From: Oxalobacteraceae bacterium
GTDB lineage: Bacteria; Pseudomonadota; Gammaproteobacteria; Burkholderiales; Burkholderiaceae_D
Length of the DNA stretch: 64,000 nt
Reading direction: 5' to 3'
Assembly: GCA_900299005.1 (NCBI GenBank)
Contig: OMID01000062.1
Coordinates: 38,543 to 102,542, forward strand
Shown here: positions 1 through 64,000 of the stretch, piece by piece
Layout of the letters: each line of letters opens with the position of its first letter
Position numbering within the stretch: the first letter of the stretch is position 1
Made by a program: the position numbers and the translations under genes
The notes under the pieces: generated by a model
Seen by the model: the letters and a program-made list of their open reading frames with translations, nothing else
What the model was told of the DNA's origin: nothing
The model's database searches: none

Positions 1-612
1 CCGCAAGGCCTTGTCGTAGAAGGGGTTGGGCACGACACGCACATCGAACACCAGGTCTGCATCCAGCGGCACCCCGAATTTGAACGCAAAAGACTCAAAT
101 AGTAGAGATAGGGGAAGCCCATCTCTCTGCACAAGCTCCTTGATCCACGCGCGCAACTGGTTCGCAGAGAGTCCTGAGGTATCAATCAAATGGCCGAGTC
201 CTTCGATTGCAGAGAGCATCTCGCGTTCTTGCCAGATGCATTCGACCAGCGTCGGAATATCTGAAGGTTGTGCGTCCGGCGCAATGCGATGCGACAGGGG
301 ATGGCTGCGGCGGGTTTCGGAGAATCGGTTGATCAGCGATTCGGTCTTCGCGGTCAGGAAGACGACTTCGACATGATGACCTTGTTCACGCAGCCAGCTG
401 ATGTCCGCGGGCAGTTCGCTCAGCGAAGAGGCGCTACGCGCATCTACGGCCACGGCCAGCGTTTGCTGCCCTTCCGAGAGACGCGTGTCTACCAGCGCAC
501 GCAAGAGCGAGGGGGGGAGATTGTCGACACAAAAGTACCCCGCATCCTCGAGTGCGTTCAGTCCGACAGACTTGCCGGAGCCGGATATGCCGGTGAGGAG
601 AATGATGCGCAT
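1..612 (-). CDS. rapZ: RNase adapter RapZ (partial; 3' end runs off the window start)
   Basis: Not in the ORF track. Reverse strand from ATG at 612 reads MRIILLTGISGSGKSVGLNALEDAGYFCVDNLP (P-loop) and near position 1 ADLVFDVRVVPNPFY; directly downstream of hprK, the usual arrangement. Confidence 0.95.
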   Translation of the reverse strand, partial: MRIILLTGISGSGKSVGLNALEDAGYFCVDNLPPSLLRALVDTRLSEGQQTLAVAVDARSASSLSELPADISWLREQGHHVEVVFLTAKTESLINRFSETRRSHPLSHRIAPDAQPSDIPTLVECIWQEREMLSAIEGLGHLIDTSGLSANQLRAWIKELVQRDGLPLSLLFESFAFKFGVPLDADLVFDVRVVPNPFYDKALR

Positions 613-646
613 GGGCAGGATAATAACAAGCGCTGGAGCGCTGCTC

Positions 647-1585
647 TTATTCCTCGCCCATGGCTCGCTGCTGACGCTCCATGAAGTCGGTCAGTGTATC
701 GATACCGCGCAGCTGGAGGATGGTGTTGCGCACGGCAGCTTCGAGGAGCACCGCAATATTCCGACCGGCTTCAACCGGAATAATCACTTTGCGTATCGGC
801 AGGGCCAGTACTTCTTCGTGCTGCTGGTTTACCGGCAGACGCTCGTAATTTTCTTCCAGTGTCTTGCGCCGCACGAGATGCACGATCAGCTTGAGTCGCA
901 TCTTGCGCCGAACCGCTGTCTCGCCAAAAATTGCGCGGATGTCCAGCAGGCCGAGGCCCCGCACTTCGAGGAGGTTGCGTAACAATGTGGGACAGCGTCC
1001 CTCGATCATATTGGGCGCGATGCGTGAGAATTCGACCGCATCATCGGCCACCAGCCCATGATTTCGCGAGATCAGTTCAAGGCCGAGTTCGCTCTTGCCC
1101 AATCCGGATTCGCCGGTGATCAGCACCCCCACGCCGAGTACATCCATGAACACGCCGTGCATCGTTACCCGCGTCGCCAGTTTTTTCGACAAGTAGAATC
1201 GCAGATAGTCAATGACTTGCGCCGAGGGTTGCGGTGTAGAGATCAGTGGTATGCCATGCTCGTTGCATACGTCGATGATGAAAGGCGGGGGTGTGAGGGA
1301 GTGCGCAATGATGAACGCCGGCGGCTTGCCAGCGACCAGTTCGCGGGTTTGTGCGATTCGCGAGTGATCGGAAATACGGGCGAGATAGGCCATCTCCTGG
1401 GGTCCGAACACTTGAATGCGCCCGGGGTGGATCAGGTTCAGGTGACCCACCTGGTCGGCTGCAGAGACCGCATCGCCAACGATCAGTTGTTCTGCGCCGT
1501 TTTGTCCTGCGAGCCATGCCAGACGCAGCGCTTCCAGATTGTCATCGAACAGTTCCCGGATCGACAGCGGCGTGGTCAGTGGCAT
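647..1585 (-). CDS. hprK: HPr(Ser) kinase/phosphorylase
   Basis: Walker [26 protein letters not shown] motifs; probable start ATG at 1585 (track ORF extends to 1675). Confidence 0.96.
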
Positions 1586-1607
1586 GGAGGATGAGAAAGG
1601 TCGGCCC

Positions 1608-2081
1608 TCAGGCCATATTCCGTTCGGCAGGGTTCCAGTTGACCAGTTTCGCGTAGAGCGACCCGGCATCTTCATTGTCGTTCAGCTCGGCTCGGAAGCT
1701 TTTGTCAGAAAACATCTCTGCGATCTCGGACAGAATCTCCAGATGTTGCTGGGTGACGTTGTCGGGAATGAGAAGGAAGATCAGCAGTTTGACGGGTTCT
1801 CCGTCCGGGGATTCAAAAGGAATGGGCTCGGAGAGTCTAACGAAGGCGGCCAGCGGGGATTTGAGCCCCCGTATGCGGCCATGGGGAACCGCCACGCCAT
1901 GCCCCAGCCCCGTCGACCCCAGTCGCTCGCGGGCAAAGAGATTGTCAGACACGGTCGAGCGGGCAATCCCGCAGTTATTTTCGAATATCAGCCCGGCTTG
2001 TTCGAAAGCACGTTTTTTGCTTGAACATTCAAGGTCGAGGACGATGTTTTTTTGCGGGAGAATCTGGCTCAGGTGTGTCAT
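1608..2081 (-). CDS. ptsN: PTS IIA-like nitrogen regulatory protein
   Basis: [19 protein letters not shown] signature; upstream of hprK-rapZ. Confidence 0.93.
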
Positions 2082-2280
2082 GGTGCTATGCGCAATGAAA
2101 GCGTCAGGCCGCGATTATAGGTGAGTTCCGGTCAGCTCCCCGGAGTGCCCGGCCTTAGTATTCGGTCGTGCGTCCGAGCGGGGCGTGAGGAGCGAGTCGG
2201 GATGGATCTATTGCCTCAAGGCGCTTAATCTAACCCTCGGCAGTCTGTATGGCAATTGATGTCGTAAAAAATCTTCCCGG

Positions 2281-2407
2281 GGACGTGCTGATTTATTAAA
2301 ACTACCTGTTGTCCCCTGGGGAAAATACCGACACGTCGTTGAATTGAAGGGCCCGCGTCGCACGGCAACGAGGCCTCGTCATGCAAGCGGGTTTGTTCAA
2401 CATGGCC
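2281..2407 (-). mobile_element. MITE-like dispersed repeat, copy A (most diverged)
   Basis: Minus strand reads ...TTGAACAAACCCGCTTGCATGACGAGGCCTCGTTGCCGTGCGACGCGGGCCC...TTTTCCCCAGGGGACAAC...TTTTAATAAATCAGCACGTCC, colinear with copies B/C/E; plus-strand left end GGACGTGCTGATTTAT. Confidence 0.55.
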
Positions 2408-2502
2408 GCCTTGCCATCGACCAAAGTAGGCAGCCGCTTGGCATGATTTCTACAGAAACTATCGTGACGCAATGGTGTTAATTGCCGACTCTCGAGCACG
2501 AC

Positions 2503-3342
2503 TTATTGCCTTGCATTTCGAGCATTGGAGGGCATTTTTGACAGCGAAAAATTACTGCGCCAAGGGTTGATGTCAATGCCTCCCCGACGAGTGTAGCGTG
2601 CCAGCACCATCAGTTTGCTGGGGACGCACTGACGCAACAGATCCATAAAAATACGCTCCACGCACTGCTCGTGAAATTCCTGGTGCTCCCGAAAGCCGAT
2701 CAGGTACCTGAGCAAGCCCTCCTGATGGATGGCCGGACCCACATAATGAATTTGCACGCTGGCCCAGTCGGGCTGGTTGGTCACTAGGCAATTCGATTTC
2801 AGCAAGTGCGACACCAGCTTTTCCTCGACGGCGGCCTCATCGCGATTAGCGCTCAATAACGCTGGGTCCGGCCGGTAGCTGTCCACCTCAATATCCAGCC
2901 GGTCCAGTAGCAAGCCCTCCAGCTCGCCCATCCCCAGCCTGCCAAACTCGTCAGGTCCGCTCAGGCGCACTTGCACGGACGCCCCGACGGCGGCCGACAC
3001 ATCGTTGCGTAGCAGGTCGCTGAATGCCTCGAGGCTGGCGACGCGGGTCTGGTTCAGGGAATTGAGGTAGAGCTTGAGCGATTTGGACTCGACGATCTTG
3101 GGCGAGTCCGCGGGTACTTGCAGCGTGGCGATGGCGATTTGCGGTTTCCCTCGCAGGTTCAGCCATGAGACCTCATAGGCATTCCAGACATCCATCCCGA
3201 AAAAGGGTAGCGAGCTGGTGATGCCGAGTTCCGCGCGCTTTTCGGCGCGCAAGATAGGGAACAGCAGGCCGGGGTCGTAAGGGTGGTTGTAGACAGTGGT
3301 TTTGCCCAGTGGCGAGTCCGACGGAGGCGAGGCGAAAGTCAT
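2503..3342 (-). CDS. queF: NADPH-dependent 7-cyano-7-deazaguanine reductase (bimodular QueF)
   Basis: ESKSLKLYL QueF motif, [32 protein letters not shown]. Confidence 0.96.
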
Positions 3343-3419
3343 GAGAATCGTGTCGGGCTCAAGAGTGGAACAATCAGAGCAGTGGACAATGGTGGCGACG
3401 AAGCAGGCAGCGAATCAGC

Positions 3420-4943
3420 TTACAGGAATAGCCGGTAGGCCGGATTTAGACTCTCGTCCCAGCTGCGGTAGCCAATGGTTGACAGAAAATTACGAAAGGC
3501 TTTCATCTCGGTTTTAGGCACCTGGAGACCTACCAGCACTCGACCGACATCGCCCCCCTGATTGCGGTAGTGAAACAAACTGATGTTCCAGCCGGGTGCC
3601 AAGCTGTCGAGGAAGCGCATCAGCGCGCCGGGTCGTTCGGGGAACTCGAAGCGATACAACAGCTCTCCTCGCGCCAGGGGACTCTTGCCACCCACCAGAT
3701 GGCGGATGTGCAGTTTGGCCAGTTCATCATGTGTGAGATCGATGGTGGCAAAGCCCTGCTTCTGGAAAGTCTTGCAGATTTGTCCGGGCTCGTCCCGATT
3801 AGCCACTTGAAGACCGACGAACACATGGGCCAGTTGTTCATCGCTGATACGGTAGTTAAATTCCGTTACCGCCCGCGAACCAACGAGTTGGCAGAAGCGA
3901 CGGAAGCTGCCGCGCTCTTCGGGAATGGTCACTGCAAAGACAGCCTCATGCTCCTCACCAACCTCGGCGCGTTCGGCGACAAAGCGAAGGCGATCAAAAT
4001 TCATGTTTGCGCCGCACGCAATCGCGACCAGCGTTTCAGCGCGCAGAGGCTTTTTTTGTTTGATCGCGCGTTCTGCATAGGCTTTGGCACCGGCCACAGC
4101 TAACGCGCCGGCAGGCTCCAGAATGCTGCGTGTATCGGTAAACACATCTTTGATTGCCGCGCAGACGGCATCGGTATCGACAAGAATCATGTCGTCAACC
4201 ACTTGTTTGGCCAGCCGGAAGGTTTCTTCGCCTACCTGCTTGACGGCGGTACCATCGGAGAACAAGCCAACATCGTTCAGCATGACCCGACGACCCGTCT
4301 GCAGCGAACGCATCATTGCATCCGAGTCGGTAGTCTGCACGCCGATGATCTTGACTTCAGGTCGAACCGCTTTGATGTACGCGCCTACGCCGCCGATCAG
4401 GCCCCCGCCGCCCACGGCGACAAACACCGCATGAATCGGTCCGGGATGCTGACGCAGGATCTCCATGCCTATCGTGCCCTGACCCGCGATCACGTCGGGA
4501 TCGTCAAAGGGATGAACAAACGATAGCTTGTGTTTTTTTTCCAGAGCCAGCGCATGCTGGTAAGCATCGGAATATGAATCGCCGCTCAGCACCACCTCGG
4601 CGCCCCGCGCACGTACGGCATCGATCTTCACGGCGGGCGTGGTCGTCGGCATGACGATCACCGCGCGGCAGCCAAGGCGACTGGCCGACAGCGCGACGCC
4701 TTGCGCGTGGTTTCCAGCCGATGCGCAAATGACCCCACGCTTGAGCTGTGCTGCGGACAGCTGCGCCATCTTGTTATAGGCACCACGCAGCTTGAAGCTG
4801 AAAACGCTCTGCATGTCCTCGCGCTTGAAATAGATACGATTGCCCATCCGCTGTGACAGCGTGGTCGCTAGCTCGAGTGGCGTTTCTTCGGCAATGTCAT
4901 AAACCCGCGAAGTGAGGATTTTCTTCAGGTAATCGATACTCAT
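3420..4943 (-). CDS. ilvA: Biosynthetic threonine ammonia-lyase
   Basis: SFKLRGAYN PLP-lysine motif, ASAGNHAQG, C-terminal regulatory ACT-like repeats; probable start MSIDYLKKI at 4943. Confidence 0.97.
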   Translation of the reverse strand: MSIDYLKKILTSRVYDIAEETPLELATTLSQRMGNRIYFKREDMQSVFSFKLRGAYNKMAQLSAAQLKRGVICASAGNHAQGVALSASRLGCRAVIVMPTTTPAVKIDAVRARGAEVVLSGDSYSDAYQHALALEKKHKLSFVHPFDDPDVIAGQGTIGMEILRQHPGPIHAVFVAVGGGGLIGGVGAYIKAVRPEVKIIGVQTTDSDAMMRSLQTGRRVMLNDVGLFSDGTAVKQVGEETFRLAKQVVDDMILVDTDAVCAAIKDVFTDTRSILEPAGALAVAGAKAYAERAIKQKKPLRAETLVAIACGANMNFDRLRFVAERAEVGEEHEAVFAVTIPEERGSFRRFCQLVGSRAVTEFNYRISDEQLAHVFVGLQVANRDEPGQICKTFQKQGFATIDLTHDELAKLHIRHLVGGKSPLARGELLYRFEFPERPGALMRFLDSLAPGWNISLFHYRNQGGDVGRVLVGLQVPKTEMKAFRNFLSTIGYRSWDESLNPAYRLFL

Positions 4944-5059
4944 GGTGCGACCATTATAATTGAGCACCCGCTGTTCATCGGCAGGTCATCCACGGTGTTT
5001 GCCGAGCGCAAGGATGCCTGCCCGACGCTTGTTTTTTCTTCTCGTCTCTGGTCGCTTGC

Positions 5060-5548
5060 ATGCTGGATGCTGCTGTTGCTTATCTGCTGAGCCTGCTCTC
5101 GCTTCCCGAAGTCAGTCTGTCGGCGTTGTTTATCATCAGCGCACTGTCGGCCACGTTGCTGCCCATGGGTTCAGAGCCTGCCGTGTTTGCTGTCGTGAAG
5201 ATGAATGGATCCTTGTTCTGGCCAGCGGTGTTGGTGGCGACGGCCGGCAACACGCTCGGTGGCGTGATCACCTATGCGATGGGCTATGGAGCAAGGCATG
5301 CGCTCCATGACGCGCAACAACCACGATGCTTGGGTTGGCTTGTGCGTTTTGGGCCCAAAACCTTGTTGTTGTCCTGGCTGCCTCTGGTTGGCGACCCGCT
5401 GTGCGCGCTCGCTGGCTGGCTCGAACTCCCTTTCCTGCCCAGCGCCCTGTATATGGCGATGGGCAAGCTGCTGCGCTATCTGACCATCACCAGTTTGCTG
5501 GTCGCCGTGCCCAACGGCGTATGGCATCGGCTGCTACCCTGGATGTAG
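5060..5548 (+). CDS. YqaA/DedA-like (VTT domain) membrane protein
   Basis: SATLLPMGSE, GNTLGG, WLPLVGDPLC motifs; hydrophobic. Confidence 0.85.
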   Translation: MLDAAVAYLLSLLSLPEVSLSALFIISALSATLLPMGSEPAVFAVVKMNGSLFWPAVLVATAGNTLGGVITYAMGYGARHALHDAQQPRCLGWLVRFGPKTLLLSWLPLVGDPLCALAGWLELPFLPSALYMAMGKLLRYLTITSLLVAVPNGVWHRLLPWM

Positions 5549-5567
5549 GCGCATCGTGTGTCGGCGA

Positions 5568-5696
5568 GGCAGACGCTGAAAAAATCATGTTAGGGCGAGC
5601 CAGCATCACCGTGGGACGTGGGAGCCCGCCACTTCAAAAGCTTGCCGCTATTTCCCAAAGGAGAAATCTTGCGGTGTTTAATTATCCAGCGATGCC
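5568..5696 (+). mobile_element. MITE-like dispersed repeat, copy B
   Basis: 129 bp; ends GGCAGACGCTG...CAGCGATGCC; 55/65 nt identical to copy E over 5615-5679. Confidence 0.8.
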
Positions 5697-5721
5697 CAAG
5701 CTTATCCAGCGATGCCCAAGC
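5682..5721. repeat. Perfect 20-bp tandem duplication (TTATCCAGCGATGCCCAAGC x2)
   Basis: Read directly; spans the right terminus of repeat copy B. Confidence 0.95.
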
Positions 5722-5845
5722 TTAGCCCTCCAGGGCACTCTTCTCCGCCGGACATTCATCACTGTATAGCCCCAATCGACGCGCATGCTGCAGTGCGCTA
5801 CGTTAAAATGCGGCTTTATGAATCTCAGGCACCTGGTTTCCCTGA

Positions 5846-8800
5846 ATGAATGCCCCAGCGCACCTTCCTTCCCTGCTGACTGACGCACCGGAAGGCACCC
5901 AGCCTCCCCGATTGCGGGAAATTCCCTACAACTACACCTCGTTTTCCGATCGAGAGATCGTGATCCGGTTACTAGGCGGCAGCGCGTGGGAGCTATTGTG
6001 CAGCTTGCGCGCCGCGCGGCAGACCGGCCGTTCTGCGCGCATGCTCTACGAGGTCCTTGGCGACATCTGGGTGGTACGGCGCAACCCTTACCTTCAGGAT
6101 GATCTGCTGGACAATCCGGCTCGTCGCGAAGCCTTGATCGATGCGCTATATCACCGCTTGGGCGAAGTTGAACGTCGTCGTCAGAGCGCTGAAGACGATA
6201 AGCGTGCCGACCCGCTCACCCGTGAGCGCAATGCCAAGGTGGGTACCTTGCTCGAGGCCGGGCGCCAGGCTGTCGAAACATTCGCGCGCGAGTTCGTGCA
6301 GATGCAAGATTTGCGCCGCCGCGCCTTGCGTGTGCTGGGACGCCATACCGAGCGGGATAACCTCAAATTCGATGGGTTGTCGCGCGTCTCGCATGTCACT
6401 GATGCCACCGATTGGCGTGTGGAATATCCCTTCGTCGTGATCACGCCCGACACCGAAGAAGAAGTCGCCGGTCTGGTCAAGGCGTGCATCGAGCTCGGTC
6501 TGACCATTATCCCGCGTGGAGGTGGCACGGGCTACACCGGTGGCGCGATACCCCTGACCCCAATGTCTGCCGTCATCAATACTGAAAAACTCGATGCATT
6601 AAGTGAGCTTGAGTTGCGTCGCTTGCCCGGAGTTGAGCATGAGTGCGCGACCATCCATGCGGGTGCTGGCGTGGTGACCAAGCGTGTCGCCGATGCTGCC
6701 GAGAGAGCAGGTTTCGTGTTCGCCGTTGATCCCACCTCCGCAGAAGCTTCCTGCATCGGGGGCAATATCGCCATGAACGCGGGTGGCAAGAAAGCTGTGT
6801 TGTGGGGAACGGCGCTCGACAATCTTGCCAGCTGGCGGATGGTGGACCCGAATGGCGACTGGCTGGAAGTCACGCGCCTCGATCACAATTTGGGCAAGAT
6901 TCATGAGGTCGAAGTCGCGCGTTTTAAGCTCGAGTGGACGCACCCTGCCGAGCGCGGGCGGCCGAACGCACCTTTCAAAACCGAGATACTGTCCATCGAA
7001 GGCCAGCGGTTCCGCAAGGCGGGTCTCGGCAAGGATGTGACCGACAAATTCCTCGCCGGATTGCCCGGCGTGCAGAAAGAGGGCTGTGATGGTCTCATTA
7101 CGTCGGCGCGCTGGATATTGCACAAAATGCCCAGACACGCCCGCACCGTCTGCCTCGAGTTTTTCGGGCAAGCGCGCGAAGCCATTCCCTCCATCGTCGA
7201 GATCAAGGCTTATCTTGATGCTGAAACGAAGCAGGGCGGCGCGATACTCGCCGGCCTTGAACACCTCGATGAGCGCTACCTGAAAGCCGTTGGCTACGCG
7301 ACCAAATCCAAACGCGGCGTGCTGCCGAAGATGGCCCTATTCGGCGACATCGTTGGCGACGATGAGGAAGCCGTGGCGCGCGCGAGCTCCGAAGTCATCC
7401 GCATTGCCAATAGTCGCGTGGGCGAGGGCTTTGTGGCGGTCAGCTCCGAGGCGCGCAAGAAATTCTGGCTCGACCGTGCGCGCACAGCGGCTATCGCGCG
7501 CCACACCAATGCCTTCAAGATCAACGAAGACGTGGTGATACCGCTAGATCGTATGGGCGAGTACACCGATGGTATTGAGCGCATCAATATCGAACTTTCC
7601 ATGAGCAACAAGCTCGAGCTGCTCGCCGAGCTATCAGCCTACTTTGAACGCGGGCAACTCAAGCTGGGCAAAAGCGAAGACACCGAAGGCTTTGAAATTC
7701 CACCCGCTGAATTGCTCGAAAACCGCGTTGCCGAGGCGCTGTCACTCATCGAGAGCGTGCGCTCGCGCTGGACCTGGCTGCTGGCCAACGTCAATGGGCG
7801 CCTCTCTGATACCCGGCAGATGATAATCGAGTACGGTTGGGACAAGCTGCTGCCCGAGGTCGATGCACGTCTCGCCACTCAGCCGCTCGCTACCTGGTTC
7901 GATGTCTTGCAAGACCGCACCCTGCGCATCTCATGGAAGGCTGAGGTGCGCGCACCCTTGCGCCAGATCTTCGGAGGCGCCGCCTTCCGTCCCATCCTGG
8001 AGGAATGCAATGCGATCCACAAGCGCGTGCTGCGGGGGCGCGTTTTCGTCGCTCTCCACATGCATGCGGGCGATGGCAACGTGCATACCAATATCCCGGT
8101 CAACTCTGACAATTACACGATGCTGCAGACCGCGCATGCGGCAGTCGAGCGCATCATGGCGCTGGCGCGTTCGCTTGATGGCGTGATCTCCGGTGAGCAT
8201 GGTATTGGCATCACCAAGCTGGAGTTCCTCACCGATGCCGAGATCGGCGAATTCCGCGACTACAAACAGCGCATCGATCCCGACGGGCGCTTCAACAAGG
8301 GCAAGTTGCTCGATTCGCCCGACTTGCACGCCGATCTGCGCAATGCCTATACGCCGTCATTCGGCCTGATGGGTCATGAATCGCTCATCATGCAACAGAG
8401 CGATATCGGGGCCATTGCCAATAGCGTCAAGGACTGCCTGCGCTGCGGCAAGTGCAAACCGGTGTGCGCCACGCACGTGCCACGCGCGAATCTGCTGTAT
8501 TCACCCCGCAACAAGATACTTGCGACATCGCTGCTGATCGAGGCCTTCCTTTATGAAGAGCAGACCCGACGAGGTGTCTCGATACGGCACTGGGAAGAAT
8601 TCGAGGAGGTGGCTGACCATTGCACCGTCTGCCACAAATGTGCGACGCCGTGCCCGGTCGATATCGACTTCGGTGATGTATCGATGAACATGCGCAACCT
8701 GCTGCGCAAGATGGACAAGAAGTCCTTCAATCCCGGGACGGCAGCCTCCATGTTCTTCCTCAACGCGACGGATCCGGCCACCATCAATGCGACACGCCAG

Positions 8801-9847
8801 TTAATGATCGGCTGGGGGTACAAGGCGCAGCGTTTTGCCCATGACCTGCTCAAGAAATTCGCGAAAAAGCAGACCAAGGCGCCACCGTCTACGCATGGCA
8901 AACCCCCGGTGCGCGAGCAGGTGATTCATTTCGTGAATAAAAAAATGCCGGGCAACCTGCCGAAGAAGGCAGCGCGTGCGCTGCTGGATATTGACGACGA
9001 TAATTTCGTGCCCATCATCCGCGATCCCAAGTCCACCAGTGCGGACACCGAGGCGGTGTTTTATTTTCCAGGCTACGGCTCCGAGCGCTTGTTCTCGCAG
9101 GTGGGGTTGGCCACCCAGGCCATGCTATGGCATGTGGGTGTGCAGACCGTGCTACCGCCGGGCTATCTGTGCTGTGGCTACCCGCAGCGTGGCTCGGGCG
9201 ATTTCGATAAGGCCGAGAAGATCATCACCGATAATCGCGTGTTGTTCCACCGGGTAGCCAACACCCTGAACTACCTTGATATCAAAACGGTGGTTGTCTC
9301 CTGTGGCACCTGTTACGATCAGTTGCAGGGCTACGAATTCGACAAAATTTTCCCGGGCTGCCGCATTGTTGATATCCACGAGTACCTGCTTGAAAAAGGC
9401 GTCAGGCTTGAAGGGGTTAACGGCGTGCGTTACATGTATCACGATCCCTGCCACAGCCCGATGAAGCAGCAGGATCCTCTGAAGACCGTAAACAGCCTGA
9501 TCACTACCGCCGATGCACAAAAGATCGAAAAAAATGACCGTTGCTGCGGCGAGTCTGGCACTCTGGCGGTTGCGCGCCCGGATATCTCCACGCAGATACG
9601 GTTCCGCAAGGAAGCCGAGATGGTCAGGGGCGCTGACAAACTGCGTGCCGATGGTTTCAAGGGCGATCTGAAGATCCTCACCTCATGCCCCTCTTGTCTG
9701 CAGGGCTTGTCGCGCTTCGGCGATGACGCGGGCACCGAAGCTGATTACATCGTTGTCGAAATCGCTCGCCATCTGTTGGGTGAGAACTGGATGCTCGAGT
9801 ATGTCGCACGCGCCAACGATGGCGGCATCGAACGCGTGCTGGTCTGA
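5846..9847 (+). CDS. DUF3683-type FAD-binding / 4Fe-4S / CCG-domain oxidoreductase (1333 aa)
   Basis: N-terminal [29 protein letters not shown] and [15 protein letters not shown]-oxidase motifs; HAGDGNVH and [17 protein letters not shown] and [11 protein letters not shown] ferredoxin motifs; CCG motifs. Confidence 0.9.
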
Positions 9848-9849
9848 GC

Positions 9850-10290
9850 ATGACCCACCGTGTCCGAGCTTGCGAGCTTTGCGAGTCTGCTGGCGGCGAG
9901 GTGCTGCACCAGGGTGCGCGGTGTCGCGTCGTGCTGATCAACGATTCTCTGTACCCCGGATTTTGTCGAGTAATCTGGCATGATCATGTCAAGGAAGCGA
10001 CGGATCTCGGTGAGTCCGATCGCCTGCTGCTCATGGAGGTACTCTGGCAAGTCGAGCGCGTGGTGCGTGATGTGATGCAGCCTGAAAAGATCAACCTTGC
10101 CAGCTTCGGCAACATGGTGCCTCACTTGCACTGGCATGTCATACCGCGCTACGCCGATGATGCCCATTTCCCCTCGCCAGTCTGGGCCGAGGTCAGGCGA
10201 GAGGTGTCTGCGGATTCGCTCACCATGCGACATGAGCGCTTGCCCGCGCTGCGCAAGACCATGCATCAACGATTGTCCCTGTATCTGTAG
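9850..10290 (+). CDS. HIT family protein
   Basis: GNMVPHLHWHVIPR histidine triad; CxxC at the N-terminus. Confidence 0.9.
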   Translation: MTHRVRACELCESAGGEVLHQGARCRVVLINDSLYPGFCRVIWHDHVKEATDLGESDRLLLMEVLWQVERVVRDVMQPEKINLASFGNMVPHLHWHVIPRYADDAHFPSPVWAEVRREVSADSLTMRHERLPALRKTMHQRLSLYL

Positions 10291-10417
10291 ATCGGACCAG
10301 TTTATGCAAGCATCTGCGCTCGCCGCCGGCGCGCGGCATAATCATTCATTCTGCACAATGCCAACGCCTTGAGACGGGTTGCGGCATCCCTGTGCGGCCT
10401 CGTCACAGGAACCGATC

Positions 10418-10822
10418 ATGTCCGAGACACCTATCCCCAGTGCCCTAACTCTCCACAAGCGCTCGCGCATCCTCGAATTGAGTTACGGAGAACAGAGCTA
10501 TCAATTATCTTTCGAGTTCCTGCGCGTGTATTCACCCTCCGCCGAGGTGCGAGGCCACGGTCCGGGGCAGGCGGTGCTCCAGACGGGCAAGCGTGAGGTC
10601 GACATTACGGGAATTGAGCCGGTTGGTCACTATGCCATACGGCCGCTCTTCTCCGATGGACATGACAGCGGCATTTACTCATGGGATCTGCTGCATTCCT
10701 TTTGCCTGAATCAGTCGGCAATGTGGGAAGACTATTTATGCCAGCTCGAAGCAGCGGGCCACACCCGCGAGAGTGGGCGCGATGCGCCCGCGGGCAAGTC
10801 AGGGCGTGGTTGCGCATCTTGA
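10418..10822 (+). CDS. DUF971 / gamma-butyrobetaine hydroxylase-like N-terminal domain protein
   Basis: EFLRVYSPSAEVRGHG, GHYAI, FSDGHDSGIYSW; start MSETP at 10418. Confidence 0.88.
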   Translation: MSETPIPSALTLHKRSRILELSYGEQSYQLSFEFLRVYSPSAEVRGHGPGQAVLQTGKREVDITGIEPVGHYAIRPLFSDGHDSGIYSWDLLHSFCLNQSAMWEDYLCQLEAAGHTRESGRDAPAGKSGRGCAS

Positions 10823-10951
10823 GATGCGCTGCTTGAGGAGGCGGAGTGGGTTGACAACCTGTCCCAGTTGGGCATCGTGAGTGGCGACCTCATTACTTGT
10901 TCGCTTCGGATGGCAGCAGGGTCATGCGATCCGGCGCAATGAGCAGGCTTG

Positions 10952-10957
10952 TATAAT
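10952..10957 (+). promoter_or_regulatory. Consensus sigma70 -10 hexamer upstream of ubiE
   Basis: TATAAT 26 nt before the ubiE ATG in a GC-rich background; no clear -35. Confidence 0.45.
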
Positions 10958-10983
10958 GCGCTGCCAGCCCACCGAGTCCCGCA

Positions 10984-11715
10984 ATGACCCAGACATACTT
11001 CGGTTACGAGCAAGTTCACGAGCACGAGAAAGTCCACAAAGTGGCCGGCGTGTTCCACTCCGTTGCTGCCAACTATGATGTGATGAATGACCTGATGTCC
11101 GGGGGTCTCCACCGGCTGTGGAAGGCATTCACCGTGGCGCAGGCAGGCATACGTCCCGGCTGCAAAGTGCTCGATATTGCCGCCGGCACTGGCGATCTGA
11201 CGAGGGCTTTTGCAAAAAAAGCTGGGCCGACCGGCGAGGTCTGGCACACGGACATCAATGAATCCATGCTCAGGGTCGGTCGAGACAGGTTGATCAACGA
11301 AGGCTTCGTGCTGCCAAGCCTGATCTGCGATGCCGAGCGGCTACCCTTCCCGGACAATTACTTTGATCGTGTCTCGGTCGCTTTCGGGCTGCGTAACATG
11401 ACTCACAAAGACGCGGCGCTGGCGGAGATGCGGCGCGTGCTCAAACCCGGTGGCAAGCTGCTGGTGTTGGAATTTTCAAAAGTGACGCCGCTGCTCCGCA
11501 AGCCCTACGATCTCTACTCCTTCAAGGTACTCCCTTGGCTGGGCGATAAGATCGCGAATGATGCCGACAGCTACCGTTATCTGGCCGAATCGATACGCAT
11601 GCATCCCGATCAGGAAACCCTCAAAGGCATGATGGAGGACGCAGGGCTGGGCAGGGTCGACTATTTCAATCTGACCGGTGGCATCACGGCCTTGCATGTC
11701 GGCGTGAAGCTGTAG
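10984..11715 (+). CDS. ubiE: Demethylmenaquinone / ubiquinone C-methyltransferase
   Basis: [30 protein letters not shown] motif, [13 protein letters not shown]. Confidence 0.97.
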
Positions 11716-11750
11716 GTGCATCGATCTGTTCGCGTGGCACGGCACCCAAG

Positions 11751-11882
11751 GGCAGCGCTGCTTACTTAACCATCGCAAGATTTCTCCTTTGGGGAACTCG
11801 CTGCAAGCCTTTGACGTGGTAGGCTCCCGCATCGCACAGCGATGCTGGCTCCCCATAAAATGGGGTTCTTTTCAGCGTCTCC
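11751..11882 (-). mobile_element. MITE-like dispersed repeat, copy C
   Basis: 132 bp; plus-strand ends GGCAGCGCTG...CAGCGTCTCC; about 54/66 identity to the copy B core, including an identical CCCAAAGGAGAAATCTTGCG. Confidence 0.8.
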
Positions 11883-11893
11883 CCAACCCAATC

Positions 11894-12478
11894 ATGTCTG
11901 CATCCCCCCTGATCGCCGTGCTCAACCACCTGCTCTCCCGTGAGCCGCTGCTGACCGACTCGCTTGCAGCTCATGCGGGCAAATCGGCGCAGATTGACGC
12001 TGGCATTCGGCTGCGATTTGCAGTTGCGGCCGATGGCCTGCTGCAGGCTGTGGCCACTCAGACGGACGAGGCGAGCGTGACGATCAGCATTGCGCCGGCC
12101 GATTTGTCTCAGGTGCTGACCGATCCCGCGCGCGCGGCTTCCTTTGCCAAGGTCAGCGGTGATGCGGAGTTCGCGCGTGTCATGTCCGACGTGCTCACCC
12201 GACTCCGGTGGGACGCCGAGGCCGATCTTGCGCGCTTTGTGGGTGATATCGCCGCTGTTCGTATCGTAGAAGCAGCGCGAGCCATTGCGGCGCACACTCG
12301 TTCGGGGAGTCGGCGTCTGGCCGAGAATGTCGCTGAATATCTGCTCGAAGAAAATCCGATGCTGCTGCATCGTCGCGCGGGTCAGGATTTCGCTTCCGAC
12401 GTCGCAGTGCTCAGAGATGACGTCGAGCGGCTGGCAAAGCGTATCGCTTTGCTCGAAAAGCGCGGAGGTGCGGCATGA
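11894..12478 (+). CDS. ubiJ: Ubiquinone biosynthesis accessory factor UbiJ (SCP2 domain)
   Basis: [35 protein letters not shown] and a coiled-coil C-terminus; ATGA overlap with ubiB. Confidence 0.88.
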
Positions 12479-14061
12479 TTGTGCGCCTTGTGCGAGCCAT
12501 CAGGATTGCGCGTGTGGTCTTGCGCTACGGCTTGGACGATGTCCTGTTGGCCGGCGCGAGAATGCCGGCGTCGCTTCGCCTCTTGTCGGCGCTATTTTTC
12601 TGGCGACATGCGCTGCGCGATGTGCGCGCGCCGCGCGGCGAACGGCTGCGTCGCGCGCTGGAAGAACTGGGTCCCATTTTTGTGAAATTTGGGCAAGTAC
12701 TCTCCACGCGTCGCGACTTGCTGCCAGCCGATATCGCGGATCAGTTGGCCTTGCTGCAGGATCGCGTGCCGCCATTTGCTTCCGAGCTGGCCGTCAAGGA
12801 AATCACGCGCGCACTGGGTCGACATCCGGATCAGCTTTTCGCCAGCTTCACGCATGAACCCGTCGCATCGGCATCGGTGGCGCAGGTGCATTTTGCCACG
12901 CTCACTAATGGCCGGGAAGTCGCGATCAAAGTGCTGCGACCGGGTGTGCACAAGGCGATTGACGACGATCTCGGTTTGCTCCACCTCCTCGCAGCTTGGG
13001 TCGAGCGCTGGTCGCAGGATGGCCGTCGATTGCGCCCGCGTGAGGTGGTGGCGGAGTTCGACAAATATCTGCATGATGAGCTTGACCTGATGCGCGAAGC
13101 CGCAAATGCCAGCCAGCTTCGCCGCAATTTTGCGTCCTCTGATCTGCTGTTGGTGCCGGAGATGTTCTGGGACTATTGCACTGAGTCCGTGATCGTGATG
13201 GAGCGCATGCAGGGCATTCCCATCTCCCATACCCAGCGGCTGATCGACGCGGGCATCGATCTCAAGAAACTCTCGCGTGATGGAGTGGAGATTTTTTTCA
13301 CGCAGGTATTCCGCGATGGTTTCTTCCATGCGGACATGCACCCCGGGAATATACTCGTCTCTACCTCACCCGGAACATTTGGCCGTTATATCGCGCTGGA
13401 TTTCGGCATCGTCGGCACGCTGACCGATTTTGACAAAGACTACCTCGCGCAGAATTTCCTGGCCTTCTTTCGCCGCGACTACAAGCGCGTGGCCCAGGCC
13501 CATATCGAGTCCGGCTGGGCGCCCAAAGACACCCGGGTGGACGAACTCGAAGCGGCGGTGCGCGCTTGCTGCGAGCCTATCTTTGATCGGCCGCTCGCGC
13601 AGATCTCCTTCGGACAGGTATTGCTGCGACTGTTCCAGACGTCACGCCGCTTCAATATCGAGGTGCAGCCGCAGCTCGTGCTGCTGCAGAAAACCTTGCT
13701 CAATATCGAGGGCCTGGGTCGTCAGCTTGATCCTGATCTCGATCTTTGGTCGACCGCCAAGCCGGCGCTGGAAAAGTGGATGCAGCAGCAGCTCGGTTGG
13801 CGCGGTTTCATTGAACGGCTAAAGCTCGAGGCACCGCATTACGCTCAACTTTTGCCGCAGCTGCCCCGGCTGCTGCATCAGGCCTTGCAGGCGCAAGTCG
13901 CAGCCAGTAACCACCCGCAGCAGGCGTCGCTGATGCGCCGTCTCATCCGAGAGCAGCAGCGCACCAATGTGCTACTTGGAATCGCCGTCTATTTTGGCGG
14001 TGGTTTGATCACGGGCATGCTCATCGTGCAGCTCTTTGTGCGCTGGCACGCAGCGTACTGA
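12475..14061 (+). CDS. ubiB: Ubiquinone biosynthesis regulatory kinase-like protein UbiB
   Basis: [42 protein letters not shown]. Confidence 0.96.
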
Positions 14062-14127
14062 TGCCTTCAGCTTCCTCGGGGCCATCCTCGCAGGCAGCGT
14101 TTAGCGGCCCCAGACAAACCCAGCCGC

Positions 14128-14133
14128 TATAAT
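14128..14133 (+). promoter_or_regulatory. Consensus -10 hexamer upstream of the Na+/solute symporter
   Basis: TATAAT 130 nt before the probable ATG. Confidence 0.4.
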
Positions 14134-14263
14134 CGCACCACTTTTTTTGGGGGGTGTCCAAGAACCTGTCCCAGCAGGCCGCCGGCTGCGCCAGTACGAC
14201 CGCGCCATTGACCTCAAGGGACAGGAACCCGATCGCTCCCCGGTGATGCTGCCCGGAGCCGCC

Positions 14264-15688
14264 ATGAATACCTTGCTGGTTTTTGTCTTCCTGTACCTGC
14301 TGATATCGGTCGGCCTTGGCTTGTATGCCGCGACGCGCGTTAAAAATTCCAGCGATTACGCCAATGCTGGCCGCGCACTACCGCTCCCCGTTGTGATCGC
14401 GACCGTCTTTGCCACCTGGTTTGGTTCTGAAACCGTGCTGGGCATTCCAGCGCGCTTCGCCGAGCACGGGCTGGGCGGCACCGTCGAAGACCCGTTCGGC
14501 GCCTCGCTTTGCCTGATCTTCGTGGGCCTTTTTTTCGCCCGCAAGCTGTACCGGCTGAATTTGCTCACCATTGGCGATTACTACAAGCAGCGCTTCAACC
14601 GCCCTGTGGAAATCATTGTGTCCCTGTGCATTGTGGTCTCTTATCTCGGTTGGGTATCGGCGCAAATTACGGCAATGGGTCTGGTGTTTAGCGTGCTCAC
14701 GGATGGCGCAATTTCACTGTCTACGGGCATGATCATCGGCGCCGCAGTCGTGCTGGTGTACACGCTCTTTGGCGGCATGTGGTCGGTGGCGCTGACGGAT
14801 GCATTCCAGATGTCGCTGATTGTCATCGGCATGCTCTACATTGCCTGGGTGATCGCCGGCTATGCCGGAGGCGCGCAGACAGTGATTCAGCATGCCTCGG
14901 CAGCTGGCAAGCTGCACTTCTTTCCCGCGCCGACGCTGACCGCGTGGCTGGGTTTTGTTGGCATGGGGGTGACCATCATGCTGGGTTCGATACCGCAGCA
15001 GGACGTATTTCAGCGCGTGATGTCGGCGCGCTCGGAGAATGTAGCGGTTGCGGGCGCCGTCGTGGGCGGCACCCTGTACTTCTTCCTCGCGTTCATCCCG
15101 ATGTTTTTGGTCTACTCGGCGCAGCTTATTGACCCGCAGATGTTCGCCTCCCTGATCGACGAAGATCCACAAATGATCCTGCCGCGCCTGATTCTTGACC
15201 ACACCCCGGTGTTCGCGCAGGTGCTCTTCTTCGGCGCTCTGCTATCCGCGATCATGTCCACGGCGAGCGGTACGCTGCTCGCACCGAGCATCACGCTCAC
15301 CGAGAACATCCTGCGTGAGATGATGCCGATGAACGACAAGCAGCTGCTGCTGACGACTCGCATCGTGGTGGTGCTGTTCGCGATCGCCGTCACCACCTTT
15401 GCGCTCTACTCACAGGGCATGCCTATCTACGAAATGGTGGGCAATTCGTACAAAGTGCCGCTGGTCGGAGCCTTTGTGCCGCTGGTGATGGGCCTGTACT
15501 GGAAACGCGCGACCACGCAGGGGGCGATGTTGTCCGTCCTGGGTGGCCTGAGCTCCTGGGTGCTGATGGAGATTTATGGGGGTGACTCGATCTGCCCCCC
15601 CCAGTTCGTTGGTCTGCTGGCAGCTTTCGCTGGCATGATTCTGGGTTCGCTGCTCCCGCAGGCACGGCGGCTGTCGCACTGGGCTTAG
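14264..15688 (+). CDS. Sodium:solute symporter (SSS/SLC5) family transporter, substrate unknown
   Basis: DYANAGR, ATWFGSETVLG, GGMWSVALTD, GSIPQQDVFQR, AIMSTAS; many TM segments; probable start MNTLLVF at 14264. Confidence 0.9.
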   Translation: MNTLLVFVFLYLLISVGLGLYAATRVKNSSDYANAGRALPLPVVIATVFATWFGSETVLGIPARFAEHGLGGTVEDPFGASLCLIFVGLFFARKLYRLNLLTIGDYYKQRFNRPVEIIVSLCIVVSYLGWVSAQITAMGLVFSVLTDGAISLSTGMIIGAAVVLVYTLFGGMWSVALTDAFQMSLIVIGMLYIAWVIAGYAGGAQTVIQHASAAGKLHFFPAPTLTAWLGFVGMGVTIMLGSIPQQDVFQRVMSARSENVAVAGAVVGGTLYFFLAFIPMFLVYSAQLIDPQMFASLIDEDPQMILPRLILDHTPVFAQVLFFGALLSAIMSTASGTLLAPSITLTENILREMMPMNDKQLLLTTRIVVVLFAIAVTTFALYSQGMPIYEMVGNSYKVPLVGAFVPLVMGLYWKRATTQGAMLSVLGGLSSWVLMEIYGGDSICPPQFVGLLAAFAGMILGSLLPQARRLSHWA

Positions 15689-15815
15689 AACTTCTCTCGT
15701 GAGGGTGACGGCAGGCCCTCCTGGTCTCGGCGCGGCAGACGTCTTACCTCACCGGACTTGTCCGCAAAAACCTCTATAATGCAAGGTTTTCGAAATTTTG
15801 CAGGGAGGGGGCAAG

Positions 15816-16148
15816 ATGCCTATCTACGCGTACCGATGCGAAGCTTGCGGCTTGGCCAAAGATGTTCTGCAAAAAATCTCCGACGCCACGCTTACTGACT
15901 GCGACGCTTGCGGCGCGCCAGCCATGAAAAAGCAGGTCACGGCGGCCGGCTTCCAGCTCAAAGGCAGCGGCTGGTACGTGACCGATTTCCGCAATAACGG
16001 CAAGGGGAGTAGCGCCAGCACGGCCAAGCCTGAGTCCGAGAGTGGAGACGCCGCAGGCAACAGCGGCGCGGCCTCGACCGACAGCAGCGCCGCTGCGCAG
16101 TCAAGCCCGGCGCCGGACAGCAAGCCCGCTGCCCCGGCGGCGACCTGA
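15816..16148 (+). CDS. FmdB family zinc-ribbon protein
   Basis: MPIYAYRCEACG...CDACG...FQLKGSGWYVTDF with a low-complexity tail; TATAAT at 15775-15780. Confidence 0.9.
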   Translation: MPIYAYRCEACGLAKDVLQKISDATLTDCDACGAPAMKKQVTAAGFQLKGSGWYVTDFRNNGKGSSASTAKPESESGDAAGNSGAASTDSSAAAQSSPAPDSKPAAPAAT

Positions 16149-16170
16149 CCGCTTCCTCGGGCCTCTGCTC

Positions 16171-16806
16171 ATGCGCAAATACTTCATCACTGGACTGTTG
16201 GTCTTGGTCCCGCTGGCGATCACGCTGTGGGTGCTCAATCTCATTATCGGCACGCTGGATCAATCCCTGCTGCTGATGCCGCCGTCACTGCGTCCGGAGT
16301 CGCTGTTCGGTTTTCATCTGCCCGGCTTTGGCACCATTCTTACGCTAGTCATTATTTTTGTCACCGGATTAATTACGCAGAACTTCATCGGCAACCGGCT
16401 GCTGCGCTTGTGGGAATTGCTGCTCCAGCGCATACCCGTGGTGAACTCGATTTACTCCAGCGTCAAGCAGGTCTCCGACACCCTCTTGTCGTCATCTGGT
16501 AACGCATTTCGCAAGGCCTTGCTGGTGCAGTATCCGCGCGAAGGCATCTGGACCATCGCTTTCCAGACCGGTGTGCCCGGCGGTGATGTGCGCAACCATC
16601 TCGAGGGTGATTACGTCAGCGTCTATGTGCCAACGACGCCCAACCCGACTTCGGGGTTCTTCCTGATGCTCAAACGCGAAGACACCATAGAACTGAACAT
16701 GAGTGTGGATGAGGCCCTGAAATACATCGTTTCGATGGGCGTGGTCGCTCCACCGCAAAAAAAACCTGATGCCGCGCCCCGGACAGCGCAGCGCATTGAA
16801 CCCTGA
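16171..16806 (+). CDS. DUF502 family membrane protein
   Basis: [39 protein letters not shown]; precedes aspS. Confidence 0.9.
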
Positions 16807-16856
16807 TTTTTGTCATTCAACCCGGCCGCTCAAGGCCACAACCGAGACCGAATACC

Positions 16857-18674
16857 ATGTCCATGCGTACACACTACTGCGGCCTGACTACCGAGGCGCA
16901 GATGGGCCAAACCGTCAGCCTGTGCGGCTGGGTGCACCGCCGCCGAGATCACGGCGGCGTGATCTTCATCGACCTGCGCGATCGCGAAGGCCTGGTGCAA
17001 GTGGTGTGTGACCCGGACCGCGCCGAGATGTTCAAGGCTGCCGAGGCAGTGCGCAATGAGTTTTGCTTGCGTATTACCGGTGTGGTGCGCGCGCGCCCGG
17101 CTGGCACCGAGAATGCCAACCTTGCCTCGGGCAAGATCGAGGTGCTGTGCCATGATCTCGACGTGCTGAACCCCTCGGTGACGCCGCCTTTCCAGCTCGA
17201 TGACGACAATCTCTCCGAGACTACTCGTCTGACGCACCGCGTGCTCGATTTGCGCCGTCCGCAGATGCAGCAGAACCTGCGTCTGCGCTACAAGGTGTCG
17301 ATGGAAGTACGCAAATTCCTCGATGAGAATGGGTTCATCGATATCGAGACGCCTATGCTCACCAAGTCCACCCCCGAAGGTGCGCGGGATTATCTGGTGC
17401 CTTCTCGCGTCAATGCGGGTCATTTCTTTGCGCTGCCACAGTCGCCACAGTTGTTCAAGCAGTTGCTCATGGTCGCCAATTTTGATCGCTATTACCAGAT
17501 CACCAAGTGCTTCCGTGACGAAGATTTACGCGCCGATCGTCAGCCTGAATTCACTCAGATCGACTGCGAGACCTCATTCATGAACGAACAAGAGATCCGC
17601 CATCTTTTTGAAGGCATGATCCGCGGCGTTTTCAAGAAGGCGCTCAATGTCGACCTGCCCGATCCTTTTCCGGTCATGGATTTTGCGACCGCGATGGCTA
17701 AGTATGGCTCCGACAAGCCCGATATGCGCGTCAGGCTCGAATTCACCGAGCTGACTGATCTGATGAAAGATGTCGAGTTCAAGGTGTTTTCGGGGGCTGC
17801 CAACATGGAGGGTGGTCGCGTGGTTGGTTTGCGCATCCCCGCTGGCGCGAAAGAACAGGGCGGGATGCCGCGTTCGGAGATTGATGCCTACACCCAATTC
17901 GTGTCGATCTATGGCGCGAAGGGGCTCGCGTACATCAAGGTCAATGAAAAAGCCAAGGGTCGGGAGGGCTTGCAGTCCCCGATCGTGAAGAACATTCATG
18001 ATGCGGCGCTGGCACAGATTCTCGAGCGCACCGGTGCGCAGGACGGCGACCTGATTTTCTTTGGTGCTGACAAGGCCAAGATCGTGAACGATGCCATCGG
18101 TGCCTTGCGTGTGAAGATAGGCCACAGCGAATTCGGTCGCAAGCATGGGTTGTTTGATGATGATTGGCGTCCGCTATGGGTGGTCGATTTTCCGATGTTC
18201 GAGTTCGACGAGGATGATCATCGCTGGAACGCACTGCATCACCCCTTCACAGCTCCCAAGGCGGGGCACGAAGATTTCATCAGCACCGACCCGGGTCGCG
18301 CGATCGCACAGGCGTATGACATGGTGCTCAATGGTTGGGAGCTAGGCGGCGGCTCGGTGCGTATCCATCGTGCCGATGTTCAGAGCAAAGTGTTCAGTGC
18401 GCTCAATATTGACGAAGAAGAAGCGCGGCTGAAGTTCGGCTTCTTGCTGGATGCGCTGCAGTACGGCGCTCCACCTCATGGCGGCCTTGCATTCGGCCTT
18501 GATCGCCTTGTCACGATGATGACCGGCGCCGAGTCGATTCGCGATGTGATCGCTTTCCCCAAGACTCAGCGTGCGCAGTGTCTGCTGACCCAAGCCCCCA
18601 GCGAAGTCGACGAGAAGCAGCTGCGCGAGCTGCATATCCGTTTGCGTCCCACAGAGAGCCCAGTCAAGGCCTGA
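16857..18674 (+). CDS. aspS: Aspartate--tRNA ligase
   Basis: [61 protein letters not shown]. Confidence 0.98.
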
Positions 18675-18913
18675 CGACCATTCTTGTCTGCGCAGCCCGA
18701 GATCGACGGTGCGATCTCCGAAGCCAGTTCTGCCAGGAACATGGGCATCACCGTCGATGTGCTGTGACAGCAGCGGCGCTAGTTCGGAGAGGCGCAAGGT
18801 GTAGCCTGAGGGCGGCCATGATCGATGGGACCGTGCCAACGTGATGAGGCCCAGGCGGCGCAACAAGGGATCAAACAAGGCATAATGACCAGGGCACTTG
18901 ATGCCTTGCGACT

Positions 18914-19396
18914 ATGTCCCACCATAAGATCCCTGAATCCGTTCTCGTTGTCATTCACAGTCCTGGGCTGCAGGTGCTGCTGATCGAGCGCGCAGACAGG
19001 CCCGGCTTCTGGCAATCAGTGACGGGGTCCAAGGACAGCTGGGAAGAGGATCTGCGCGAGACTGCAGTGCGTGAAGTCTTCGAGGAGACTGGCATCCGAG
19101 TCGGCAGCGCTCAGGTACCCGGCGAGAACCTTCGCAACTGGCAACTCTCTAATGTTTATGAGATTTACCCCGTGTGGCGTCATCGCTACGCGCCTGGGGT
19201 CACGCATAACACCGAGCATGTTTTTGGTCTCACCGTGCCACCCGAGATTACGATCAGGTTGGCTGAACGCGAGCACTTGCAGCATTGCTGGTTGCCTTGG
19301 CGCGAGGCAGCAGACCAATGTTTTTCACCCTCGAATGCCGAGGCCATTCTTCAATTACCACGCTACCAGCGAGTCTTCTCTTCCCCGGCCGCATGA
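18914..19396 (+). CDS. nudB: Dihydroneopterin triphosphate diphosphatase (Nudix)
   Basis: KIPESVLVVI, FWQSVTGS, AVREVFEETGI Nudix box; downstream of aspS. Confidence 0.92.
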   Translation: MSHHKIPESVLVVIHSPGLQVLLIERADRPGFWQSVTGSKDSWEEDLRETAVREVFEETGIRVGSAQVPGENLRNWQLSNVYEIYPVWRHRYAPGVTHNTEHVFGLTVPPEITIRLAEREHLQHCWLPWREAADQCFSPSNAEAILQLPRYQRVFSSPAA

Positions 19397-20259
19397 AGCT
19401 GCGTATCGTCACCTACAACATTCACAAGGGCGTCAGTGCGTTGGGAAATCGGCTGCGCATCCACGCACTTAAGCGAGCGCTGACAAATCTGCAAGCCGAC
19501 ATCGTCTTCTTGCAGGAAGTTCAGGGACGACATGATGTGCTCGCGCTGCGGCATTCGTCTAGCTGGCCCTCGCAGGGGCAGCACGAATATCTGGCAGAAG
19601 ACCATCAGCACAGTGCCTATGGCATGAATGCAGTGTATGACCACGGCCACCATGGCAACGCACTGCTCTCCAGTTTTCCGATTACTTCGGCAGTCAATCA
19701 CGATGTGTCTGACCATGCGTTCGAGTCGCGCGGCATTCTCCACTGCGTACTGCCTATCGCCGGGCAAGCGGTGCATTGCTACGTTATTCACCTCGGACTG
19801 TTCGCGGGGAGCCGACTGCGACAGTCCCAGTCATTGATCGAAGCGGTGGAGAGCACTGCGCCGCGCGATGCCCCTCTGTTGATTGCCGGAGATTTTAATG
19901 ACTGGACCAATGCGCTTGGTAAATCCTTGTGTCATCGTCTTGGGGTATCCGAAGTATTTGATCGTCAGCTCAGTGTGCGCGGCTTTGGTGATTATCTGCG
20001 TCGTCTGTCGGGCCGGGGACCTCGCAAATCGCCTGCACGCACTTTCCCTTCAGCGATGCCAGTGCTTCAGCTAGACCGTATTTATGTGCGAGGCTTCAAG
20101 GTGATGGAGGCATCCGTGCTGCATGGCGCCAGCTGGGCGCGTTTGTCAGATCATGCCCCCATCGTCGCCGAGCTCTTTCTGCTGCCCGCACCGGCGACAG
20201 CTCTCGCGATCTCAGCGAACGCCGAGCATACGAATGGTCAGCTACAGCCACAGCAATGA
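19393..20259 (+). CDS. Endonuclease/exonuclease/phosphatase family protein (YbhP-like)
   Basis: TYNIHKG, LQEVQ, GDFNDW, LDRIY, SDHAP; ATGA overlap with nudB. Confidence 0.9.
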   Translation: MKLRIVTYNIHKGVSALGNRLRIHALKRALTNLQADIVFLQEVQGRHDVLALRHSSSWPSQGQHEYLAEDHQHSAYGMNAVYDHGHHGNALLSSFPITSAVNHDVSDHAFESRGILHCVLPIAGQAVHCYVIHLGLFAGSRLRQSQSLIEAVESTAPRDAPLLIAGDFNDWTNALGKSLCHRLGVSEVFDRQLSVRGFGDYLRRLSGRGPRKSPARTFPSAMPVLQLDRIYVRGFKVMEASVLHGASWARLSDHAPIVAELFLLPAPATALAISANAEHTNGQLQPQQ

Positions 20260-21394
20260 GTTGGCACTGCTGCATCGTGGTGCGGAATTCTTTCCAGCGC
20301 TGGTGCTGGCCTTCGAGCATGCGCATGCCGAGATTTACCTCGAGACGTATATTTTCGCGATCGATCAGACCGGCGATCGTGTCAAGGCGGCATTGTGCCG
20401 CGCTGCCGCGCGCGGTGTCGCTGTGCACGTGCTGGTGGACTGGGTTGGGACTGGCCATGCGACGGCCATGTCGCTGGGCAAAGAGCTGGAGAGGTCGGGC
20501 GTTCGTTTTGCGTGTTTTAATCCATGGTTTCGGCGTGGTGTGGCGCGCACTCATCGCAAGATGGTGGTCATTGATCGCCGCCTCGCCTTCCTTGGCGGCT
20601 TGAATATCAACGACGATATGATTTCTGACGATGGCCGCCAGCAGTCGCTGCCTGCACCACGGTGGGATTTTGCGGTCAGTGTCAGTGGCCCGATGGTCGA
20701 GGCCATTCATGCCGAGGTGGCGTCTTTGTGGGCGCGCCAGCAGCCACAGACACTGCGGCGACGCCTTGAGGGGCTAAGGCGTTTGTACGCCGAGCGCTTG
20801 CAGCCACTGCGTCAGGTGGAACAGGCTGCGCTGGTTGTGCGGGACAATCTGCGCAACCGCAACACCATACAACGCGCCTTGTTACAGGCGCTCGGACATG
20901 CGCACGATACGGCGTGGCTGGTCACGCCCTATTTTGCACCTGGCCGCAAGCTGCGCAAGGCGCTGATCCATGCGGCGGCTCGCGGTGTCCAAGTGACTTT
21001 GCTGATCGGCGTCGGGCAATTTCGCATGCAGGATGCAGTTGCGCAATCTTTTTATCCGAGATTACTTCGTGCCGGTGTCAAGATCGTCGAATACCGTGGT
21101 ACCCAGTTGCACGCGAAGGTGGCAGTGATCGACGATGCCTGGGCAACGGTGGGTTCAAGCAATTTTGACGGCTTATCATTGTTCGTCAATCATGAGGCGA
21201 ACATTATCATTCGCGATGCCACATTCTCAGGCACGCTGCGCGAGTACATTGCGCAGGGTGTGCGAGAAGGTGCGCTAGTCAGCGAGGCGCAGGTTGCAGA
21301 ATTTTCATGGCGCCGTCGGTTCGGTAATCGCTTGGCTTATCTGCTCTATAAACTTGTATTGCAGGCACTGACTGCGGGACGCTATACCAAATAA
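20234..21394 (+). CDS. clsB: Cardiolipin synthase ClsB-like phospholipase D
   Basis: Two HKD motifs (THRKMVVID, LHAKVAVID), GSSNFD; probable start at 20234. Confidence 0.88.
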   Translation: MVSYSHSNELALLHRGAEFFPALVLAFEHAHAEIYLETYIFAIDQTGDRVKAALCRAAARGVAVHVLVDWVGTGHATAMSLGKELERSGVRFACFNPWFRRGVARTHRKMVVIDRRLAFLGGLNINDDMISDDGRQQSLPAPRWDFAVSVSGPMVEAIHAEVASLWARQQPQTLRRRLEGLRRLYAERLQPLRQVEQAALVVRDNLRNRNTIQRALLQALGHAHDTAWLVTPYFAPGRKLRKALIHAAARGVQVTLLIGVGQFRMQDAVAQSFYPRLLRAGVKIVEYRGTQLHAKVAVIDDAWATVGSSNFDGLSLFVNHEANIIIRDATFSGTLREYIAQGVREGALVSEAQVAEFSWRRRFGNRLAYLLYKLVLQALTAGRYTK

Positions 21395-21406
21395 ACAGAC
21401 AACGCC

Positions 21407-21799
21407 ATGACAAACCCGTCCGTTGATGAGCTTGTGCGTATTGATAAGTGGTTGTGGGCTGCGCGCTTCTTCAAGACTCGTTCACTGGCGGCAGAGGCCA
21501 TCGAGCGAGGAAAAGTCAAAGTTAATGGCGATCGCTGCAAACCAGCACGCCATGTCCGTGGCGGAGATTTGCTCGATATCGACAACGGGAGTACGGAATG
21601 GCAAGTGAGGGTCCTCGCACTGTCCGATAAACGAGGATCTGCAACGTTGGCTAGACAGTTGTATGCTGAAACTGAGGCGAGTTTGCAGCGTCGAGTCGCT
21701 CAGGCTGAACAACGCAAGCTGTTCACCGAGCCCAGTGAATCACTCCGTGGACGACCAACAAAGCGTGATCGTCGACAACTCGATCGCTCACGCGGATAG
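21407..21799 (+). CDS. hslR: RNA-binding S4 domain protein (Hsp15-like)
   Basis: RIDKWLWAARFFKTRSLA and GRPTKRDRR. Confidence 0.93.
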   Translation: MTNPSVDELVRIDKWLWAARFFKTRSLAAEAIERGKVKVNGDRCKPARHVRGGDLLDIDNGSTEWQVRVLALSDKRGSATLARQLYAETEASLQRRVAQAEQRKLFTEPSESLRGRPTKRDRRQLDRSRG

Positions 21800-22088
21800 C
21801 GAATAGATCGCTCCACGCCGTTTGTGCTGTTCGCACTGAACTGATCTTCATGCAAAGGTACGCACAAGGCTGCCTGTATCCCACAGGCGCTTCACTGATT
21901 CGTGCGTCGATCGTTAATTATCAATCGTTAATCGTAACTCCTGAGGCACTCGCGTCTTTCTTCTCGGGCGACGGGTGGCTTAGTGAATTGACGATGCGAT
22001 CACTGAATCATTTCTTTTTGAAGATCGGTGCATAATAAGACGCCCGTTCGATTTTTATGCACCCATGCGGGTGCTTGGGAGGAGCTTG

Positions 22089-22703
22089 ATGACCGAGACA
22101 ATCCAAAGGCCGATGCGCAAGGGAGAACAGACCCGGGCGACTATCCTGGAAGCTGCGTTGGAGCTGGCCAGCCGTGATGGTTTGGAGGGGCTGACCATAG
22201 GCGTGCTTGCTGACCGCATTGGCATGAGCAAGTCGGGCGTGTTTGCCCATTTTGGCTCGCGCGAGGATTTGCAGCTCGGTGTGCTCAGACTCTACAACCA
22301 TCAGTTCGAGCAGGAGGTGGTTTATCCGAGCATACGCGAGCCGCGGGGCTTGCCACGTCTGCAGAGTCTGTTTCGGCGCTGGGTAGATCGCGTCAGCCTG
22401 GAGATCGCCTCGGGGTGCATCTATATCAGTGGTGCTGTCGAATACGACGATCGGCCCGGTCCTATTCGCGACCAGTTGCTCGATATGGTAGATACGTGGC
22501 AGCGTGCACTGCAGCGCGCTGCGCAGCAAGCCCTTGACGCTGGCCACCTTCGACCCGGCACGGATCCCAAGCAGTTGGTGTTCGAAATGTACGGTTTGGT
22601 ATTGGCGTTGCATCACGATGCCCGGTTTATTCGCAGTCCGGTGGCCGTCTCCCGCGCGCAGGCGGGCTTCCAGCGACTGATCGCCAGTGCACGCCTCGAA
22701 TGA
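22089..22703 (+). CDS. TetR/AcrR family transcriptional regulator
   Basis: GLEGLTIGVLA...GMSKSGVFAHFGSREDL HTH; GGAGGAG RBS before ATG 22089. Confidence 0.93.
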   Translation: MTETIQRPMRKGEQTRATILEAALELASRDGLEGLTIGVLADRIGMSKSGVFAHFGSREDLQLGVLRLYNHQFEQEVVYPSIREPRGLPRLQSLFRRWVDRVSLEIASGCIYISGAVEYDDRPGPIRDQLLDMVDTWQRALQRAAQQALDAGHLRPGTDPKQLVFEMYGLVLALHHDARFIRSPVAVSRAQAGFQRLIASARLE

Positions 22704-22738
22704 GGCTGCCGGATGAGGCGGTCTTGAGTGGTGCCCAG

Positions 22739-22876
22739 AACGACCCTGAATAAATTCAGGGTGTCGAGTAGTCATCATCGCTGTGCGTCGCAGGAGCTCA
22801 TCACATCGACGGCTTGTTGTCTTGCCATCAGCCTGGCGAGATAGGGTCTCAGGGTTTTTAATCAATCGGCATGTCT
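22739..22876 (+). mobile_element. MITE-like dispersed repeat, copy D (diverged)
   Basis: AGTCATCATCGCTGTGCGTCGCAGGAGCTCATCACATCGACGGCTTGTTG matches copy C at 37/50; begins CCCTGAATAAA and ends ...TTTAATCAATCGGCATGTC followed by TTAG. Confidence 0.6.
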
Positions 22877-22997
22877 TAGCGCACCCGCTGCGCATCGCGT
22901 GGCGTTGCTGTCAGCGCGCTTTTCCTGAAAACGCGGTACGCTTTGTGCAGAGGCATCCGCCTCGTATTCGCCGTGATTCGATACGCAGGAGAATGCC

Positions 22998-24782
22998 ATG
23001 CCCCACTACGAGCCGCCGCTGCGCGACATGCAATTCGTGCTCGAGGAATTGCTCGACCTTGACACCGAACTGGCGCAGCTACCGGCCCATGCAGGACTTG
23101 ATGCGCTCACCTTCCGTCAGGTGCTCGAAGAGGGCGGCAAGTTCGCCGCTGGCACCCTGTTCCCGCTCAACCACTCGGGTGATCGTGAAGGGTGCCACTA
23201 TGATGCTGCCACTTGCAGTGTGACGGCGCCGAGCGGCTTCAAAGAAGCGTATCAACAGTATGTAGCAGCGGGTTGGCCATCGCTGTCCTGTGATCCGGCG
23301 TATGGGGGGCAGGGTCTGCCGGTCGTGCTGAATAATTCGCTCTACGAGATGCTCAATTCGGCAAATCAGGCGTGGACCATGTATCCCGGCTTGTCGCATG
23401 GCGCCTACGAATGCCTGCAGGCCCATGGCAGTGCAGCGCAAAAGCGATTGTATTTGCCCCGTCTGGTCTCAGGTGAATGGACTGGCACCATGTGCCTGAC
23501 CGAACCGCACTGTGGCACCGACCTGGGCCTCTTGCGCACCCGCGCCACACCGCAGACGGATGGTAGCTACCGGCTGGTGGGGAATAAGATCTTCATCTCC
23601 GCTGGCGAGCACGATCTTGCCGCAAACATCGTGCATCTGGTGCTGGCGCGCTTGCCGGATGCGCCCCCCGGCACGCGCGGAATTTCACTTTTTGTCGTAC
23701 CCAAGTTCTTGCCTGATGCGTACGGGGAGCCCGGTGAGCGCAATCCGATCTGGTGCGGTGCGATAGAACACAAGATGGGTATCCACGGCAATGCCACCTG
23801 TCAGATCAATCTGGACAGCGCTACCGGCTGGCTAATTGGCGAGCCCCATCGGGGCCTCAACGCGATGTTCGTGATGATGAATGCCGCACGGCTGGGAGTG
23901 GGCATGCAATCACTCGGACTGACCGAGGTGGCTTACCAGAACGCGCTCGCCTATGCCCGAGAGCGCGTGCAGGGACGCAGTCTATCCGGTGCCCACTCGC
24001 CCTCAGCTTCTGCTGATCCGATCATCGTGCATCCCGATGTTCGCCGCATGCTCATGACAGCCCGTGCCTATGCGGATGGCGGTCGTGCCTTTACGTCATA
24101 TGTGGCATTGATGATTGATCGCGAACTCAATCATCCGGATCAAGCTGTGCGTCGCGAAGCCGCAGAGGAAGTCGCACTGCTCACACCCGTCGTCAAAGCC
24201 TTCCTGACTGACAATGCCTGGGTGGCGACCTCGGAGGCCCTTCAAGTCTTGGGTGGTCATGGCTATATCGCCGAGTGGGGGATGGAGCAGTATGTTCGCG
24301 ATGCGCGCATCAACATGATTTACGAGGGTACCAATACCATACAGTCCCTGGATCTTCTGGCGCGCAAAGTCTTGGCAGACAAGGGCGAGCGGCTGCGTTG
24401 TTTCGGGGACAAGATCAAGCAGTTCATTGTCAGCCAAAGCGCCGACCCGGCGATGGCCGAGTTCATTGCACCGCTGTCGGATCTCTCGGAAAAACTTGCC
24501 AAGCTGACCGCCGAGATCGGCAGCAAGGCGACTGAGGATCCCCAGGAAATGGGGGCAGCAGCAGTACCCTATCTGCGTATTGCCGGACATTGGGTGTACG
24601 CCTATTTCTTCGCTCGTATGGCAAAGCTCTCGCTGGCCAATGCCGCAGGCGGCGACAGGTTTTATCAGGCTAAACTGGCGACAGCGCGCTTTTACTTCGC
24701 GCGTCTCTTGCCAGAAACGACAATGCTGATGCGACAGGCGCGTTCTGGTGCTGCAAGCCTGATGGCCATGGAGTTTTCCTGA
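22998..24782 (+). CDS. Acyl-CoA dehydrogenase (long, ~594 aa type)
   Basis: WTMYPGLSHGA, GTMCLTEPHCGTDLG, KIFISAGEHD, EHKMGIHGNAT, IYEGTN. Confidence 0.95.
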   Translation: MPHYEPPLRDMQFVLEELLDLDTELAQLPAHAGLDALTFRQVLEEGGKFAAGTLFPLNHSGDREGCHYDAATCSVTAPSGFKEAYQQYVAAGWPSLSCDPAYGGQGLPVVLNNSLYEMLNSANQAWTMYPGLSHGAYECLQAHGSAAQKRLYLPRLVSGEWTGTMCLTEPHCGTDLGLLRTRATPQTDGSYRLVGNKIFISAGEHDLAANIVHLVLARLPDAPPGTRGISLFVVPKFLPDAYGEPGERNPIWCGAIEHKMGIHGNATCQINLDSATGWLIGEPHRGLNAMFVMMNAARLGVGMQSLGLTEVAYQNALAYARERVQGRSLSGAHSPSASADPIIVHPDVRRMLMTARAYADGGRAFTSYVALMIDRELNHPDQAVRREAAEEVALLTPVVKAFLTDNAWVATSEALQVLGGHGYIAEWGMEQYVRDARINMIYEGTNTIQSLDLLARKVLADKGERLRCFGDKIKQFIVSQSADPAMAEFIAPLSDLSEKLAKLTAEIGSKATEDPQEMGAAAVPYLRIAGHWVYAYFFARMAKLSLANAAGGDRFYQAKLATARFYFARLLPETTMLMRQARSGAASLMAMEFS

Positions 24783-24788
24783 TATCCC

Positions 24789-25550
24789 ATGAGTGATGAC
24801 ATTCTTTACGCGTCTGATGGCGGCATAGCGACACTGACCTTCCATCGGCCTGACAAAAAGCACGCGATTACTGCTCACATGTATGCCCTGCTGGCGCAGG
24901 GGCTGCGTGCAGCAGCCTCCGATGACACCGTGCGCGTGATCGTGATGACGGGATCTCACGGCATTTTCACGGCCGGTAACGATCTTGAGGATTTTCTGCA
25001 TCATCCTCCGCAGGGTAACGACAGCCCAGTGCTGCAATTCATGCGTGCGCTGCGGGATCAGCCCAAGCCGGTAATTGCCAGTGTTCATGGGATGGCCATC
25101 GGCATCGGCACCACGCTCTTGATGCATTGCGATCTCGTCTATGCAAGCCAACAGGCGCGGTTTGCCATGCCGTTTACTCAGCTGGGCTTGTGCCCTGAGT
25201 TCGCCTCCAGCTGGCTGATGCCTCAGCTGGCAGGCTATCATCGCGCTGCAGAGATGCTTCTTACGGGCGAATCCGTATCGGCAGAGCAGGCGGCCGAGAT
25301 GGGGCTGGTCAACCGAGTGCTGCCCGCCGCCGAGTTGGATGCTGTTGTTCATTCAAAGGCGCAGACGCTCGCCGCTTTGCCCTCCGATGCCGTGCGCACG
25401 ACGAAGCGATTGATGAAGTCGGCATCATCATCAACCCTTGAGTGCGTGATGCAGGAGGAGTTAAATGAATTCACGCGCTTGCTCTGCGGGCCGGATGCCA
25501 AAGAGGCGTTCAACGCATTCATTCAGAAGCGCAGGCCGCCATTGAACTGA
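24789..25550 (+). CDS. Enoyl-CoA hydratase/isomerase
   Basis: FTAGNDL, GMAIGIGTTLLMHCDL, LGLCPEFASS crotonase motifs. Confidence 0.93.
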   Translation: MSDDILYASDGGIATLTFHRPDKKHAITAHMYALLAQGLRAAASDDTVRVIVMTGSHGIFTAGNDLEDFLHHPPQGNDSPVLQFMRALRDQPKPVIASVHGMAIGIGTTLLMHCDLVYASQQARFAMPFTQLGLCPEFASSWLMPQLAGYHRAAEMLLTGESVSAEQAAEMGLVNRVLPAAELDAVVHSKAQTLAALPSDAVRTTKRLMKSASSSTLECVMQEELNEFTRLLCGPDAKEAFNAFIQKRRPPLN

Positions 25551-25560
25551 TGTGGCGGAG

Positions 25561-25566
25561 TACAAT
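25561..25566 (+). promoter_or_regulatory. Probable -10 element of rnpB
   Basis: TACAAT 9 nt before the predicted RNA 5' end. Confidence 0.55.
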
Positions 25567-25575
25567 CCCGCTTGT

Positions 25576-25880
25576 GAAGCAGATCAGACAGTCGCCGGCG
25601 TGCGTGGCACGCGGGAGGAAGGTCCGGACTCCACAGAGCAGGGTGACGGCTAACGGCCGTCCGTCGTGAGGCGAGGAACAGGGCCACAGAGACGAGCGTA
25701 TTCAGTTACGGTGAAACGCGGTAACCTCCACCCGGAGCAATTCCAAATAGGCATGCAATGACGTGGCTCGCCTAGCATGCGGGTAGGAAGCTTGAGCGCC
25801 GGAGTAATTCGGCGCCTAGAGGAATGACTGTCAGGGCCGCGCAAGTGGTCTTACAGAATCCGGCCTATCGATCTGCTTCA
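25576..25880 (+). ncRNA. rnpB: RNase P RNA (bacterial type A)
   Basis: Terminal stem GAAGCAGATC/GATCTGCTTC; GAGGAAGGTCCGGACTCC, AGGGCCACAGA, GGTGAAACGCGGTAACCTCCAC, GGGTAGG, TAGAGGAATGACTG, ACAGAATCCGGCCTAT conserved elements. Confidence 0.97.
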
Positions 25881-25991
25881 CATGCTCTCTTTTTGCTCTG
25901 CCCAGGAGCTGCTGTGTGACTACCCAGCGCGATGAGTGGGTTGCCGGCCTGATGCGTCTTTGCCTGGGGTGCGGCTTGGCGGTGCGGTCTG

Positions 25992-26228
25992 TCACCGTCT
26001 CCTGAATACCCGGCTCGGCTGGCGGTCGAGGTTGGCCATCCATTCGGTAATTCTGCTCACCATCTCGGGTTTGGGCAGACGATCGAACTCCTCATATTTC
26101 GACAGCGCGGAGGCGCTGATTCCCAGCTGCTCGGCGACATCCTTGTTTCGCATGCCGCGCGATTGGCGCAAGTGCTTGAGCTGTGCCAGTGTACTGCGAG
26201 TCTCTTCGGGAATATCAAGTATCGCCAT
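25992..26228 (-). CDS. Small XRE/Cro-CI family helix-turn-helix protein (78 aa)
   Basis: LKHLRQSRGMRNKDVAEQLGISASALSKYEEFDRLPK is a typical HTH_3 pattern; strong AGGAGG RBS. Confidence 0.85.
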   Translation of the reverse strand: MAILDIPEETRSTLAQLKHLRQSRGMRNKDVAEQLGISASALSKYEEFDRLPKPEMVSRITEWMANLDRQPSRVFRRR

Positions 26229-26467
26229 GGCTTTTCCTCCTGAGATCGAAAACTACTGTCTCAGGGGAAGACTACCCTCTGGCCTCGGCCACGAGTGCTG
26301 ATTCATCAGCAGATTGCCCGGCTATTCAAGGTTCGTGCGTCTGGGTAGAGGTTTGGGCCCTCAGGTAACTATAGCGTTCAGGCGGTAGATTCCGCGAGGG
26401 TATACAAGGGGGAAAAGGCAAAAGGGGTAATCGCTTGTGGCATGACGCTCGACACGCGCTCCAGGTT

Positions 26468-26962
26468 TTACAGAAAGCTGATCGAGCGCAGCTTGAGGCA
26501 AAACGCGCCAGCTTGCCTGTCTGCGATCATTAGCCCCAACTGGCGTACCTGAGCAAACGAGTGCAATGCAGGCGCTGCCGCCGGCCGGCCACGAAATGTC
26601 GGCCTGAACTGATCCAGCCCAAGGTCAATAGCCATCCACTGGTGCGAGGCCGGATGGAAATCCGCTTGGTAGCTGATCCCGTCAAAGTCATCGTCCGTGC
26701 GCAGAGCGAGTTTATACACCTTACCGTCGCCCAGCACTTGCAGTCGGATCAGGTAGCTGTTTTCCGGGGGAGGCTGATGCAGTCGGTGCCTGACAGAGGC
26801 GAAGGCACCCCGATTCTCCAGCGAGACCAGGCCCTCAAAGCGCGCGGTGCCCTCGTCGTCCTGTCGAAGGCGGCTTTGAGACAGGCCGCCCATCACACCA
26901 TCATTGATCGGGGTCCACGCGCCGGGAGTCGTCAGTTCTCGGGCGTTCAGGTGCAGGTTCAT
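26468..26962 (-). CDS. CIA30 family (complex I intermediate-associated protein 30-like) protein
   Basis: WTPINDGVMGGLS, VSLENRGAFASVR, GDGKVYK, FRPTFRGR, GLMIADRQAGAF. Confidence 0.85.
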   Translation of the reverse strand: MNLHLNARELTTPGAWTPINDGVMGGLSQSRLRQDDEGTARFEGLVSLENRGAFASVRHRLHQPPPENSYLIRLQVLGDGKVYKLALRTDDDFDGISYQADFHPASHQWMAIDLGLDQFRPTFRGRPAAAPALHSFAQVRQLGLMIADRQAGAFCLKLRSISFL

Positions 26963-27148
26963 GCCGAGAGTGTACGCCGGTGATTCGCCCGGTTGTGACG
27001 CTGACTTCGTTTACTCGGCCAGGCAAGGCGGCCTTTCGTTCGCGACTTTTTTGCCGCTGCGGCGGTCAGGGCGTCTACCAAGGCCCTGCATCGTTCGCGC
27101 AACGCACAAAACACATGTGTATTACTAAAGCTCTACTTTCAATAGTCT

Positions 27149-27220
27149 CGCTAAGTCCTTCATTTTTCGAGCCTATTCGATGCCTAATCCGCTTCAACAA
27201 GTGACGCTAAGTCCTTGACT
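27149..27220. promoter_or_regulatory. Two IHF-like sites (CGCTAAGTCCTT repeated at 27149 and 27205)
   Basis: 12-bp direct repeat; TAAGTCCTTGAC resembles the IHF consensus YAANNNNTTGATW with one mismatch. Confidence 0.4.
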
Positions 27221-27257
27221 TCATTGAAAAAACCGGCGTTTCACTCGGTGATATTCC

Positions 27258-27319
27258 TTGACCGAAAATTCTCCATCCTCTAAAGTGGGCAATAGTGTGA
27301 AAAAGTGTTTTTTTGTGGG
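27258..27319 (+). promoter_or_regulatory. dcw (Pmra) promoter with four MraZ boxes
   Basis: TTGACC(27258)-N17-TAAAGT(27281); GTGGG/GTGTG/GTGTT/GTGGG at 27285, 27295, 27305 and 27315 (exact 10-bp period). Confidence 0.8.
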
Positions 27320-27403
27320 AGACATTTTCATTTCTTCCAACATTCCGACACGCACGGTTGAAGTGATGTTGATTAATTTTTAAGGATAAGGGAGGGAGTC
27401 TCG

Positions 27404-27832
27404 GTGTACCAGGGGGCGTCGGCGATGAGTATGGATGCAAAGGGAAGGGTATCGATACCGGCCCGGCATCGTGACGCGCTGACAGTGCAGTGCGAGGGGC
27501 GCATCACGCTCACGCGTCATCCGCATGGCTGCCTTCTTTTGTTTCCTCGTCCTGTTTGGGAAATTCACCGGGAGCAGATCGCAGCATGGCCCATGTCGGC
27601 GCGCGCGTGGCAGCGCATCTTTCTCGGCAATGCATCCGATGTGGAGATGGATAACGCGGGCCGCATTCTGATTGCTCCCGAGCTGCGCACCGCATCGGGA
27701 CTGACGCGCGACATCATGCTGTTGGGCATGGGCAGTCACTTCGAGATCTGGGATGCCGCACAACTGGAGGAGAGCGAGTCGCGGGCTATCGCCGCAGGCA
27801 TGCCCGACGTGTTGAACAACTTTTCCTTCTGA
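27404..27832 (+). CDS. mraZ: Division/cell wall cluster transcriptional repressor MraZ
   Basis: [29 protein letters not shown]; first gene of the dcw cluster. Confidence 0.96.
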
Positions 27833-27841
27833 TAGCAGCCC

Positions 27842-28810
27842 ATGAATCCCCCGACGGTGCCTGAGTATTCGCACCGAACCGTGCTGCTGGAAGAAGCCGT
27901 GGATGCGCTGGCAATCGCTGATGCGCGTCGCGATGGTGTTTACGTCGATGGCACTTTTGGAAGAGGCGGTCACAGCCGCCGCATTCTGTCGGCGCTCTCC
28001 GAGCGTGGGCGGCTGGTCGCCTTCGACAAGGATCCGCAGGCTATCGAAGTCGCTCGAGAGCTTGCATGTGGCGATGCGCGGTTCGCGATAGTTCATGACA
28101 GTTTCGCGACGATGGGTGCAGCGCTCACTGAGATGGGCATAGAAAAAATTGATGGCGTGCTGCTCGATCTGGGCCTGTCTTCTCCGCAGGTTGATCAGGC
28201 AACTCGCGGATTCAGTTTCCGGGCTGATGGTCCGCTGGACATGCGCATGGACACCACGCGCGGGATCTCGGCGGCTCAATGGCTGGCTAACGAAACACAG
28301 GACAACCTCGAGAAAGTGATTCGCGACTATGGGGAAGAACGGTTTGCTTTTCAGATTGCAAAGGCGATTATTGCTCGCCGGGCGGTCCGGCCCATTCTCG
28401 GCACGCGAGACCTTGCCGCGATCGTGGCTGGCGCCGTCAAGACCCGTGAGCAAGGGAAAGACCCGGCCACCCGGACTTTTCAGGCTATACGGATTCACGT
28501 CAATCAGGAACTTGAAGAACTGGAAGCAGGTTTAGCGCAGGCTTATGGCCGTCTGTCGCCGTACGGGAGAATGGTGGTGATCAGTTTTCATTCGCTGGAA
28601 GATCGTATCGTCAAGCGGTTCATGGCCGGGAAGGCCCGTGTACCGCAGCCCGATCGTCGGCTGCCCATTCGTGCTGCCGATTTGCCCCAGCCAGGGATGA
28701 AGCTGCTGGACCGCGTGAAGCCAGACGAGACGGAGATTCTGGCTAATCCGCGCGCTCGCTCAGCTCTCATGCGCAGCGCCATGCGATTGCCTTCAGGAGC
28801 ACTGACATGA
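27842..28810 (+). CDS. rsmH: 16S rRNA m4C1402 methyltransferase
   Basis: [51 protein letters not shown]. Confidence 0.97.
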
Positions 28811-29088
28811 GCAACCGTGCGCTCTTTCCCTTGGTTGCCTTGCTAGTGGCTTGTTCACTGCTGCTGGTGAATGCACAGTTTCATGCGCGCCGCTTGTTCA
28901 TTGAGCTCGAGCGAGCTCAGCTGCGCCAGAGAGAGCTGGAGACCGAATGGGCGCAGTTGCAGCTAGAGCAGTCGCTGCTGGCCAAGCACGCTCGCATTGA
29001 CTCCATGGCGCGCGCTACGCTGCACATGTCGCCACCCGGTACTGGGCGAACTCAGTACATGAGGTACATGACACTGGGAGGGCAGTAG
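28807..29088 (+). CDS. ftsL: Cell division protein FtsL
   Basis: Single TM followed by a coiled coil, between rsmH and ftsI. Confidence 0.9.
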
Positions 29089-30842
29089 TGCGCGCGCCCA
29101 GCAGAAAGGCGGCAGGACGCGGGGTGGCTTTCGCAGCCAGTCCGGTGCTCGCCGTGAAGCTTCCGGCATGGCGCTCCCGTCTCGCGCTCTTTCTGTTATT
29201 TGCGGCTTTTGTCGCGCTGGCGGTGCGCGCCTTCTGGCTTCAGGCACTGTCAACCGATTTTCTGCAGAAAAAAGGCGAATCACGCTACGCACGCACGCTC
29301 GAATTACCTGCAGTGCGAGGCAAGATCCTCGACCGCAATGGCGAGGTAATGGCGTCGTCATTGCCCGTGAAAGCCATCTGGGCGATTCCCGACAGTGTCG
29401 AGGCTCCTCCTGAAAAATTACGCCAACTTGCGCAATTGCTCGACATTGGCTACCCCGAACTGCAAAAGAAACTCGAGTCCGATACCAGCTTTGTCTATCT
29501 CAAGCGGCAAGTTGACAATGACATCGCCGATAAAGTGATCGCGCTGGATATCCCTGGTTTGCATACCAAGAAAGAATACAAGCGCTTCTATCCCGCCGGC
29601 CATGTGGCCGCACACGTACTTGGCTTTACCAACGTTGAAGACAAGGGGCAAGAGGGCATGGAGCTCGCGCACCAGGAGGCGCTGGGTGGCGTGATCGGCA
29701 GCCGCCGCGTGATTCGCGATCGTCTTGGCCGGGTCGTTGATGACATCGCACTCCTGCGTGAACCTCAGGATGGACGTGATCTCACCCTGTCCATCGACAG
29801 CAAGATCCAGTACATGGCTTTTACAGAGCTGCAGCAGGCGGTGGAGCAGCACAAGGCCAAGGCGGGTGGCATTGTCGTGCTCGATGTCAAGACAGGCGAA
29901 GTGCTGGCGCTGGCTAACATGCCGACTTACAACCCGAACAGCCGCACAGGATTGACTGGCGCGCAATTGCGCAACCGTGTCTTCACCGATACGTATGAAC
30001 CCGGATCGACATTGAAGCCTTTCACGGTGGCGCTGGCCATGGAAAAAGGTCTGGTCTCCCCGACCACCGTACTGGATACGCCGAACAAGCTCACCATTGG
30101 ACCATCCACTATTGGCGATTCACATCCGCATGCAGCTGCGCTGTCGGTCTCGCAAATCATTCAACAGTCATCTAATGTCGGCACCGTGCGCATGGCGCAG
30201 AAGCTGGAGCCTCGCCAGATGTGGGAAATGTTCTCCTCGGTCGGTTTCGGTCAACAGCCGCGCTTCGGGTTCCCGGGGGCCGTCGCCGGCCGGATGCGAC
30301 CGTACAAGACCTGGCGTCCCATCGAGCAGGCAACCATGAGCTACGGCCATGGCATTTCGGTCTCGCTGATTCAGGTGGCCCGCTCTTACATGATCTTTGC
30401 GCGCAATGGCGACATGATTCCCTTGTCCTTTCAAAAAGTGTCGCAGCTGCCCCAGCCACAGCGTGTGATCAGTGAAAAGACCGCGACCCAGATGCGAGAC
30501 ATGATGGAGCTGGTGGTCGGTCCGGGCGGCACTGCCCCACAGGCACAGGTGCGCGGCTATCGCGTGGCTGGCAAGACGGGCACTGCACACAAGCTGGAAA
30601 ACGGCCATTACGTCAACAAATACGTCGCATCCTTCGTTGGGCTTGCGCCGGCGTCGGATCCGCGTATCATCATTGCCGTCATGATCGACGAGCCCAGCGC
30701 AGGCAAGCATTTTGGGGGCTTGGTTGCTGCGCCCGTTTTTGCCAACGTGGCTGCCAGCACCCTGCGTTCGCTTAATGTGCCGCCCGATGCCAGCATCACC
30801 AACGTGATCATGCCGGCCGAGCCGGTGGCGGAGAACCTGTGA
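29088..30842 (+). CDS. ftsI: Peptidoglycan D,D-transpeptidase FtsI (PBP3)
   Basis: RGKILDRNG, YEPGSTLK (SxxK), SSN, KTG motifs. Confidence 0.96.
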   Translation: MRAPSRKAAGRGVAFAASPVLAVKLPAWRSRLALFLLFAAFVALAVRAFWLQALSTDFLQKKGESRYARTLELPAVRGKILDRNGEVMASSLPVKAIWAIPDSVEAPPEKLRQLAQLLDIGYPELQKKLESDTSFVYLKRQVDNDIADKVIALDIPGLHTKKEYKRFYPAGHVAAHVLGFTNVEDKGQEGMELAHQEALGGVIGSRRVIRDRLGRVVDDIALLREPQDGRDLTLSIDSKIQYMAFTELQQAVEQHKAKAGGIVVLDVKTGEVLALANMPTYNPNSRTGLTGAQLRNRVFTDTYEPGSTLKPFTVALAMEKGLVSPTTVLDTPNKLTIGPSTIGDSHPHAAALSVSQIIQQSSNVGTVRMAQKLEPRQMWEMFSSVGFGQQPRFGFPGAVAGRMRPYKTWRPIEQATMSYGHGISVSLIQVARSYMIFARNGDMIPLSFQKVSQLPQPQRVISEKTATQMRDMMELVVGPGGTAPQAQVRGYRVAGKTGTAHKLENGHYVNKYVASFVGLAPASDPRIIIAVMIDEPSAGKHFGGLVAAPVFANVAASTLRSLNVPPDASITNVIMPAEPVAENL

Positions 30843-32374
30843 TGGCGCTCGCCGTGCTTTTGGCCGCCGACGTCAGCCACTGGCTGCGCAATGTGGCGCC
30901 GTCTGCGCAGCTGTCGCTCGATTCGCGCCGCATTCAGCGGGGCGATGTATTCCTCGCTTGTCCGGGTGACAGCGGAGATGGTCGAGATTACATCTCGCAG
31001 GCGATTGAGGCTGGCGCACGCGTCATCGTGTTCGACACTGCAGATGAATTCGAGTGGAAATCCGAGTGGGAAGTCGAGCATTGCGGTGTGCCAGGGCTGG
31101 CCGCCAGCGTTGGTCGTATTGCCTTCGATTGGTATGGCCAACCGGATAGCGACATGTTCAGTGTGGCTGTCACGGGTACCAATGGCAAGACCTCTTGTAC
31201 CCAATGGCTCGGGCAGGCGCTATCGCGCGAAGGGTGGCCGACCTGTGTCGTTGGCACTCTGGGTGTCGGCCTGTACCGTCATGGTGAGAGCGGTGAATTT
31301 CAGCCGACAGGTTTTACCACGCCCGATGCCGTGCAGCTTGCGCGCCAGCTGGCTGCGATGCGTCACACGGGCGCGAAGGCCCTCGCCATCGAAGCTTCAT
31401 CGATCGGGCTGGCGCAGGGTCGATTGAGTCACCTGCATGTCGATGTCGCCGTGCTGACCAATTTCACGCGTGATCATCTGGATTTTCATGGCGACATGAT
31501 GGCCTATGAGGCTGCCAAGGCCACACTGTTCGACTGGCCCGGACTACAGCACGCCGTGATCAATCTGGATGATCCCATGGGCCTGCGTCGTCTGGCGCAG
31601 CTGCAAGTGCGTCAGCCACGGGTGGAAGTGATCGGGTATACGACCGAGGGTGTAACAGCGAAGGATATCGCTGTGCTTACTGCAGCCGACATTCGCGTCA
31701 GTCAGCATGGTGCGATCTTTCAGCTGTCCTCGCCATTTGGCAGCGGGACGGTGCGCACGCATCTGATTGGCCACTTCAATGTCAGCAATGTACTGGCAGT
31801 GGCGGGCGTGCTTTTCGCGCGTGGCCTAGCCTGGAACAGCGTGATACGTCATCTGGAATCGCTGGTTGCCGTTCCCGGACGCATGCAGCAACTCGGCGGT
31901 CATGACGGACCGCTGGCGGTCATCGATTACGCGCACACGCCGGATGCGCTGGACAAGGCACTGAACACACTGAGGCAAGTCGCCGACGTTCGCCACGGTC
32001 AGCTGTGGTGCGTTTTCGGCTGCGGTGGTGATCGTGATCCCGGCAAACGAGCGCAGATGGGTATAGCAGCGCGGGCAGCTGATCATCTGGTGATCACTAG
32101 CGACAATCCGCGCAGCGAAGAGCCGTCGGCCATCATTGCGCAAATCCTGGCGGGCACCAGCGACATGGACAAAGACCGGGTGCAGGTCATCGAGGATCGC
32201 GCCAATGCCATTCTGTCGGCCATACGCCATGCGGGCAAGCATGATGTGGTGCTCGTGGCGGGCAAAGGCCATGAGGATTACCAGGAAATCAAAGGCAGAA
32301 AGCTTGCGTTCCGCGATGCGGATCATGCTGCCCTGGCACTGGCCACGCGCGCCACGCGCTATGGAGGCCATTGA
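30842..32374 (+). CDS. murE: UDP-MurNAc-L-Ala-D-Glu--DAP ligase
   Basis: VTGTNGKTS, NFTRDHLDFH, DYAHTPDA, CGGDRD, SDNPR (DAP-type), GKGHEDYQ. Confidence 0.96.
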   Translation: MALAVLLAADVSHWLRNVAPSAQLSLDSRRIQRGDVFLACPGDSGDGRDYISQAIEAGARVIVFDTADEFEWKSEWEVEHCGVPGLAASVGRIAFDWYGQPDSDMFSVAVTGTNGKTSCTQWLGQALSREGWPTCVVGTLGVGLYRHGESGEFQPTGFTTPDAVQLARQLAAMRHTGAKALAIEASSIGLAQGRLSHLHVDVAVLTNFTRDHLDFHGDMMAYEAAKATLFDWPGLQHAVINLDDPMGLRRLAQLQVRQPRVEVIGYTTEGVTAKDIAVLTAADIRVSQHGAIFQLSSPFGSGTVRTHLIGHFNVSNVLAVAGVLFARGLAWNSVIRHLESLVAVPGRMQQLGGHDGPLAVIDYAHTPDALDKALNTLRQVADVRHGQLWCVFGCGGDRDPGKRAQMGIAARAADHLVITSDNPRSEEPSAIIAQILAGTSDMDKDRVQVIEDRANAILSAIRHAGKHDVVLVAGKGHEDYQEIKGRKLAFRDADHAALALATRATRYGGH

Positions 32375-33735
32375 TGCGCGCGCAACTCTCCGATCTGCTC
32401 ACTCTTATACCCGGCGCGCGCATGACGGCCAATGCCGCATTCAATGGCGTGTCCACCAATAGCAAGGCTATTGCCAGGGCTAATGTGTTCGTGGCCTTGC
32501 GAGGTGAACGCTTTGATGCCCATGATTTCCTGCAGGATGTTGTTGAACAAGGTGCCGCCGCAGTCGTTGTCGAGCATATTCCGGATGGCTTTGTATTGCC
32601 TGCACTCGTCGTGAATGACACGCGCTATGCCCTTGGGCAGATGGCTCATTTCTGGCGCAGGCAATTCAATATACCTGTCATTGGCGTCACCGGTAGCAAT
32701 GGCAAGACCACAGTCAAGGAAATGATCGCCGCGATTTTTTCTGCTGCGTTCGGCGAGGAGAACTATGTATCCACCCGAGGCAATCTGAACAACGAGATCG
32801 GTGTGCCCTTGACCTTGTTCAGACTGGATGCTTCGCATCGTGCTGCCGTCATCGAGATGGGTATGAACCACGCGGGCGAGATCGCCCATCTGGCTGAAAT
32901 TGCGGAACCCACGGTAGGTCTGGTCAACAACGCGCAGCGCGAGCATCAGGAATTCATGTCCAGCGTTGCCGCGGTCGCTGAAGAAAATGGTTCTGTTATT
33001 CGCTTGTTGGAGAACGCCGGTTGTGCGGTATTCCCTGCCGACGATGTTTACGCTTCGCTGTGGCAAGCCTATGCCGGTCAGCGTCGCATCGTGAGCTTCG
33101 GTCTCGATGCCTCCGCCGACGTGCATGGCCACTGGCAGGCGCGCGATTTCGGGAGCGATCTGCATATTAACGCCGCTGGCAAGACCATCACGGTCTCGCT
33201 GGCTGCCGCGGGCATTCATAACGTGCGCAATGCGCTGGCAGCCTGCGCAGCAACACTGGCTATCGGCATCAATGCCGAGAGTATCGCGCGCGGTTTGCAA
33301 TCTTTCACACCAGTGGCGGGTCGTCTGCAGCGTAAGAACGCCCGCAACGGGGCGCTCGTCATTGATGACACCTATAACGCCAACCCTGATTCCGTACGCG
33401 CCGCCATCGATGTGCTGGCGGCGGCACCAGCGCCGCGTACGCTGGTACTCGGCGATATGGGGGAAGTGGGCAGCGAGGGTGTGGCATTTCATGAAGAGAT
33501 TGGCAGCTATGCGCGCACACGTCACATCGAGCAGCTATTCACTTTGGGCACGCTGGCTCGCCACGCGAGCCTCGCATTTGGCGACGCGGCCCGGCACTTC
33601 GACACTATGGAAACACTCAGCCAGGAAATCGCTGCCGTTCCTTCTCGCGCCAGCGTGCTCGTCAAAGGATCACGTTTCATGAAGATGGAGCGTGTGGTCG
33701 ACATGCTCACCGGTGCGGCGGCAGGAGGTCACTGA
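32374..33735 (+). CDS. murF: UDP-MurNAc-tripeptide--D-Ala-D-Ala ligase
   Basis: [40 protein letters not shown]. Confidence 0.96.
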
Positions 33736-33736
33736 G

Positions 33737-34906
33737 ATGTTGCTCTGGTTAGCCCAACAGTTTCAGGATCAACTCGGTGCGCTACGGGTATTCAACTTCA
33801 TCACTTTTCGCGCAGTGTTTGCGACGCTGACTGCGTTGCTAATTGGCTTGTTGGCCGGTCCGGCTGTCATACGCATGCTGACTACGTTAAAGGTCGGACA
33901 AGCCGTGCGCACCGATGGTCCGCAAACCCATTTGGTCAAGTCAGGCACACCGACCATGGGCGGTTCCCTGATCCTGATCGGCATCGGTGTGTCGACCCTG
34001 CTGTGGGGTGACTGGAGCAACCGCTTCATCTGGCCTGTGCTGATTGTGACACTCGGCTTTGGCGTGATTGGCTGGGTTGATGACTATCGCAAGGTGGTCT
34101 TCAAAGATCCGACCGGTATGCGCTCGCGAGAAAAATATTTCTGGCAATCGCTCATCGGCCTGCTCGCTGCGTTCTATCTTGCATTCTCGGTGTCCGGTCC
34201 GACCAACATCAAGGTATGGGAATTGTTCCTCGCATGGGTGCAATCCGGATTTTCGATGGACTTGCCACCCAAGGCCGACCTGATCGTACCGTTCTTCAAG
34301 ACTATCAGTTATCCGTTAGGTGTCTGGGGTTTTATTGCGCTGACCTATTTCGTTATAGTCGGCACCAGTAATGCGGTCAACCTGACTGATGGGCTTGACG
34401 GCTTGGCCATCATGCCTACCGTGATGGTTGGCTCCGCACTGGGCCTTTTTGCCTACCTCACGGGTAGTGCAACCTACGCAAAATATCTGCTGATACCGCA
34501 CATCCCCGGTGCGGGTGAACTGCTGATTTTCTGTGGCGCGATGGCCGGCGCCGGGCTCGCTTTCCTATGGTTCAACGCCTATCCGGCACAGGTGTTCATG
34601 GGCGATGTCGGTGCGCTGGCGCTCGGTGGCGCCCTGGGCACGATTGCTGTCATTGTCCGCCAAGAGATTGTGCTCTTCATCATGGGCGGCGTGTTTGTAG
34701 TCGAGACACTGTCCGTGATGCTGCAGGTTGCTTACTTCAAGTACACCAAGATGAAGACCGGCGTGGGCAAGCGTGTGCTGCTCATGGCGCCGCTTCATCA
34801 TCACTACGAACAAAAAGGCTGGAAAGAAACACAGGTGGTGGTGCGCTTCTGGATCATCACCATGATGCTGGTACTGATCGGCTTGTCAACGCTGAAGCTT
34901 CGTTAG
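33737..34906 (+). CDS. mraY: Phospho-N-acetylmuramoyl-pentapeptide-transferase
   Basis: [42 protein letters not shown]; start MLLWLAQ at 33737. Confidence 0.97.
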
Positions 34907-34932
34907 GAATCAAGACAGGAACGGCCACAGGG

Positions 34933-36447
34933 ATGCAAACCCGAGGAATGAATTTCGCAGGCAAACACGCCCTCGTAGTCGGGCTAGGTGAATCGGGCCT
35001 GGCGATTGCGCACTGGCTCGCGCGTGCTGGCGCTCGCCTGCGCGTCGCTGACACTCGGCCATTTCCCGAGCGACTCACCGGCTTGCGCGAGTTTGTGCCC
35101 ACCGCAGAATTTATCGCCGGTGAATTCACGCCCGCGCTGCTCGACGGTATCGATCTGGTATTGCTGAGCCCCGGACTATCGCCTCACAAAGAGCTCGCCG
35201 ACCTGCTGCCGGCTGCTAACACAAAGCAGATTCCGGTCTGGGGCGAGATCGAACTATTTGCCCAGGCACTGGCAGCGCTGAAGGAAGAACGCGGCTACCA
35301 GCCGAGAATGCTTGGCATTACCGGGACCAATGGCAAGACTACGGTCACCTCTCTGACGGGACATTTATGCCGTGCCGCCGGCTTAGCCGTCCAGGTCGCC
35401 GGCAATATCAGCCCTGCAGCGCTGGATGTGCTGCGCGAGGCGCTGGATCAGGACCGTCTGCCTGATTGCTGGGTGCTCGAACTCTCCAGTTTCCAGTTGT
35501 GGAGCACCCGCACACTGGACCTTGATGCCGCCACTGTGCTCAACATCACCCAAGACCATCTCGATTGGCATGGCGACATCGAGGCCTACGCCAAAGCCAA
35601 GGAACGCATCTTCGGGGCACACACCATTCGCGTGCTCAATCGCGACGATGCGCGCGTGATGAAAATGAAAGGCCAAGAAGCCAACATCATCACCTTTGGC
35701 GCCGACGCGCCAGCCGACGCCAATGACCTTGGCTTGCTTGAAGAACACGGTATGCGCTGGCTGATGCTGGCCGTTGACGCTGGTGAAGCAGGTGAGAAAA
35801 AGCGACGAGGCAAAGCAAAAGTTCCGACAGAGCTGTTCATGAACCGGTTGATGCCTGCCGATGCGCTGAAAATACGTGGCTTGCACAATGCGACCAACGT
35901 ACTTGCCGCCTTAGCTCTGTGCCGCGCGATTGATCTGCCACTTGCGCCCCTGCTGCATGCAGCGCGTCAATATAAGGGCGAGCCGCATCGCGTAGAGAGC
36001 GTAACGACCATAGCCGGTGTTGATTACATCGATGACAGCAAAGGAACGAATGTCGGTGCGACCATTGCGGCCCTCGAAGGTCTGGGGGCATCGGATGCCG
36101 TCAACTCCCCGCGCCTGATTCTGATTGCGGGTGGCGATGGCAAAGGACAGGATTTCGCACCCCTCGTCGGCCCGGTGAAGCGCCATGCAAAAGCCGTGAT
36201 GCTGATCGGGCGTGACGGACCGGCCCTCCGTGAGGCGCTCGCCGCCACCGACGTGCCCCTGACAGATTGCTGGACTCTGGAGCAAGCTGTCGAGCGCGCC
36301 TCCGAGATCGCCAGGGAGGGCGACATCGTGCTGCTCTCACCTGCCTGCGCGAGCTTTGACATGTTTACCAACTATGCGCATCGAGCCGAAGTATTCGTCA
36401 ATGCCGTGCGCGAGATCGGCTTATCGCGCGGGGAGATCAGTGCATGA
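34933..36447 (+). CDS. murD: UDP-MurNAc-L-Ala--D-Glu ligase
   Basis: [49 protein letters not shown]; start 34933 or 34948. Confidence 0.96.
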
Positions 36448-37652
36448 AGCTCACCTTGCCCTGGTTTGCGAGTCACGAATCATCCGCCGCCGATGCGCGC
36501 ATCGGTCAGCGTTCGAGCATGCTTGAGTACGACCAGCCGCTGGTCTGGGTCACTTTGCTACTGCTGTTGGGCGGGATAGTGATGGTCTACTCCGCTTCAA
36601 TCAGCCTGCCCGACTCGCCGAAGTATGCAAATTACAAGAACCATCACTTTTTGCTGCGCCAGACAACGTTTGTCGGAATCGGCCTCCTTGCCGGTTTATT
36701 TGCGTTCCGCGTCAAGATCGAGCAATGGCAAAAAGCAGCGCCCGCCTTGTTCATCCTTTCGCTGGTGCTGATGGTACTGGTGCTCATTCCGGGTGTTGGC
36801 AAGGGCGTCAACGGCGCGCGACGTTGGATAGGATTTGGCGGACTCAATCTTCAGCCATCGGAACTCCTCAAGCTGATGATGGTCCTTTACGCGGCCGACT
36901 TCACAGTACGCAAACAGCAGTACATGCACAAACTCACAAAAGGTTTTCTGCCGATGGCGCTGGCCGTCGGATTTGTCGGCGGCTTGCTTCTTTTACAGCC
37001 TGACCTCGGCGCCTTTGGCGTGATCGTTTGCATTGCGATGGGTATTTTGTTCCTGGGCGGTTTTAATATCGTCTGGTTCAGCGGCATCATAGGCGTGCTG
37101 GGTGCCGTATTCTCGCTCGTGATCTTGCTCTCGCCATGGCGCCGCGAACGTCTGCTGGCCTACATGAACCCTTGGGTGGACGAAAACGTGCTTGGCAAGG
37201 CGTATCAGCTATCACATTCGCTGATCGCTTTCGGCCGCGGTGAACTGTTTGGCGTCGGGCTGGGAGGCAGCGTCGAAAAACTGCATTACCTGCCCGAGGC
37301 ACACACCGACTTTTTGCTGGCCGTGATCGGCGAAGAACTTGGACTGGCAGGCGTGTTGCTTGTGACGATGGCGTTTTACTGGATCGTGCGTCGCGCTTTC
37401 GAGATCGGAAGGCAGTCGATCGCCGTCGATAACGTATTCGCCGGCCTCGTCGCCAAAGGCATCGGTATCTGGATCGGTGTACAGACATTCATCAACATGG
37501 GCGTCAATCTTGGCCTGCTGCCAACCAAAGGCTTGACCTTGCCCCTGATGAGCTACGGTGGATCAGGGGTCGTCATAAATTGCATCGGCCTCGCCATGCT
37601 CCTCCGAATTGATTATGAAAACAGAGTACTCATGCGCGGAGGCCGCGCATGA
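36444..37652 (+). CDS. ftsW: Peptidoglycan glycosyltransferase FtsW
   Basis: [44 protein letters not shown]. Confidence 0.96.
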
Positions 37653-37757
37653 GTACTCTGTTTCGGTGGAGGCTAACTTTGCGCAGCAAAGTTAAGGGAG
37701 CGTTAGCGACTGGCCGTAGCCAAAACGTTTTTTGGATGCGCGGAGGCCGCGCATGAG
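37619..37757. repeat. Junction insertion: 22-bp direct repeat (37632-37653 and 37736-37757) flanking an 82-bp insert, with 21-bp, 9-bp and 6-bp inverted repeats
   Basis: ATGCGCGGAGGCCGCGCATGAG occurs twice, 104 bp apart; perfect stem 37619-37639/37643-37663; TAACTTTGC-GCA-GCAAAGTTA at 37674-37694; CCAAAA-CGTT-TTTTGG at 37720-37735. Confidence 0.92.
37649..37756 (+). CDS. Putative 35-aa coupling mini-[38 protein letters not shown]
   Basis: ATG overlaps the ftsW stop (ATGA) and its TGA overlaps the murG ATG; GGAGG upstream. Translation is not demonstrated. Confidence 0.45.
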
Positions 37758-38826
37758 CCGGCTCCTCATCATGGCGGCAGGAACGGGCGGCCACATCTTT
37801 CCGGGGCTCGCTATTGCCGACACCATGCGTGCTCGTGGCTGGCAGGTGTCCTGGCTTGGCACGACGCGAGGCATGGAAGCAGAGATTGTTCCGCGCCATG
37901 GCCTTGATTTTGATGCGATCAATTTCACCGGCATGCGTGGGAAGGGGCTGCTGCATACGCTCACGGGCACCATCAAACTGGCAGTGAGTTTTTTCAGCTG
38001 TTTGTTGATCCTTCTGCGCCGCAAGCCAGATGTTGTGCTTGGCATGGGGGGTTACGTGACGGTGCCGGGCGGCGTTGTGGCGAAAGTCTGTGGCGTGCCG
38101 CTGGCGCTGGTGAACGCGGATGCCGCCTTGCTGATGTCAAACAAAGCCTTGCTGCCATTTGCCCAAAAAGTACTCTTTGGCTTTTCCGCGCAAGCTGACG
38201 AGCTCGATGCCAAGATGCAGGTAACGGGCAATCCGGTGCGGCGCGAGATACGCGAATTACCGTCGCCTGCCCAGCGTTATGCCACACGGTCAGGAGCGCT
38301 GAATATTCTGGTCATCGGTGGCAGTCTGGGTGCAAAAGCCCTGAATGACACGATACCAGCCGTACTCGCGCTGATTGATCAAGGCGAACGTCCCCGGGTA
38401 GTGCATCAGTCCGGCAAACCGCATATCGCGGCATTGCGTGCGCAGTACGCCCAGCGTCAGGTCGATGCCGAGGTGGTTGACTTCATTGACGACATGGCTG
38501 CCCGTTACGCGTGGGCCGATCTCGTGATCTGCCGTGCCGGTGCAATCACGGTGGCTGAACTGTGTGCCGCCGGCGTGGCCAGCGTGCTGGTGCCCTTCAT
38601 TGCCTCGACCACATCGCATCAGCGCGAGAACGCACGCTGGATGGCCAGCATAGGCGCCGCCATCCATCAGCCGCAAAGCGAGCTCAATAGCGAGGCACTG
38701 GCCTCCTTGATTAAGACGATGACGCGTGAGCGCTGCCTGCACATGGCCGATGCTGCTTACCGGCATGGCAAACGCGATGCCAATGAGGCGATTGCACAAG
38801 TACTGGAAACTTTAGGGCATGCATGA
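37753..38826 (+). CDS. murG: Undecaprenyldiphospho-muramoylpentapeptide beta-N-acetylglucosaminyltransferase
   Basis: MAAGTGGHIFPG, GMGGYV, GNPVR, GGSLGA, RAGAIT, HQRENA; start ATG 37753. Confidence 0.96.
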   Translation: MSRLLIMAAGTGGHIFPGLAIADTMRARGWQVSWLGTTRGMEAEIVPRHGLDFDAINFTGMRGKGLLHTLTGTIKLAVSFFSCLLILLRRKPDVVLGMGGYVTVPGGVVAKVCGVPLALVNADAALLMSNKALLPFAQKVLFGFSAQADELDAKMQVTGNPVRREIRELPSPAQRYATRSGALNILVIGGSLGAKALNDTIPAVLALIDQGERPRVVHQSGKPHIAALRAQYAQRQVDAEVVDFIDDMAARYAWADLVICRAGAITVAELCAAGVASVLVPFIASTTSHQRENARWMASIGAAIHQPQSELNSEALASLIKTMTRERCLHMADAAYRHGKRDANEAIAQVLETLGHA

Positions 38827-38927
38827 AATATCAATTCAAACACCACTACTTTGTGGATCGAACAATGCGGCCGTGCCGAACTCGTCTGCAGGCGATGATG
38901 TCGACGTTGCCAAGGGTGTGTCGCTAA
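38823..38927 (+). CDS. Putative 34-aa mini-[37 protein letters not shown] with a degenerate copy of the murC N-terminus
   Basis: ATG overlaps the murG stop (ATGA); TAA ends 1 nt before the murC ATG; the first 12 codons match Mur[13 protein letters not shown] at 6/12 aa and 23/36 nt. Confidence 0.4.
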
Positions 38928-38928
38928 C

Positions 38929-40341
38929 ATGAAACACAAGGTAAAACACATCCACTTTGTCGGCATCGGCGGTTCCGGCATGAGTGGCATTGCAGAGGTG
39001 CTGCTGAACCTGGGCTATACCGTGTCTGGCTCTGATTTGTCGAGCAATGCAGCCAGCGGCCGATTGGCCGAACTAGGTGCTTGCATTCGTATTGGTCATG
39101 CGCCGGAGCATGTTGAGGGTGCGGACGCCATCGTCACCTCGACCGCCGTGCAGCCAAATAATCCTGAAGTCATCGCAGCGCGTGCGCGTCATATTCCTAT
39201 CGTGCCGCGTGCCGTCATGCTGGCCGAACTGATGCGTTTGAAACGTGGCATTGCGATCGCCGGCACGCATGGCAAGACAACAACGACCAGCCTGGTTGCC
39301 AGCATTCTTGCCGAGGGTGGGCTGGATCCGACCTTCGTGATTGGTGGACGTCTCAATAGCGCGGGTGCCAATGCAAAGCTGGGGACAGGCGAATTTATCG
39401 TGGCCGAGGCAGACGAATCGGACGCTTCTTTCCTGAACCTCTCGCCGGTGATCGAGGTCATTACGAACATCGATGCCGATCACATGGAGACCTACGACCA
39501 TAGCTTTGCGAAGCTCAAGCAAGCCTTCATCGAATTCACGCACAGACTGCCCTTCTATGGCGTGGCGATTCTGTGCATTGATGATCGCAACGTGCGCGAG
39601 ATCATGCCGTTCATTTCAAAGATGGTGATGACGTATGGTTTCCATGAAGAGGCGGACGTGCGCGCGATTGATGCGCGCGCGGTCAATGGTCACATGGAAT
39701 TCACTGTGCTGCAGAAAGACTATGATCCGCTGCCGGTACGCTTGAATCAGCCAGGCATGCACAATGTACAGAATGCCTGTGCGGCCATTGCGATTGCCCG
39801 CGAGCTGGATATCGCGGATGGGCATATACAGAAGGCGCTGAAAAATTTCACTGGCGTTGGTCGCCGATTCACCAAGTACGGGCAACTACCGCTGCCGGGT
39901 GGTGGCAGCTTCAGTCTGGTCGATGACTACGGCCATCATCCGGTAGAGACAGCGGCCACCATTGCAGCAGCGCGAGGTGCTTTTCCGCACAAACGTCTTG
40001 TGCTGGCATTCCAGCCCCATCGTTACACCCGCACGCGGGATCTCTTTGAAGATTTCGTAAAGGTGCTCTCCACCGTGGATGTGCTATTGCTTGCCGATGT
40101 TTATCCAGCAGGTGAGCAACCCATACCGGCAGCTGACGGTCGTTCGCTCGCTCATGCCCTGCGGGTCGTAGGAAAGACGGAACTCGTATTTGTTGAAGAT
40201 ATTGCCGACATGCCCGAGTTGCTGTTGAAGATGGCGCAGGATGGCGATGTGGTCATGACGATGGGTGCAGGTTCGATTGCCAACGTGCCCTCGGCCCTGC
40301 AGCAACTGACCGCCGGCGATGCTCGCAAGGAGACTGCATGA
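38929..40341 (+). CDS. murC: UDP-N-acetylmuramate--L-alanine ligase
   Basis: [44 protein letters not shown]. Confidence 0.97.
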
Positions 40342-41318
40342 GCGCGCACCTGAGAGCAGAGTTTGGTAAGGTCGGTGTCCTGTTTGGTGGCCGTTCGGCT
40401 GAGCGAGAGATCTCGCTCATGTCAGGAGGCGGCGTGATCAAGGCCTTACAGTCCCAGGGTGTGGATGCCCATGCGTTCGACCCCGCGCAACGCTCCCTCG
40501 CTGATCTGGCGGCCGAAAAATTCGATCGCGTGTTCATCGCGCTGCATGGTCGCTATGGCGAAGATGGCACCTTGCAGGGCGCCCTGGAGCAGATGGGCAT
40601 TCCCTACACCGGCCCCGGGGTATTGGCGTCTGCCATTGCGATGGACAAGGCGATGACCAAACGGGTGTGGTTGTTCAATGGGCTGTCGACGCCTCGTTTC
40701 GCGATGCTGACAGCCAGCAGTGACTGGACGGCGATTGCCACCACGCTGGGACTGCCACTGATTGTCAAGCCGGCGCATGAGGGATCAACACTCGGATTGA
40801 CCAAAGTGACCTCCGTTGATCAGCTCCCCGCTGCCTACGCGCTGGCCGCAAAGTTCGACAAGGCAGTGATGGCCGAAGAATTTATCAGCGGCATGGAGCT
40901 GACCTGTCCGGTGCTCGGTGCCGGCGATGCCGCGCGCGCGTTGCCGGTGGTGCGCATTGTCGCCCCTGAGGACAATTACGACTATCAGAATAAGTATTTT
41001 TCCGACGAGACGCAGTATTTGTGTCCCAGTCAGTTGCCGGCGCCGCTGGAGAAGCAAGTTCAGCAGCTCGTGCTCGACAGCTATCGGGCAATTGGTTGCC
41101 GGGGCTGGGCGAGGGCGGATGTGATGATTCGCGAATCCGATGGTGTGCCTTTTCTACTTGAAATCAACACCTCGCCGGGCATGACAGGACATTCGCTGGT
41201 ACCGATGTCGGCCGCTGCGTCGGGCATGCCCTATGAGCAGTTGTGCATAGAAATCTTGCGCATGGCAGCCCTCGATTTGCAGGTATCGAAGGACTGGGCG
41301 CCGCCTGCCTCAGGCTGA
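40338..41318 (+). CDS. ddl: D-alanine--D-alanine ligase
   Basis: [39 protein letters not shown]. Confidence 0.96.
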
Positions 41319-41393
41319 CGGCGCGCACGGCGCGATGGCGATAAGTTGAACAACACAAACGAAAAACATAAAGAGACAAGAGGAAATAACAGC

Positions 41394-42179
41394 ATGTGGC
41401 ATGACATCAAGACATTGAACTCGGTCACCCGGACCATGTTCGGCGTGCTGGTGCTCTGTCTCCTGTTGGCGGGCTACCGCTGGGTATCTTTGCAACCGGT
41501 TTTTGATTTTCGCGTCGTCAGAGTCCAAGGTGCAAATGGCGCGCCTCTGCGCTATGTGGATGCCGCCACCGTCCGCAGTGCGGCGCTGCCACGCATACGG
41601 GGAAATTTTTTCACTGCCGATCTGGGTGCTGTGCGCGCAGCATTTGAGACCGTACCTTGGGTGCAGCGCGCGTCCGTGCGTCGCGAGTGGCCGAACAAGC
41701 TGATCGTGTCAGTCGATGAGTATGAAGTGCTGGGGACCTGGGGTGAGCAGGATGACCGATTGCTATCCGTGGATGGTTATCTGTTTACCGCGAATCTCGA
41801 TGAAGCCGAGGCCGAGGGAAGACTGCCCCAATTGTCTGGGCCGGACGACAGCGCCCGCGAAGTCGCTGAGCGGCTGGTCGATTTACGTGTCTGGTTGGCG
41901 CCAGTAAAACTTGCGCCGCGCACCTTGAGCCTCTCTAAGCGGTATGCGTGGACAGCAAGATTGGATAACGGCGTTACGCTGAAACTGGGCAGAGTGCAGG
42001 ACCGTGAAGCACTCAAGCGTCGCGTGGACCGTTTTGTGTTGGCCTATCCGCGGCTGGCGGCGCAGCTGGCCGGGCGCATAGAGAGCGTCGATATGCGATA
42101 TCCCAACGGACTGGCGTATCGGATGCGAGGCCCGTCGGCGCCTAGCGCGCCGCCGGTGAAGGAAGAGGATGCCGCATAG
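41394..42179 (+). CDS. ftsQ: Cell division protein FtsQ
   Basis: TM + POTRA (GNFFTADL...PWVQRASVRREWP), VDMRYPNG; start MWHD at 41394. Confidence 0.93.
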   Translation: MWHDIKTLNSVTRTMFGVLVLCLLLAGYRWVSLQPVFDFRVVRVQGANGAPLRYVDAATVRSAALPRIRGNFFTADLGAVRAAFETVPWVQRASVRREWPNKLIVSVDEYEVLGTWGEQDDRLLSVDGYLFTANLDEAEAEGRLPQLSGPDDSAREVAERLVDLRVWLAPVKLAPRTLSLSKRYAWTARLDNGVTLKLGRVQDREALKRRVDRFVLAYPRLAAQLAGRIESVDMRYPNGLAYRMRGPSAPSAPPVKEEDAA

Positions 42180-42265
42180 CGCGGCCAGCAGCAGGAACTG
42201 GCAGTAAACAGGCAATAAAAACACAGTAAAGCGCAGTGGCAAGGAATACCTACTTTGAAAAAGCT

Positions 42266-43498
42266 ATGACAAAAGATGCGACAAACCTGATCGTCGGACT
42301 CGATATAGGCACCTCGAAGGTGGTGGCCGTCGTCGCCGAGGTGCTGCCCAACGGGCGGCATGAAGTGATTGGTCTTGGCCAGCATGATTCCAAGGGTCTG
42401 AAGAAGGGCGTGGTCGTTAACATCGAGGCGACAGTCGAATCGATACAGCGGGCGCTCGAAGAAGCCGAACTGATGGCTGACTGCCAGATCCGCAACGTCT
42501 GGACAGGCATTGCGGGTAGCCATATCCGCAGTTTCAATTCCAGTGGCATGGTCGCAATCAAGGACAAGGAAGTCACCGCGACGGATGTCGCGCGCGTGAT
42601 CGAGACGGCCAAGGCGGTCAATATTCCGACCGATCAGCAATTGCTGCATACAGTGCCGCAGGAATTCATCGTCGACAACCAGGAAGATGTGCGCGAACCC
42701 ATTGGCATGAGCGGCATACGTCTCGAAGTAAAAGTGCATATTGTGACGGGCGCTGTCTCGGCCGTGCAGAACATCGTCAAATGCGTTCGACGGTGCGGCC
42801 TTGAAGTAACCGACCTCATCCTGCAGCCGATGGCCTCTGCCGATTCGGTTCTCACCGCCGACGAGAAGGAATTGGGGGTAGTGCTGGTGGACATCGGCGG
42901 TGGCACAACGGATATCGCGATCTTCACCGAGGGAGCGATTCGTCACACCGCCGTGATACCCATTGCAGGGGACCAGATCACCAACGATATTGCGATGGCC
43001 TTGCGCACGCCAACGGCAGAGGCGGAAGAGATCAAGGTGCGTTATGGCATTGCCAAGCAGGTGCTGGCTGATCCCACCGATGTGTTCGATGTGCCGGGTC
43101 TTGGCGACCGGGGCGCGCGCACGCTCTCCCGACAGGCGCTGGCCGCTGTCATCGAGCCTCGCATTGAAGAACTGTTCTCTCTGGTACATCAGGTCGTGCG
43201 CGAGTCCGGTTATGAAGAAGTGCTCTCCTCCGGGATCGTGCTGACTGGCGGTAGCGCACTGATGCCCGGTATTGCCGAACTGGCAGAAGACATCTTCCTC
43301 AAGCCCGCCCGGGTCGGTACGCCCGACTACAGTGGCCAGCTGGCCGATGTTGTCCGCAGCCCCCGCTACTCGACGGTGCTCGGACTGCTGATGGAAGCCA
43401 AGCGTCAGTACCTGCGCGGTCAGGTGGTGGTGCGTCAAGGAGGGTCTGCAAAAGCGGTATGGCAGCGAATGAAGGAATGGTTCCTCGGGAATTTTTGA
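42266..43498 (+). CDS. ftsA: Cell division protein FtsA
   Basis: VGLDIGTSKV, KKGVVVNI, VDIGGGTTD, VLTGG, C-terminal amphipathic helix; start MTKD at 42266. Confidence 0.97.
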   Translation: MTKDATNLIVGLDIGTSKVVAVVAEVLPNGRHEVIGLGQHDSKGLKKGVVVNIEATVESIQRALEEAELMADCQIRNVWTGIAGSHIRSFNSSGMVAIKDKEVTATDVARVIETAKAVNIPTDQQLLHTVPQEFIVDNQEDVREPIGMSGIRLEVKVHIVTGAVSAVQNIVKCVRRCGLEVTDLILQPMASADSVLTADEKELGVVLVDIGGGTTDIAIFTEGAIRHTAVIPIAGDQITNDIAMALRTPTAEAEEIKVRYGIAKQVLADPTDVFDVPGLGDRGARTLSRQALAAVIEPRIEELFSLVHQVVRESGYEEVLSSGIVLTGGSALMPGIAELAEDIFLKPARVGTPDYSGQLADVVRSPRYSTVLGLLMEAKRQYLRGQVVVRQGGSAKAVWQRMKEWFLGNF

Positions 43499-43691
43499 TC
43501 AGGGGTCGGTGGGAGCAGCAAGCAGTGAGCCGAAGAAGCATGTAGCAGTCAAGCGGAATAAGGTGGCGCAGATCACGAGTCGCACAGACGCAAGGAGACG
43601 AAGTTTTGTATCAACTCGCAGTTGTCAGTTGCTAGCCGCCACGCCCTGTGCTGGCTAACGACTGGAAACTGCATCATTAAGGGAGCAAGCT

Positions 43692-44867
43692 ATGGAAATC
43701 GATATGCTGGAAACAACAAAAGGCACGATCATCAAAGTGGTAGGAGTCGGTGGTGCGGGCGGCAACGCTGTGCAGCACATGATCAACAAAGGCGTATCCG
43801 GGGTCGAATTCATTGTCGCCAACACGGATGCGCAAGCCTTGCACAACTCCAAGGCGCATAACGTGATCCAGATCGGCGAATCCGGTCTGGGCGCAGGCAT
43901 GAAGCCGGCGCTGGGGCGTCAGTTAGCCGAAGAAACCCGTGACCGTATCGAAGATGCGCTGCGGGGTGCGCACATGGTTTTCATCGCAGCAGGTATGGGG
44001 GGTGGCACGGGCACCGGCGCCGCACCGATCGTTGCGCAGGTTGCAAAAGAGCTGGGTGCGCTGACCGTCGCTGTCGTGTCCAAGCCGTTCACTTACGAAG
44101 GCAAGAAGTGCATGGATATCGCCAATGAAGGCCTTGACGAGCTGGGCAAACACGTCGATTCACTGATCGTGATTCTCAACGAGAAGCTCGAAGAGATCTA
44201 CGAAGACGACAGCATGGTCGAGTGGCTGCAGCATGCCGACGATGTGCTCAACAATGCGGTGGCCGGCATTGCTGAAATCATTAATGTGCCGGGCCATATC
44301 AACGTGGACTTCAACGATGTGAAAACCATCATGGCTGAGCAGGGCAAGGCGATGATGGGCACGGCAGTCGCCGCTGGCGTAGACCGTGCGCGCATCGCTG
44401 CCGAGCAGGCGATCGCGTCGCCGCTATTGGATGGCATCGATCTTTCTGGTGCGCGTGGCGTGCTGGTCAATGTGACGGGTAGTCGTTCGCTCAAGGGCAA
44501 GGAGATCAAGGAAGTCATGGCCACCGTGCGCGCCTTCGCCGCCGAAGACGCGTCGATTGCCCAGGGGATTGCCTATGATGAATCGATGGGTGACGAGATT
44601 CGCGTCACGGTCGTCGCGACCGGCCTGGGCCGCGCACGTCGCACCCCGCAATTGGTCTCCAATCCCGTCGCCGTGCAGCGCACTGGCACCTACAACGAGC
44701 CTGTTGCGGGCAGCGATGCGGTACCCGGCGCGAACCAGACTTTTGATCCCATTCGCACACCGGCCGTCTGGCGTCGTGAATCAGCCTCTGAGACAGTGCG
44801 TGCCATGGAGCGCAACGGCACGGAAACCTACGATATCCCGGCGTTTTTGCGGCGGCAAGCGGATTGA
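43692..44867 (+). CDS. ftsZ: Cell division protein FtsZ
   Basis: VVGVGGAGGNA, GMGGGTGTG tubulin signature, DIPAFLRRQAD tail. Confidence 0.98.
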   Translation: MEIDMLETTKGTIIKVVGVGGAGGNAVQHMINKGVSGVEFIVANTDAQALHNSKAHNVIQIGESGLGAGMKPALGRQLAEETRDRIEDALRGAHMVFIAAGMGGGTGTGAAPIVAQVAKELGALTVAVVSKPFTYEGKKCMDIANEGLDELGKHVDSLIVILNEKLEEIYEDDSMVEWLQHADDVLNNAVAGIAEIINVPGHINVDFNDVKTIMAEQGKAMMGTAVAAGVDRARIAAEQAIASPLLDGIDLSGARGVLVNVTGSRSLKGKEIKEVMATVRAFAAEDASIAQGIAYDESMGDEIRVTVVATGLGRARRTPQLVSNPVAVQRTGTYNEPVAGSDAVPGANQTFDPIRTPAVWRRESASETVRAMERNGTETYDIPAFLRRQAD

Positions 44868-45006
44868 GCCAGTCGCAGGGCTGCAAGAAACTGGCAGGCA
44901 AGGCATACTAGCGCCGAGCAACCGCGTCCGATGGCAACATCCGGGCGCGGTTTCATTTCCCGCCTCGCGCCACCTCCATGTCCTGTTCATAGAAAGGGAA
45001 GAGAAA

Positions 45007-45510
45007 ATGACCATCAAAGTCGGAGACCATCTGCCTGAAGGCAAACTCGCCGAGTTCATCGAAACCGAAACCGAAGGTTGCACGCTCGGACCGAACACGT
45101 TCAACGTATCTGACCTAGTCAAGGGCAAGACAATCGCCATTTTTGGTCTGCCAGGGGCTTATACGCCGACCTGTTCGGCCAAACATGTGCCCGGCTACGT
45201 CGAGCATGAAAAGGCCCTCAAGGCCAAAGGCGTCGATGAAATCTGGTGCATCTCGGTCAATGATGCGTTCGTGATGGGCGCATGGGGCCGCGATCAAAAG
45301 GCAACCGGCATCGTACGTATGATGGCTGATGGCAATGCCGATTTTTCAAAGGCGATTGGCTTGTCCGCCGACTTTAGTCAATTCGGCATGGGCACACGCT
45401 CGCAACGCTATTCGATGCTGGTAAAAGATGGCGTTGTCGAGCACCTCAATGTCGAAGCCCCCGGCAAATTTGAAGTGTCGAACGCCGAAACCATGCTCGC
45501 CCAGCTCTAG
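45007..45510 (+). CDS. Peroxiredoxin (Prx5-like)
   Basis: PGAYTPTCS, SVNDAFVM, RSQRYSM; start MTIKVGD at 45007. Confidence 0.93.
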   Translation: MTIKVGDHLPEGKLAEFIETETEGCTLGPNTFNVSDLVKGKTIAIFGLPGAYTPTCSAKHVPGYVEHEKALKAKGVDEIWCISVNDAFVMGAWGRDQKATGIVRMMADGNADFSKAIGLSADFSQFGMGTRSQRYSMLVKDGVVEHLNVEAPGKFEVSNAETMLAQL

Positions 45511-45639
45511 GAAGAGACTGAAAAACCCCCTGTGATGACGAACGAGCACCGCTGTGCGACGTGGGGGCCTGCCACATCAAAGACTTGCAGTGATACCCCA
45601 AAGGAGAAATCTTGCGGTGTTTGATCAACCAGCGTTTCC
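45511..45639 (+). mobile_element. MITE-like dispersed repeat, copy E
   Basis: 129 bp; preceded by CTAG (contains the peroxiredoxin stop codon), ends CAGCGTTTCC; 55/65 identical to the copy B core. Confidence 0.8.
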
Positions 45640-45672
45640 CCGGCAGCGGACCAGACTAATGGCAGGCCGCCA

Positions 45673-46608
45673 ATGATCCGACAACGCACCATCAACCAGA
45701 CCGTCAGCACCACGGGTGTCGGCCTGCACTGTGGCACGCGCGTTGAGTTGACGTTGCGGCCGGCCCCGGTGAACGCCGGCATCGTATTCCGACGTGTCGA
45801 TGTGAACCCGCCCGTTGAACTGCCGGCCAATGCGCTGGCTGTTGGCGACACTCGCATGGCATCGGTGCTGGAAAAAGAAGGTGTCCGTGTCTCCACTGTT
45901 GAGCACCTCATGTCGGCCTGTGCAGGCCTGGGCATCGACAACCTCTGTGTCGATCTCACGGCAGAAGAGATTCCCATTATGGATGGCTCGGCAGCTTCCT
46001 TCGTTTTTTTGTTGCAGCAGGCCGGTCGCAGCGAGCAGGATGCAGCGAAAAAATTCATCCGCGTGCTCCGACCGGTGGAAGTCCGCGAGGGCGAAGGCGC
46101 GCACGAGAAGTGGGCTCGCCTGGAGCCTTGCCATGGATTTCGGCTCAAGTTCTTCATTGAGTTCAATCATCCTGCCATTGATGGCAGCGGTCAGACCGCC
46201 GAGGTTGATCTCTCGTTCGAGTCGTACATTCAGGAAATCGCGCGGGCGCGTACCTTTGGTTTCATGCAAGACGTGGAAACCTTGCGTGGCATGGGTCTGG
46301 CCCGCGGCGGTTCTCTCGAAAATGCGATCGTGATGGACGAGTTCCGGATTCTTAATGCCGGCGGCCTGCGCTACCGTAACGAATTCGTTCGCCACAAGAT
46401 TCTTGATGCCATGGGTGACCTGTATCTGGCCGGACATCCGCTGCTCGCCAGTTACACGGCGCACAAATCAGGCCATGGATTAAACAATAAATTGCTGCGT
46501 GCGCTGCTCGCCGACGATACCGCGTACGACATCGTCACGTTCAATAATGCAGCCGCGGCACCCGCCGCATACTCGACGCAGCTGGAACAGGAATGGCTTG
46601 CCGCCTGA
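45673..46608 (+). CDS. lpxC: UDP-3-O-acyl-N-acetylglucosamine deacetylase
   Basis: [45 protein letters not shown]. Confidence 0.97.
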
Positions 46609-46639
46609 TCGCGCACTGGGCCACCTGCATGCCGCATCC

Positions 46640-47536
46640 TTGAGCGATCTTCCCCCCTCGAACCAGGAGCCTCGCTTCGCACTGGCCTCACTGCTGACCG
46701 GTAGCGTGATCTGGGGGTTTACCTGGCTGCCACTGAAGTATTTTGCCAATGTCGGTCTGGATGGTCATGCCGTCTCGCTCACCGCCTACGTGCTGGTCGC
46801 GCTGGTGGCGCTACCGTTCATCTGGCGTGAACGTGGCCAATGGCGCAGTGAGACCCACTGGCTGATAGTCATCGGTCTGTGCTTTGGCATCGCCAATGTG
46901 GGCCTGACGATTGCGCTGATGTCCGGATCGGTGGTGCGGGTGATGTTGCTGTTTTTTCTGTTGCCGGCTTGGGGTGCACTCGGCGGCGCAGTTTTTCTGA
47001 ACGAATCGCTGGACCGTCGCCGGGTGGCGGCCGTCGTCTTGTCGCTGGCCGGCGTGTTCGTGATCGTGGGCGGCGTACGCGCGCTGGAGGGGTTGCCCAC
47101 GGTCGCTGATCTTGCGGCATTCATCGCGGGTATCAGCTACACCGGTGCCGGCATAGCCAACCGCAAGGCCCGACGCATACCCATCACCAGCCGAACGCTT
47201 TCCTCTTTTGTCGGTTGCGCGGTGCTGGCCGTGGCGGGGCTGGCGGTGTCGTCTCCTGCCATTCCCGGCTTGTCGCCGATGATCTGGTGGCTGCTCGCCG
47301 GATTCTCTTTTTGCTGGTTGCTCGGCGCTGGTTTGCTGACCACCTATGGCCTCACGCATGTGCAGGCCAGTCGGGCAGCGGTGTTTCAGATTGTCGAGCT
47401 GCTGGTGGCGGTAGTGTCGGCAGTACTGATAGGCAAAGAGCTGCTGACCTTGAGCGATTATGCGGGTGGCGCGCTCATTCTGGCAGCCACGATCATTGAG
47501 GCATTGCCAAGATCGGTGCAGTCATCCCTTGCCTGA
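46640..47536 (+). CDS. DMT/EamA family transporter
   Basis: GSVIWG...PLK, LFFLLPAW...FLNESL, two EamA-like halves; start uncertain (TTG 46640). Confidence 0.82.
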   Translation: MSDLPPSNQEPRFALASLLTGSVIWGFTWLPLKYFANVGLDGHAVSLTAYVLVALVALPFIWRERGQWRSETHWLIVIGLCFGIANVGLTIALMSGSVVRVMLLFFLLPAWGALGGAVFLNESLDRRRVAAVVLSLAGVFVIVGGVRALEGLPTVADLAAFIAGISYTGAGIANRKARRIPITSRTLSSFVGCAVLAVAGLAVSSPAIPGLSPMIWWLLAGFSFCWLLGAGLLTTYGLTHVQASRAAVFQIVELLVAVVSAVLIGKELLTLSDYAGGALILAATIIEALPRSVQSSLA

Positions 47537-48031
47537 ATAGGGGGCGCGGCGCGCCAGCAGGGTGCGCAAGGCATGGCGTAATTCCGCATTGCGTGGATCC
47601 TGTTCGAGCGTGGTTTCCAGCTCGGCGAAGGAGGCCAGCGCGGCGTTCGGCAGATCCTGCTTTTTTGGTGCGGGTGGCCTTGGCAGGCGCTCAGGCATCA
47701 CCTGTACCTTGAGCCGAATGTCTTCGATGGGCCAGCCGTTTTCCCTGAGACCGGCGGCGAGCCGAGGAAGTTGTTGCCGCAGCCGAGTGGCCAAGGCTGC
47801 GTTCGGCACCGCGATCTGCAGCTGCCCCTTATCCAGATGCACGACGCGGCACAACGCGAGCGTCTGCGGCTGCAAGCGTTCGCAGGCCTGCTGCAACTGT
47901 GCAAGCCGGCTGGCCGTGGGCAGCAGGCCACCAAGTCTGTCGGTCGATCGCAAAAAATCCATGGCCTCACGCGCATCGGTGCGGGCCTCCGGGCGGCGAA
48001 AAGGCGTGAAATTCGGCGAAAACTTGGACAT
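47522..48031 (-). CDS. dciA: DUF721 / DciA-like protein
   Basis: LQIAVPNAALATRLRQQLPRL...IRLKVQ; standard position between lpxC and secA; start ~48031. Confidence 0.8.
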   Translation of the reverse strand: MSKFSPNFTPFRRPEARTDAREAMDFLRSTDRLGGLLPTASRLAQLQQACERLQPQTLALCRVVHLDKGQLQIAVPNAALATRLRQQLPRLAAGLRENGWPIEDIRLKVQVMPERLPRPPAPKKQDLPNAALASFAELETTLEQDPRNAELRHALRTLLARRAPYSGKG

Positions 48032-48161
48032 CCGGCGACCATAGCACAGGCGATCATGCTCGGGTGGGGGTCGTACGGTTGGCAAGGGGCTGCGTGATAG
48101 AATCGCGCCTTTCGCTGTCGGGCGGGCGCCTGCAGCAAGCCTCCTTTTCCGCTAGCAAAGC

Positions 48162-50915
<2,754 letters not shown>

Positions 50916-51101
50916 TCTGGCAGCCAGTGGCCAAGGTGACGACGTAAAGACGCCGGACCCCGGCGGCTGCCGGGACGACGGTTCAGGCCGTCGGCGATGT
51001 CAGTCCTCCCCTCGACGCAAGTCGGGAGCGGGGGCTACTTTGGCACTTGGCTGGTGCCGCAGGCAGGACAAGCTCACCCTTTTGACCCCACAGGTATCCT
51101 C

Positions 51102-52328
51102 ATGGCAGTCAATCTTCCCTTACCCATTCCCGAGCATCTCACCCCGATCAAAGGGCTGCAGCTGGGTTGCGCCGAAGCCGGCATCAAGAAGCCCGGCCGC
51201 AAAGACCTCCTGCTGATGACGCTGGCACCCACGGCAACGGTCGCCGGGGTATTCACGACCAACCGCTTTTGTGCCGCGCCAGTGCAGGTATCGAAACAGC
51301 ATCTGGCAAGTGGCAAAGGGATTCGGGCACTGGTGATCAACACCGGCAATGCCAATGCCGGCACCGGCGAGCCAGGACTGGTGAATGCGAACATGACCTG
51401 TAATGCGGTCGCCACGCTGCTGGGCTGCGATGCGGCGCAAGTACTGCCGTTTTCAACGGGGGTGATTCTTGAGCCCCTGCCGGTGGATCGCATCCTTGCT
51501 GGCCTGCCGGCTGCGCAGGCGAACATGAAAGAGGACAACTGGTACAACGCAGCGGAATGCATCATGACGACGGACACCCAGCCGAAGGCAGCTTCCCGTA
51601 CGGCTGTAATTGCAGGCAAGGCGGTGACGCTTACGGGTATTTCCAAAGGTGCCGGCATGATCAAGCCCAACATGGCGACCATGCTGGGCTATGTTGCCTG
51701 CGATGCCACAGTACCCCAGCCAGTGCTCGAGCAGATTGTCCGACGCGCCGCCGATGCTTCGTTCAATTGCATCACGATTGATGGTGACACCTCGACCAAT
51801 GATTCGTTCATATTGATCGCAACGGGTGCTGGCGAATTGATCATCCGTGACGCAGAGGCTCCCGAATGCAAGGCACTCGAAGCGGTCATTATGGATTTGT
51901 CCCAGGAACTCGCGCAGATGATCGTTCGTGACGGCGAGGGCGCGACCAAATTCATCACCGTGCGCGTCGAGCAAGGGCGCGATGTGGAGGAATGCCGCAA
52001 GATCGCCTACGCGATCGGCCATTCGCCGCTGGTGAAAACAGCTTTCTTTGCATCGGATCCGAACCTTGGCCGCATTCTTGCGGCCATCGGCTATGCGGGC
52101 GTGACCGATCTCGATGTGGGCATGCTGGATCTGTATCTGGATGATGTGTGGGTTGCCAGACAAGGTGGGCGCCATCCGGACTACCGTGAAGAAGAGGGAC
52201 AGCGCGTGATGAAGCAGAGCGAGATCACCGTGCGGGTTACACTGGCACGTGGCACGGCTTCGGCAACCATCTGGACATGCGATCTGTCGCATGACTATGT
52301 GTCTATCAATGCAGACTACCGTTCCTGA
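51102..52328 (+). CDS. argJ: Bifunctional ornithine acetyltransferase / N-acetylglutamate synthase
   Basis: [52 protein letters not shown]; start 51102. Confidence 0.96.
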
Positions 52329-52438
52329 TCGCTCATTTGCCGGCCTATTTTTAAAATCTCTGGATACTGGTCAGTTCCCCGCGAGGGCTGGAGACTCGCC
52401 GTTGCCCAGTGTCGTTCCCGAACCAGAACAACAACGAC

Positions 52439-53305
52439 ATGAAAGAACTCGAACAATTTCTCCTTCGCGCCGAATCGGTGCTTGCGCGTGTGGAGAAGCT
52501 GCTACCCGCTCCAGCACCCGAGATCGATTGGAGTGCGACAGCCTTCCGCTGGCGCGTGAATCGTGATAGCCGCGGCCATCTGCAGGCGGTACCGCATCCC
52601 TCGCGCATCCGTCTTGAAGACTTGCGCAATATCGCTCCACAAAAACACGCAATCGAGCAGAATACAAAGCAATTCCTGGAGGGTCGCCCGGCTAACAATG
52701 TGTTGCTGACCGGTGCGCGCGGCACAGGCAAATCCTCGTTGATCAAGGCTTGTCTGGCGCAATTTGCGGATCAGGGGTTGCGGCTGATCGAGGTCGATAA
52801 AGCGCATCTGGTTGATCTGCCCGATATTGTCGAGCTGATTGAACAGCGCGACGAGCGTTTCATCCTCTTCTGCGATGACCTCTCATTTGAGGAAGGTGAG
52901 AGCGGCTACAAGGCACTGAAGGTGGCATTGGATGGCAGCATCTCATCACAGTCTGACAATGTGCTGATTTACGCGACCTCGAATCGCCGTCATTTGCTGC
53001 CAGAAAAAATATCGGATAACGACGGCTATCGGCATGTCGATGATGGTGACTTGCATCCGGGTGAGACGGTCGAAGAAAAAATTTCTCTCTCCGAGCGTTT
53101 CGGACTGTGGCTCTCCTTCTACCCTTTCCGCCAGGAGGATTATCTCGATATCGTCCATCATTGGCTCAGGCATTTTGGCGTGCCATCGTCGGCGTTCGAC
53201 GAGGCGGATGCCGAGGCCTTGCGCTGGGCCTTGCAGCGCGGCTCACGCTCGGGACGTATCGCCTGGCAATTTGCACGCGACTGGGCCGGCAAGCGCACCG
53301 CATAA
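52439..53305 (+). CDS. DUF815-type AAA+ ATPase
   Basis: LLTGARGTGKSS, FCDDLSF, YATSNRRHL, KISLSERFGLW, RSGRIAWQF. Confidence 0.9.
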   Translation: MKELEQFLLRAESVLARVEKLLPAPAPEIDWSATAFRWRVNRDSRGHLQAVPHPSRIRLEDLRNIAPQKHAIEQNTKQFLEGRPANNVLLTGARGTGKSSLIKACLAQFADQGLRLIEVDKAHLVDLPDIVELIEQRDERFILFCDDLSFEEGESGYKALKVALDGSISSQSDNVLIYATSNRRHLLPEKISDNDGYRHVDDGDLHPGETVEEKISLSERFGLWLSFYPFRQEDYLDIVHHWLRHFGVPSSAFDEADAEALRWALQRGSRSGRIAWQFARDWAGKRTA

Positions 53306-53307
53306 CC

Positions 53308-53706
53308 ATGACCAAGCCGATTGATGTCGCCGTTGGCATCCTGATGAAGCCTAATGGCGATGTGCTGATGGGCCAACGTCCCGAAGGCAAGCCGTATGCA
53401 GGGTATTGGGAATTCCCGGGCGGTAAAGTCGAAACTGGCGAGAGCGTACTTGATGCGCTCAAGCGCGAATTTGCCGAAGAGATCGGCGTGCAGATTCTCG
53501 CTGCAGAGCCCTGGTGCGGCGTCGAGCATGTGTATCCCCATGCGCATGTGCGACTGCATTTTTATATCAGCCGTTGCTGGCAGGGTGAGCCGCATGGGCT
53601 CGAAGGTCAACAACTGGCCTGGCAGGGAAGCTTTGAGGTGACGCCAATGCTGCCGGCGACCCTGCCCTTGCTGCAGTGGCTGGAGGTGCAGCGATGCCCA
53701 GGCTGA
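53308..53706 (+). CDS. Nudix hydrolase, MutT-like
   Basis: QRPEGKPYAGYWEFPGGKVE...LKREFAEEIG; start MTKPIDVAVG at 53308. Confidence 0.9.
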   Translation: MTKPIDVAVGILMKPNGDVLMGQRPEGKPYAGYWEFPGGKVETGESVLDALKREFAEEIGVQILAAEPWCGVEHVYPHAHVRLHFYISRCWQGEPHGLEGQQLAWQGSFEVTPMLPATLPLLQWLEVQRCPG

Positions 53707-53760
53707 CCCATCAGCGTGCCGCGCTGTTGGCAGGCCGATGATCAAGACATGAGCGCTGCC

Positions 53761-54048
53761 TCAGGCGGACCTGTCCGGTTGCCAGCTGATGCGGATATCG
53801 CTCGCCGCTCCGCCTCCCATCACCGGGCTTGCCTGAGCCATGAATATCACGCTTGCATTGGGTGTGGGCGTCTGCTGGGTCATCGGATGTGCAATCGTAT
53901 TGAGAGTCGTATCGGTGTAATGGGCTGATTGCGGATATTTCTCGATTGAAAAGTGCCAGTGCTTTCTTTCCATCGTCTTTTCTATTTTTTCAGTCCACTC
54001 GCCAGGGGCGTTAATGCTTCCGCGAAAAATCAATGTGCTGACATCCAT
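53761..54048 (-). CDS. Hypothetical protein (95 aa, orphan)
   Basis: AAGGAG RBS 6 nt before ATG; fills an intergenic gap; no recognisable motif. Confidence 0.45.
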   Translation of the reverse strand: MDVSTLIFRGSINAPGEWTEKIEKTMERKHWHFSIEKYPQSAHYTDTTLNTIAHPMTQQTPTPNASVIFMAQASPVMGGGAASDIRISWQPDRSA

Positions 54049-54141
54049 GAGAGCTCCTTGTAATCGTCAACCATGATGATGGCGAGAAGTGATCCTCTGT
54101 AGACCAACGGCTCTCCCGATGATGCCTCGATGGTGTGCTAG

Positions 54142-54272
54142 GCACATGATGATGCATGAAGCACCGCCAGATTGCTTCTTTGGGAAATCCCTGCGCGCCT
54201 TTGACAAGGCAGGCTCGCGTGTCGCACTGCGATGCGGTCTCGCCATAACATGGGGTATTTTTCAGCGCCTAC
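54142..54272 (-). mobile_element. MITE-like dispersed repeat, copy F
   Basis: Minus strand GCGCTGAAAAATACCCCATGTTATGGCGAG...ATTTCCCAAAGAAGCAATCTGGCGGTGCTT (26/30 to the copy B core); flanked by CTAG at 54138-54141. Confidence 0.75.
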
Positions 54273-54291
54273 CTGGCGGGTATTGCGGGCC

Positions 54292-54486
54292 TCAGAGGGC
54301 GGTTTGATCATCGGCGTTCTGACCGATGTTTTCCTGTTCGGATTTGGCTGGTATCACGTATTTTTCTTCCGCCCACGCACCCAAATCGATCTGTTTGCAC
54401 CGCTCGCTGCAGAAGGGTCGATACTTGTTTGTCTCTGTCCATTCGACCTTCTTGCTACAGGTCGGACAATCGACGGCCGTCACCAT
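54292..54486 (-). CDS. yacG: DNA gyrase inhibitor YacG
   Basis: CPTC...[21 protein letters not shown]. Confidence 0.93.
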
Positions 54487-54495
54487 GATGAAGAA

Positions 54496-55251
54496 TCAGA
54501 AATTGCAGAGCGTGAGATCGAAGGGAACGTCGCCTTCATAGGCCTTGGGCTTGTTGTCACCCCCCTGGCTGGTGAAACGTATCCACAGCACATACTTGTT
54601 GGCCGAGATTTCCGGGATGGCTGCCAGCGAGGGATCGATGCTCACCCGCAGCAATTGATAGGTGCGGCCTTGCAGCATCTGCTGGAAGCTGCCGGCAGTG
54701 GCGACGATATGCGTTGCGCGACCAGACTCTCGGAGCAAGCGCAGAATGATGGTCAGCGCTGAGAACAGGGGTTCCAGCGGCGCGAACCAGCCGCTGATAT
54801 CCGCGCGACGCTGATCTGCCGATTGCTGCTGCCACGCATGATAGGACGGCAGGTCGAATTCACAGGCGCCGCCGGGGATGATGGTACGGCCTCGTATGCT
54901 CATCAACCATTCATTGTCACGGATGTGCTGCCCGGTTTTGCCCTGCATGCCGATCAGGGCGGCGCTGGTCATCTCGATGTCCGACAAAATTTCGTTGAGA
55001 CGCGCACTTTCGACATTCGGATTGGATTTGAAACCGATCAGCGTTTGCTTTTGACGCTCAAGTTCTTGCAAGAGATCGGATTTCAGATCAGCACGTCCGG
55101 CAACCTCGAGCATTTCGTAGATGGTTGCGAGCGCGACATGGTGCTGTAGCGGATGATCCTGCGCGACGAAGAACCGGTATTTCTCATACAGGTCTTCAAG
55201 CCGCAGCAAGGTGCGAATACGCTCATTGAAAGGGTATTCGTAAACGGTCAA
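54496..55251 (-). CDS. zapD: Cell division protein ZapD
   Basis: [48 protein letters not shown]. Confidence 0.95.
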
Positions 55252-55339
55252 GGCGGCATTCCTCGCGAGTTGGCCAGCGTAATAACGTGATTCTGACCCA
55301 AGCAGTCGGAAATTACAAACATCTTGCCGCTCAAAGAAC

Positions 55340-56005
55340 CTATACAGGTGCCTTGCTGCCTGTGTCTGGGCGGGCAGCTAGTGCGAGATAACGCTGATGC
55401 AGTGCAGCGACGGCCTGTTCGAGGCGCTCGATTGGTTGATCGTTGACGATCACATCATCTGCGACAGCGAGCCGTTGTTCCCGGCTTGCTTGGGCGCTCA
55501 TGATTGCGCGTACTTGCCCGGCCGATAACTGGCTACGGCGCATCACACGCTCAATCTGCAGGGCTTCACTGCAATCCACCACCAGTACCCGGTCAACGCG
55601 GTCTTTCCAGCGCCCGGACTCGACCAGCAGCGGCACCACGAACACGAGATAGCTGCCGGTGGCGCGGCCGGCCTCGATCTGGGTTTGTTGCCCGATCAGC
55701 GGGTGGAGAATGGCCTCAAGTTGCTGTTTGGCGGTCGGATCCGAGAACACGCGCTCGCGCATCGCATTCCGGTCAAGCGCGCCCTCTGCTGTCAAAAAGC
55801 TATCGCCAAAAACCCTGACGATGGGCGCGATGGCTGCGCCGCCGGGTGCTGTCAGTGCATGCGCAATCTGGTCGGTATCGATGATCGCCGCGCCCCGCCG
55901 CGCGAGCATGTCCGCCACTGCGGATTTACCACTGCCGATGCCGCCGGTCAGGCCAATCGAGAATCGCCGGAAAGCGTTGTCTGTCATGTCTGTCATGTCT
56001 GTCAT
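55340..56005 (-). CDS. coaE: Dephospho-CoA kinase
   Basis: [37 protein letters not shown]; three alternative ATGs from a 9-bp repeat. Confidence 0.95.
55979..56005. repeat. 3 x 9-bp tandem repeat at the coaE start (ATGACAGAC on the minus strand)
   Basis: GTCTGTCAT x3 read directly; encodes MTD-MTD-MTD. Confidence 0.9.
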
Positions 56006-56039
56006 TGTCTCTGCGGCGCTGAAACGTCACGTGCCAGCG

Positions 56040-56945
56040 TCATGCGGAGAGCCATGCCTGAAGCAAGGGTTGCCCGTACAAGAGTGCGATCAGCCCCGCA
56101 GCTGCCAGAAAAGGCCCGAAAGGAATGGGTCGGCCTCGATGATGGCCACGGAATGCGATCAGTGACAGACCCACGACGGCGCCCACGGCGGACGATAGCA
56201 GCACAATGACCGGCAGCATCATCCAGCCTAGCCACGCACCCAGCGCGGCGAGCAGCTTGAAGTCACCATAGCCGATTCCATCCTTGCCGGTTGCCAGCTT
56301 GAAGAGCCAGTAAACCACCCAGAGTGACACATAGCCGGCAGCCGCACCGATGACGGCATCCTGCAGCGGCACGAAGGTGTCATTGAGGTTCACCAGCAGT
56401 CCCAGCCACAGCAGCGGCAGCGTCAGCTCATCGGGCAGCAATTGCGTGTCGATATCAATAAAGGTCATTGCCAGCAGCATCCACACCATCACAAGCGCCG
56501 ATAATCCGGCGAGTGAACTGCCCAATCGCCAGATCACGATGCCGGACAAGGCAGCGGTCAGTAACTCCACGGTAGGGTAGCGCGCCGACACCGGCGCATG
56601 GCAGTAACGGCAGCGACCCTTGAGCCAGACGTAACTGACCAGCGGTAGCTTCTCAGCGAAAGAGAGCGTATGGCCGCAGCTGGTGCAGGCCGAGCCGGGC
56701 ATCATCAGATTGTAGCGATCTGTATGCGGTGGCTGGTCATCGTTTTCCAGGGCGATGTAATTGTCGGATTCGCGCTGCATCATGATCGGGAATCGGTAAA
56801 TCACGACATTCAGGAAACTCCCGATGATCAGACCCAGCAGCGACCAGAAAAGCACCGGGCTCAGGCTTTCTGGCGGAGCAAGCAGCAGGGGAGTGAACAA
56901 GGCTAGAGCAGATTCGTTCATCGCAATGTCGATTCTCAGGGTCAT
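56040..56945 (-). CDS. pilD: Type IV prepilin peptidase / N-methyltransferase
   Basis: GSFLNVVIYRFP, CxxC pairs, FIDIDTQLLPD, GYGDFKL, PFGPFL; start 56945 or 56921. Confidence 0.95.
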   Translation of the reverse strand: MTLRIDIAMNESALALFTPLLLAPPESLSPVLFWSLLGLIIGSFLNVVIYRFPIMMQRESDNYIALENDDQPPHTDRYNLMMPGSACTSCGHTLSFAEKLPLVSYVWLKGRCRYCHAPVSARYPTVELLTAALSGIVIWRLGSSLAGLSALVMVWMLLAMTFIDIDTQLLPDELTLPLLWLGLLVNLNDTFVPLQDAVIGAAAGYVSLWVVYWLFKLATGKDGIGYGDFKLLAALGAWLGWMMLPVIVLLSSAVGAVVGLSLIAFRGHHRGRPIPFGPFLAAAGLIALLYGQPLLQAWLSA

Positions 56946-56953
56946 GGGCCGGA

Positions 56954-58180
56954 TCAGACGACCGACCCCAGCTTGAAGATGGGCAGGTACATCGCAATCA
57001 CCAGACCGCCGATCAGTACCCCCAGCACGACCATGATGACGGGTTCCATGAGAGAAGACAATGACGCAACGGCGGCATCGACTTCTTCCTCGTAGGCTTC
57101 GGCGACCTTGCGCAGCATTTGCTCCAGCGCGCCAGACTCTTCGCCGATGGCGACCATTTGCGTGACCATCGAAGGGAAGACATTTGTGGATTGCATCGCG
57201 ATATTCAGGCTTGTTCCGGTACGGACCGAGGCGGCAATGCGTCGGGTGGCCTCGGCATAGACGGCATTGCCGGAAGCGCCACCCACGGAGTCCAGCGATT
57301 CCACCAAGGGTACTCCGGCAGCAAACATGGTTGATAAGGTGCTCGTCCAGCGGGCGATCACGGCCTTGCGCATCACCTCGCCAAACAGGGGCAAGCGCAG
57401 CGCCAGCCTGTCGGTCGAGGCTTGCAAGGCAAGCGAGCGCCGCCAGGCTCTGATACTAAGCGCCAAGATGACCGCCATCACCATCAACACCAGAACACCG
57501 TAGTGGACAAACTGGTCCGATAGCATGATGACGATGCGAGTCGGCAGTGGCAGCTCTGCGCCAAAACTCTGGAACACCTCCTTGAATGCTGGTACGACCC
57601 ACACCATGATCACAGCAGTCACGATGAAGGCCACTGCCATGACGGCAGCCGGGTAGAACATTGCCGAGCGCACCTTGCCTTTGATAGCCAGCGTTTTTTC
57701 CTTGTAGGTGGCCAGTCGGGCAAGCAGTTGTTCCAGAATGCCGCCCTGCTCGCCGGCCGCCACCAGATTGCAGAACAACGCATCGAAGTACATCGGATAC
57801 CGGCGGAAAGCTTGCGACAGGCTACTGCCTGTTTCAACATCGGCCCGAATGTCCAGCAGCAGCCGGGTCACTGCCGGGTTTGCGTGGCCGCGGGCCACCA
57901 TATCGAAAGACTGCAGCAGAGGCACGCCGGCCTTGAGCATCGTCGAGAGCTGGCGCGTAAATACGCAGATATCCTTATCTCGAATCTTGCGCTGTCGCTG
58001 CCGGGGTTTTTTTCGCACGCGCACGACCGTGATGCCTTGGCGTCGAAGCGTGACATCCACCCTCGCGCGTCCGGCAGCCCGCAGCTCTCCCTGCACAGGT
58101 TTGCCATTTTTATCTTTGCCCTCCCAGAGGAAGACGGTTTCATTGGTATTGCCCGTTCGGGGCTGGCCGGCAGATGCCAT
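56954..58180 (-). CDS. pilC: Type IV pilus inner-membrane platform protein (T2SS F family)
   Basis: FTRQLSTMLKAGVPL, GEQGGILE, AIGEESGAL, LMEP, MYLPIF; start ~58180. Confidence 0.93.
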   Translation of the reverse strand: MASAGQPRTGNTNETVFLWEGKDKNGKPVQGELRAAGRARVDVTLRRQGITVVRVRKKPRQRQRKIRDKDICVFTRQLSTMLKAGVPLLQSFDMVARGHANPAVTRLLLDIRADVETGSSLSQAFRRYPMYFDALFCNLVAAGEQGGILEQLLARLATYKEKTLAIKGKVRSAMFYPAAVMAVAFIVTAVIMVWVVPAFKEVFQSFGAELPLPTRIVIMLSDQFVHYGVLVLMVMAVILALSIRAWRRSLALQASTDRLALRLPLFGEVMRKAVIARWTSTLSTMFAAGVPLVESLDSVGGASGNAVYAEATRRIAASVRTGTSLNIAMQSTNVFPSMVTQMVAIGEESGALEQMLRKVAEAYEEEVDAAVASLSSLMEPVIMVVLGVLIGGLVIAMYLPIFKLGSVV

Positions 58181-58262
58181 TCCATTCTCCTGATGAATCA
58201 CGTACGACGCCACGTTCCAACGCAGGCACGAGCTTGCGGATGACATAGGCGGATGGCCGACC

Positions 58263-59987
58263 TTACTGGTTGGTGCAACTGAGGATCTCTTCCAGCGAGG
58301 TCAGTCCCTGTCTTACCTTCAGTAATCCGGATTCACGCAAGGTCTTGACGCCTTCACGGCGCGCTTGTGCCTCGATCTCCAGTGCTGTGCCATGGGCAAG
58401 GATGATGCTCTCGATTGCCTCGGATATGGGCATCACCTGATAGACGCCGACGCGCCCCTTGTAGCCACTGCCGCTGCATCGCTCGCAACCCAGCGGACCG
58501 TACAGCGGCGTACCGTCAATCTGCGACGCCGTGAATCCTGCCGCCAGCAACACGTTCTCGGGCAGTTGTACAACTTGTTTGCAGTCGCACAGCCGACGGG
58601 CGAGGCGCTGCGCCGTGATCAGGTTGACGGCAGCACCGATATTGAACGCGGCCACCCCCATGTTCAGCAGTCGGGTCAGCGTCGACGGCGCATCGTTCGT
58701 GTGGAGAGTTGAAAACACCATGTGTCCGGTCTGTGCGGCCTTGATCGCGATATCCGCGGTTTCGAGGTCACGGATCTCGCCGACCATGATGATGTCCGGA
58801 TCCTGTCGCAGAAATGCGCGCAGCGCGACCGGGAAAGTCAGTCCTGCGCGTTCATTGATGTTGACCTGATTGATACCGGGCAGGTTGATCTCTGCGGGGT
58901 CCTCTGCAGTGGCGATATTGGTGCCGGGCTTGTTAAGCAGATTCAGGCAGGTGTAGAGCGAGACAGTTTTGCCCGAGCCAGTGGGGCCGGTCACCAAGAC
59001 CATGCCGTACGGTCGGCTGATGGCATCAATGAGCAGGGCTTTCTGGTCTGCCTCGTACCCTAGTAGGTCGATGCCCAGCTGTGCCTGACTGCCGTCAAGG
59101 ATACGCATGACGATTTTTTCGCCGAACAGCGTGGGTAGTGTCGATACCCTGAAGTCGATACTGCGCGAGGGCGATACTTGCAGCTTCATTCTTCCATCTT
59201 GAGGCACTCGCTTCTCAGAAATATCCAGACGAGAGATCACCTTGATGCGCGAGGCAAGCTTTTCCTTGATGACCAGTGGTGGTCGCGCAATTTCGCGCAA
59301 TTCGCCATCGACACGAAAGCGTATTCGATAAAATTTCTCAAAGGGCTCAAAGTGCAAGTCGGATGCGCCCATGTTAATGGCGTCTGTCAGTATCTTCTGC
59401 AGGAATCGAACGACCGGCGCGTCGTCAATCTCGCTGGTGACGGCCTCGCTCTCCGCAGACGATTCGGCATCATCGCTAATCGATACACTGTCGAGATCCT
59501 CACCAATTAGCTCGCTGAGGTGGTGCGCGGCATTTTGGGATAACTTCCCGATCATCTCCATCAGCTGCGGATAGGAAACCACCACCGGCTCGACTGCCAG
59601 CCCAGTCTGAAATTTCACTTGCTCGATAGCGTGCTGCTGACTGGGATCGGCCATGCCCAGAGAGAGCTTTCCCTGACGCCTGGAGAGCACGATCAAGCAG
59701 TGCGTACTTATCAGTCGCGAATCAATCAGGTGCTGTGGCAATGCGTCTGCATCGACAGATGAGAGATCGAGCAATGGATAGCCAAAGGCGTTCGCACAAA
59801 ACTGGGCCAGCGTGTCTGCCTCGATGGCACCACTACCCAGCAGCGCTTCAATGAAAGGCAGTTTCTGTTCAGCGCTGCTGCGTTGGGCTGCTTCCAGTTG
59901 TTGCGCGCTGAGCAGCTGCGCTTGCTGCAGCAGGCGGGGCAGGCTCGACGCCTTAGCATGAGCGCTGGTCGATGCGGGTAGGGTCAT
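58263..59987 (-). CDS. pilB: Type IV-A pilus assembly ATPase
   Basis: DAPVVRF, LDISEKRVPQDGR, VTGPTGSGKT, TAEDPAE, LRQDPDIIMVGEIRD, tetra-Cys motif; start ~59987. Confidence 0.95.
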   Translation of the reverse strand: MTLPASTSAHAKASSLPRLLQQAQLLSAQQLEAAQRSSAEQKLPFIEALLGSGAIEADTLAQFCANAFGYPLLDLSSVDADALPQHLIDSRLISTHCLIVLSRRQGKLSLGMADPSQQHAIEQVKFQTGLAVEPVVVSYPQLMEMIGKLSQNAAHHLSELIGEDLDSVSISDDAESSAESEAVTSEIDDAPVVRFLQKILTDAINMGASDLHFEPFEKFYRIRFRVDGELREIARPPLVIKEKLASRIKVISRLDISEKRVPQDGRMKLQVSPSRSIDFRVSTLPTLFGEKIVMRILDGSQAQLGIDLLGYEADQKALLIDAISRPYGMVLVTGPTGSGKTVSLYTCLNLLNKPGTNIATAEDPAEINLPGINQVNINERAGLTFPVALRAFLRQDPDIIMVGEIRDLETADIAIKAAQTGHMVFSTLHTNDAPSTLTRLLNMGVAAFNIGAAVNLITAQRLARRLCDCKQVVQLPENVLLAAGFTASQIDGTPLYGPLGCERCSGSGYKGRVGVYQVMPISEAIESIILAHGTALEIEAQARREGVKTLRESGLLKVRQGLTSLEEILSCTNQ

Positions 59988-60194
59988 GGGAGGGTGTCGC
60001 CAGTGAAGAAATGCAAACCGGCGGATCATGCGCGATGCACGGTCAACAGCACGTCGAGGCACAGGCCGTGATTATCCGGGGTGGTTAGTCCGTGCTGTGT
60101 CAGTGGGCGAGCTGACGTTAAGTTGCAACAATCGCAGTCATTGCTCGGGAGCCCATTGCTCCACGATCAGGCGCGCTTGATCTGAGTCATAGAC

Positions 60195-61472
60195 TCAGTG
60201 TTGCGGTCGGTAGAGCTTGACCATCCGAATTGCCTGCTCCTGGACTTGCACGATGTCGATCACGACATTCGAAATCTTCAGGCTGATACTCGCTTCGGGT
60301 ATGTCTTCCAATACTTCCAGCAGCAAGCCGTTGATTGTCTTGGGGCCATCCAATGGCAGTTCTAGTCCAAGTCGTTTGTTGACGTCCCGCAGAGAGATGC
60401 TGCCTTCCAGCAGGCATTCGCCACGGCTGTCCCAGTCAAACTGATCTGCGCGACTGGCGCCGGGTGTCGAGGTGGTGAACTCGCCTACCATCTCTTCGAC
60501 GATGTCATCAAGGGTGACCAGACCCTGTACCTCGCCATATTCATCAACGATCACGCCAAGGCGCTCGTGATTTTCCTGGAAATACTGCAGCTGGGTGAAT
60601 AAATTCGTCTCAGCCGGAATGAAATATGGCGGTGTCAGCAATGCGCGAAAATGGTCGACTGTCAATTCATCTTCCTGATTTAGCAAAGCCATAGCCTTTC
60701 GCACATGCAGTATGCCGGCGATCTGATTGATTTCGCCTTCGTGTACCAGCAGCTTGTTGTGATAGCAGGTGGTTAGCTGATGCGTAATTTCTTCGACGGG
60801 CACCGAGAGATTCAGCGCCTCGATCTGCGCTCGCGGTGTCATCACGTCTTCCACGGTGACTCGTTCCAGATCGAAAAGATTGAGCAGAATACTCTTGTGC
60901 TTGTGCGGAATGAAATTCCCGCCTTCAAGCACCATCGAGCGCAACTCTTCCGGCGATAGCCGCATGTCGCGTGCCCCATGGCCTGTGCGCAGCCGCATGA
61001 TGCGCAGCAGGCCGCGCACAAACAGGTTGACGAACCAGATCGCTGGCCTTGCCAGCAGGATCAATGGCTTGATGATGATCGACGCCGGCAGCGCGATCCG
61101 CTCGGGGTAGGTGGCCCCGACCACCTTGGGCGTGATTTCCGCAAAGACGATCAGAAAAAAAGCCACCACGGCGGTGGCAATGGTGATCACTTCCTGATTA
61201 TTGCCGAAAGCCGCAATGGCGATGGAGGTGACAAGTGCCGTGATCAGCGCGTTGATCAAGGTGTTGGCGATGAGGATCAGCGACAGCATCCGGTCGGTAT
61301 GCTCCAGCAGCCACAGCGTACTCTGCGCGAGCCGCGAGCCGCGGCGAGCCAGATGCTTGACGCGATGCCGGTTCAGCGCCATGAGCGCCGTTTCGGAAAT
61401 GGAGAAAAAAGCAGAGGTGCAGGTCAGTATGGCCAGCGCCAGCAATTGCACCCACAAGGGCACGGAGTTCAT
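60195..61472 (-). CDS. HlyC/CorC (CNNM + CBS) family transporter
   Basis: FFSISETALM, VFAEITPK, DVMTPR, VDEYGEVQGLVTLDDIVEEMVGE; follows pilB. Confidence 0.92.
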   Translation of the reverse strand: MNSVPLWVQLLALAILTCTSAFFSISETALMALNRHRVKHLARRGSRLAQSTLWLLEHTDRMLSLILIANTLINALITALVTSIAIAAFGNNQEVITIATAVVAFFLIVFAEITPKVVGATYPERIALPASIIIKPLILLARPAIWFVNLFVRGLLRIMRLRTGHGARDMRLSPEELRSMVLEGGNFIPHKHKSILLNLFDLERVTVEDVMTPRAQIEALNLSVPVEEITHQLTTCYHNKLLVHEGEINQIAGILHVRKAMALLNQEDELTVDHFRALLTPPYFIPAETNLFTQLQYFQENHERLGVIVDEYGEVQGLVTLDDIVEEMVGEFTTSTPGASRADQFDWDSRGECLLEGSISLRDVNKRLGLELPLDGPKTINGLLLEVLEDIPEASISLKISNVVIDIVQVQEQAIRMVKLYRPQH

Positions 61473-61604
61473 GGATTACCGTTGAAGTTTGCGCCGCGAG
61501 AGGCGAAAAGCGAAAAGCAAGCAGCGAGTATAGCGCAGCGCGTCCCCGCGTCTGCAGACAGGATGTCCCTTTGCTAGAATGCTACAACGTGAGAATAACC
61601 AAAA

Positions 61605-62813
61605 ATGATGTCCGCAATGCCCTCATTACGACGTGCCGCCGTCCGCATGTGGCCAGCATCTTTCGCATTGTTGTTGCTGGCGGCTTGTGAAAAGCCGGAT
61701 CATTTGCCGACCGTCTCCGCGACCACCGCGCTTGCGCTGGGCAAGCTGATATTCCATGACACCTCGCTCTCTGCCTCTGGCAAGCAATCCTGCGCGAGTT
61801 GCCATTCGCCCGATCATGCGCATGCGCCATCGAATGCACTGCCTGTTCAGCTGGGCGGTGCGCGGCTTGATCAGTTCGGCATGCGCGCAGTTCCCTCGAT
61901 TCGCTACCTCGCGGCCACGCCTGCTTTTGCATTCGATGAGGAAGGCACGCCCTCTGGCGGATTCAATCGTGACGGCAGTGCCGAGACCCTGGCCGCACAG
62001 GCAGAGCGGCCCTTGTTGGCGGCCAATGAAATGGCGAACCTCACGCGTGCTGCCGTGGTGGACAAGCTGCGCCGGGCCACGTACGCCCCTGCCTTCCGGG
62101 CAGTTTACGGAGAAAAGAGTCTGGACGATGTCGACACGGCATTCGCGGCGCTCAGTGACGCATTACAGCGCTACCAGTTGGAGGCACCAGAATTTCACCC
62201 ATTCGATTCGAAATATGATGCCTACCTCGCGGGCAAGGTGGCGCTGACTGACGCCGAGCTGCGCGGGCTGCAGGTTTTCAATGACGATAAGCGCGGCAAC
62301 TGCGCTGCTTGACACCCCAGTGCGCAGCGTGAAGACGGCAGCCCGCCGCTGTTTACTGACTTTACCTACGATGCACTAGGTGTGGCGCGCAACAAAAGCA
62401 TCGCAGCGAATAACGATGCATTGCATCGCGATCTGGGATTGTGCCGGTCCGGTCGTACAGGGCGCGCGGCGAATCCTTCGGCCTGTGGCAAGTTCAAGGT
62501 GCCGACCTTGCGCAACGTGGCAACGCGCCAGGTGTTTTTCCATAATGGCCAAGTCACGCGCTTGCGGGATGCGGTTGCTTTCTACGTCAGCCGGGATACC
62601 CACCCCGAGAAGTGGTATCCGAGCGTGAATGGCAAAGTGAAAAAATTCGATGACCTTCCTGTGGCCTATCACCGCAATGTGAACGTGGAAGAAGTCCCCT
62701 ACGATCGCAAGCGCGGCGAAACACCGGCCTTGTCCGAGCAGGAGATAGAGGATGTGCTGGCCTTCCTGTACACGCTCAATGATGGTTACAGCGCACCGCG
62801 AAACACGAAATAG
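61605..62813 (+). pseudogene. Di-heme cytochrome c peroxidase / MauG family lipoprotein interrupted by one in-frame TGA at 62310-62312 (pseudogene, sequence error or recoding)
   Basis: Lipobox LLLAAC; LGKLIFHDTSLS...SCASCH; the second motif reads GNCAA*HP and the frame continues open as HPSAQREDGSPPLFTDF...FKVPTLRNVA...FHNG to 62813. Confidence 0.8.
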
Positions 62814-63151
62814 ACGGCGCCCAGCAGGCACAGTCCGGCCCACAGAAAATCCATCCTGAATGATTCGCCCATGTAGAACACGGCAAAGGGCACAAACACG
62901 GCCAGCGTAATGACCTCCTGCAGAATCTTCAGCTGCCCGAGGCTAAAGTGCTGAAAACCGATTCGGTTGCCCGGTACTTGCAACACGTACTCGAAGAAGG
63001 CGATTCCCCAGCTTACCAGCACAGCGATCCACCACGGCTTGTCGGCCAGGTGGCGAAGGTGTGCATACCAGGCAAAAGTCATGAAGATATTCGAGAGCAG
63101 CAGCAGGCCAAGGAAGGAAATCGGGCTTGCAGGAGAGAGAAGCGGGTTCAT
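62786..63151 (-). CDS. DMT family small membrane protein (DUF486-like)
   Basis: SNIFMTFAWYAHL, SWGIAFFEY.LQVPGNRIG, QLKILQEVITL. Confidence 0.88.
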   Translation of the reverse strand: MNPLLSPASPISFLGLLLLSNIFMTFAWYAHLRHLADKPWWIAVLVSWGIAFFEYVLQVPGNRIGFQHFSLGQLKILQEVITLAVFVPFAVFYMGESFRMDFLWAGLCLLGAVYFVFRGAL

Positions 63152-63295
63152 GATGATTCTGCAGTCCTGAACGGGTCAGTGGGGTTTGTCTCGCGGGCTA
63201 CTATAGCGCGTGCTGCCGCCCTTCTCGGAAAGCGGGTTGTCAGCATCACCGGGTACACTGCATGGATTAAGCTTTCAGATCCCGAGTGACACGCC

Positions 63296-63505
63296 ATGCC
63301 CAATTGGAGTTACCTGATTGCCCGTCTAGTCAGCGCCATCGGCTCATGGCTGGACGCGAGCAATCTTCGCAATCGTGTTTACCGGCTGCAGCAAGAAAAT
63401 GAGCTGCTGCGCGTGGCGCTGGATGACATCCGACGCATGGATCCCGAGGGCCGTCTTGGTTGGTACGCACAGCAGGCATTGGAGCGGGCCGATTTGCGCG
63501 ACTGA
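63296..63505 (+). CDS. Hypothetical small protein (69 aa) with a coiled-coil segment
   Basis: Fits cleanly between the DMT and LysR genes; heptad-like LRNRVYRLQQENELLRVALDDI; weak RBS. Confidence 0.55.
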   Translation: MPNWSYLIARLVSAIGSWLDASNLRNRVYRLQQENELLRVALDDIRRMDPEGRLGWYAQQALERADLRD

Positions 63506-63531
63506 GCGCTTGGCCCGCGTTGCAAGCCGCA

Positions 63532-64000
63532 TTATGTTTGCGGCGCGCGACCTCGTCGAGCGGTGGTGATGGGACGCGCTGTTTTTTGTCGGCGCTTTTC
63601 TGCCTTGCCCGACCAGCGTTGAGATTGCTCCTGAAGATGCGCGTTGAATACCCGGGCAATGGGTGAGAGCTGTTTTCCCTTGGGGTAGACCACGTGCCAC
63701 TGCGAGGCCAGCGGGAATCCTTCAATATCCAGTACGGCCACCACATCGTCGTCGAGCCTATCATTGAGGGCATGCCGCGATAGCACGGCAATACCCAACC
63801 CGCCTGCCACCGCCTGCTTGATTGCCTCGTTACTACCCAACTCCAGCCGGAGCGATGGCGAGAATCGCGATTTCCTGAAATGCGCATCGACCGCCATGCG
63901 GGTGCCCGAGCCACGCTCGCGCAGAATGAAGCGCTCTGCTGAGAGTTGCTGCAAGCTGATATTTCTGCGCTTGGCCAGAGGATGCGAGCGTGGCGCGATC
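63532..64000 (-). CDS. LysR family regulator, CbbR/CmpR/CysL-like substrate-binding domain (partial; 5' end beyond the window)
   Basis: FILRERGSGTR, LELGSNEAIKQAVAGGLGIAVLSRHAL, LSPIARVF. Confidence 0.9.
   Translation of the reverse strand, partial: IAPRSHPLAKRRNISLQQLSAERFILRERGSGTRMAVDAHFRKSRFSPSLRLELGSNEAIKQAVAGGLGIAVLSRHALNDRLDDDVVAVLDIEGFPLASQWHVVYPKGKQLSPIARVFNAHLQEQSQRWSGKAEKRRQKTARPITTARRGRAPQT

Follow-up and report, generated by a model that had tools for sequence, protein, structure and literature searches.

Six intergenic segments of a 64-kb window (the whole stretch of DNA analysed, 64,000 nucleotides) from an uncultured freshwater Oxalobacteraceae bacterium are very probably long-established and now decaying insertions of a small, non-autonomous IS5-type transposon. 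This reading, already proposed in the initial annotation, is sustained by an inverted repeat starting with GG, by TTAG on both sides of related copies in other organisms, by empty sites for copies E and F, by a deletion copy, and by ends like those of IS5 and MITEPsy1. The family appears to be undescribed, though of an ordinary kind: it is short (<~300 bp), non-coding and present in multiple dispersed copies, as is typical of MITEs, and it combines a 4-bp duplication of YTAR targets with GGAAGG-type termini (a partial similarity), both of them features of the IS5 group. The six copies, and a tandem duplication at the end of one of them, are located as follows.

2280..2411, minus strand: copy A, flanked by the queF stop (2503) and the start of a ptsN-like EIIA gene (2081) (nhmmer, Pfam)
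5567..5697, plus strand: copy B, 19-20 nt past the stop (5548) of a DedA/VTT-domain gene (nhmmer, Pfam)
5682-5701 and 5702-5721 (part of 5682..5725), plus strand: 20-bp tandem duplication at the right end of copy B, TTATCCAGCGATGCCCAAGC twice
11750..11883, minus strand: copy C, between ubiE (stop 11715) and ubiJ-like/ubiB genes (nhmmer, Pfam)
22737..22876, plus strand: copy D, 34-35 nt past the stop of a TetR-family gene (22703) (nhmmer)
45507..45643, plus strand: copy E with its target positions, the element itself being 45511-45639 (nhmmer match 45509-45640)
54141..54274, minus strand: copy F, 17 nt past the yacG stop (54292) and in the same orientation (nhmmer)

The six segments are colinear throughout when aligned with MAFFT, and an nhmmer profile finds exactly six matches in the 64-kb window and no seventh copy, the next-best match having E = 0.08. 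The homology first proposed for them, including the doubtful copies A and D, was confirmed by leave-one-out searches, in which the profile is built without the tested copy and each copy is nonetheless recovered (E = 3e-13 for A, 1.1e-8 for D, 1.5e-22 for F, and 6e-29 or lower for B, C and E). The nhmmer boundaries agree with the earlier coordinates to 1-4 nt, and the 26-nt stretch reported as identical between B and E is indeed so. Pairwise identities range from 51 to 80%, with 70-80% among B, C, E and F, ~60% for A and 51-57% for D. The copies are 128-140 bp long, the family element measuring ~131-132 bp, and the longest reading frame inside it, read from the consensus, has ~19 codons, with no protein encoded. 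The earlier estimate of about one copy per 10 kb holds inside the window, but the density is lower outside, no additional copy being found within 7.5 kb past either end.

Regarding their surroundings, five of the six copies are oriented like the upstream gene, as had been stated and as the gene calls confirm. Copy A has the orientation of both flanking genes and no recognisable target duplication. Copy B, whose left end reads GGCAGACGCTGAAAAAAT, precedes a co-oriented DUF3683 FAD/Fe-S oxidase gene (5846); its duplicated right end is followed by TTAG at 5722-5725, which may represent the right target duplication, and the TTATCCAGCGATGCCCAAGC unit is single in other strains (L103, L104 and L105). 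Copy C, inside which one assembly contig terminates, is alone among the six in running antisense to the genes on either side. Copy D has diverged most; it carries an internal 8-nt insertion, precedes an acyl-CoA dehydrogenase gene (22998) and abuts TTAG at its right end. Copy E is preceded by a CTAG (45507-45510) whose TAG is the peroxiredoxin stop codon, its right target position has decayed to CCGG, and the lpxC ATG follows at 45673. Copy F sits inside a 585-bp stretch absent from relatives, and its right end abuts CTAG (54138-54141). The three abutting CTAG or TTAG sites reported earlier are E left, D right and F right, and they are one-sided remnants of target positions. The reported closeness to stop codons also stands, with distances of 0 nt for E, 17 for F, 19-20 for B, 34-35 for D, 34 for the inverted copy C, and 91 for A; since either TAA or TAG is part of every YTAR site, and since the original spacers were short, this proximity follows from the target.

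Because the window copies lack matching two-sided duplications, the signature of a mobile element rests on their relatives in other organisms, namely 20 further copies on 16 metagenome contigs with 53-58% GC. The consensus ends of these copies are GGAGACGCTGAATAAAT, preceded by TTAG, and ATTTAATCAGCGCTTCC, followed by TTAG. They form a terminal inverted repeat of ~17 bp beginning with GG, with 14 of 17 positions in agreement between the arms GGAGACGCTGAATAAAT and GGAAGCGCTGATTAAAT; the arms of the window copies are weaker, with the CGCTG/CAGCG core of the short inverted repeat originally described at their ends still present. Of the 14 full-length copies, five have TTAG on both sides and most others have it on one, against a background of 0.00077 per position in those contigs (each YTAR tetranucleotide has a frequency of 0.0004-0.0006 in the window), and CTAG or CTAA sometimes flanks the elements instead. 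In five of the 20 copies, the duplication provides a stop codon. Two tandem copies at one locus (L086) have one common TTAG, and an internally deleted copy of 78 bp (L009/L094) retains both ends.

Empty orthologous sites, one of the checks proposed at the outset, were found for both E and F. At the E site, none of the 13 relatives inspected (LpxC 76-93% identical) has an element: a mere ~10-130 nt separate the peroxiredoxin stop, mostly TAA, from lpxC. The F site is unoccupied in 26 relatives, where NUDIX and yacG are convergent neighbours without an element between them. A profile search of the loci of 80 relatives gave no copy at the E or F sites, and only one of these loci, L009, carries a copy, which is short and at a different place. 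Four DNA metagenomes holding this organism contain 16-27 contigs each with E-like sequence, whose summed depth reaches ~25-fold the depth of the unique flanks (545 versus 19-23, run X1), and no empty allele was seen within the population in these metagenomes. Comparison of strains shows 3 differences over the 129 positions of copy E versus 12 over 6807 in its flanks, so that E changes ~10 times faster.

From these observations, we propose that an IS5-group DDE transposase, provided in trans by a complete IS elsewhere, would have recognised both ends and inserted the element at rare TTAG (YTAR) sites, duplicating those 4 bp. Insertions inside genes would be purged by selection, so that survivors would be those in short spacers between genes, frequently on a stop codon or directly behind it; in copy E, the peroxiredoxin gene now takes its stop codon from the duplication itself. 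The insertions in the window are old, since their pairwise identity is 51-80% and their ends and duplications have decayed. These copies are probably immobile now, and would be passive, functionless passengers, transcribed with the surrounding operons and drifting approximately neutrally. No transposase had been noticed in the window, and a tblastn search with E. coli InsH gave no match there or in ~1.6 Mb of fetched loci; nor did the consensus match any of 72,556 plasmids by BLAST, and no autonomous IS with matching ends was found in viral contigs.

The initial annotation had further suggested that the family may have been domesticated as a regulatory or RNA element, an idea that the present results do not support. 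A more specific version, which we consider improbable, is that MITE-derived copies were recruited in the sense orientation as 3'-UTR or intercistronic elements of mRNA stability or processing, and in the antisense orientation as terminators or attenuators. It would agree with the orientations in co-directional contexts, where seven copies are sense (A, B, D and E in the window, and L088, L089a and L089b) versus one antisense (C), a bias that is only suggestive (two-sided binomial p ~0.07). It would also agree with the retention of full length in old copies and with copy C, the lone antisense one, which on the mRNA strand carries a terminator-like hairpin, CCCCATAAAATGGGG, followed by the T-run TTCTTTTCAG (11851-11875), and which alone clearly beats its shuffles in folding (z = -3.0); RNA coverage of this copy is nil and uninformative. 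A further point in favour of recruitment is that copy E is transcribed together with its neighbours, since a 548-nt metatranscriptome contig spanning 45319-45867 reads through the peroxiredoxin gene, E and lpxC, although such assembled contigs could include contaminating DNA. Against recruitment, there is no conserved secondary structure on either strand among 20-21 copies (RNAalifold -3.4 and -2.5 kcal/mol, with covariation of ~0), and the z-scores of the other five copies in element orientation, -0.04 to -1.5, are unremarkable. Furthermore, copy E diverges faster than the genes that flank it, and relatives do well without elements at the same sites. Rfam gave RNase P as the sole match in the window and nothing significant on E or the tandem L086 copies; a structured ncRNA or Rfam family was rejected, there being no covariance-model match and no conserved structure or covariation.

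Just as improbable, in our judgement, is a 'stop-codon-seeking' element that, by virtue of its TTAG/CTAG target, rebuilds gene 3' ends and whose conserved left half (TTTTATGGCGAGCCAGCGTCGCTGTGCGACGCGGGG) is a functional cargo. This left half is common to subfamilies in different hosts and is much better conserved across them than the right half, a point against the main reading. As a cargo, it could possibly be a protein-binding site or a sense-orientation RNA module in operon transcripts, and a sense-acting module or binding site of this kind, if true, would explain the 7:1 orientation bias.

A different mobile origin, in which the MITE would have been moved by an IS630/Tc1-mariner-type transposase with an NTAN target (TTAG) of which the central TA alone is duplicated, outside the IS5 group, seems more unlikely still. 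IS630 targets CTAG and duplicates TA, and the flanks alone would fit, as xTTA-GGG...CCT-TAGy and the empty site xTTAGy are identical under both models. However, the terminal bases would then be G and T, a non-complementary pair, whereas the 4-bp model gives GGA...TCC termini with arms equally long before CGCTGA. In addition, the ends resemble those of IS5 and of MITEPsy1 (GGAAGG..CTGAAAAA), whose 4-nt duplication was shown experimentally (PMC3189936).

Least probable of all would be a family of non-mobile paralogues, either small RNA genes or intergenic sites for protein binding, duplicated within the lineage, since the core GCGTCGC-TGT-GCGACGC, a small palindrome in many copies, one compensatory pair in copy C (GCATCGC/GCGATGC) and the location in transcribed intergenic regions are outweighed by a palindrome broken without compensation in many copies, by the lack of an Rfam match, and by transposition hallmarks (TTAG duplications, inverted ends, tandem insertion, deletion derivative and a patchy distribution in 1 of 80 loci), the target duplications and empty sites largely refuting it.

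With respect to known systems, Tn3-derived TIMEs have ~38-bp repeats starting with GGGG and a 5-bp duplication; a TIME was ruled out here, the family having a repeat of ~17 bp and a duplication of 4 bp (TTAG). The Correia elements (CREE/NEMIS) of Neisseria have 26-bp repeats and carry IHF sites and promoters. Both they and the ERIC/IRU elements of enterobacteria resemble the family in their size of ~100-160 bp, their inverted ends, and their location in transcribed intergenic sites, often just past genes and in either orientation, where they are co-transcribed with their neighbours. Correia elements produce TA/TATA duplications (PMC9330008). ERIC, unlike the family, has no defined 4-bp TTAG duplication, and neither ERIC nor Correia shares sequence similarity with it, their long whole-element hairpin not being conserved in the family. 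A Correia/CREE-type origin was also rejected, since the ends and the TTAG duplication of the family differ from the 26-bp repeats and TA duplication of that type.

The closest known counterparts of the proposed IS5-type transposon would be IS5 itself and MITEPsy1. IS5, with 1195 bp, encodes InsH, whereas the family elements are of ~130 bp, non-coding and would depend on a partner IS. Insertion of IS5 duplicates 4 bp at YTAR targets, even though no such duplication is visible at the copy read in E. coli K-12, whose ends are GGAAGGTGCGAACAAG and GGAAGGTGCGAATAAG. Like those of the family, the IS5 termini start with GGAAG and contain AATAA, and the left end of the family agrees with them at 14 of 20 positions when one gap is allowed, a resemblance in sequence that is modest. 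MITEPsy1, from Pseudomonas syringae pv. phaseolicola, derives from ISPsy2 of the IS5 family and is experimentally mobile; it has the end GGAAGGTCTGAAAAAGCC and a 4-nt duplication at CTAG or YTAA, shown experimentally, and relatives of it have been reported on plasmids (PMC3189936). Both MITEPsy1 and the family are of ~100-130 nt, have no ORF, possess a 17-18-nt inverted repeat starting with GG.AG and containing CTGAAAAA (copy B shares GG.AG..CTGAAAAA with MITEPsy1), duplicate 4 nt at CTAG/YTAA-type targets, and lie mostly in intergenic regions or at gene 3' ends. The right arm GGAAGCGCTGA and the left arm GGAGACGCTGA show partial similarity to IS5 (GGAAGGTGCGAA) and MITEPsy1 (GGAAGGTCTGAAAAA). 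Beyond the ends, no similarity to MITEPsy1 was detectable by BLAST of the consensus against plasmids. The family is also longer (131-132 bp versus 100 nt) and prefers TTAG, and its copies in the window, in an uncultured freshwater betaproteobacterium, are old and decayed in comparison with the active MITEPsy1.

Six segments of the window, copies A to F, align colinearly over ~135 columns (MAFFT), and an nhmmer profile made from this alignment and run on the window places them as follows:

Copy A: 2280-2411, minus strand, nhmmer profile match
Copy B: 5567-5697, plus strand, nhmmer profile match
Copy C: 11750-11883, minus strand, nhmmer profile match
Copy D: 22737-22876, plus strand, nhmmer profile match
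Copy E: 45509-45640, plus strand, nhmmer profile match
Copy F: 54141-54274, minus strand, nhmmer profile match

No seventh copy in the window scores below E = 0.08. Since a profile recovers its own members by construction, the search was repeated six times with one copy left out, and each was found again, including the divergent A (3e-13) and D (1.1e-8), the values for the others being 1.5e-22 (F) and at most 6e-29 (B, C and E). Pairwise identity lies at 70-80% within the group B, C, E and F; A (about 60%) and D (51-57%) are more distant, and a repeat finder independently recovered the pairs B/E, B/C, C/E and C/D. The six copies of the initial annotation are the six profile matches, and its coordinates, identities, shared 26-mer and short end repeat all proved correct. 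The flanks of the two edge genes added 15 kb of new sequence, with neither a new copy nor an IS.

The 23-nt right-half pattern CCCAAAGRAGMAATCTKGCGRTG, taken from B, C, E and F, has 0 matches in 185,579 GTDB species genomes, and a near-identical right-half pattern has 0 in JGI metagenome contigs, so that the right-half subfamily of the window is rare or absent in the collections searched. The profile finds a partial match in one related MAG (L009), a copy of 78 bp retaining the left half and the right end, and a degenerate left-half pattern recovers 20 copies on 16 metagenome contigs of 53-58% GC, with 0 matches in viral contigs. The consensus of the resulting 21-sequence alignment runs from TTAG through GGAGACGCTGAATAAATCC...TTTATTTAATCAGCGCTTCC to a second TTAG, the elements being 131-132 bp long and their ends sharp in the metagenome copies. 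The arms GGAGACGCTGAATAAAT and GGAAGCGCTGATTAAAT agree at 14 of 17 positions. Of 14 full-length copies, 5 have TTAG on each side and most of the others have it on one, against a background of 0.00077 per position in those metagenome contigs. Across subfamilies and hosts, conservation is far greater in the left half CGTTTTATGGCGAGCCAGCGTCGCTGTGCGACGCGGGG (family alignment A4, columns ~28-66) than in the right half, which reads CCCAAAGGAGAAATCTTGCGGTG in the window subfamily and CTTGCCACAAAAGTTTCCG in the metagenome subfamily; this conservation may reflect the end region of the parent IS.

A divergent promoter region of locus L086 (3446-3712) holds two full-length copies, head to tail and with one TTAG in common, and a third family copy lies 1.2 kb away, an arrangement suggesting recent activity of the family in that organism. 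Inverted repeats at the termini, a constant 4-bp target that is duplicated, a tandem pair inserted into such a duplicated target and a deletion derivative with both ends preserved form, taken together, the signature of a MITE, and the assignment of the family to DNA transposons that carry no gene themselves is well supported.

The proposed check for empty sites gave them at two positions. Copy E occupies the spacer between a peroxiredoxin (AhpC/Redoxin) gene and lpxC. Inspection of 13 relatives showed the peroxiredoxin ending at the same residue, mostly with a TAA stop, and no element in any of them; lpxC begins about 10-45 nt further on in the closest relatives, in others as much as about 130 nt. 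Copy F begins 17 nt past the yacG stop, inside a 585-bp stretch before the convergent NUDIX gene; the two genes are convergent neighbours in 26 relatives, typically with some 40-100 bp between them, and none of these has a profile match there. Across 80 related loci (1.35 Mb) the sole copy is that of L009, at a different place, a patchy distribution that fits a mobile element. Besides copy F, the stretch from the NUDIX stop to the yacG stop (53707-54292) holds a called 95-aa ORF (53761-54048, minus strand) that has no match in the 26 relatives at the protein or DNA level, and the extra sequence there is probably further DNA inserted in this lineage.

Elements of the IS5 group make 4-bp duplications at YTAR. 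The ends of IS5 in the E. coli K-12 record are GGAAGGTGCGAACAAG and GGAAGGTGCGAATAAG, and the suggested comparison with them returned a partial likeness, the left end of the family agreeing at 14 of 20 positions with one gap. The flanks alone would equally fit an IS630-type event duplicating the TA inside TTAG; the termini would then be non-complementary and the end similarity favours IS5, for which reasons we consider such an origin very improbable. Integron attC sites, REP/BIME and TIMEs were rejected as identities, as the ends and the duplication do not fit. The earlier reading, an old family of IS5-type MITEs whose transposase is absent from the window, is well supported by the ends, the TTAG duplication and the empty sites. 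No partner IS was found: tblastn with InsH, the IS5 transposase of E. coli, is negative for the window and for about 1.6 Mb of loci, fuzzy matching of the terminal repeat across all the loci yielded, apart from the elements themselves, nothing but single matches at chance level, and BLAST of the consensus had no match among 72,556 PLSDB plasmids.

Judging from their sequence, the window copies are old: their duplications are one-sided only (CTAG left of E, TTAG right of D, CTAG right of F), their arms are weakened and their mutual identity is 51-80%. Between two strains, 3 of the 129 positions of copy E differ, compared with 12 of 6807 in its flanks. These variants, a poly-C length difference and two substitutions at 45526, 45626 and 45635, are also present in metatranscriptome contigs. 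Two of the three, in the right arm, bring the other strain nearer to the family consensus, as decay of the E copy in the window would lead one to expect. At its right end, copy B carries a 20-bp tandem duplication, TTATCCAGCGATGCCCAAGC twice and then TTAG (5682-5725), of which three other strains (L103, L104 and L105) have a single unit, making the repeat a within-species length polymorphism.

Each of the four DNA metagenomes holding this organism contains 16-27 contigs with E-like sequence. In one of these runs (X1) the summed depth over the best-conserved part of E is 545, compared with 19-23 for unique flanks, which sets a lower bound of roughly 20-25 E-like copies. No metagenome contig skipping copy E was found, and one assembly contig terminates within copy C. 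The LpxC encoded beside copy E occurs as an identical protein on metagenome contigs from several samples, and the runs containing the sequence carry freshwater or aquatic metagenome labels. Among 185,579 species genomes its best matches are uncultured Oxalobacteraceae/Burkholderiaceae MAGs (88-93% identity), followed by cultured Noviherbaspirillum, Herbaspirillum and Collimonas (76-78%). The window has a GC content of 58% and houses the dcw cell-division cluster, secA, ubiE/ubiB and other housekeeping genes; a class A bacterial RNase P RNA (25576-25883, plus strand, 243 bits) lies just upstream of the dcw cluster (about 27-45 kb).

As initially noted, five of the six copies lie in the orientation of the flanking genes: by the gene calls, A, B, D and E are sense and C antisense between co-directional genes, and F is sense behind yacG. 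Adding three copies from relatives gives 7 sense and 1 antisense in co-directional contexts (p about 0.07), a bias that is suggestive only. At copy E the peroxiredoxin stop is the TAG inside CTAG (45507-45510), with the first base of the element directly next to it, so that the duplicated target now supplies the stop codon. In 5 of 20 family copies, an adjacent ORF of 100 codons or more takes its stop codon (TAG or TAA, from TTAG, CTAG or CTAA) from the duplication:

Window, 45507-45510: stop codon from duplicated target
Locus L086, 2257-2259: stop codon from duplicated target
Locus L087, 3715-3717: stop codon from duplicated target
Locus L089, 6405-6407: stop codon from duplicated target
Locus L098, 1372-1374: stop codon from duplicated target

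At the last of these loci, a second ORF appears to end within the left arm of the element. The nearness of the copies to stop codons is simply explained: every YTAR tetranucleotide holds TAA or TAG, this genome has 7-9 times fewer such sites than chance would give, insertions into genes are lost, and the spacers were originally short.

Beyond the weak orientation bias, the proposed domestication as a regulatory or RNA element found no support, there being neither a conserved structure nor an Rfam match. At gathering thresholds, Rfam identifies only RNase P in the window, and permissive scans of E and the three L086 copies gave nothing credible. RNAalifold yields -3.4 kcal/mol for 21 sense copies and -2.5 kcal/mol for 20 antisense copies, with covariation terms near zero and no predicted pairing other than that of the terminal CGCTG/CAGCG and a small internal stem. 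Many copies have uncompensated breaks in the internal palindrome GCGTCGC-TGT-GCGACGC. Folding is clearly better than shuffled for C in the element orientation (z = -3.0; the other five, -0.04 to -1.5), while on the opposite strand C (-3.0) and B (-2.2) stand out. A terminator was rejected as a family property, since a convincing hairpin with a T-run occurs in copy C only, on the reverse strand (11851-11875, plus strand; CCCCATAAAATGGGG followed by TTCTTTTCAG), which is the mRNA strand from ubiE to the ubiJ-like gene and ubiB; RNA coverage over copy C is nil, in data that are sparse there. A small ORF was likewise rejected: the window subfamily has an SD-like AAAGGAG with TTG/GTG behind it, but its frames are not conserved beyond the element, and the motif is missing from the other subfamily. 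Copy E is read through, as a 548-nt metatranscriptome contig, for which contaminating DNA is possible, spans the peroxiredoxin gene, E and lpxC, and as must be so if lpxC depends on upstream transcription. Such passive transcription does not speak for a function.

The family adds a MITE to the uncultured freshwater Burkholderiales and accounts for the breaks at intergenic repeats in assemblies of these organisms. It also illustrates cleanly, in a natural case, how the YTAR target leads an IS5-type element to insert at stop codons and to lengthen the spacers of operons, one of them directly upstream of the essential lpxC, where there is no sign that transcription is blocked. Given the lack of an Rfam match, which had been named as the test of novelty, the lack of a PLSDB plasmid match, and a limited literature search that found nothing specific on IS5, YTAR or MITEs in Burkholderiales, the family appears undescribed, but it is of a well-known kind and opens no new kind of biology. 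The closest described analogue found is MITEPsy1 of Pseudomonas syringae, an element of 100 nt with 18-nt repeats GGAAGGTCTGAAAAAGCC, thought to derive from the IS5-family ISPsy2, whose transposition and 4-nt duplication at CTAG or YTAA have been shown experimentally (PMC3189936). The start of copy B, GGCAGACGCTGAAAAAAT, has GG.AG..CTGAAAAA in common with it.

Follow-up and report, generated by a model that had tools for sequence, protein, structure and literature searches.

Several classes of described sequence bear on the insert characterized here, which lies at the ftsW-murG junction of an Oxalobacteraceae bacterium within a 64,000-nt stretch of contig OMID01000062.1 that was analysed as a whole (hereafter, the window). 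REP, BIME and REPIN sequences, which RAYT Y1 transposases mobilise, are short GC-rich hairpin repeats with GNA-type loops. They occur just downstream of genes in operons, either as single copies or as arrays, and show conservation between related species. All of these features are shared by the present element. REPs bear a conserved GTAG or CGTC tag at one end; in the present element, a G-N-A-G motif is found in both strands of its closing stem P1 (GTAG in the 3′ strand of the window copy), with N variable and the motif internal. Unlike REP and REPIN sequences, which are 20–40-nt single palindromes or doublets, the core described here is a branched structure of ~65 nt with two different hairpins, and its copies carry a long, variable target duplication together with an inverted copy of the target. 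To our knowledge, neither such an inverted copy nor so long a duplication has been reported for REPs.

MITEs residing in operons (ERIC/IRU, Correia/NEMIS and RUP) are likewise small, non-autonomous palindromes that are co-transcribed and orientation-dependent, and the P1 sequence (TTTCGG...CCAAAA) is TIR-like. MITE duplications, however, are fixed and short (e.g. TA), compared to 8–80 nt here, and MITE TIRs are shared with a parent IS, whereas the outer inverted repeat of the present element is made from its target. Rickettsia palindromic elements (RPE) are tolerated by staying in frame, a property matched by the single open frame of our core, but they lie inside one gene, whereas the element here sits between two genes and is bridged by an ORF of its own. 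Quasi-palindrome template switching and tandem inversion duplications produce the same direct-inverted-direct order as the T – T′ – T arrangement reported below (T, target; T′, inverted copy of its first part), with a first axis on a short native palindrome or stop and with perfectly Watson–Crick arms, as templated correction expects. Classic cases are built of local sequence only, whereas here the second junction always contains a conserved foreign core, and no more than 10–22 nt are inverted. Lastly, ATGA coupling, as at trpE-trpD and trpB-trpA, describes the native ftsW/murG overlap, where the SD lies inside ftsW and, like the overlap itself, is sequestered by a hairpin, and each joint of the translation relay proposed here has the same form. 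The locus departs from this precedent in that the intermediate link would be a repeat-made, non-functional mini-cistron, with 2–4 links appearing to be chained in arrays.

Results

The ftsW-murG coupling site is present twice

The 22-mer ATGCGCGGAGGCCGCGCATGAG, which spans the end of ftsW, the GGAGG SD and the ATGA stop/start overlap, occurs twice in the window (J1 and J2, Table 1), 104 bp apart and 100% identical, exactly as a preliminary description of this DNA had reported; 0 occurrences of such a direct repeat of the junction are expected from shuffles. The duplicated segment is nevertheless longer than the 22 bp first recognized, extending over ~36 nt from AAAAC. The 5′ part of its second copy has decayed in the window and still reads AAAA[CT]AGAGTG..ATGCGCGG in relatives L029, L072 and L078. 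The extended palindrome of the preliminary description was also recovered, as inverted-repeat arms at 37619–37639 and 37643–37663 (21 nt, 100% complementary, AGG loop) that are predicted to fold into hairpin H1 at −37.9 kcal/mol (z = −10.4) and whose left arm (T) consists of the last ftsW codons. Each GGAGG motif lies 7 nt upstream of its ATG and, in agreement with the earlier claim, inside a hairpin. At each joint the SD falls within the upstream ORF, and folding predicts that hairpins sequester both start sites. The bridging 35-codon mini-ORF was found with both of its overlaps, to the ftsW stop and to the murG start. No promoter-like or terminator-like site was detected around the insert (37300–39100).

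Table 1 Features of the ftsW-murG junction and its surroundings, in window coordinates
Feature	Position	Strand	Description
ftsW	36444..37652	+	402 aa; ORF list; PF01098 homologues with conserved C-terminus IDYENRxLMRGGRx
Hairpin H1	37619..37663	+	perfect 21-bp palindrome, loop AGG; left arm is ftsW coding sequence
T, first copy	37619–37653		target
J1 (junction copy 1)	37632..37653	+	ftsW end, SD GGAGG, ATGA stop/start overlap now opening the mini-ORF
ATGA overlap, first	37649–37652		ftsW stop, mini-ORF start
Mini-ORF	37649..37756	+	35 aa; ATG overlaps ftsW TGA, TGA overlaps murG ATG at 37753
T′	37654–37663		last 10 nt of the H1 right arm; new sequence
Core (model R1)	37661..37725	+	three-way junction; 79.2 bits, E = 2e-22 (cmsearch)
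Hairpin A	37674–37694		TAACTTTGC/GCAAAGTTA; GCA triloop
Hairpin B	~37696–37711		variable
T, second copy	37722..37757	+	AAAAC...ATGCGCGGAGGCCGCGCATGAG; 5′ part decayed
J2 (junction copy 2)	37736–37757	+	3′ 22 nt of the second T; murG SD, hairpin, ATGA overlap
ATGA overlap, second	37753–37756		mini-ORF stop, murG start
murG	37753..38826	+	357 aa, intact; product in relatives 357 aa with PF03033/PF04101
murG-murC junction insert	38823..38931	+	diverged duplicate of the murC start plus ~70 nt
ORF in murG-murC insert	38823–38927		34 codons

The core belongs to a structured repeat family

The preliminary description had proposed that the insert is a small palindromic element and, as an impression, that AACTTTGCGCAGCAAAGTT cores recur in Burkholderiales; both proposals were borne out. 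A 19-mer of the core was located at 94 loci in GTDB species genomes, compared to ~4 expected by chance from the size of the collection. Covariance model R1, to which the 65-nt window core is a strong match (Table 1), returned 118 matches at E ≤ 0.001, with ~80 near-full-length copies in Burkholderiales loci (counted within ~60 fetched loci, taken as 8-kb blocks around matches) and the rest covering hairpin A only. The element is a dispersed structured repeat that is widespread in Burkholderiales, each unit having a core of ~65 nt, and it recurs at unrelated sites. Within the window, no further R1 copy was found, the runner-up (30852–30910, minus strand) being weak (E = 0.07). A scan of the whole window at Rfam gathering thresholds returned RNase P only and no family for the element, and an E-value scan of 37500–37900 (E ≤ 10) gave chance-level miRNA and snoRNA matches only, far below gathering. 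The family consensus had no match among PLSDB plasmids, literature searches by sequence fragments and keywords recovered no description of the R1 family, and no Burkholderiales entries were found in a GTAG/CGTC REP survey or in the RepRanger paper.

On the sense strand, the core folds as a three-way junction made of P1, hairpin A (TAACTTTGC-GCA-GCAAAGTTA, conserved in sequence) and a GC-rich, covarying hairpin B with a GNA-type loop; RNAfold returns the same fold for the window copy alone. Across 28 members, pairing is kept in 90% of cells, and both partners have changed in 12 pairs of P1 and hairpin B, a number reached by 0 of 500 shuffles; slid controls were all much lower. In a lineage found without the 19-mer, hairpin A has undergone a compensatory change (TTC..GAA). 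G·T pairs are more frequent than A·C pairs (46 vs 20), which argues that folding takes place on the sense strand. P1 and hairpin A are conserved across genera while synonymous sites of the neighbouring genes are saturated, and hairpin B is site-specific among orthologues, as expected of old, vertically kept copies. The strong conservation of hairpin A suggests some function or binding partner, which would lie outside the main explanation given below. Integron attC sites are imperfect palindromes of 57–141 nt that lie at cassette boundaries and carry R″/L″...L′/R′ boxes (RYYYAAC...GTTRRRY). By eye, GGCTAAC...GTTAAGG resembles the R boxes of such a site; this identity was rejected because hairpin A is only 21–27 nt long, has no L boxes and occurs in conserved operons, not cassette arrays.

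Family members are strongly biased to the orientation of transcription, and the stop codon of the upstream co-directional gene precedes the core by 9–40 nt in 46 of 56 callable cases, a position that the ftsW stop (9 nt before the core) fits. The preliminary description had proposed testing whether other copies also sit at ATGA overlaps with duplicated junctions and preserved open frames. The duplicated target flanks were indeed found, but members away from ftsW-murG generally follow ordinary stop codons rather than ATGA overlaps, and the open frame through their core usually lacks a start or stops early. The open frame is not used at these other sites, one of which (L118) is a GTGA-type overlap. 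The element does not by itself guarantee a relay, which looks like a feature kept at the coupled ftsW-murG junction and not a property of the family.

Copies carry a T – T′ – core – T scar

Across the family, the core is usually flanked on both sides by T (8–80 nt, as a rule the end of the upstream gene with its last codons and stop) and directly preceded by T′, an inverted copy of the first 10–22 nt of T, an arrangement also present in the window (Table 1). A reverse complement of T′ (≥10/12) is found no more than 110 nt upstream at 22 of 39 non-redundant sites, compared to 2.5% in controls. Direct repeats flanking the core measure 16–74 nt, and target duplications overall range from ~8 to 74 nt. 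T′ pairs robustly with the T copy upstream of it; pairing that would carry P1 outward into the downstream copy is only modestly enriched (mean 2.5 pairs vs 0.8).

At livH-livM, where the element of Acidovorax LjRoot129 represents a sister subfamily, empty alleles have no hairpin past the stop and filled alleles read T(24)-T′(22)-core-T, which indicates that T′ was made with the insertion. A native T – T′ hairpin as the insertion target was rejected on the basis of these hairpin-free empty alleles and of the empty ftsW-murG alleles, which have only a short native palindrome. Simple tandem duplication of local sequence was also rejected, since beyond T and T′ the insert is unlike the ftsW 3′ or murG 5′ sequence. 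At ftsW-murG, the 10 nt of T′ are perfectly Watson–Crick with the ftsW N-R-V codons in 12 of 15 loci, with all four bases occurring at the Val third position. Synonymous changes on the ftsW side are mirrored in T′, in keeping with the templated origin proposed earlier for the 10-nt extension of the palindrome. As a scar, T – T′ – core – T suggests that insertion does not follow the standard transposase route.

The bridging frame is kept in filled ftsW-murG alleles

Filled alleles of the junction were identified in at least 15 lineages, among the window lineage, the P0024 population, L133 and 13 GTDB species, and empty alleles with a plain ATGA overlap in L008–L017, L022, L025, L027 and L122–L131. 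The site is polymorphic within one population, where filled and empty alleles differ at exactly ftsW nt 1176, 1185 and 1188. A recent insertion was not supported: the ftsW-murG element is ancient, as well as polymorphic.

All 14 distinct filled alleles keep the bridging ORF in frame, as a mini-ORF of 34, 35, 36, 40 or 44 codons that always runs from ATGA to ATGA, and their unit lengths are all 2 mod 3, differing by multiples of 3 only; this is the pattern that a translation relay predicts. The core is stop-free in one frame of three, and that frame is in phase with the ATG at the ftsW stop. In the window and in the 14 alleles, the joints of the mini-ORF have the stop/start overlap and internal SD by which coupling is recognized. 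Orthologous copies share ancestry, and frame conservation across the alleles is not fully independent; independent in-frame indel events at ftsW-murG number only ~5, corresponding to roughly p = 0.004 under no constraint. On one contig (L007), the ftsW stop and the mini-ORF start are lost (TGA to TTA) and FtsW is 8 aa longer, which reflects either a relay that is dispensable there or a sequencing error.

Two tandem 104-bp units are present in assembly L001, and two units also in L045. In Logan unitigs (runs X1, X2 and X6), unit depth is ~3–4× that of the flanks and unit-to-unit junction contigs are present, so that the single unit of the window may be an assembler collapse of a short array. 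JGI metagenome contigs gave 0 matches to the unit-to-unit junction and 1 match to the shared 41-mer, numbers that do not settle copy number.

Discussion

We think it likely that an R1-type dispersed repeat entered the ftsW-murG junction with its scar, duplicated the coupling site and supplied a mini-ORF that relays translation. The target would have been the ftsW/murG ATGA overlap, with the ftsW end, SD, hairpin and ATGA duplicated together. Because the target lies at an ATGA overlap, the whole coupling site is duplicated, as the preliminary description had proposed, and both genes remain intact. T′ would have added to the native palindrome of the junction, taking it from 11 to 21 bp. Ribosomes ending ftsW would then re-initiate on the 35-codon ORF, cross and melt the element, terminate at the second ATGA and re-initiate on murG, and selection would keep the mini-ORF frame open wherever the element is retained. 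We infer this relay from the comparison of alleles, which supports it well. Since the open bridging frame links two essential genes, the insertion would be apparently harmless.

Regarding spread, our best guess is a template switch, by fold-back or in series, with priming at A-rich/T-rich microhomology to the P1 ends, although an enzyme of some kind could act in place of a template switch; T and T′ may have been homogenised by intrastrand templated repair. A unit flanked by direct repeats is expected to form short tandem arrays, and could in principle be lost by recombination. More speculatively, R1 may exemplify mobile DNA of a class whose spread needs no classical transposase cut and proceeds through fold-back or serial template switching or through a nicking enzyme acting just past stops. 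Its self-built outer stem and a target duplication of tens of nucleotides would make it uniquely suited to non-polar entry into overlapping, coupled junctions of essential operons, the relay ORF would be kept open by the host, and a chain of 1–4 links, variable through tandem expansion, could tune FtsW:MurG from strain to strain. We advance this broader proposal tentatively.

It is possible, though we would not favour it, that the core is kept by host selection as a cis-acting RNA module (to protect mRNA 3′ ends, to direct processing or to slow translation just past stops, for example) and that selfishness is not its main role; at ftsW-murG it would tune FtsW:MurG, and the mini-ORF would be the price of coupling. 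Such a module would be consistent with the cross-genus conservation of hairpin A and P1 in sequence despite saturated synonymous sites nearby, with the age and vertical retention implied by site-specific hairpin B, with the strong bias toward the direction of transcription and the position right past stop codons, and with the tolerance of G·U pairs in P1. A precedent may exist in E. coli, where REP hairpins at most ~15 nt from the stop codon reportedly lower translation of the upstream gene. In metatranscriptome X18, moreover, the repeat unit is the only contig assembled from 36400–39000, a result that copy number or DNA carry-over could also explain. Target duplications, tandem arrays, presence/absence polymorphism and occurrence at unrelated sites are, on the other hand, hallmarks of a mobile or dispersing sequence, and the empty allele serves many close relatives well. 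An RNA role and the insertion-and-relay explanation are compatible rather than exclusive.

A functional small protein encoded by the mini-ORF is highly unlikely: the ORF is conserved, has an SD-like GGAGG upstream and contains a conserved peptide segment (RLTLRSKVK), but that segment maps precisely onto the nucleotides that are conserved for structure, the same-frame peptide occurs at sites with no start codon, and the N- and C-terminal parts are free in sequence and length. A one-off local rearrangement outside any family (a template switch, as considered in the preliminary description, or a tandem duplication with filler), with an accidental mini-ORF, has a very slight probability. It would explain how the insert begins: its initial 10 nt reproduce, in exact reverse complement, the ftsW codons just before it, beside a native palindrome, which is what fold-back synthesis gives; the other 65 nt, however, match the covariance model at 79 bits as a conserved three-way-junction element, the same core is present at many unrelated sites and in many genera, and the site is filled with its frame kept across the lineages listed above. 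The family matches in GTDB genomes refute a one-off origin. Least credible of all is an assembly artefact, whether a fold-back chimera or a spurious de Bruijn repeat loop. Two Logan contigs (L005 and L006) do break inside the palindrome and unit copy number varies between assemblies, yet the same arrangement is crossed in independent assemblies from different assemblers and samples (L002, L003 and L004) and in the genomes of 13 other species, where the differences are compensatory, and the uncertainty is confined to the number of tandem units.

The locus shows how a repeat can be tolerated in the tightest kind of junction, here an overlap of 4 nt within the essential dcw operon: owing to the long target duplication neither gene is broken, and ribosomes can be handed on by an in-phase mini-cistron. 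A frame kept through ~5 indels and a coding arm that co-varies with its non-coding partner offer unusually clean comparative evidence for selection on translation through a non-coding insert. For a family that is new to Rfam and, as far as we could find, to the literature, the scar may reflect a new insertion chemistry. There are also practical consequences for annotation, as 104-bp tandem units collapse in short-read assemblies and gene callers leave a 100–200-bp ‘intergenic’ gap over a chain of coupled mini-ORFs.

The next junction of the same operon holds a second, analogous insert, between murG and murC (Table 1). Membership of the R1 family was rejected for it, as the R1 model does not match this sequence, and it is regarded as a sister subfamily. 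Its 34-codon ORF begins at the murG stop and ends 1 nt short of the murC ATG, and the insert is present in 0, 1 or 2 copies in relatives.

The ftsW–murG overlap carries an inserted repeat

Direct reading of window positions 37400-37960 bore out all sequence statements of the preliminary description. Two exact copies of the junction ATGCGCGGAGGCCGCGCATGAG are present (0 expected in shuffles); each comprises the codons M R G G R A at the end of ftsW, the ATGA stop/start overlap and the SD GGAGG. A perfect palindrome and a bridging mini-ORF accompany them (table). The native junction already has an 8-11-bp palindrome around the SD, and the allele without the element folds at -24.8 kcal/mol (z = -3.7). 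In the window, the target segment (T) consists of AAAACAGAGTACTC followed by the junction; an inverted copy of its start (T') adjoins the native palindrome and lengthens it to 21 bp, and the start sites of both the mini-ORF and murG are sequestered in hairpins.

Coordinates of features in the window and in two related loci
Feature	Location	Details
Junction, first copy	37632-37653	22 bp; copies 104 bp apart
Junction, second copy	37736-37757	22 bp
Palindrome arms	37619-37639 / 37643-37663	21-bp stem, 3-nt loop AGG; as RNA -37.9 kcal/mol, z = -10.4
T'	37654-37663	10 nt
Repeat core (model R1)	37661-37725	only full copy in window, 79 bits
Mini-ORF	37649-37756	35 aa; ATG overlaps ftsW TGA, TGA overlaps murG ATG (37753)
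Weak R1 match	30852-30910 (-)	15 bits, E = 0.07; GCGCAGC loop
RNA-library contig, X18	37632-37735	134 nt; crosses unit-to-unit junction
murG-murC gap	38823-38931	second junction-duplicating insert
Tandem duplication	5682-5724	exact, 20 bp; TTATCCAGCGATGCCCAAGC x 2.2
RNase P RNA, bacterial class A	25576-25883	243 bits
livH-livM element, Acidovorax sp. LjRoot129	L140 1327-1480	different core
ftsW-murG exception, metagenome contig	L007 1978-2100	ftsW stop lost

The suspicion that the structure might be an assembly artefact was dispelled by independent assemblies. Twelve contigs, drawn from several sources, encode the identical FtsW protein, and L002, L003 and the NCBI MAG contig L004 all span the same single 104-bp unit, while L001 holds two in tandem. 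Logan contigs end inside the palindrome; de Bruijn assemblers break at inverted repeats. When Logan unitigs were placed on the window, the depth of the repeat unit exceeded that of its flanks in runs X1 (95 against ~33), X2 (36 against ~10.5) and X6 (53-86 against 13-17) and was about the same in X3 and X5. Together with short contigs in which one unit runs on into another, these depths indicate that ~1-4 units stand in tandem in natural populations; the single unit of the window may be an assembly collapse of a tandem array. JGI contigs gave no resolution of unit copy number. The sole RNA-library contig on 36400-39000, from metatranscriptome X18, is a piece of the repeat unit; it could be a stable structured RNA fragment, or reflect higher copy number or DNA carry-over.

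The core belongs to a family of branched repeats in Burkholderiales

The preliminary impression that the core recurs in other Burkholderiales proved correct. Its 19-mer AACTTTGCGCAGCAAAGTT was found at 94 loci of GTDB species genomes, compared to ~4 expected by chance given the size of the collection. About 60 of these loci are from Burkholderiales, cultured isolates included, and share ~65 nt around the 19-mer. Carriers include the Comamonadaceae Curvibacter, Hylemonella, Hydrogenophaga, Polaromonas, Roseateles/Pelomonas, Paucibacter and Acidovorax, among others, and, elsewhere in the Burkholderiales group, Noviherbaspirillum, Paucimonas, Cupriavidus, Pigmentiphaga, Imbroritus, Thiobacillus and Sulfuritalea. 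The identical hairpin also occurs in Xanthomonadales MAGs (Rhodanobacteraceae and 'Gammaproteobacteria' bins; L036, L040-L043, L046, L064, L065, L071, L081, L086, L099, L105, L108, L111), within dense REP/BIME-like arrays of GCGCAGC-loop hairpins (GGGGCCCGG...TTTTGGGG) that, apart from the shared hairpin, are unlike the Burkholderiales element.

A 28-member alignment supports a three-way junction formed by a closing stem P1 (TTT.GG[TC]...GGC / GCC...[GA]CC.AAA, with a symmetric G-N-A-G internal loop), a second arm, hairpin A, and a variable hairpin B with GNA-type loops. Of the alignment cells 90% are paired, and 12 pairs show changes in both partners, a level reached in 0/500 shuffles and far above all slid controls; RNAfold gave the same fold for the window core alone. 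Since G·T pairs outnumber A·C pairs in the stems (46 vs 20), the sense strand is suggested to be the folded one. R1, the covariance model built from this alignment, identified ~80 copies of nearly full length among the fetched loci, several of them clustered in local arrays. It also matched the allele of FtsW lineage P0115, which was found via the protein rather than the 19-mer and in hairpin A has C-G in place of U-A, a compensatory change. The weak minus-strand match in the window is probably chance or a decayed relic.

Searches of Rfam, PLSDB and the literature did not return the R1 family. Like REP, ERIC and MITE sequences, the element is an operon-internal palindromic repeat; unlike REP it has a branched fold of 65 nt, and unlike MITEs it has a long and variable target duplication. 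By these defining tests it falls outside REP, MITE and the Rfam families. Two things set it apart: its long duplication is combined with a target-derived inverted copy, and at a coupled essential-gene junction a putative relay mini-ORF appears to be retained by selection.

Insertion leaves a direct–inverted–core–direct scar

The core lies 9-40 nt after the stop of a co-directional upstream gene in 46 of the 56 callable cases. T (8-74 nt) flanks the core as a direct repeat whose second copy begins at the end of the core's AAAA; T usually spans the last codons and stop and sometimes includes the start of the next gene. T', the 10-22 nt directly before the core, is the reverse complement of T's beginning, matching at ≥10/12 positions in 22/39 non-redundant sites compared to 2.5% in cross-site controls. 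That T and T' formed a pre-existing native hairpin was ruled out at livH-livM, where empty alleles (Hydrogenophaga, a lake lineage, Cupriavidus) have a 10-28-nt spacer and no hairpin, and filled alleles read T(24) – T'(22) – core – decayed T; T' therefore arises with insertion or immediately after.

The order of the scar, its first axis at the stop codon or native palindrome, and the matches of T' (ending in TTT) to the 5' end of P1 and of T (starting AAA(A)) to its 3' end suggest a fold-back and template-switch route of spread. A 3' end lying at the end of T, whether nascent or nicked, would fold back and copy T's start, switch at the TTT/AAA microhomology to a donor core, and return at AAAA to copy T again. 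An enzyme nicking near the core could instead be involved, for which the G-N-A-G motifs make an HUH/RAYT-like protein one candidate.

Relatives with 93-94% identical FtsW differ in element presence. The plain ATGA overlap is present in every P0007 contig. P0083 and P0034, which are more distant, lack the element, and the P0115 lineage is filled and has 27 extra nucleotides. In the P0024 population both states, filled (+104 bp) and empty, occur among contigs that encode the very same protein. Although ftsW differs by just 3-13 SNPs in this population, the two classes differ consistently at exactly three synonymous hairpin-arm positions (ftsW nt 1176, 1185, 1188), so the empty alleles here are not recent excisions of the filled one; filled and empty are two old allele classes recombining into different backgrounds. 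In 12 of 15 filled loci the 10-nt T' is perfectly Watson-Crick with the Asn-Arg-Val codons of its own lineage, even as these vary (Arg AGA, CGC, AGG; Val third position all four bases), and G·T pairs are almost absent. We infer that such tracking fits DNA-level templated homogenisation of the palindrome arms better than slow compensatory RNA selection.

At livH-livM, the Acidovorax LjRoot129 element has the same T – T' – core – T arrangement around its different core, suggesting a wider superfamily. Its 41-codon ORF opens on an ATGA at the livH stop and closes on the duplicated stop codon, which hints at a second relay. At another recurrent site (L050, L052, L068, L121; Pelomonas, Ramlibacter, Polaromonas and others), the duplicated 54-68-nt target holds a complete 17-codon ORF, MHVQKALMEYLLLGR[LV]G, so that the small ORF is present twice.

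The bridging frame is kept at ftsW–murG

Only one of the core's three frames is open, the others stopping at the TAA in GCTAAC or GTTAAG. This frame is preserved from the ATGA on the ftsW stop to the ATGA on the murG start, in 14 distinct filled alleles with mini-ORFs of 34, 35, 36, 40 or 44 codons. Unit lengths (101, 104, 107, 119, 131 nt) are all 2 mod 3; about five independent indels, all in frame, would have p ~0.004 without constraint, and the freely varying ends contain no stop codon. The exception is L007, where, inside the long hairpin, TTA replaces the ftsW stop TGA, so that FtsW is 8 residues longer, ending at the core TAA (GGCTAA), and the mini-ORF start is lost.

No promoter-like or terminator-like sites were found in the region scanned around the insert. 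Given the hairpin-buried start sites and the lack of a promoter-like site there, murG translation probably depends on ribosomes arriving from ftsW, which the mini-ORF would pass on; a tandem array would string several of these links together. A role for the peptide as such is unlikely, because its RLTLRSKVK stretch mirrors conserved nucleotides and appears in the same frame at sites without a start codon. The preliminary interpretation was right in part: the relay reading suits this junction; at other sites the frame is generally unused. The relay thus seems to be a locally selected solution, not a built-in family property.

A second junction-duplicating insert and other window features

The murG-murC gap follows the same logic with a different insert, which is not a member of the R1 family. 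Here the duplication covers ~37 nt, including the ATGA overlap and murC codons 1-12, and its first copy has diverged in the window. Between the copies lie ~70 nt that contain GAA-loop hairpins; a 34-codon ORF starts at the murG stop and ends 1 nt short of the murC ATG. Relatives carry 0, 1 or 2 of these units; in L023 and L027, which are empty, the allele is a chimera of both target copies and hence arose by deletion via direct-repeat recombination. Elsewhere, the window contains a short tandem duplication and an RNase P RNA (table).

Follow-up and report, generated by a model that had tools for sequence, protein, structure and literature searches.

The closest solved relative of the gene considered here is BthA, a di-heme peroxidase of Burkholderia thailandensis for which the structures 6NX0 and 6V59 are available (Rizzolo et al. 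2019, PMC6405878). This enzyme has no known physiological role, and functions have been assigned to several of its residues: His192 belongs to the 5-coordinate heme, Glu277 has an acid-base role, His371 belongs to the 6-coordinate heme and lies in the second CxxCH motif, Tyr463 is the distal ligand of the 6-coordinate heme, and Cys415 and Cys430 form a disulfide (PMC6405878). For BthA, we use the residue numbers of this paper throughout; the numbering of the 6NX0 crystal chain is offset from them by 66.

The gene that we compare with this enzyme lies in a 64,000-nucleotide stretch of DNA, the whole of which is called the window below. As judged from its sequence, it encodes a periplasmic lipoprotein of the di-heme peroxidase/MauG superfamily that is closest to BthA of Burkholderia, and in the window its frame is interrupted by a TGA codon within the second heme motif. 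The reading that we favour, with a probability of about 0.8, is that this is a real, recent and strain-private nonsense allele, which makes the gene, an accessory one, a young pseudogene.

The interrupted gene

The gene occupies positions 61605-62813 of the plus strand and forms a single frame of 402 sense codons plus the terminal stop, in which the TGA at 62310-62312 is the sole internal stop. It is found in the context KRGNCAA-TGA-HPSAQ, with C as the next base (TGA-C), and takes the place of the codon for Cys236, the second cysteine of the second CxxCH motif. The two open reading frames listed for this region, 61605-62312 (235 aa) and 62382-62813 (143 aa, with a GTG start), are the two halves of the 402-codon frame. 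An earlier reading of the window (the sequence-only reading) had described one frame of 402 codons broken only by this TGA (GNCAA-TGA-HP), with intact CASCH, lipobox and FKVPTLRNVA/FHNG motifs, and translation gave the same frame and returned every one of these motifs, FKVPTLRNVA and FFHNG both being present in the read-through product.

The translated frame starts with a signal peptide (61605-61688) that carries the lipobox L-A-A-C (LLLLAAC), with the codon for Cys28 at 61686-61688; this motif suggests that the peroxidase is a lipoprotein. The first heme motif, C63-A-S-C66-H67 (61791-61805), is intact and aligns with the 5-coordinate (peroxidatic) heme site of BthA (His192). Residue 93 is Met (ATG, 61881-61883), where conspecifics have Thr (ACG); this C-to-T change, at 61882, is private. 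The second heme motif, C233-A-A-TGA-H237 (62301-62315), has a private C-to-A change at 62312 and aligns with the CxxCH motif of the 6-coordinate heme of BthA (His371). A hairpin is located 3' of the TGA (62318-62358 for the minimum free energy stem, with the core CGGC-AGCCC-GCCG at 62336-62348), and the C-terminal remnant frame of 143 aa, which opens at an in-frame GTG (62382-62813), contains Cys280, Cys294 and Tyr327 (62583-62585) and lacks a signal peptide of its own. All of these features are on the plus strand.

At the 5' end, the run of A residues just upstream of the ATGATG start (61597-61604) lacks one base that is present in L035, a conspecific contig (indel at 61601). On L035, the gene caller began the peroxidase at Met15 (MWPASF...), and the true start codon is therefore uncertain. 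At the 3' end, the gene overlaps by 28 nt (62786-62813) with the 3' end of a convergent gene on the minus strand that encodes a DMT_6 protein (PF04342; 121 aa, 62786-63151), an overlap that also occurs in all conspecific contigs.

The read-through product matches the Pfam family CCP_MauG (PF03150) over residues 43-211 (E 6.5e-33; 114.9 bits, the cut-off being 25.6), and a match to the Pfam family Cytochrom_C spans the TGA. Among solved structures, the best match found with phmmer is BthA (6NX0/6V59; E 5.3e-73, 249.7 bits, residues 41-394); the E-values are about 1e-46 for structures of MauG and 1e-10 to 1e-16 for those of canonical CcpA. The scores with the NCBIfam equivalog models of MauG (84.6 bits, cut-off 443.85) and MbnH (93.1 bits, cut-off 362.85) are far under both cut-offs, so the peroxidase is not an equivalog of MauG or of MbnH, and no mau genes were seen near it.

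The TGA position in relatives and conspecifics

In orthologues that belong to other species of this genus and are 68-80% identical, the codon at this position is TGT or TGC in 11 out of 11 cases. Contigs of the same species, found via one 90% protein cluster that holds the proteins P0002 (388 aa) and P0122 (402 aa), could be compared from different samples and assemblies (ENA ERZ27292200, ERZ23495344, ERZ23495462 and ERZ11848522; JGI 3300047403; Logan SRR1522973 and ERR2346693). A scan of the metagenome contigs available for searching, with the exact sequence and any base allowed at the variable position, gave no match. All seven conspecific contigs have TGC, with C at 62312, at a nucleotide identity of 99.6-99.9% and with conserved gene order. 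Since the conspecific contigs uniformly have TGC, the C-to-A change is private to the strain in the window. The intact allele P0122 differs from the read-through product of the window only in having Thr at residue 93 instead of Met, and Cys236 where the window has the stop; in the protein collection it is recorded on nine contigs, and the truncated product of 235 aa on the window contig only. Thr93 is itself invariant in the 18 sequences compared, being Thr in the 11 genus orthologues and encoded by ACG in the seven conspecific contigs. Those of the best 120 database homologues that span the site have CxxCH there, except for one variant with Cys replaced by Arg. Thus, the homologues with TGA in the same column that the sequence-only reading had proposed to look for were not encountered among the 11 orthologues, the seven conspecific contigs or the database homologues. 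Flags for one TGA on the orthologues in genomes G007, G011, G012 and G015, considered as a sign of shared recoding, turned out to be the natural stops after ...TLTD(E/Q).

Two other sequences with a changed heme motif came to our attention. The orthologue P0010 (GCA_013573275.1, JACCEC010007307.1; L053:2001-3218), which is 80% identical and has the same gene neighbourhood, carries CGT (Arg) and hence CAARH at the same second cysteine of the second heme motif that is replaced by TGA in the window, and P0006, a relative 98% identical to P0010, has CAACH. In a paralogue of the CCP family (L042/L043; G033:C100:96-1010, minus strand), which is 30% identical and comes from a genome of a different family, the first heme motif has an in-frame TGA in place of its first cysteine (AGNLA-TGA-ASCH). 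This TGA is shared by none of 40 relatives and no SelA was found in G033 (81% complete), on which grounds a conserved selenocysteine column was rejected; the TGA probably reflects a further nonsense mutation or an error, and G033 also has an intact paralogue that is 53% identical to this copy. The TGA in G033 and the Arg in P0010 look like further independent loss-of-function hits. The coincidence of lesions at heme motifs largely follows from where we looked, since only heme motifs were screened.

Expected effect on the protein

The C-to-A transversion at 62312 turns the TGC codon of Cys236, which in the second heme motif is the second of the thioether cysteines, into TGA, and translation is expected to stop after Ala235. 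The predicted product of 235 residues would still have its signal peptide and lipobox and, at the N-terminus, the domain with the 5-coordinate heme, and would lose His237 and Tyr327, the putative axial ligands of the second heme, together with the whole C-terminal domain. In BthA and MauG both hemes act together, and in bacterial cytochrome c peroxidases electrons enter via the second heme. Because of this cooperation and this route of electron entry the fragment is expected to be inactive or unstable, and, as it lacks the C-terminal domain and both ligands of the second heme, it very probably has no enzyme activity; the truncated protein would then be non-functional. The 143-aa frame downstream is not a plausible independent gene, since it has neither an export signal nor a heme motif.

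Some function might persist if termination is leaky and a near-cognate tRNA for Trp or Cys reads through the weak stop UGA-C, giving a little full-length protein. The stop indeed stands in the context TGA-C, the leakiest stop context in work on E. coli, and the frame stays open beyond it. However, no suppressor tRNA with a TCA anticodon was found in the genome, and insertion of Trp would leave a single-cysteine CxxWH site; the bacterial Ccm system is not known to mature such single-cysteine heme sites. As the allele is private to one strain there is also no sign of selection for a read-through state, and we regard functional read-through as very improbable.

Loss of this protein may well be tolerated. 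Of 24 genomes sampled from the genus, 11 have a close orthologue, and the own genome contains an intact paralogue of the canonical cytochrome c peroxidase type (C67:15006-15761), from which we conclude that the gene is accessory and dispensable in the genus.

Selenocysteine considered as an explanation of the TGA

An in-frame UGA can also be read as selenocysteine, which in the present case would create a CxxUH heme attachment site. What makes this idea attractive is that the UGA falls exactly on a functionally critical position that is homologous to cysteine, that a SelD protein is encoded in the genome (434.8 bits) and that a hairpin is present at a SECIS-like distance from the UGA. None of the 11 orthologues and none of the seven conspecific contigs described above has the TGA. 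The SelD protein and the hairpin can be judged from the genome sequence, which comprises 2.92 Mb in 122 contigs and is 99.91% complete with an estimated contamination of 2.1%.

A search of this genome for selA, selB, selD and selC, proposed in the sequence-only reading, yielded selD and none of the other three. No SelA is encoded in the 99.91%-complete genome, and no SelB scored above the cut-off: the highest-scoring frame (188.9 bits) has 415 aa, the size of EF-Tu, and matches the SelB model over its GTPase half only. A search for the winged-helix domain of SelB found none. ARAGORN detected 41 tRNAs, none of which is a tRNA-Sec or has a TCA anticodon. Two hits of the tRNA-Sec family RF01852 above threshold (50.6 and 47.1 bits) were discarded, as they are tRNA-Ser genes with tga and cga anticodons according to ARAGORN. 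TGA is the commonest stop codon in this genome, terminating 947 of the open reading frames of at least 300 codons, against 390 with TAA and 179 with TAG.

The presence of SelD (C43:43974-44900) is accounted for by a tRNA 2-selenouridine synthase, SelU, in the same genome (C29:28624-29535, 358.1 bits). Where SelD occurs by itself, such an enzyme is usually the reason. The organism thus appears to employ selenium for tRNA 2-selenouridine (SelD plus SelU), with the selenocysteine pathway absent. Within the genus the selenocysteine trait is patchy, as follows from the occurrence of SelA in 11 of 56 other genomes. The SelA-bearing members G013, G016, G017 and G018 were searched as well, but they gave weak, distant matches to the peroxidase and no close orthologue.

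The hairpin, which the sequence-only reading had called weak and unconvincing, does exist, but it is not better than expected by chance: its folding energy is -16.3 kcal/mol, as compared to -14.3 +/- 2.5 kcal/mol for shuffled sequences (z = -0.78), and 44 of 200 shuffled sequences fold as well. Comparison with Rfam gave no SECIS family match, the only hit being sX2 below threshold (13.8 bits, E 1.4). Moreover, the sequence 3' of the TGA, including the hairpin, is identical in the conspecific alleles that encode cysteine; being unchanged in TGC alleles, the hairpin did not arise together with the TGA.

Because SelA, SelB and tRNA-Sec are absent, the hairpin is not significant and relatives have no TGA, we consider selenocysteine refuted, its residual probability being close to nil; in this genome the only meaning left for UGA is a stop. 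The same holds for a variant in which the UGA is decoded by machinery encoded on unassembled DNA to give a CxxUH heme c site with a selenoether bond, which is extremely improbable. Such an attachment site is not known to have been described, and a literature search gave no example. The sequence-only reading had placed selenocysteine last among its explanations, in agreement with both the missing machinery and the lack of a homologue with TGA.

Nonsense allele or sequence error

The rival that deserves most attention is an assembly, consensus or base-call error, in which case the organism has TGC and an intact gene. The window is a single base away from TGC at 62312, where every other conspecific sequence has C, the genome is a draft of 122 contigs with 2.1% estimated contamination, and the truncated product is unique to the window contig. 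These observations give the error some plausibility, but the surrounding sequence argues against it. Over 58.6-65.8 kb (window numbering, carried past the end of the window), the window differs from every covering conspecific contig at eight positions, two of which are in the peroxidase gene and six elsewhere. Of the latter, those at 63358, 64886, 64994, 65474 and 65561 are synonymous and one, at 65148, is missense (His to Tyr). Being mostly synonymous, these private differences behave as real strain variation under purifying selection. The window thus seems to represent a distinct lineage with about 1 private SNP per kb, a density that is much higher than usual consensus error rates.

Both private changes in the peroxidase gene are non-synonymous, T93M (61882) and C236stop (62312), and both are predicted to be damaging. 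Against an error at 62312 stands the second private change, at the invariant residue 93, within the same gene. Differences from L035 number 3 in the peroxidase gene, none of them synonymous, as compared to 14 synonymous and 7 non-synonymous ones in the flanking genes; with very few sites and a one-sided Fisher value of about 0.06 this is suggestive of relaxed constraint in the peroxidase gene, without being significant. No frameshift or stop was found in any other gene over the roughly 10 kb compared. The sequence-only reading had pointed to anomalies in the SecA and DUF3683 genes as a reason to suspect errors; these did not hold up, as both genes are intact. SecA is one open frame of 917 aa (48162-50915) that is free of internal stops and covers positions 1-785 of the 787 in the model, and the DUF3683 gene is one open frame of 1333 aa (5846-9847), likewise with no internal stop.

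The second damaging change in the gene and the mostly synonymous private SNPs nearby make us lean towards a real allele, and we infer that the base at 62312 is correct rather than a consensus error; the error is unlikely, though considerably less so than any form of read-through. The explanation ranked first in the sequence-only reading, a base-call error or a recent TGC-to-TGA nonsense mutation, is supported, as the genome lacks selA, selB and selC and the TGA was found in none of the homologues.

A genome-wide screen for genes broken by stops, based on codon-bias log-odds, returned 421 unspecific candidates. A stricter six-frame screen gave 15, all of which are two adjacent genes in the same frame, and it was insensitive since it missed the known TGA site. 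Just outside the window, at C62:104340-104345 (65798-65803 in window numbering), three substitutions within 6 nt change Thr-Thr to Pro-Asn in a hypothetical gene of 129 aa; this clustered polymorphism is common to the conspecific contigs L035, L038 and L040 and is not found in the others.

As a nonsense allele, the interrupted gene is a case of ordinary strain-specific gene decay in a freshwater betaproteobacterium, the gene affected being that of an accessory peroxidase of the periplasm. Since the intact allele was found for this species in several further samples, the locus can be regarded as a natural presence/loss polymorphism. In annotation, the frames 61605-62312 and 62382-62813 are best joined into a single feature and labelled as a pseudogene of the BthA-like di-heme peroxidase type. 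A tempting false lead, selenocysteine in a heme c attachment motif, is removed.

Comparison with known systems

The locus has one feature in common with bacterial selenoprotein genes such as that of the formate dehydrogenase FdhF, namely an in-frame UGA at a site homologous to cysteine. It is unlike these genes in that SelA, SelB and tRNA-Sec are missing, a significant SECIS element is absent and the UGA is not conserved.

MauG, the di-heme enzyme of tryptophan tryptophylquinone biosynthesis, and the canonical bacterial cytochrome c peroxidases (CcpA) belong to the same Pfam family as the encoded protein, CCP_MauG. With BthA, the likeness extends to individual residues in the sequence alignment: His67 corresponds to His192, Glu142 to Glu277, His237 to His371 and Tyr327 to Tyr463, and Cys280 and Cys294 to the disulfide-forming Cys415 and Cys430. 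There are also differences with BthA. The encoded protein is shorter, 402 residues as compared to 477 in the crystallised BthA chain, and the neighbours that were called, CNNM/CorC, DMT_6, LysR and Sbt_1, do not include a gene for a purple acid phosphatase (phosA). Furthermore, the window copy has a stop instead of the second cysteine of the 6-coordinate heme motif, so that, as encoded, it has one of the two CxxCH motifs of the family intact (CASCH) and the other as CAA-TGA-H. Since both motifs are present in the intact allele P0122, the window holds a broken copy of a member of the BthA-like di-heme peroxidases.
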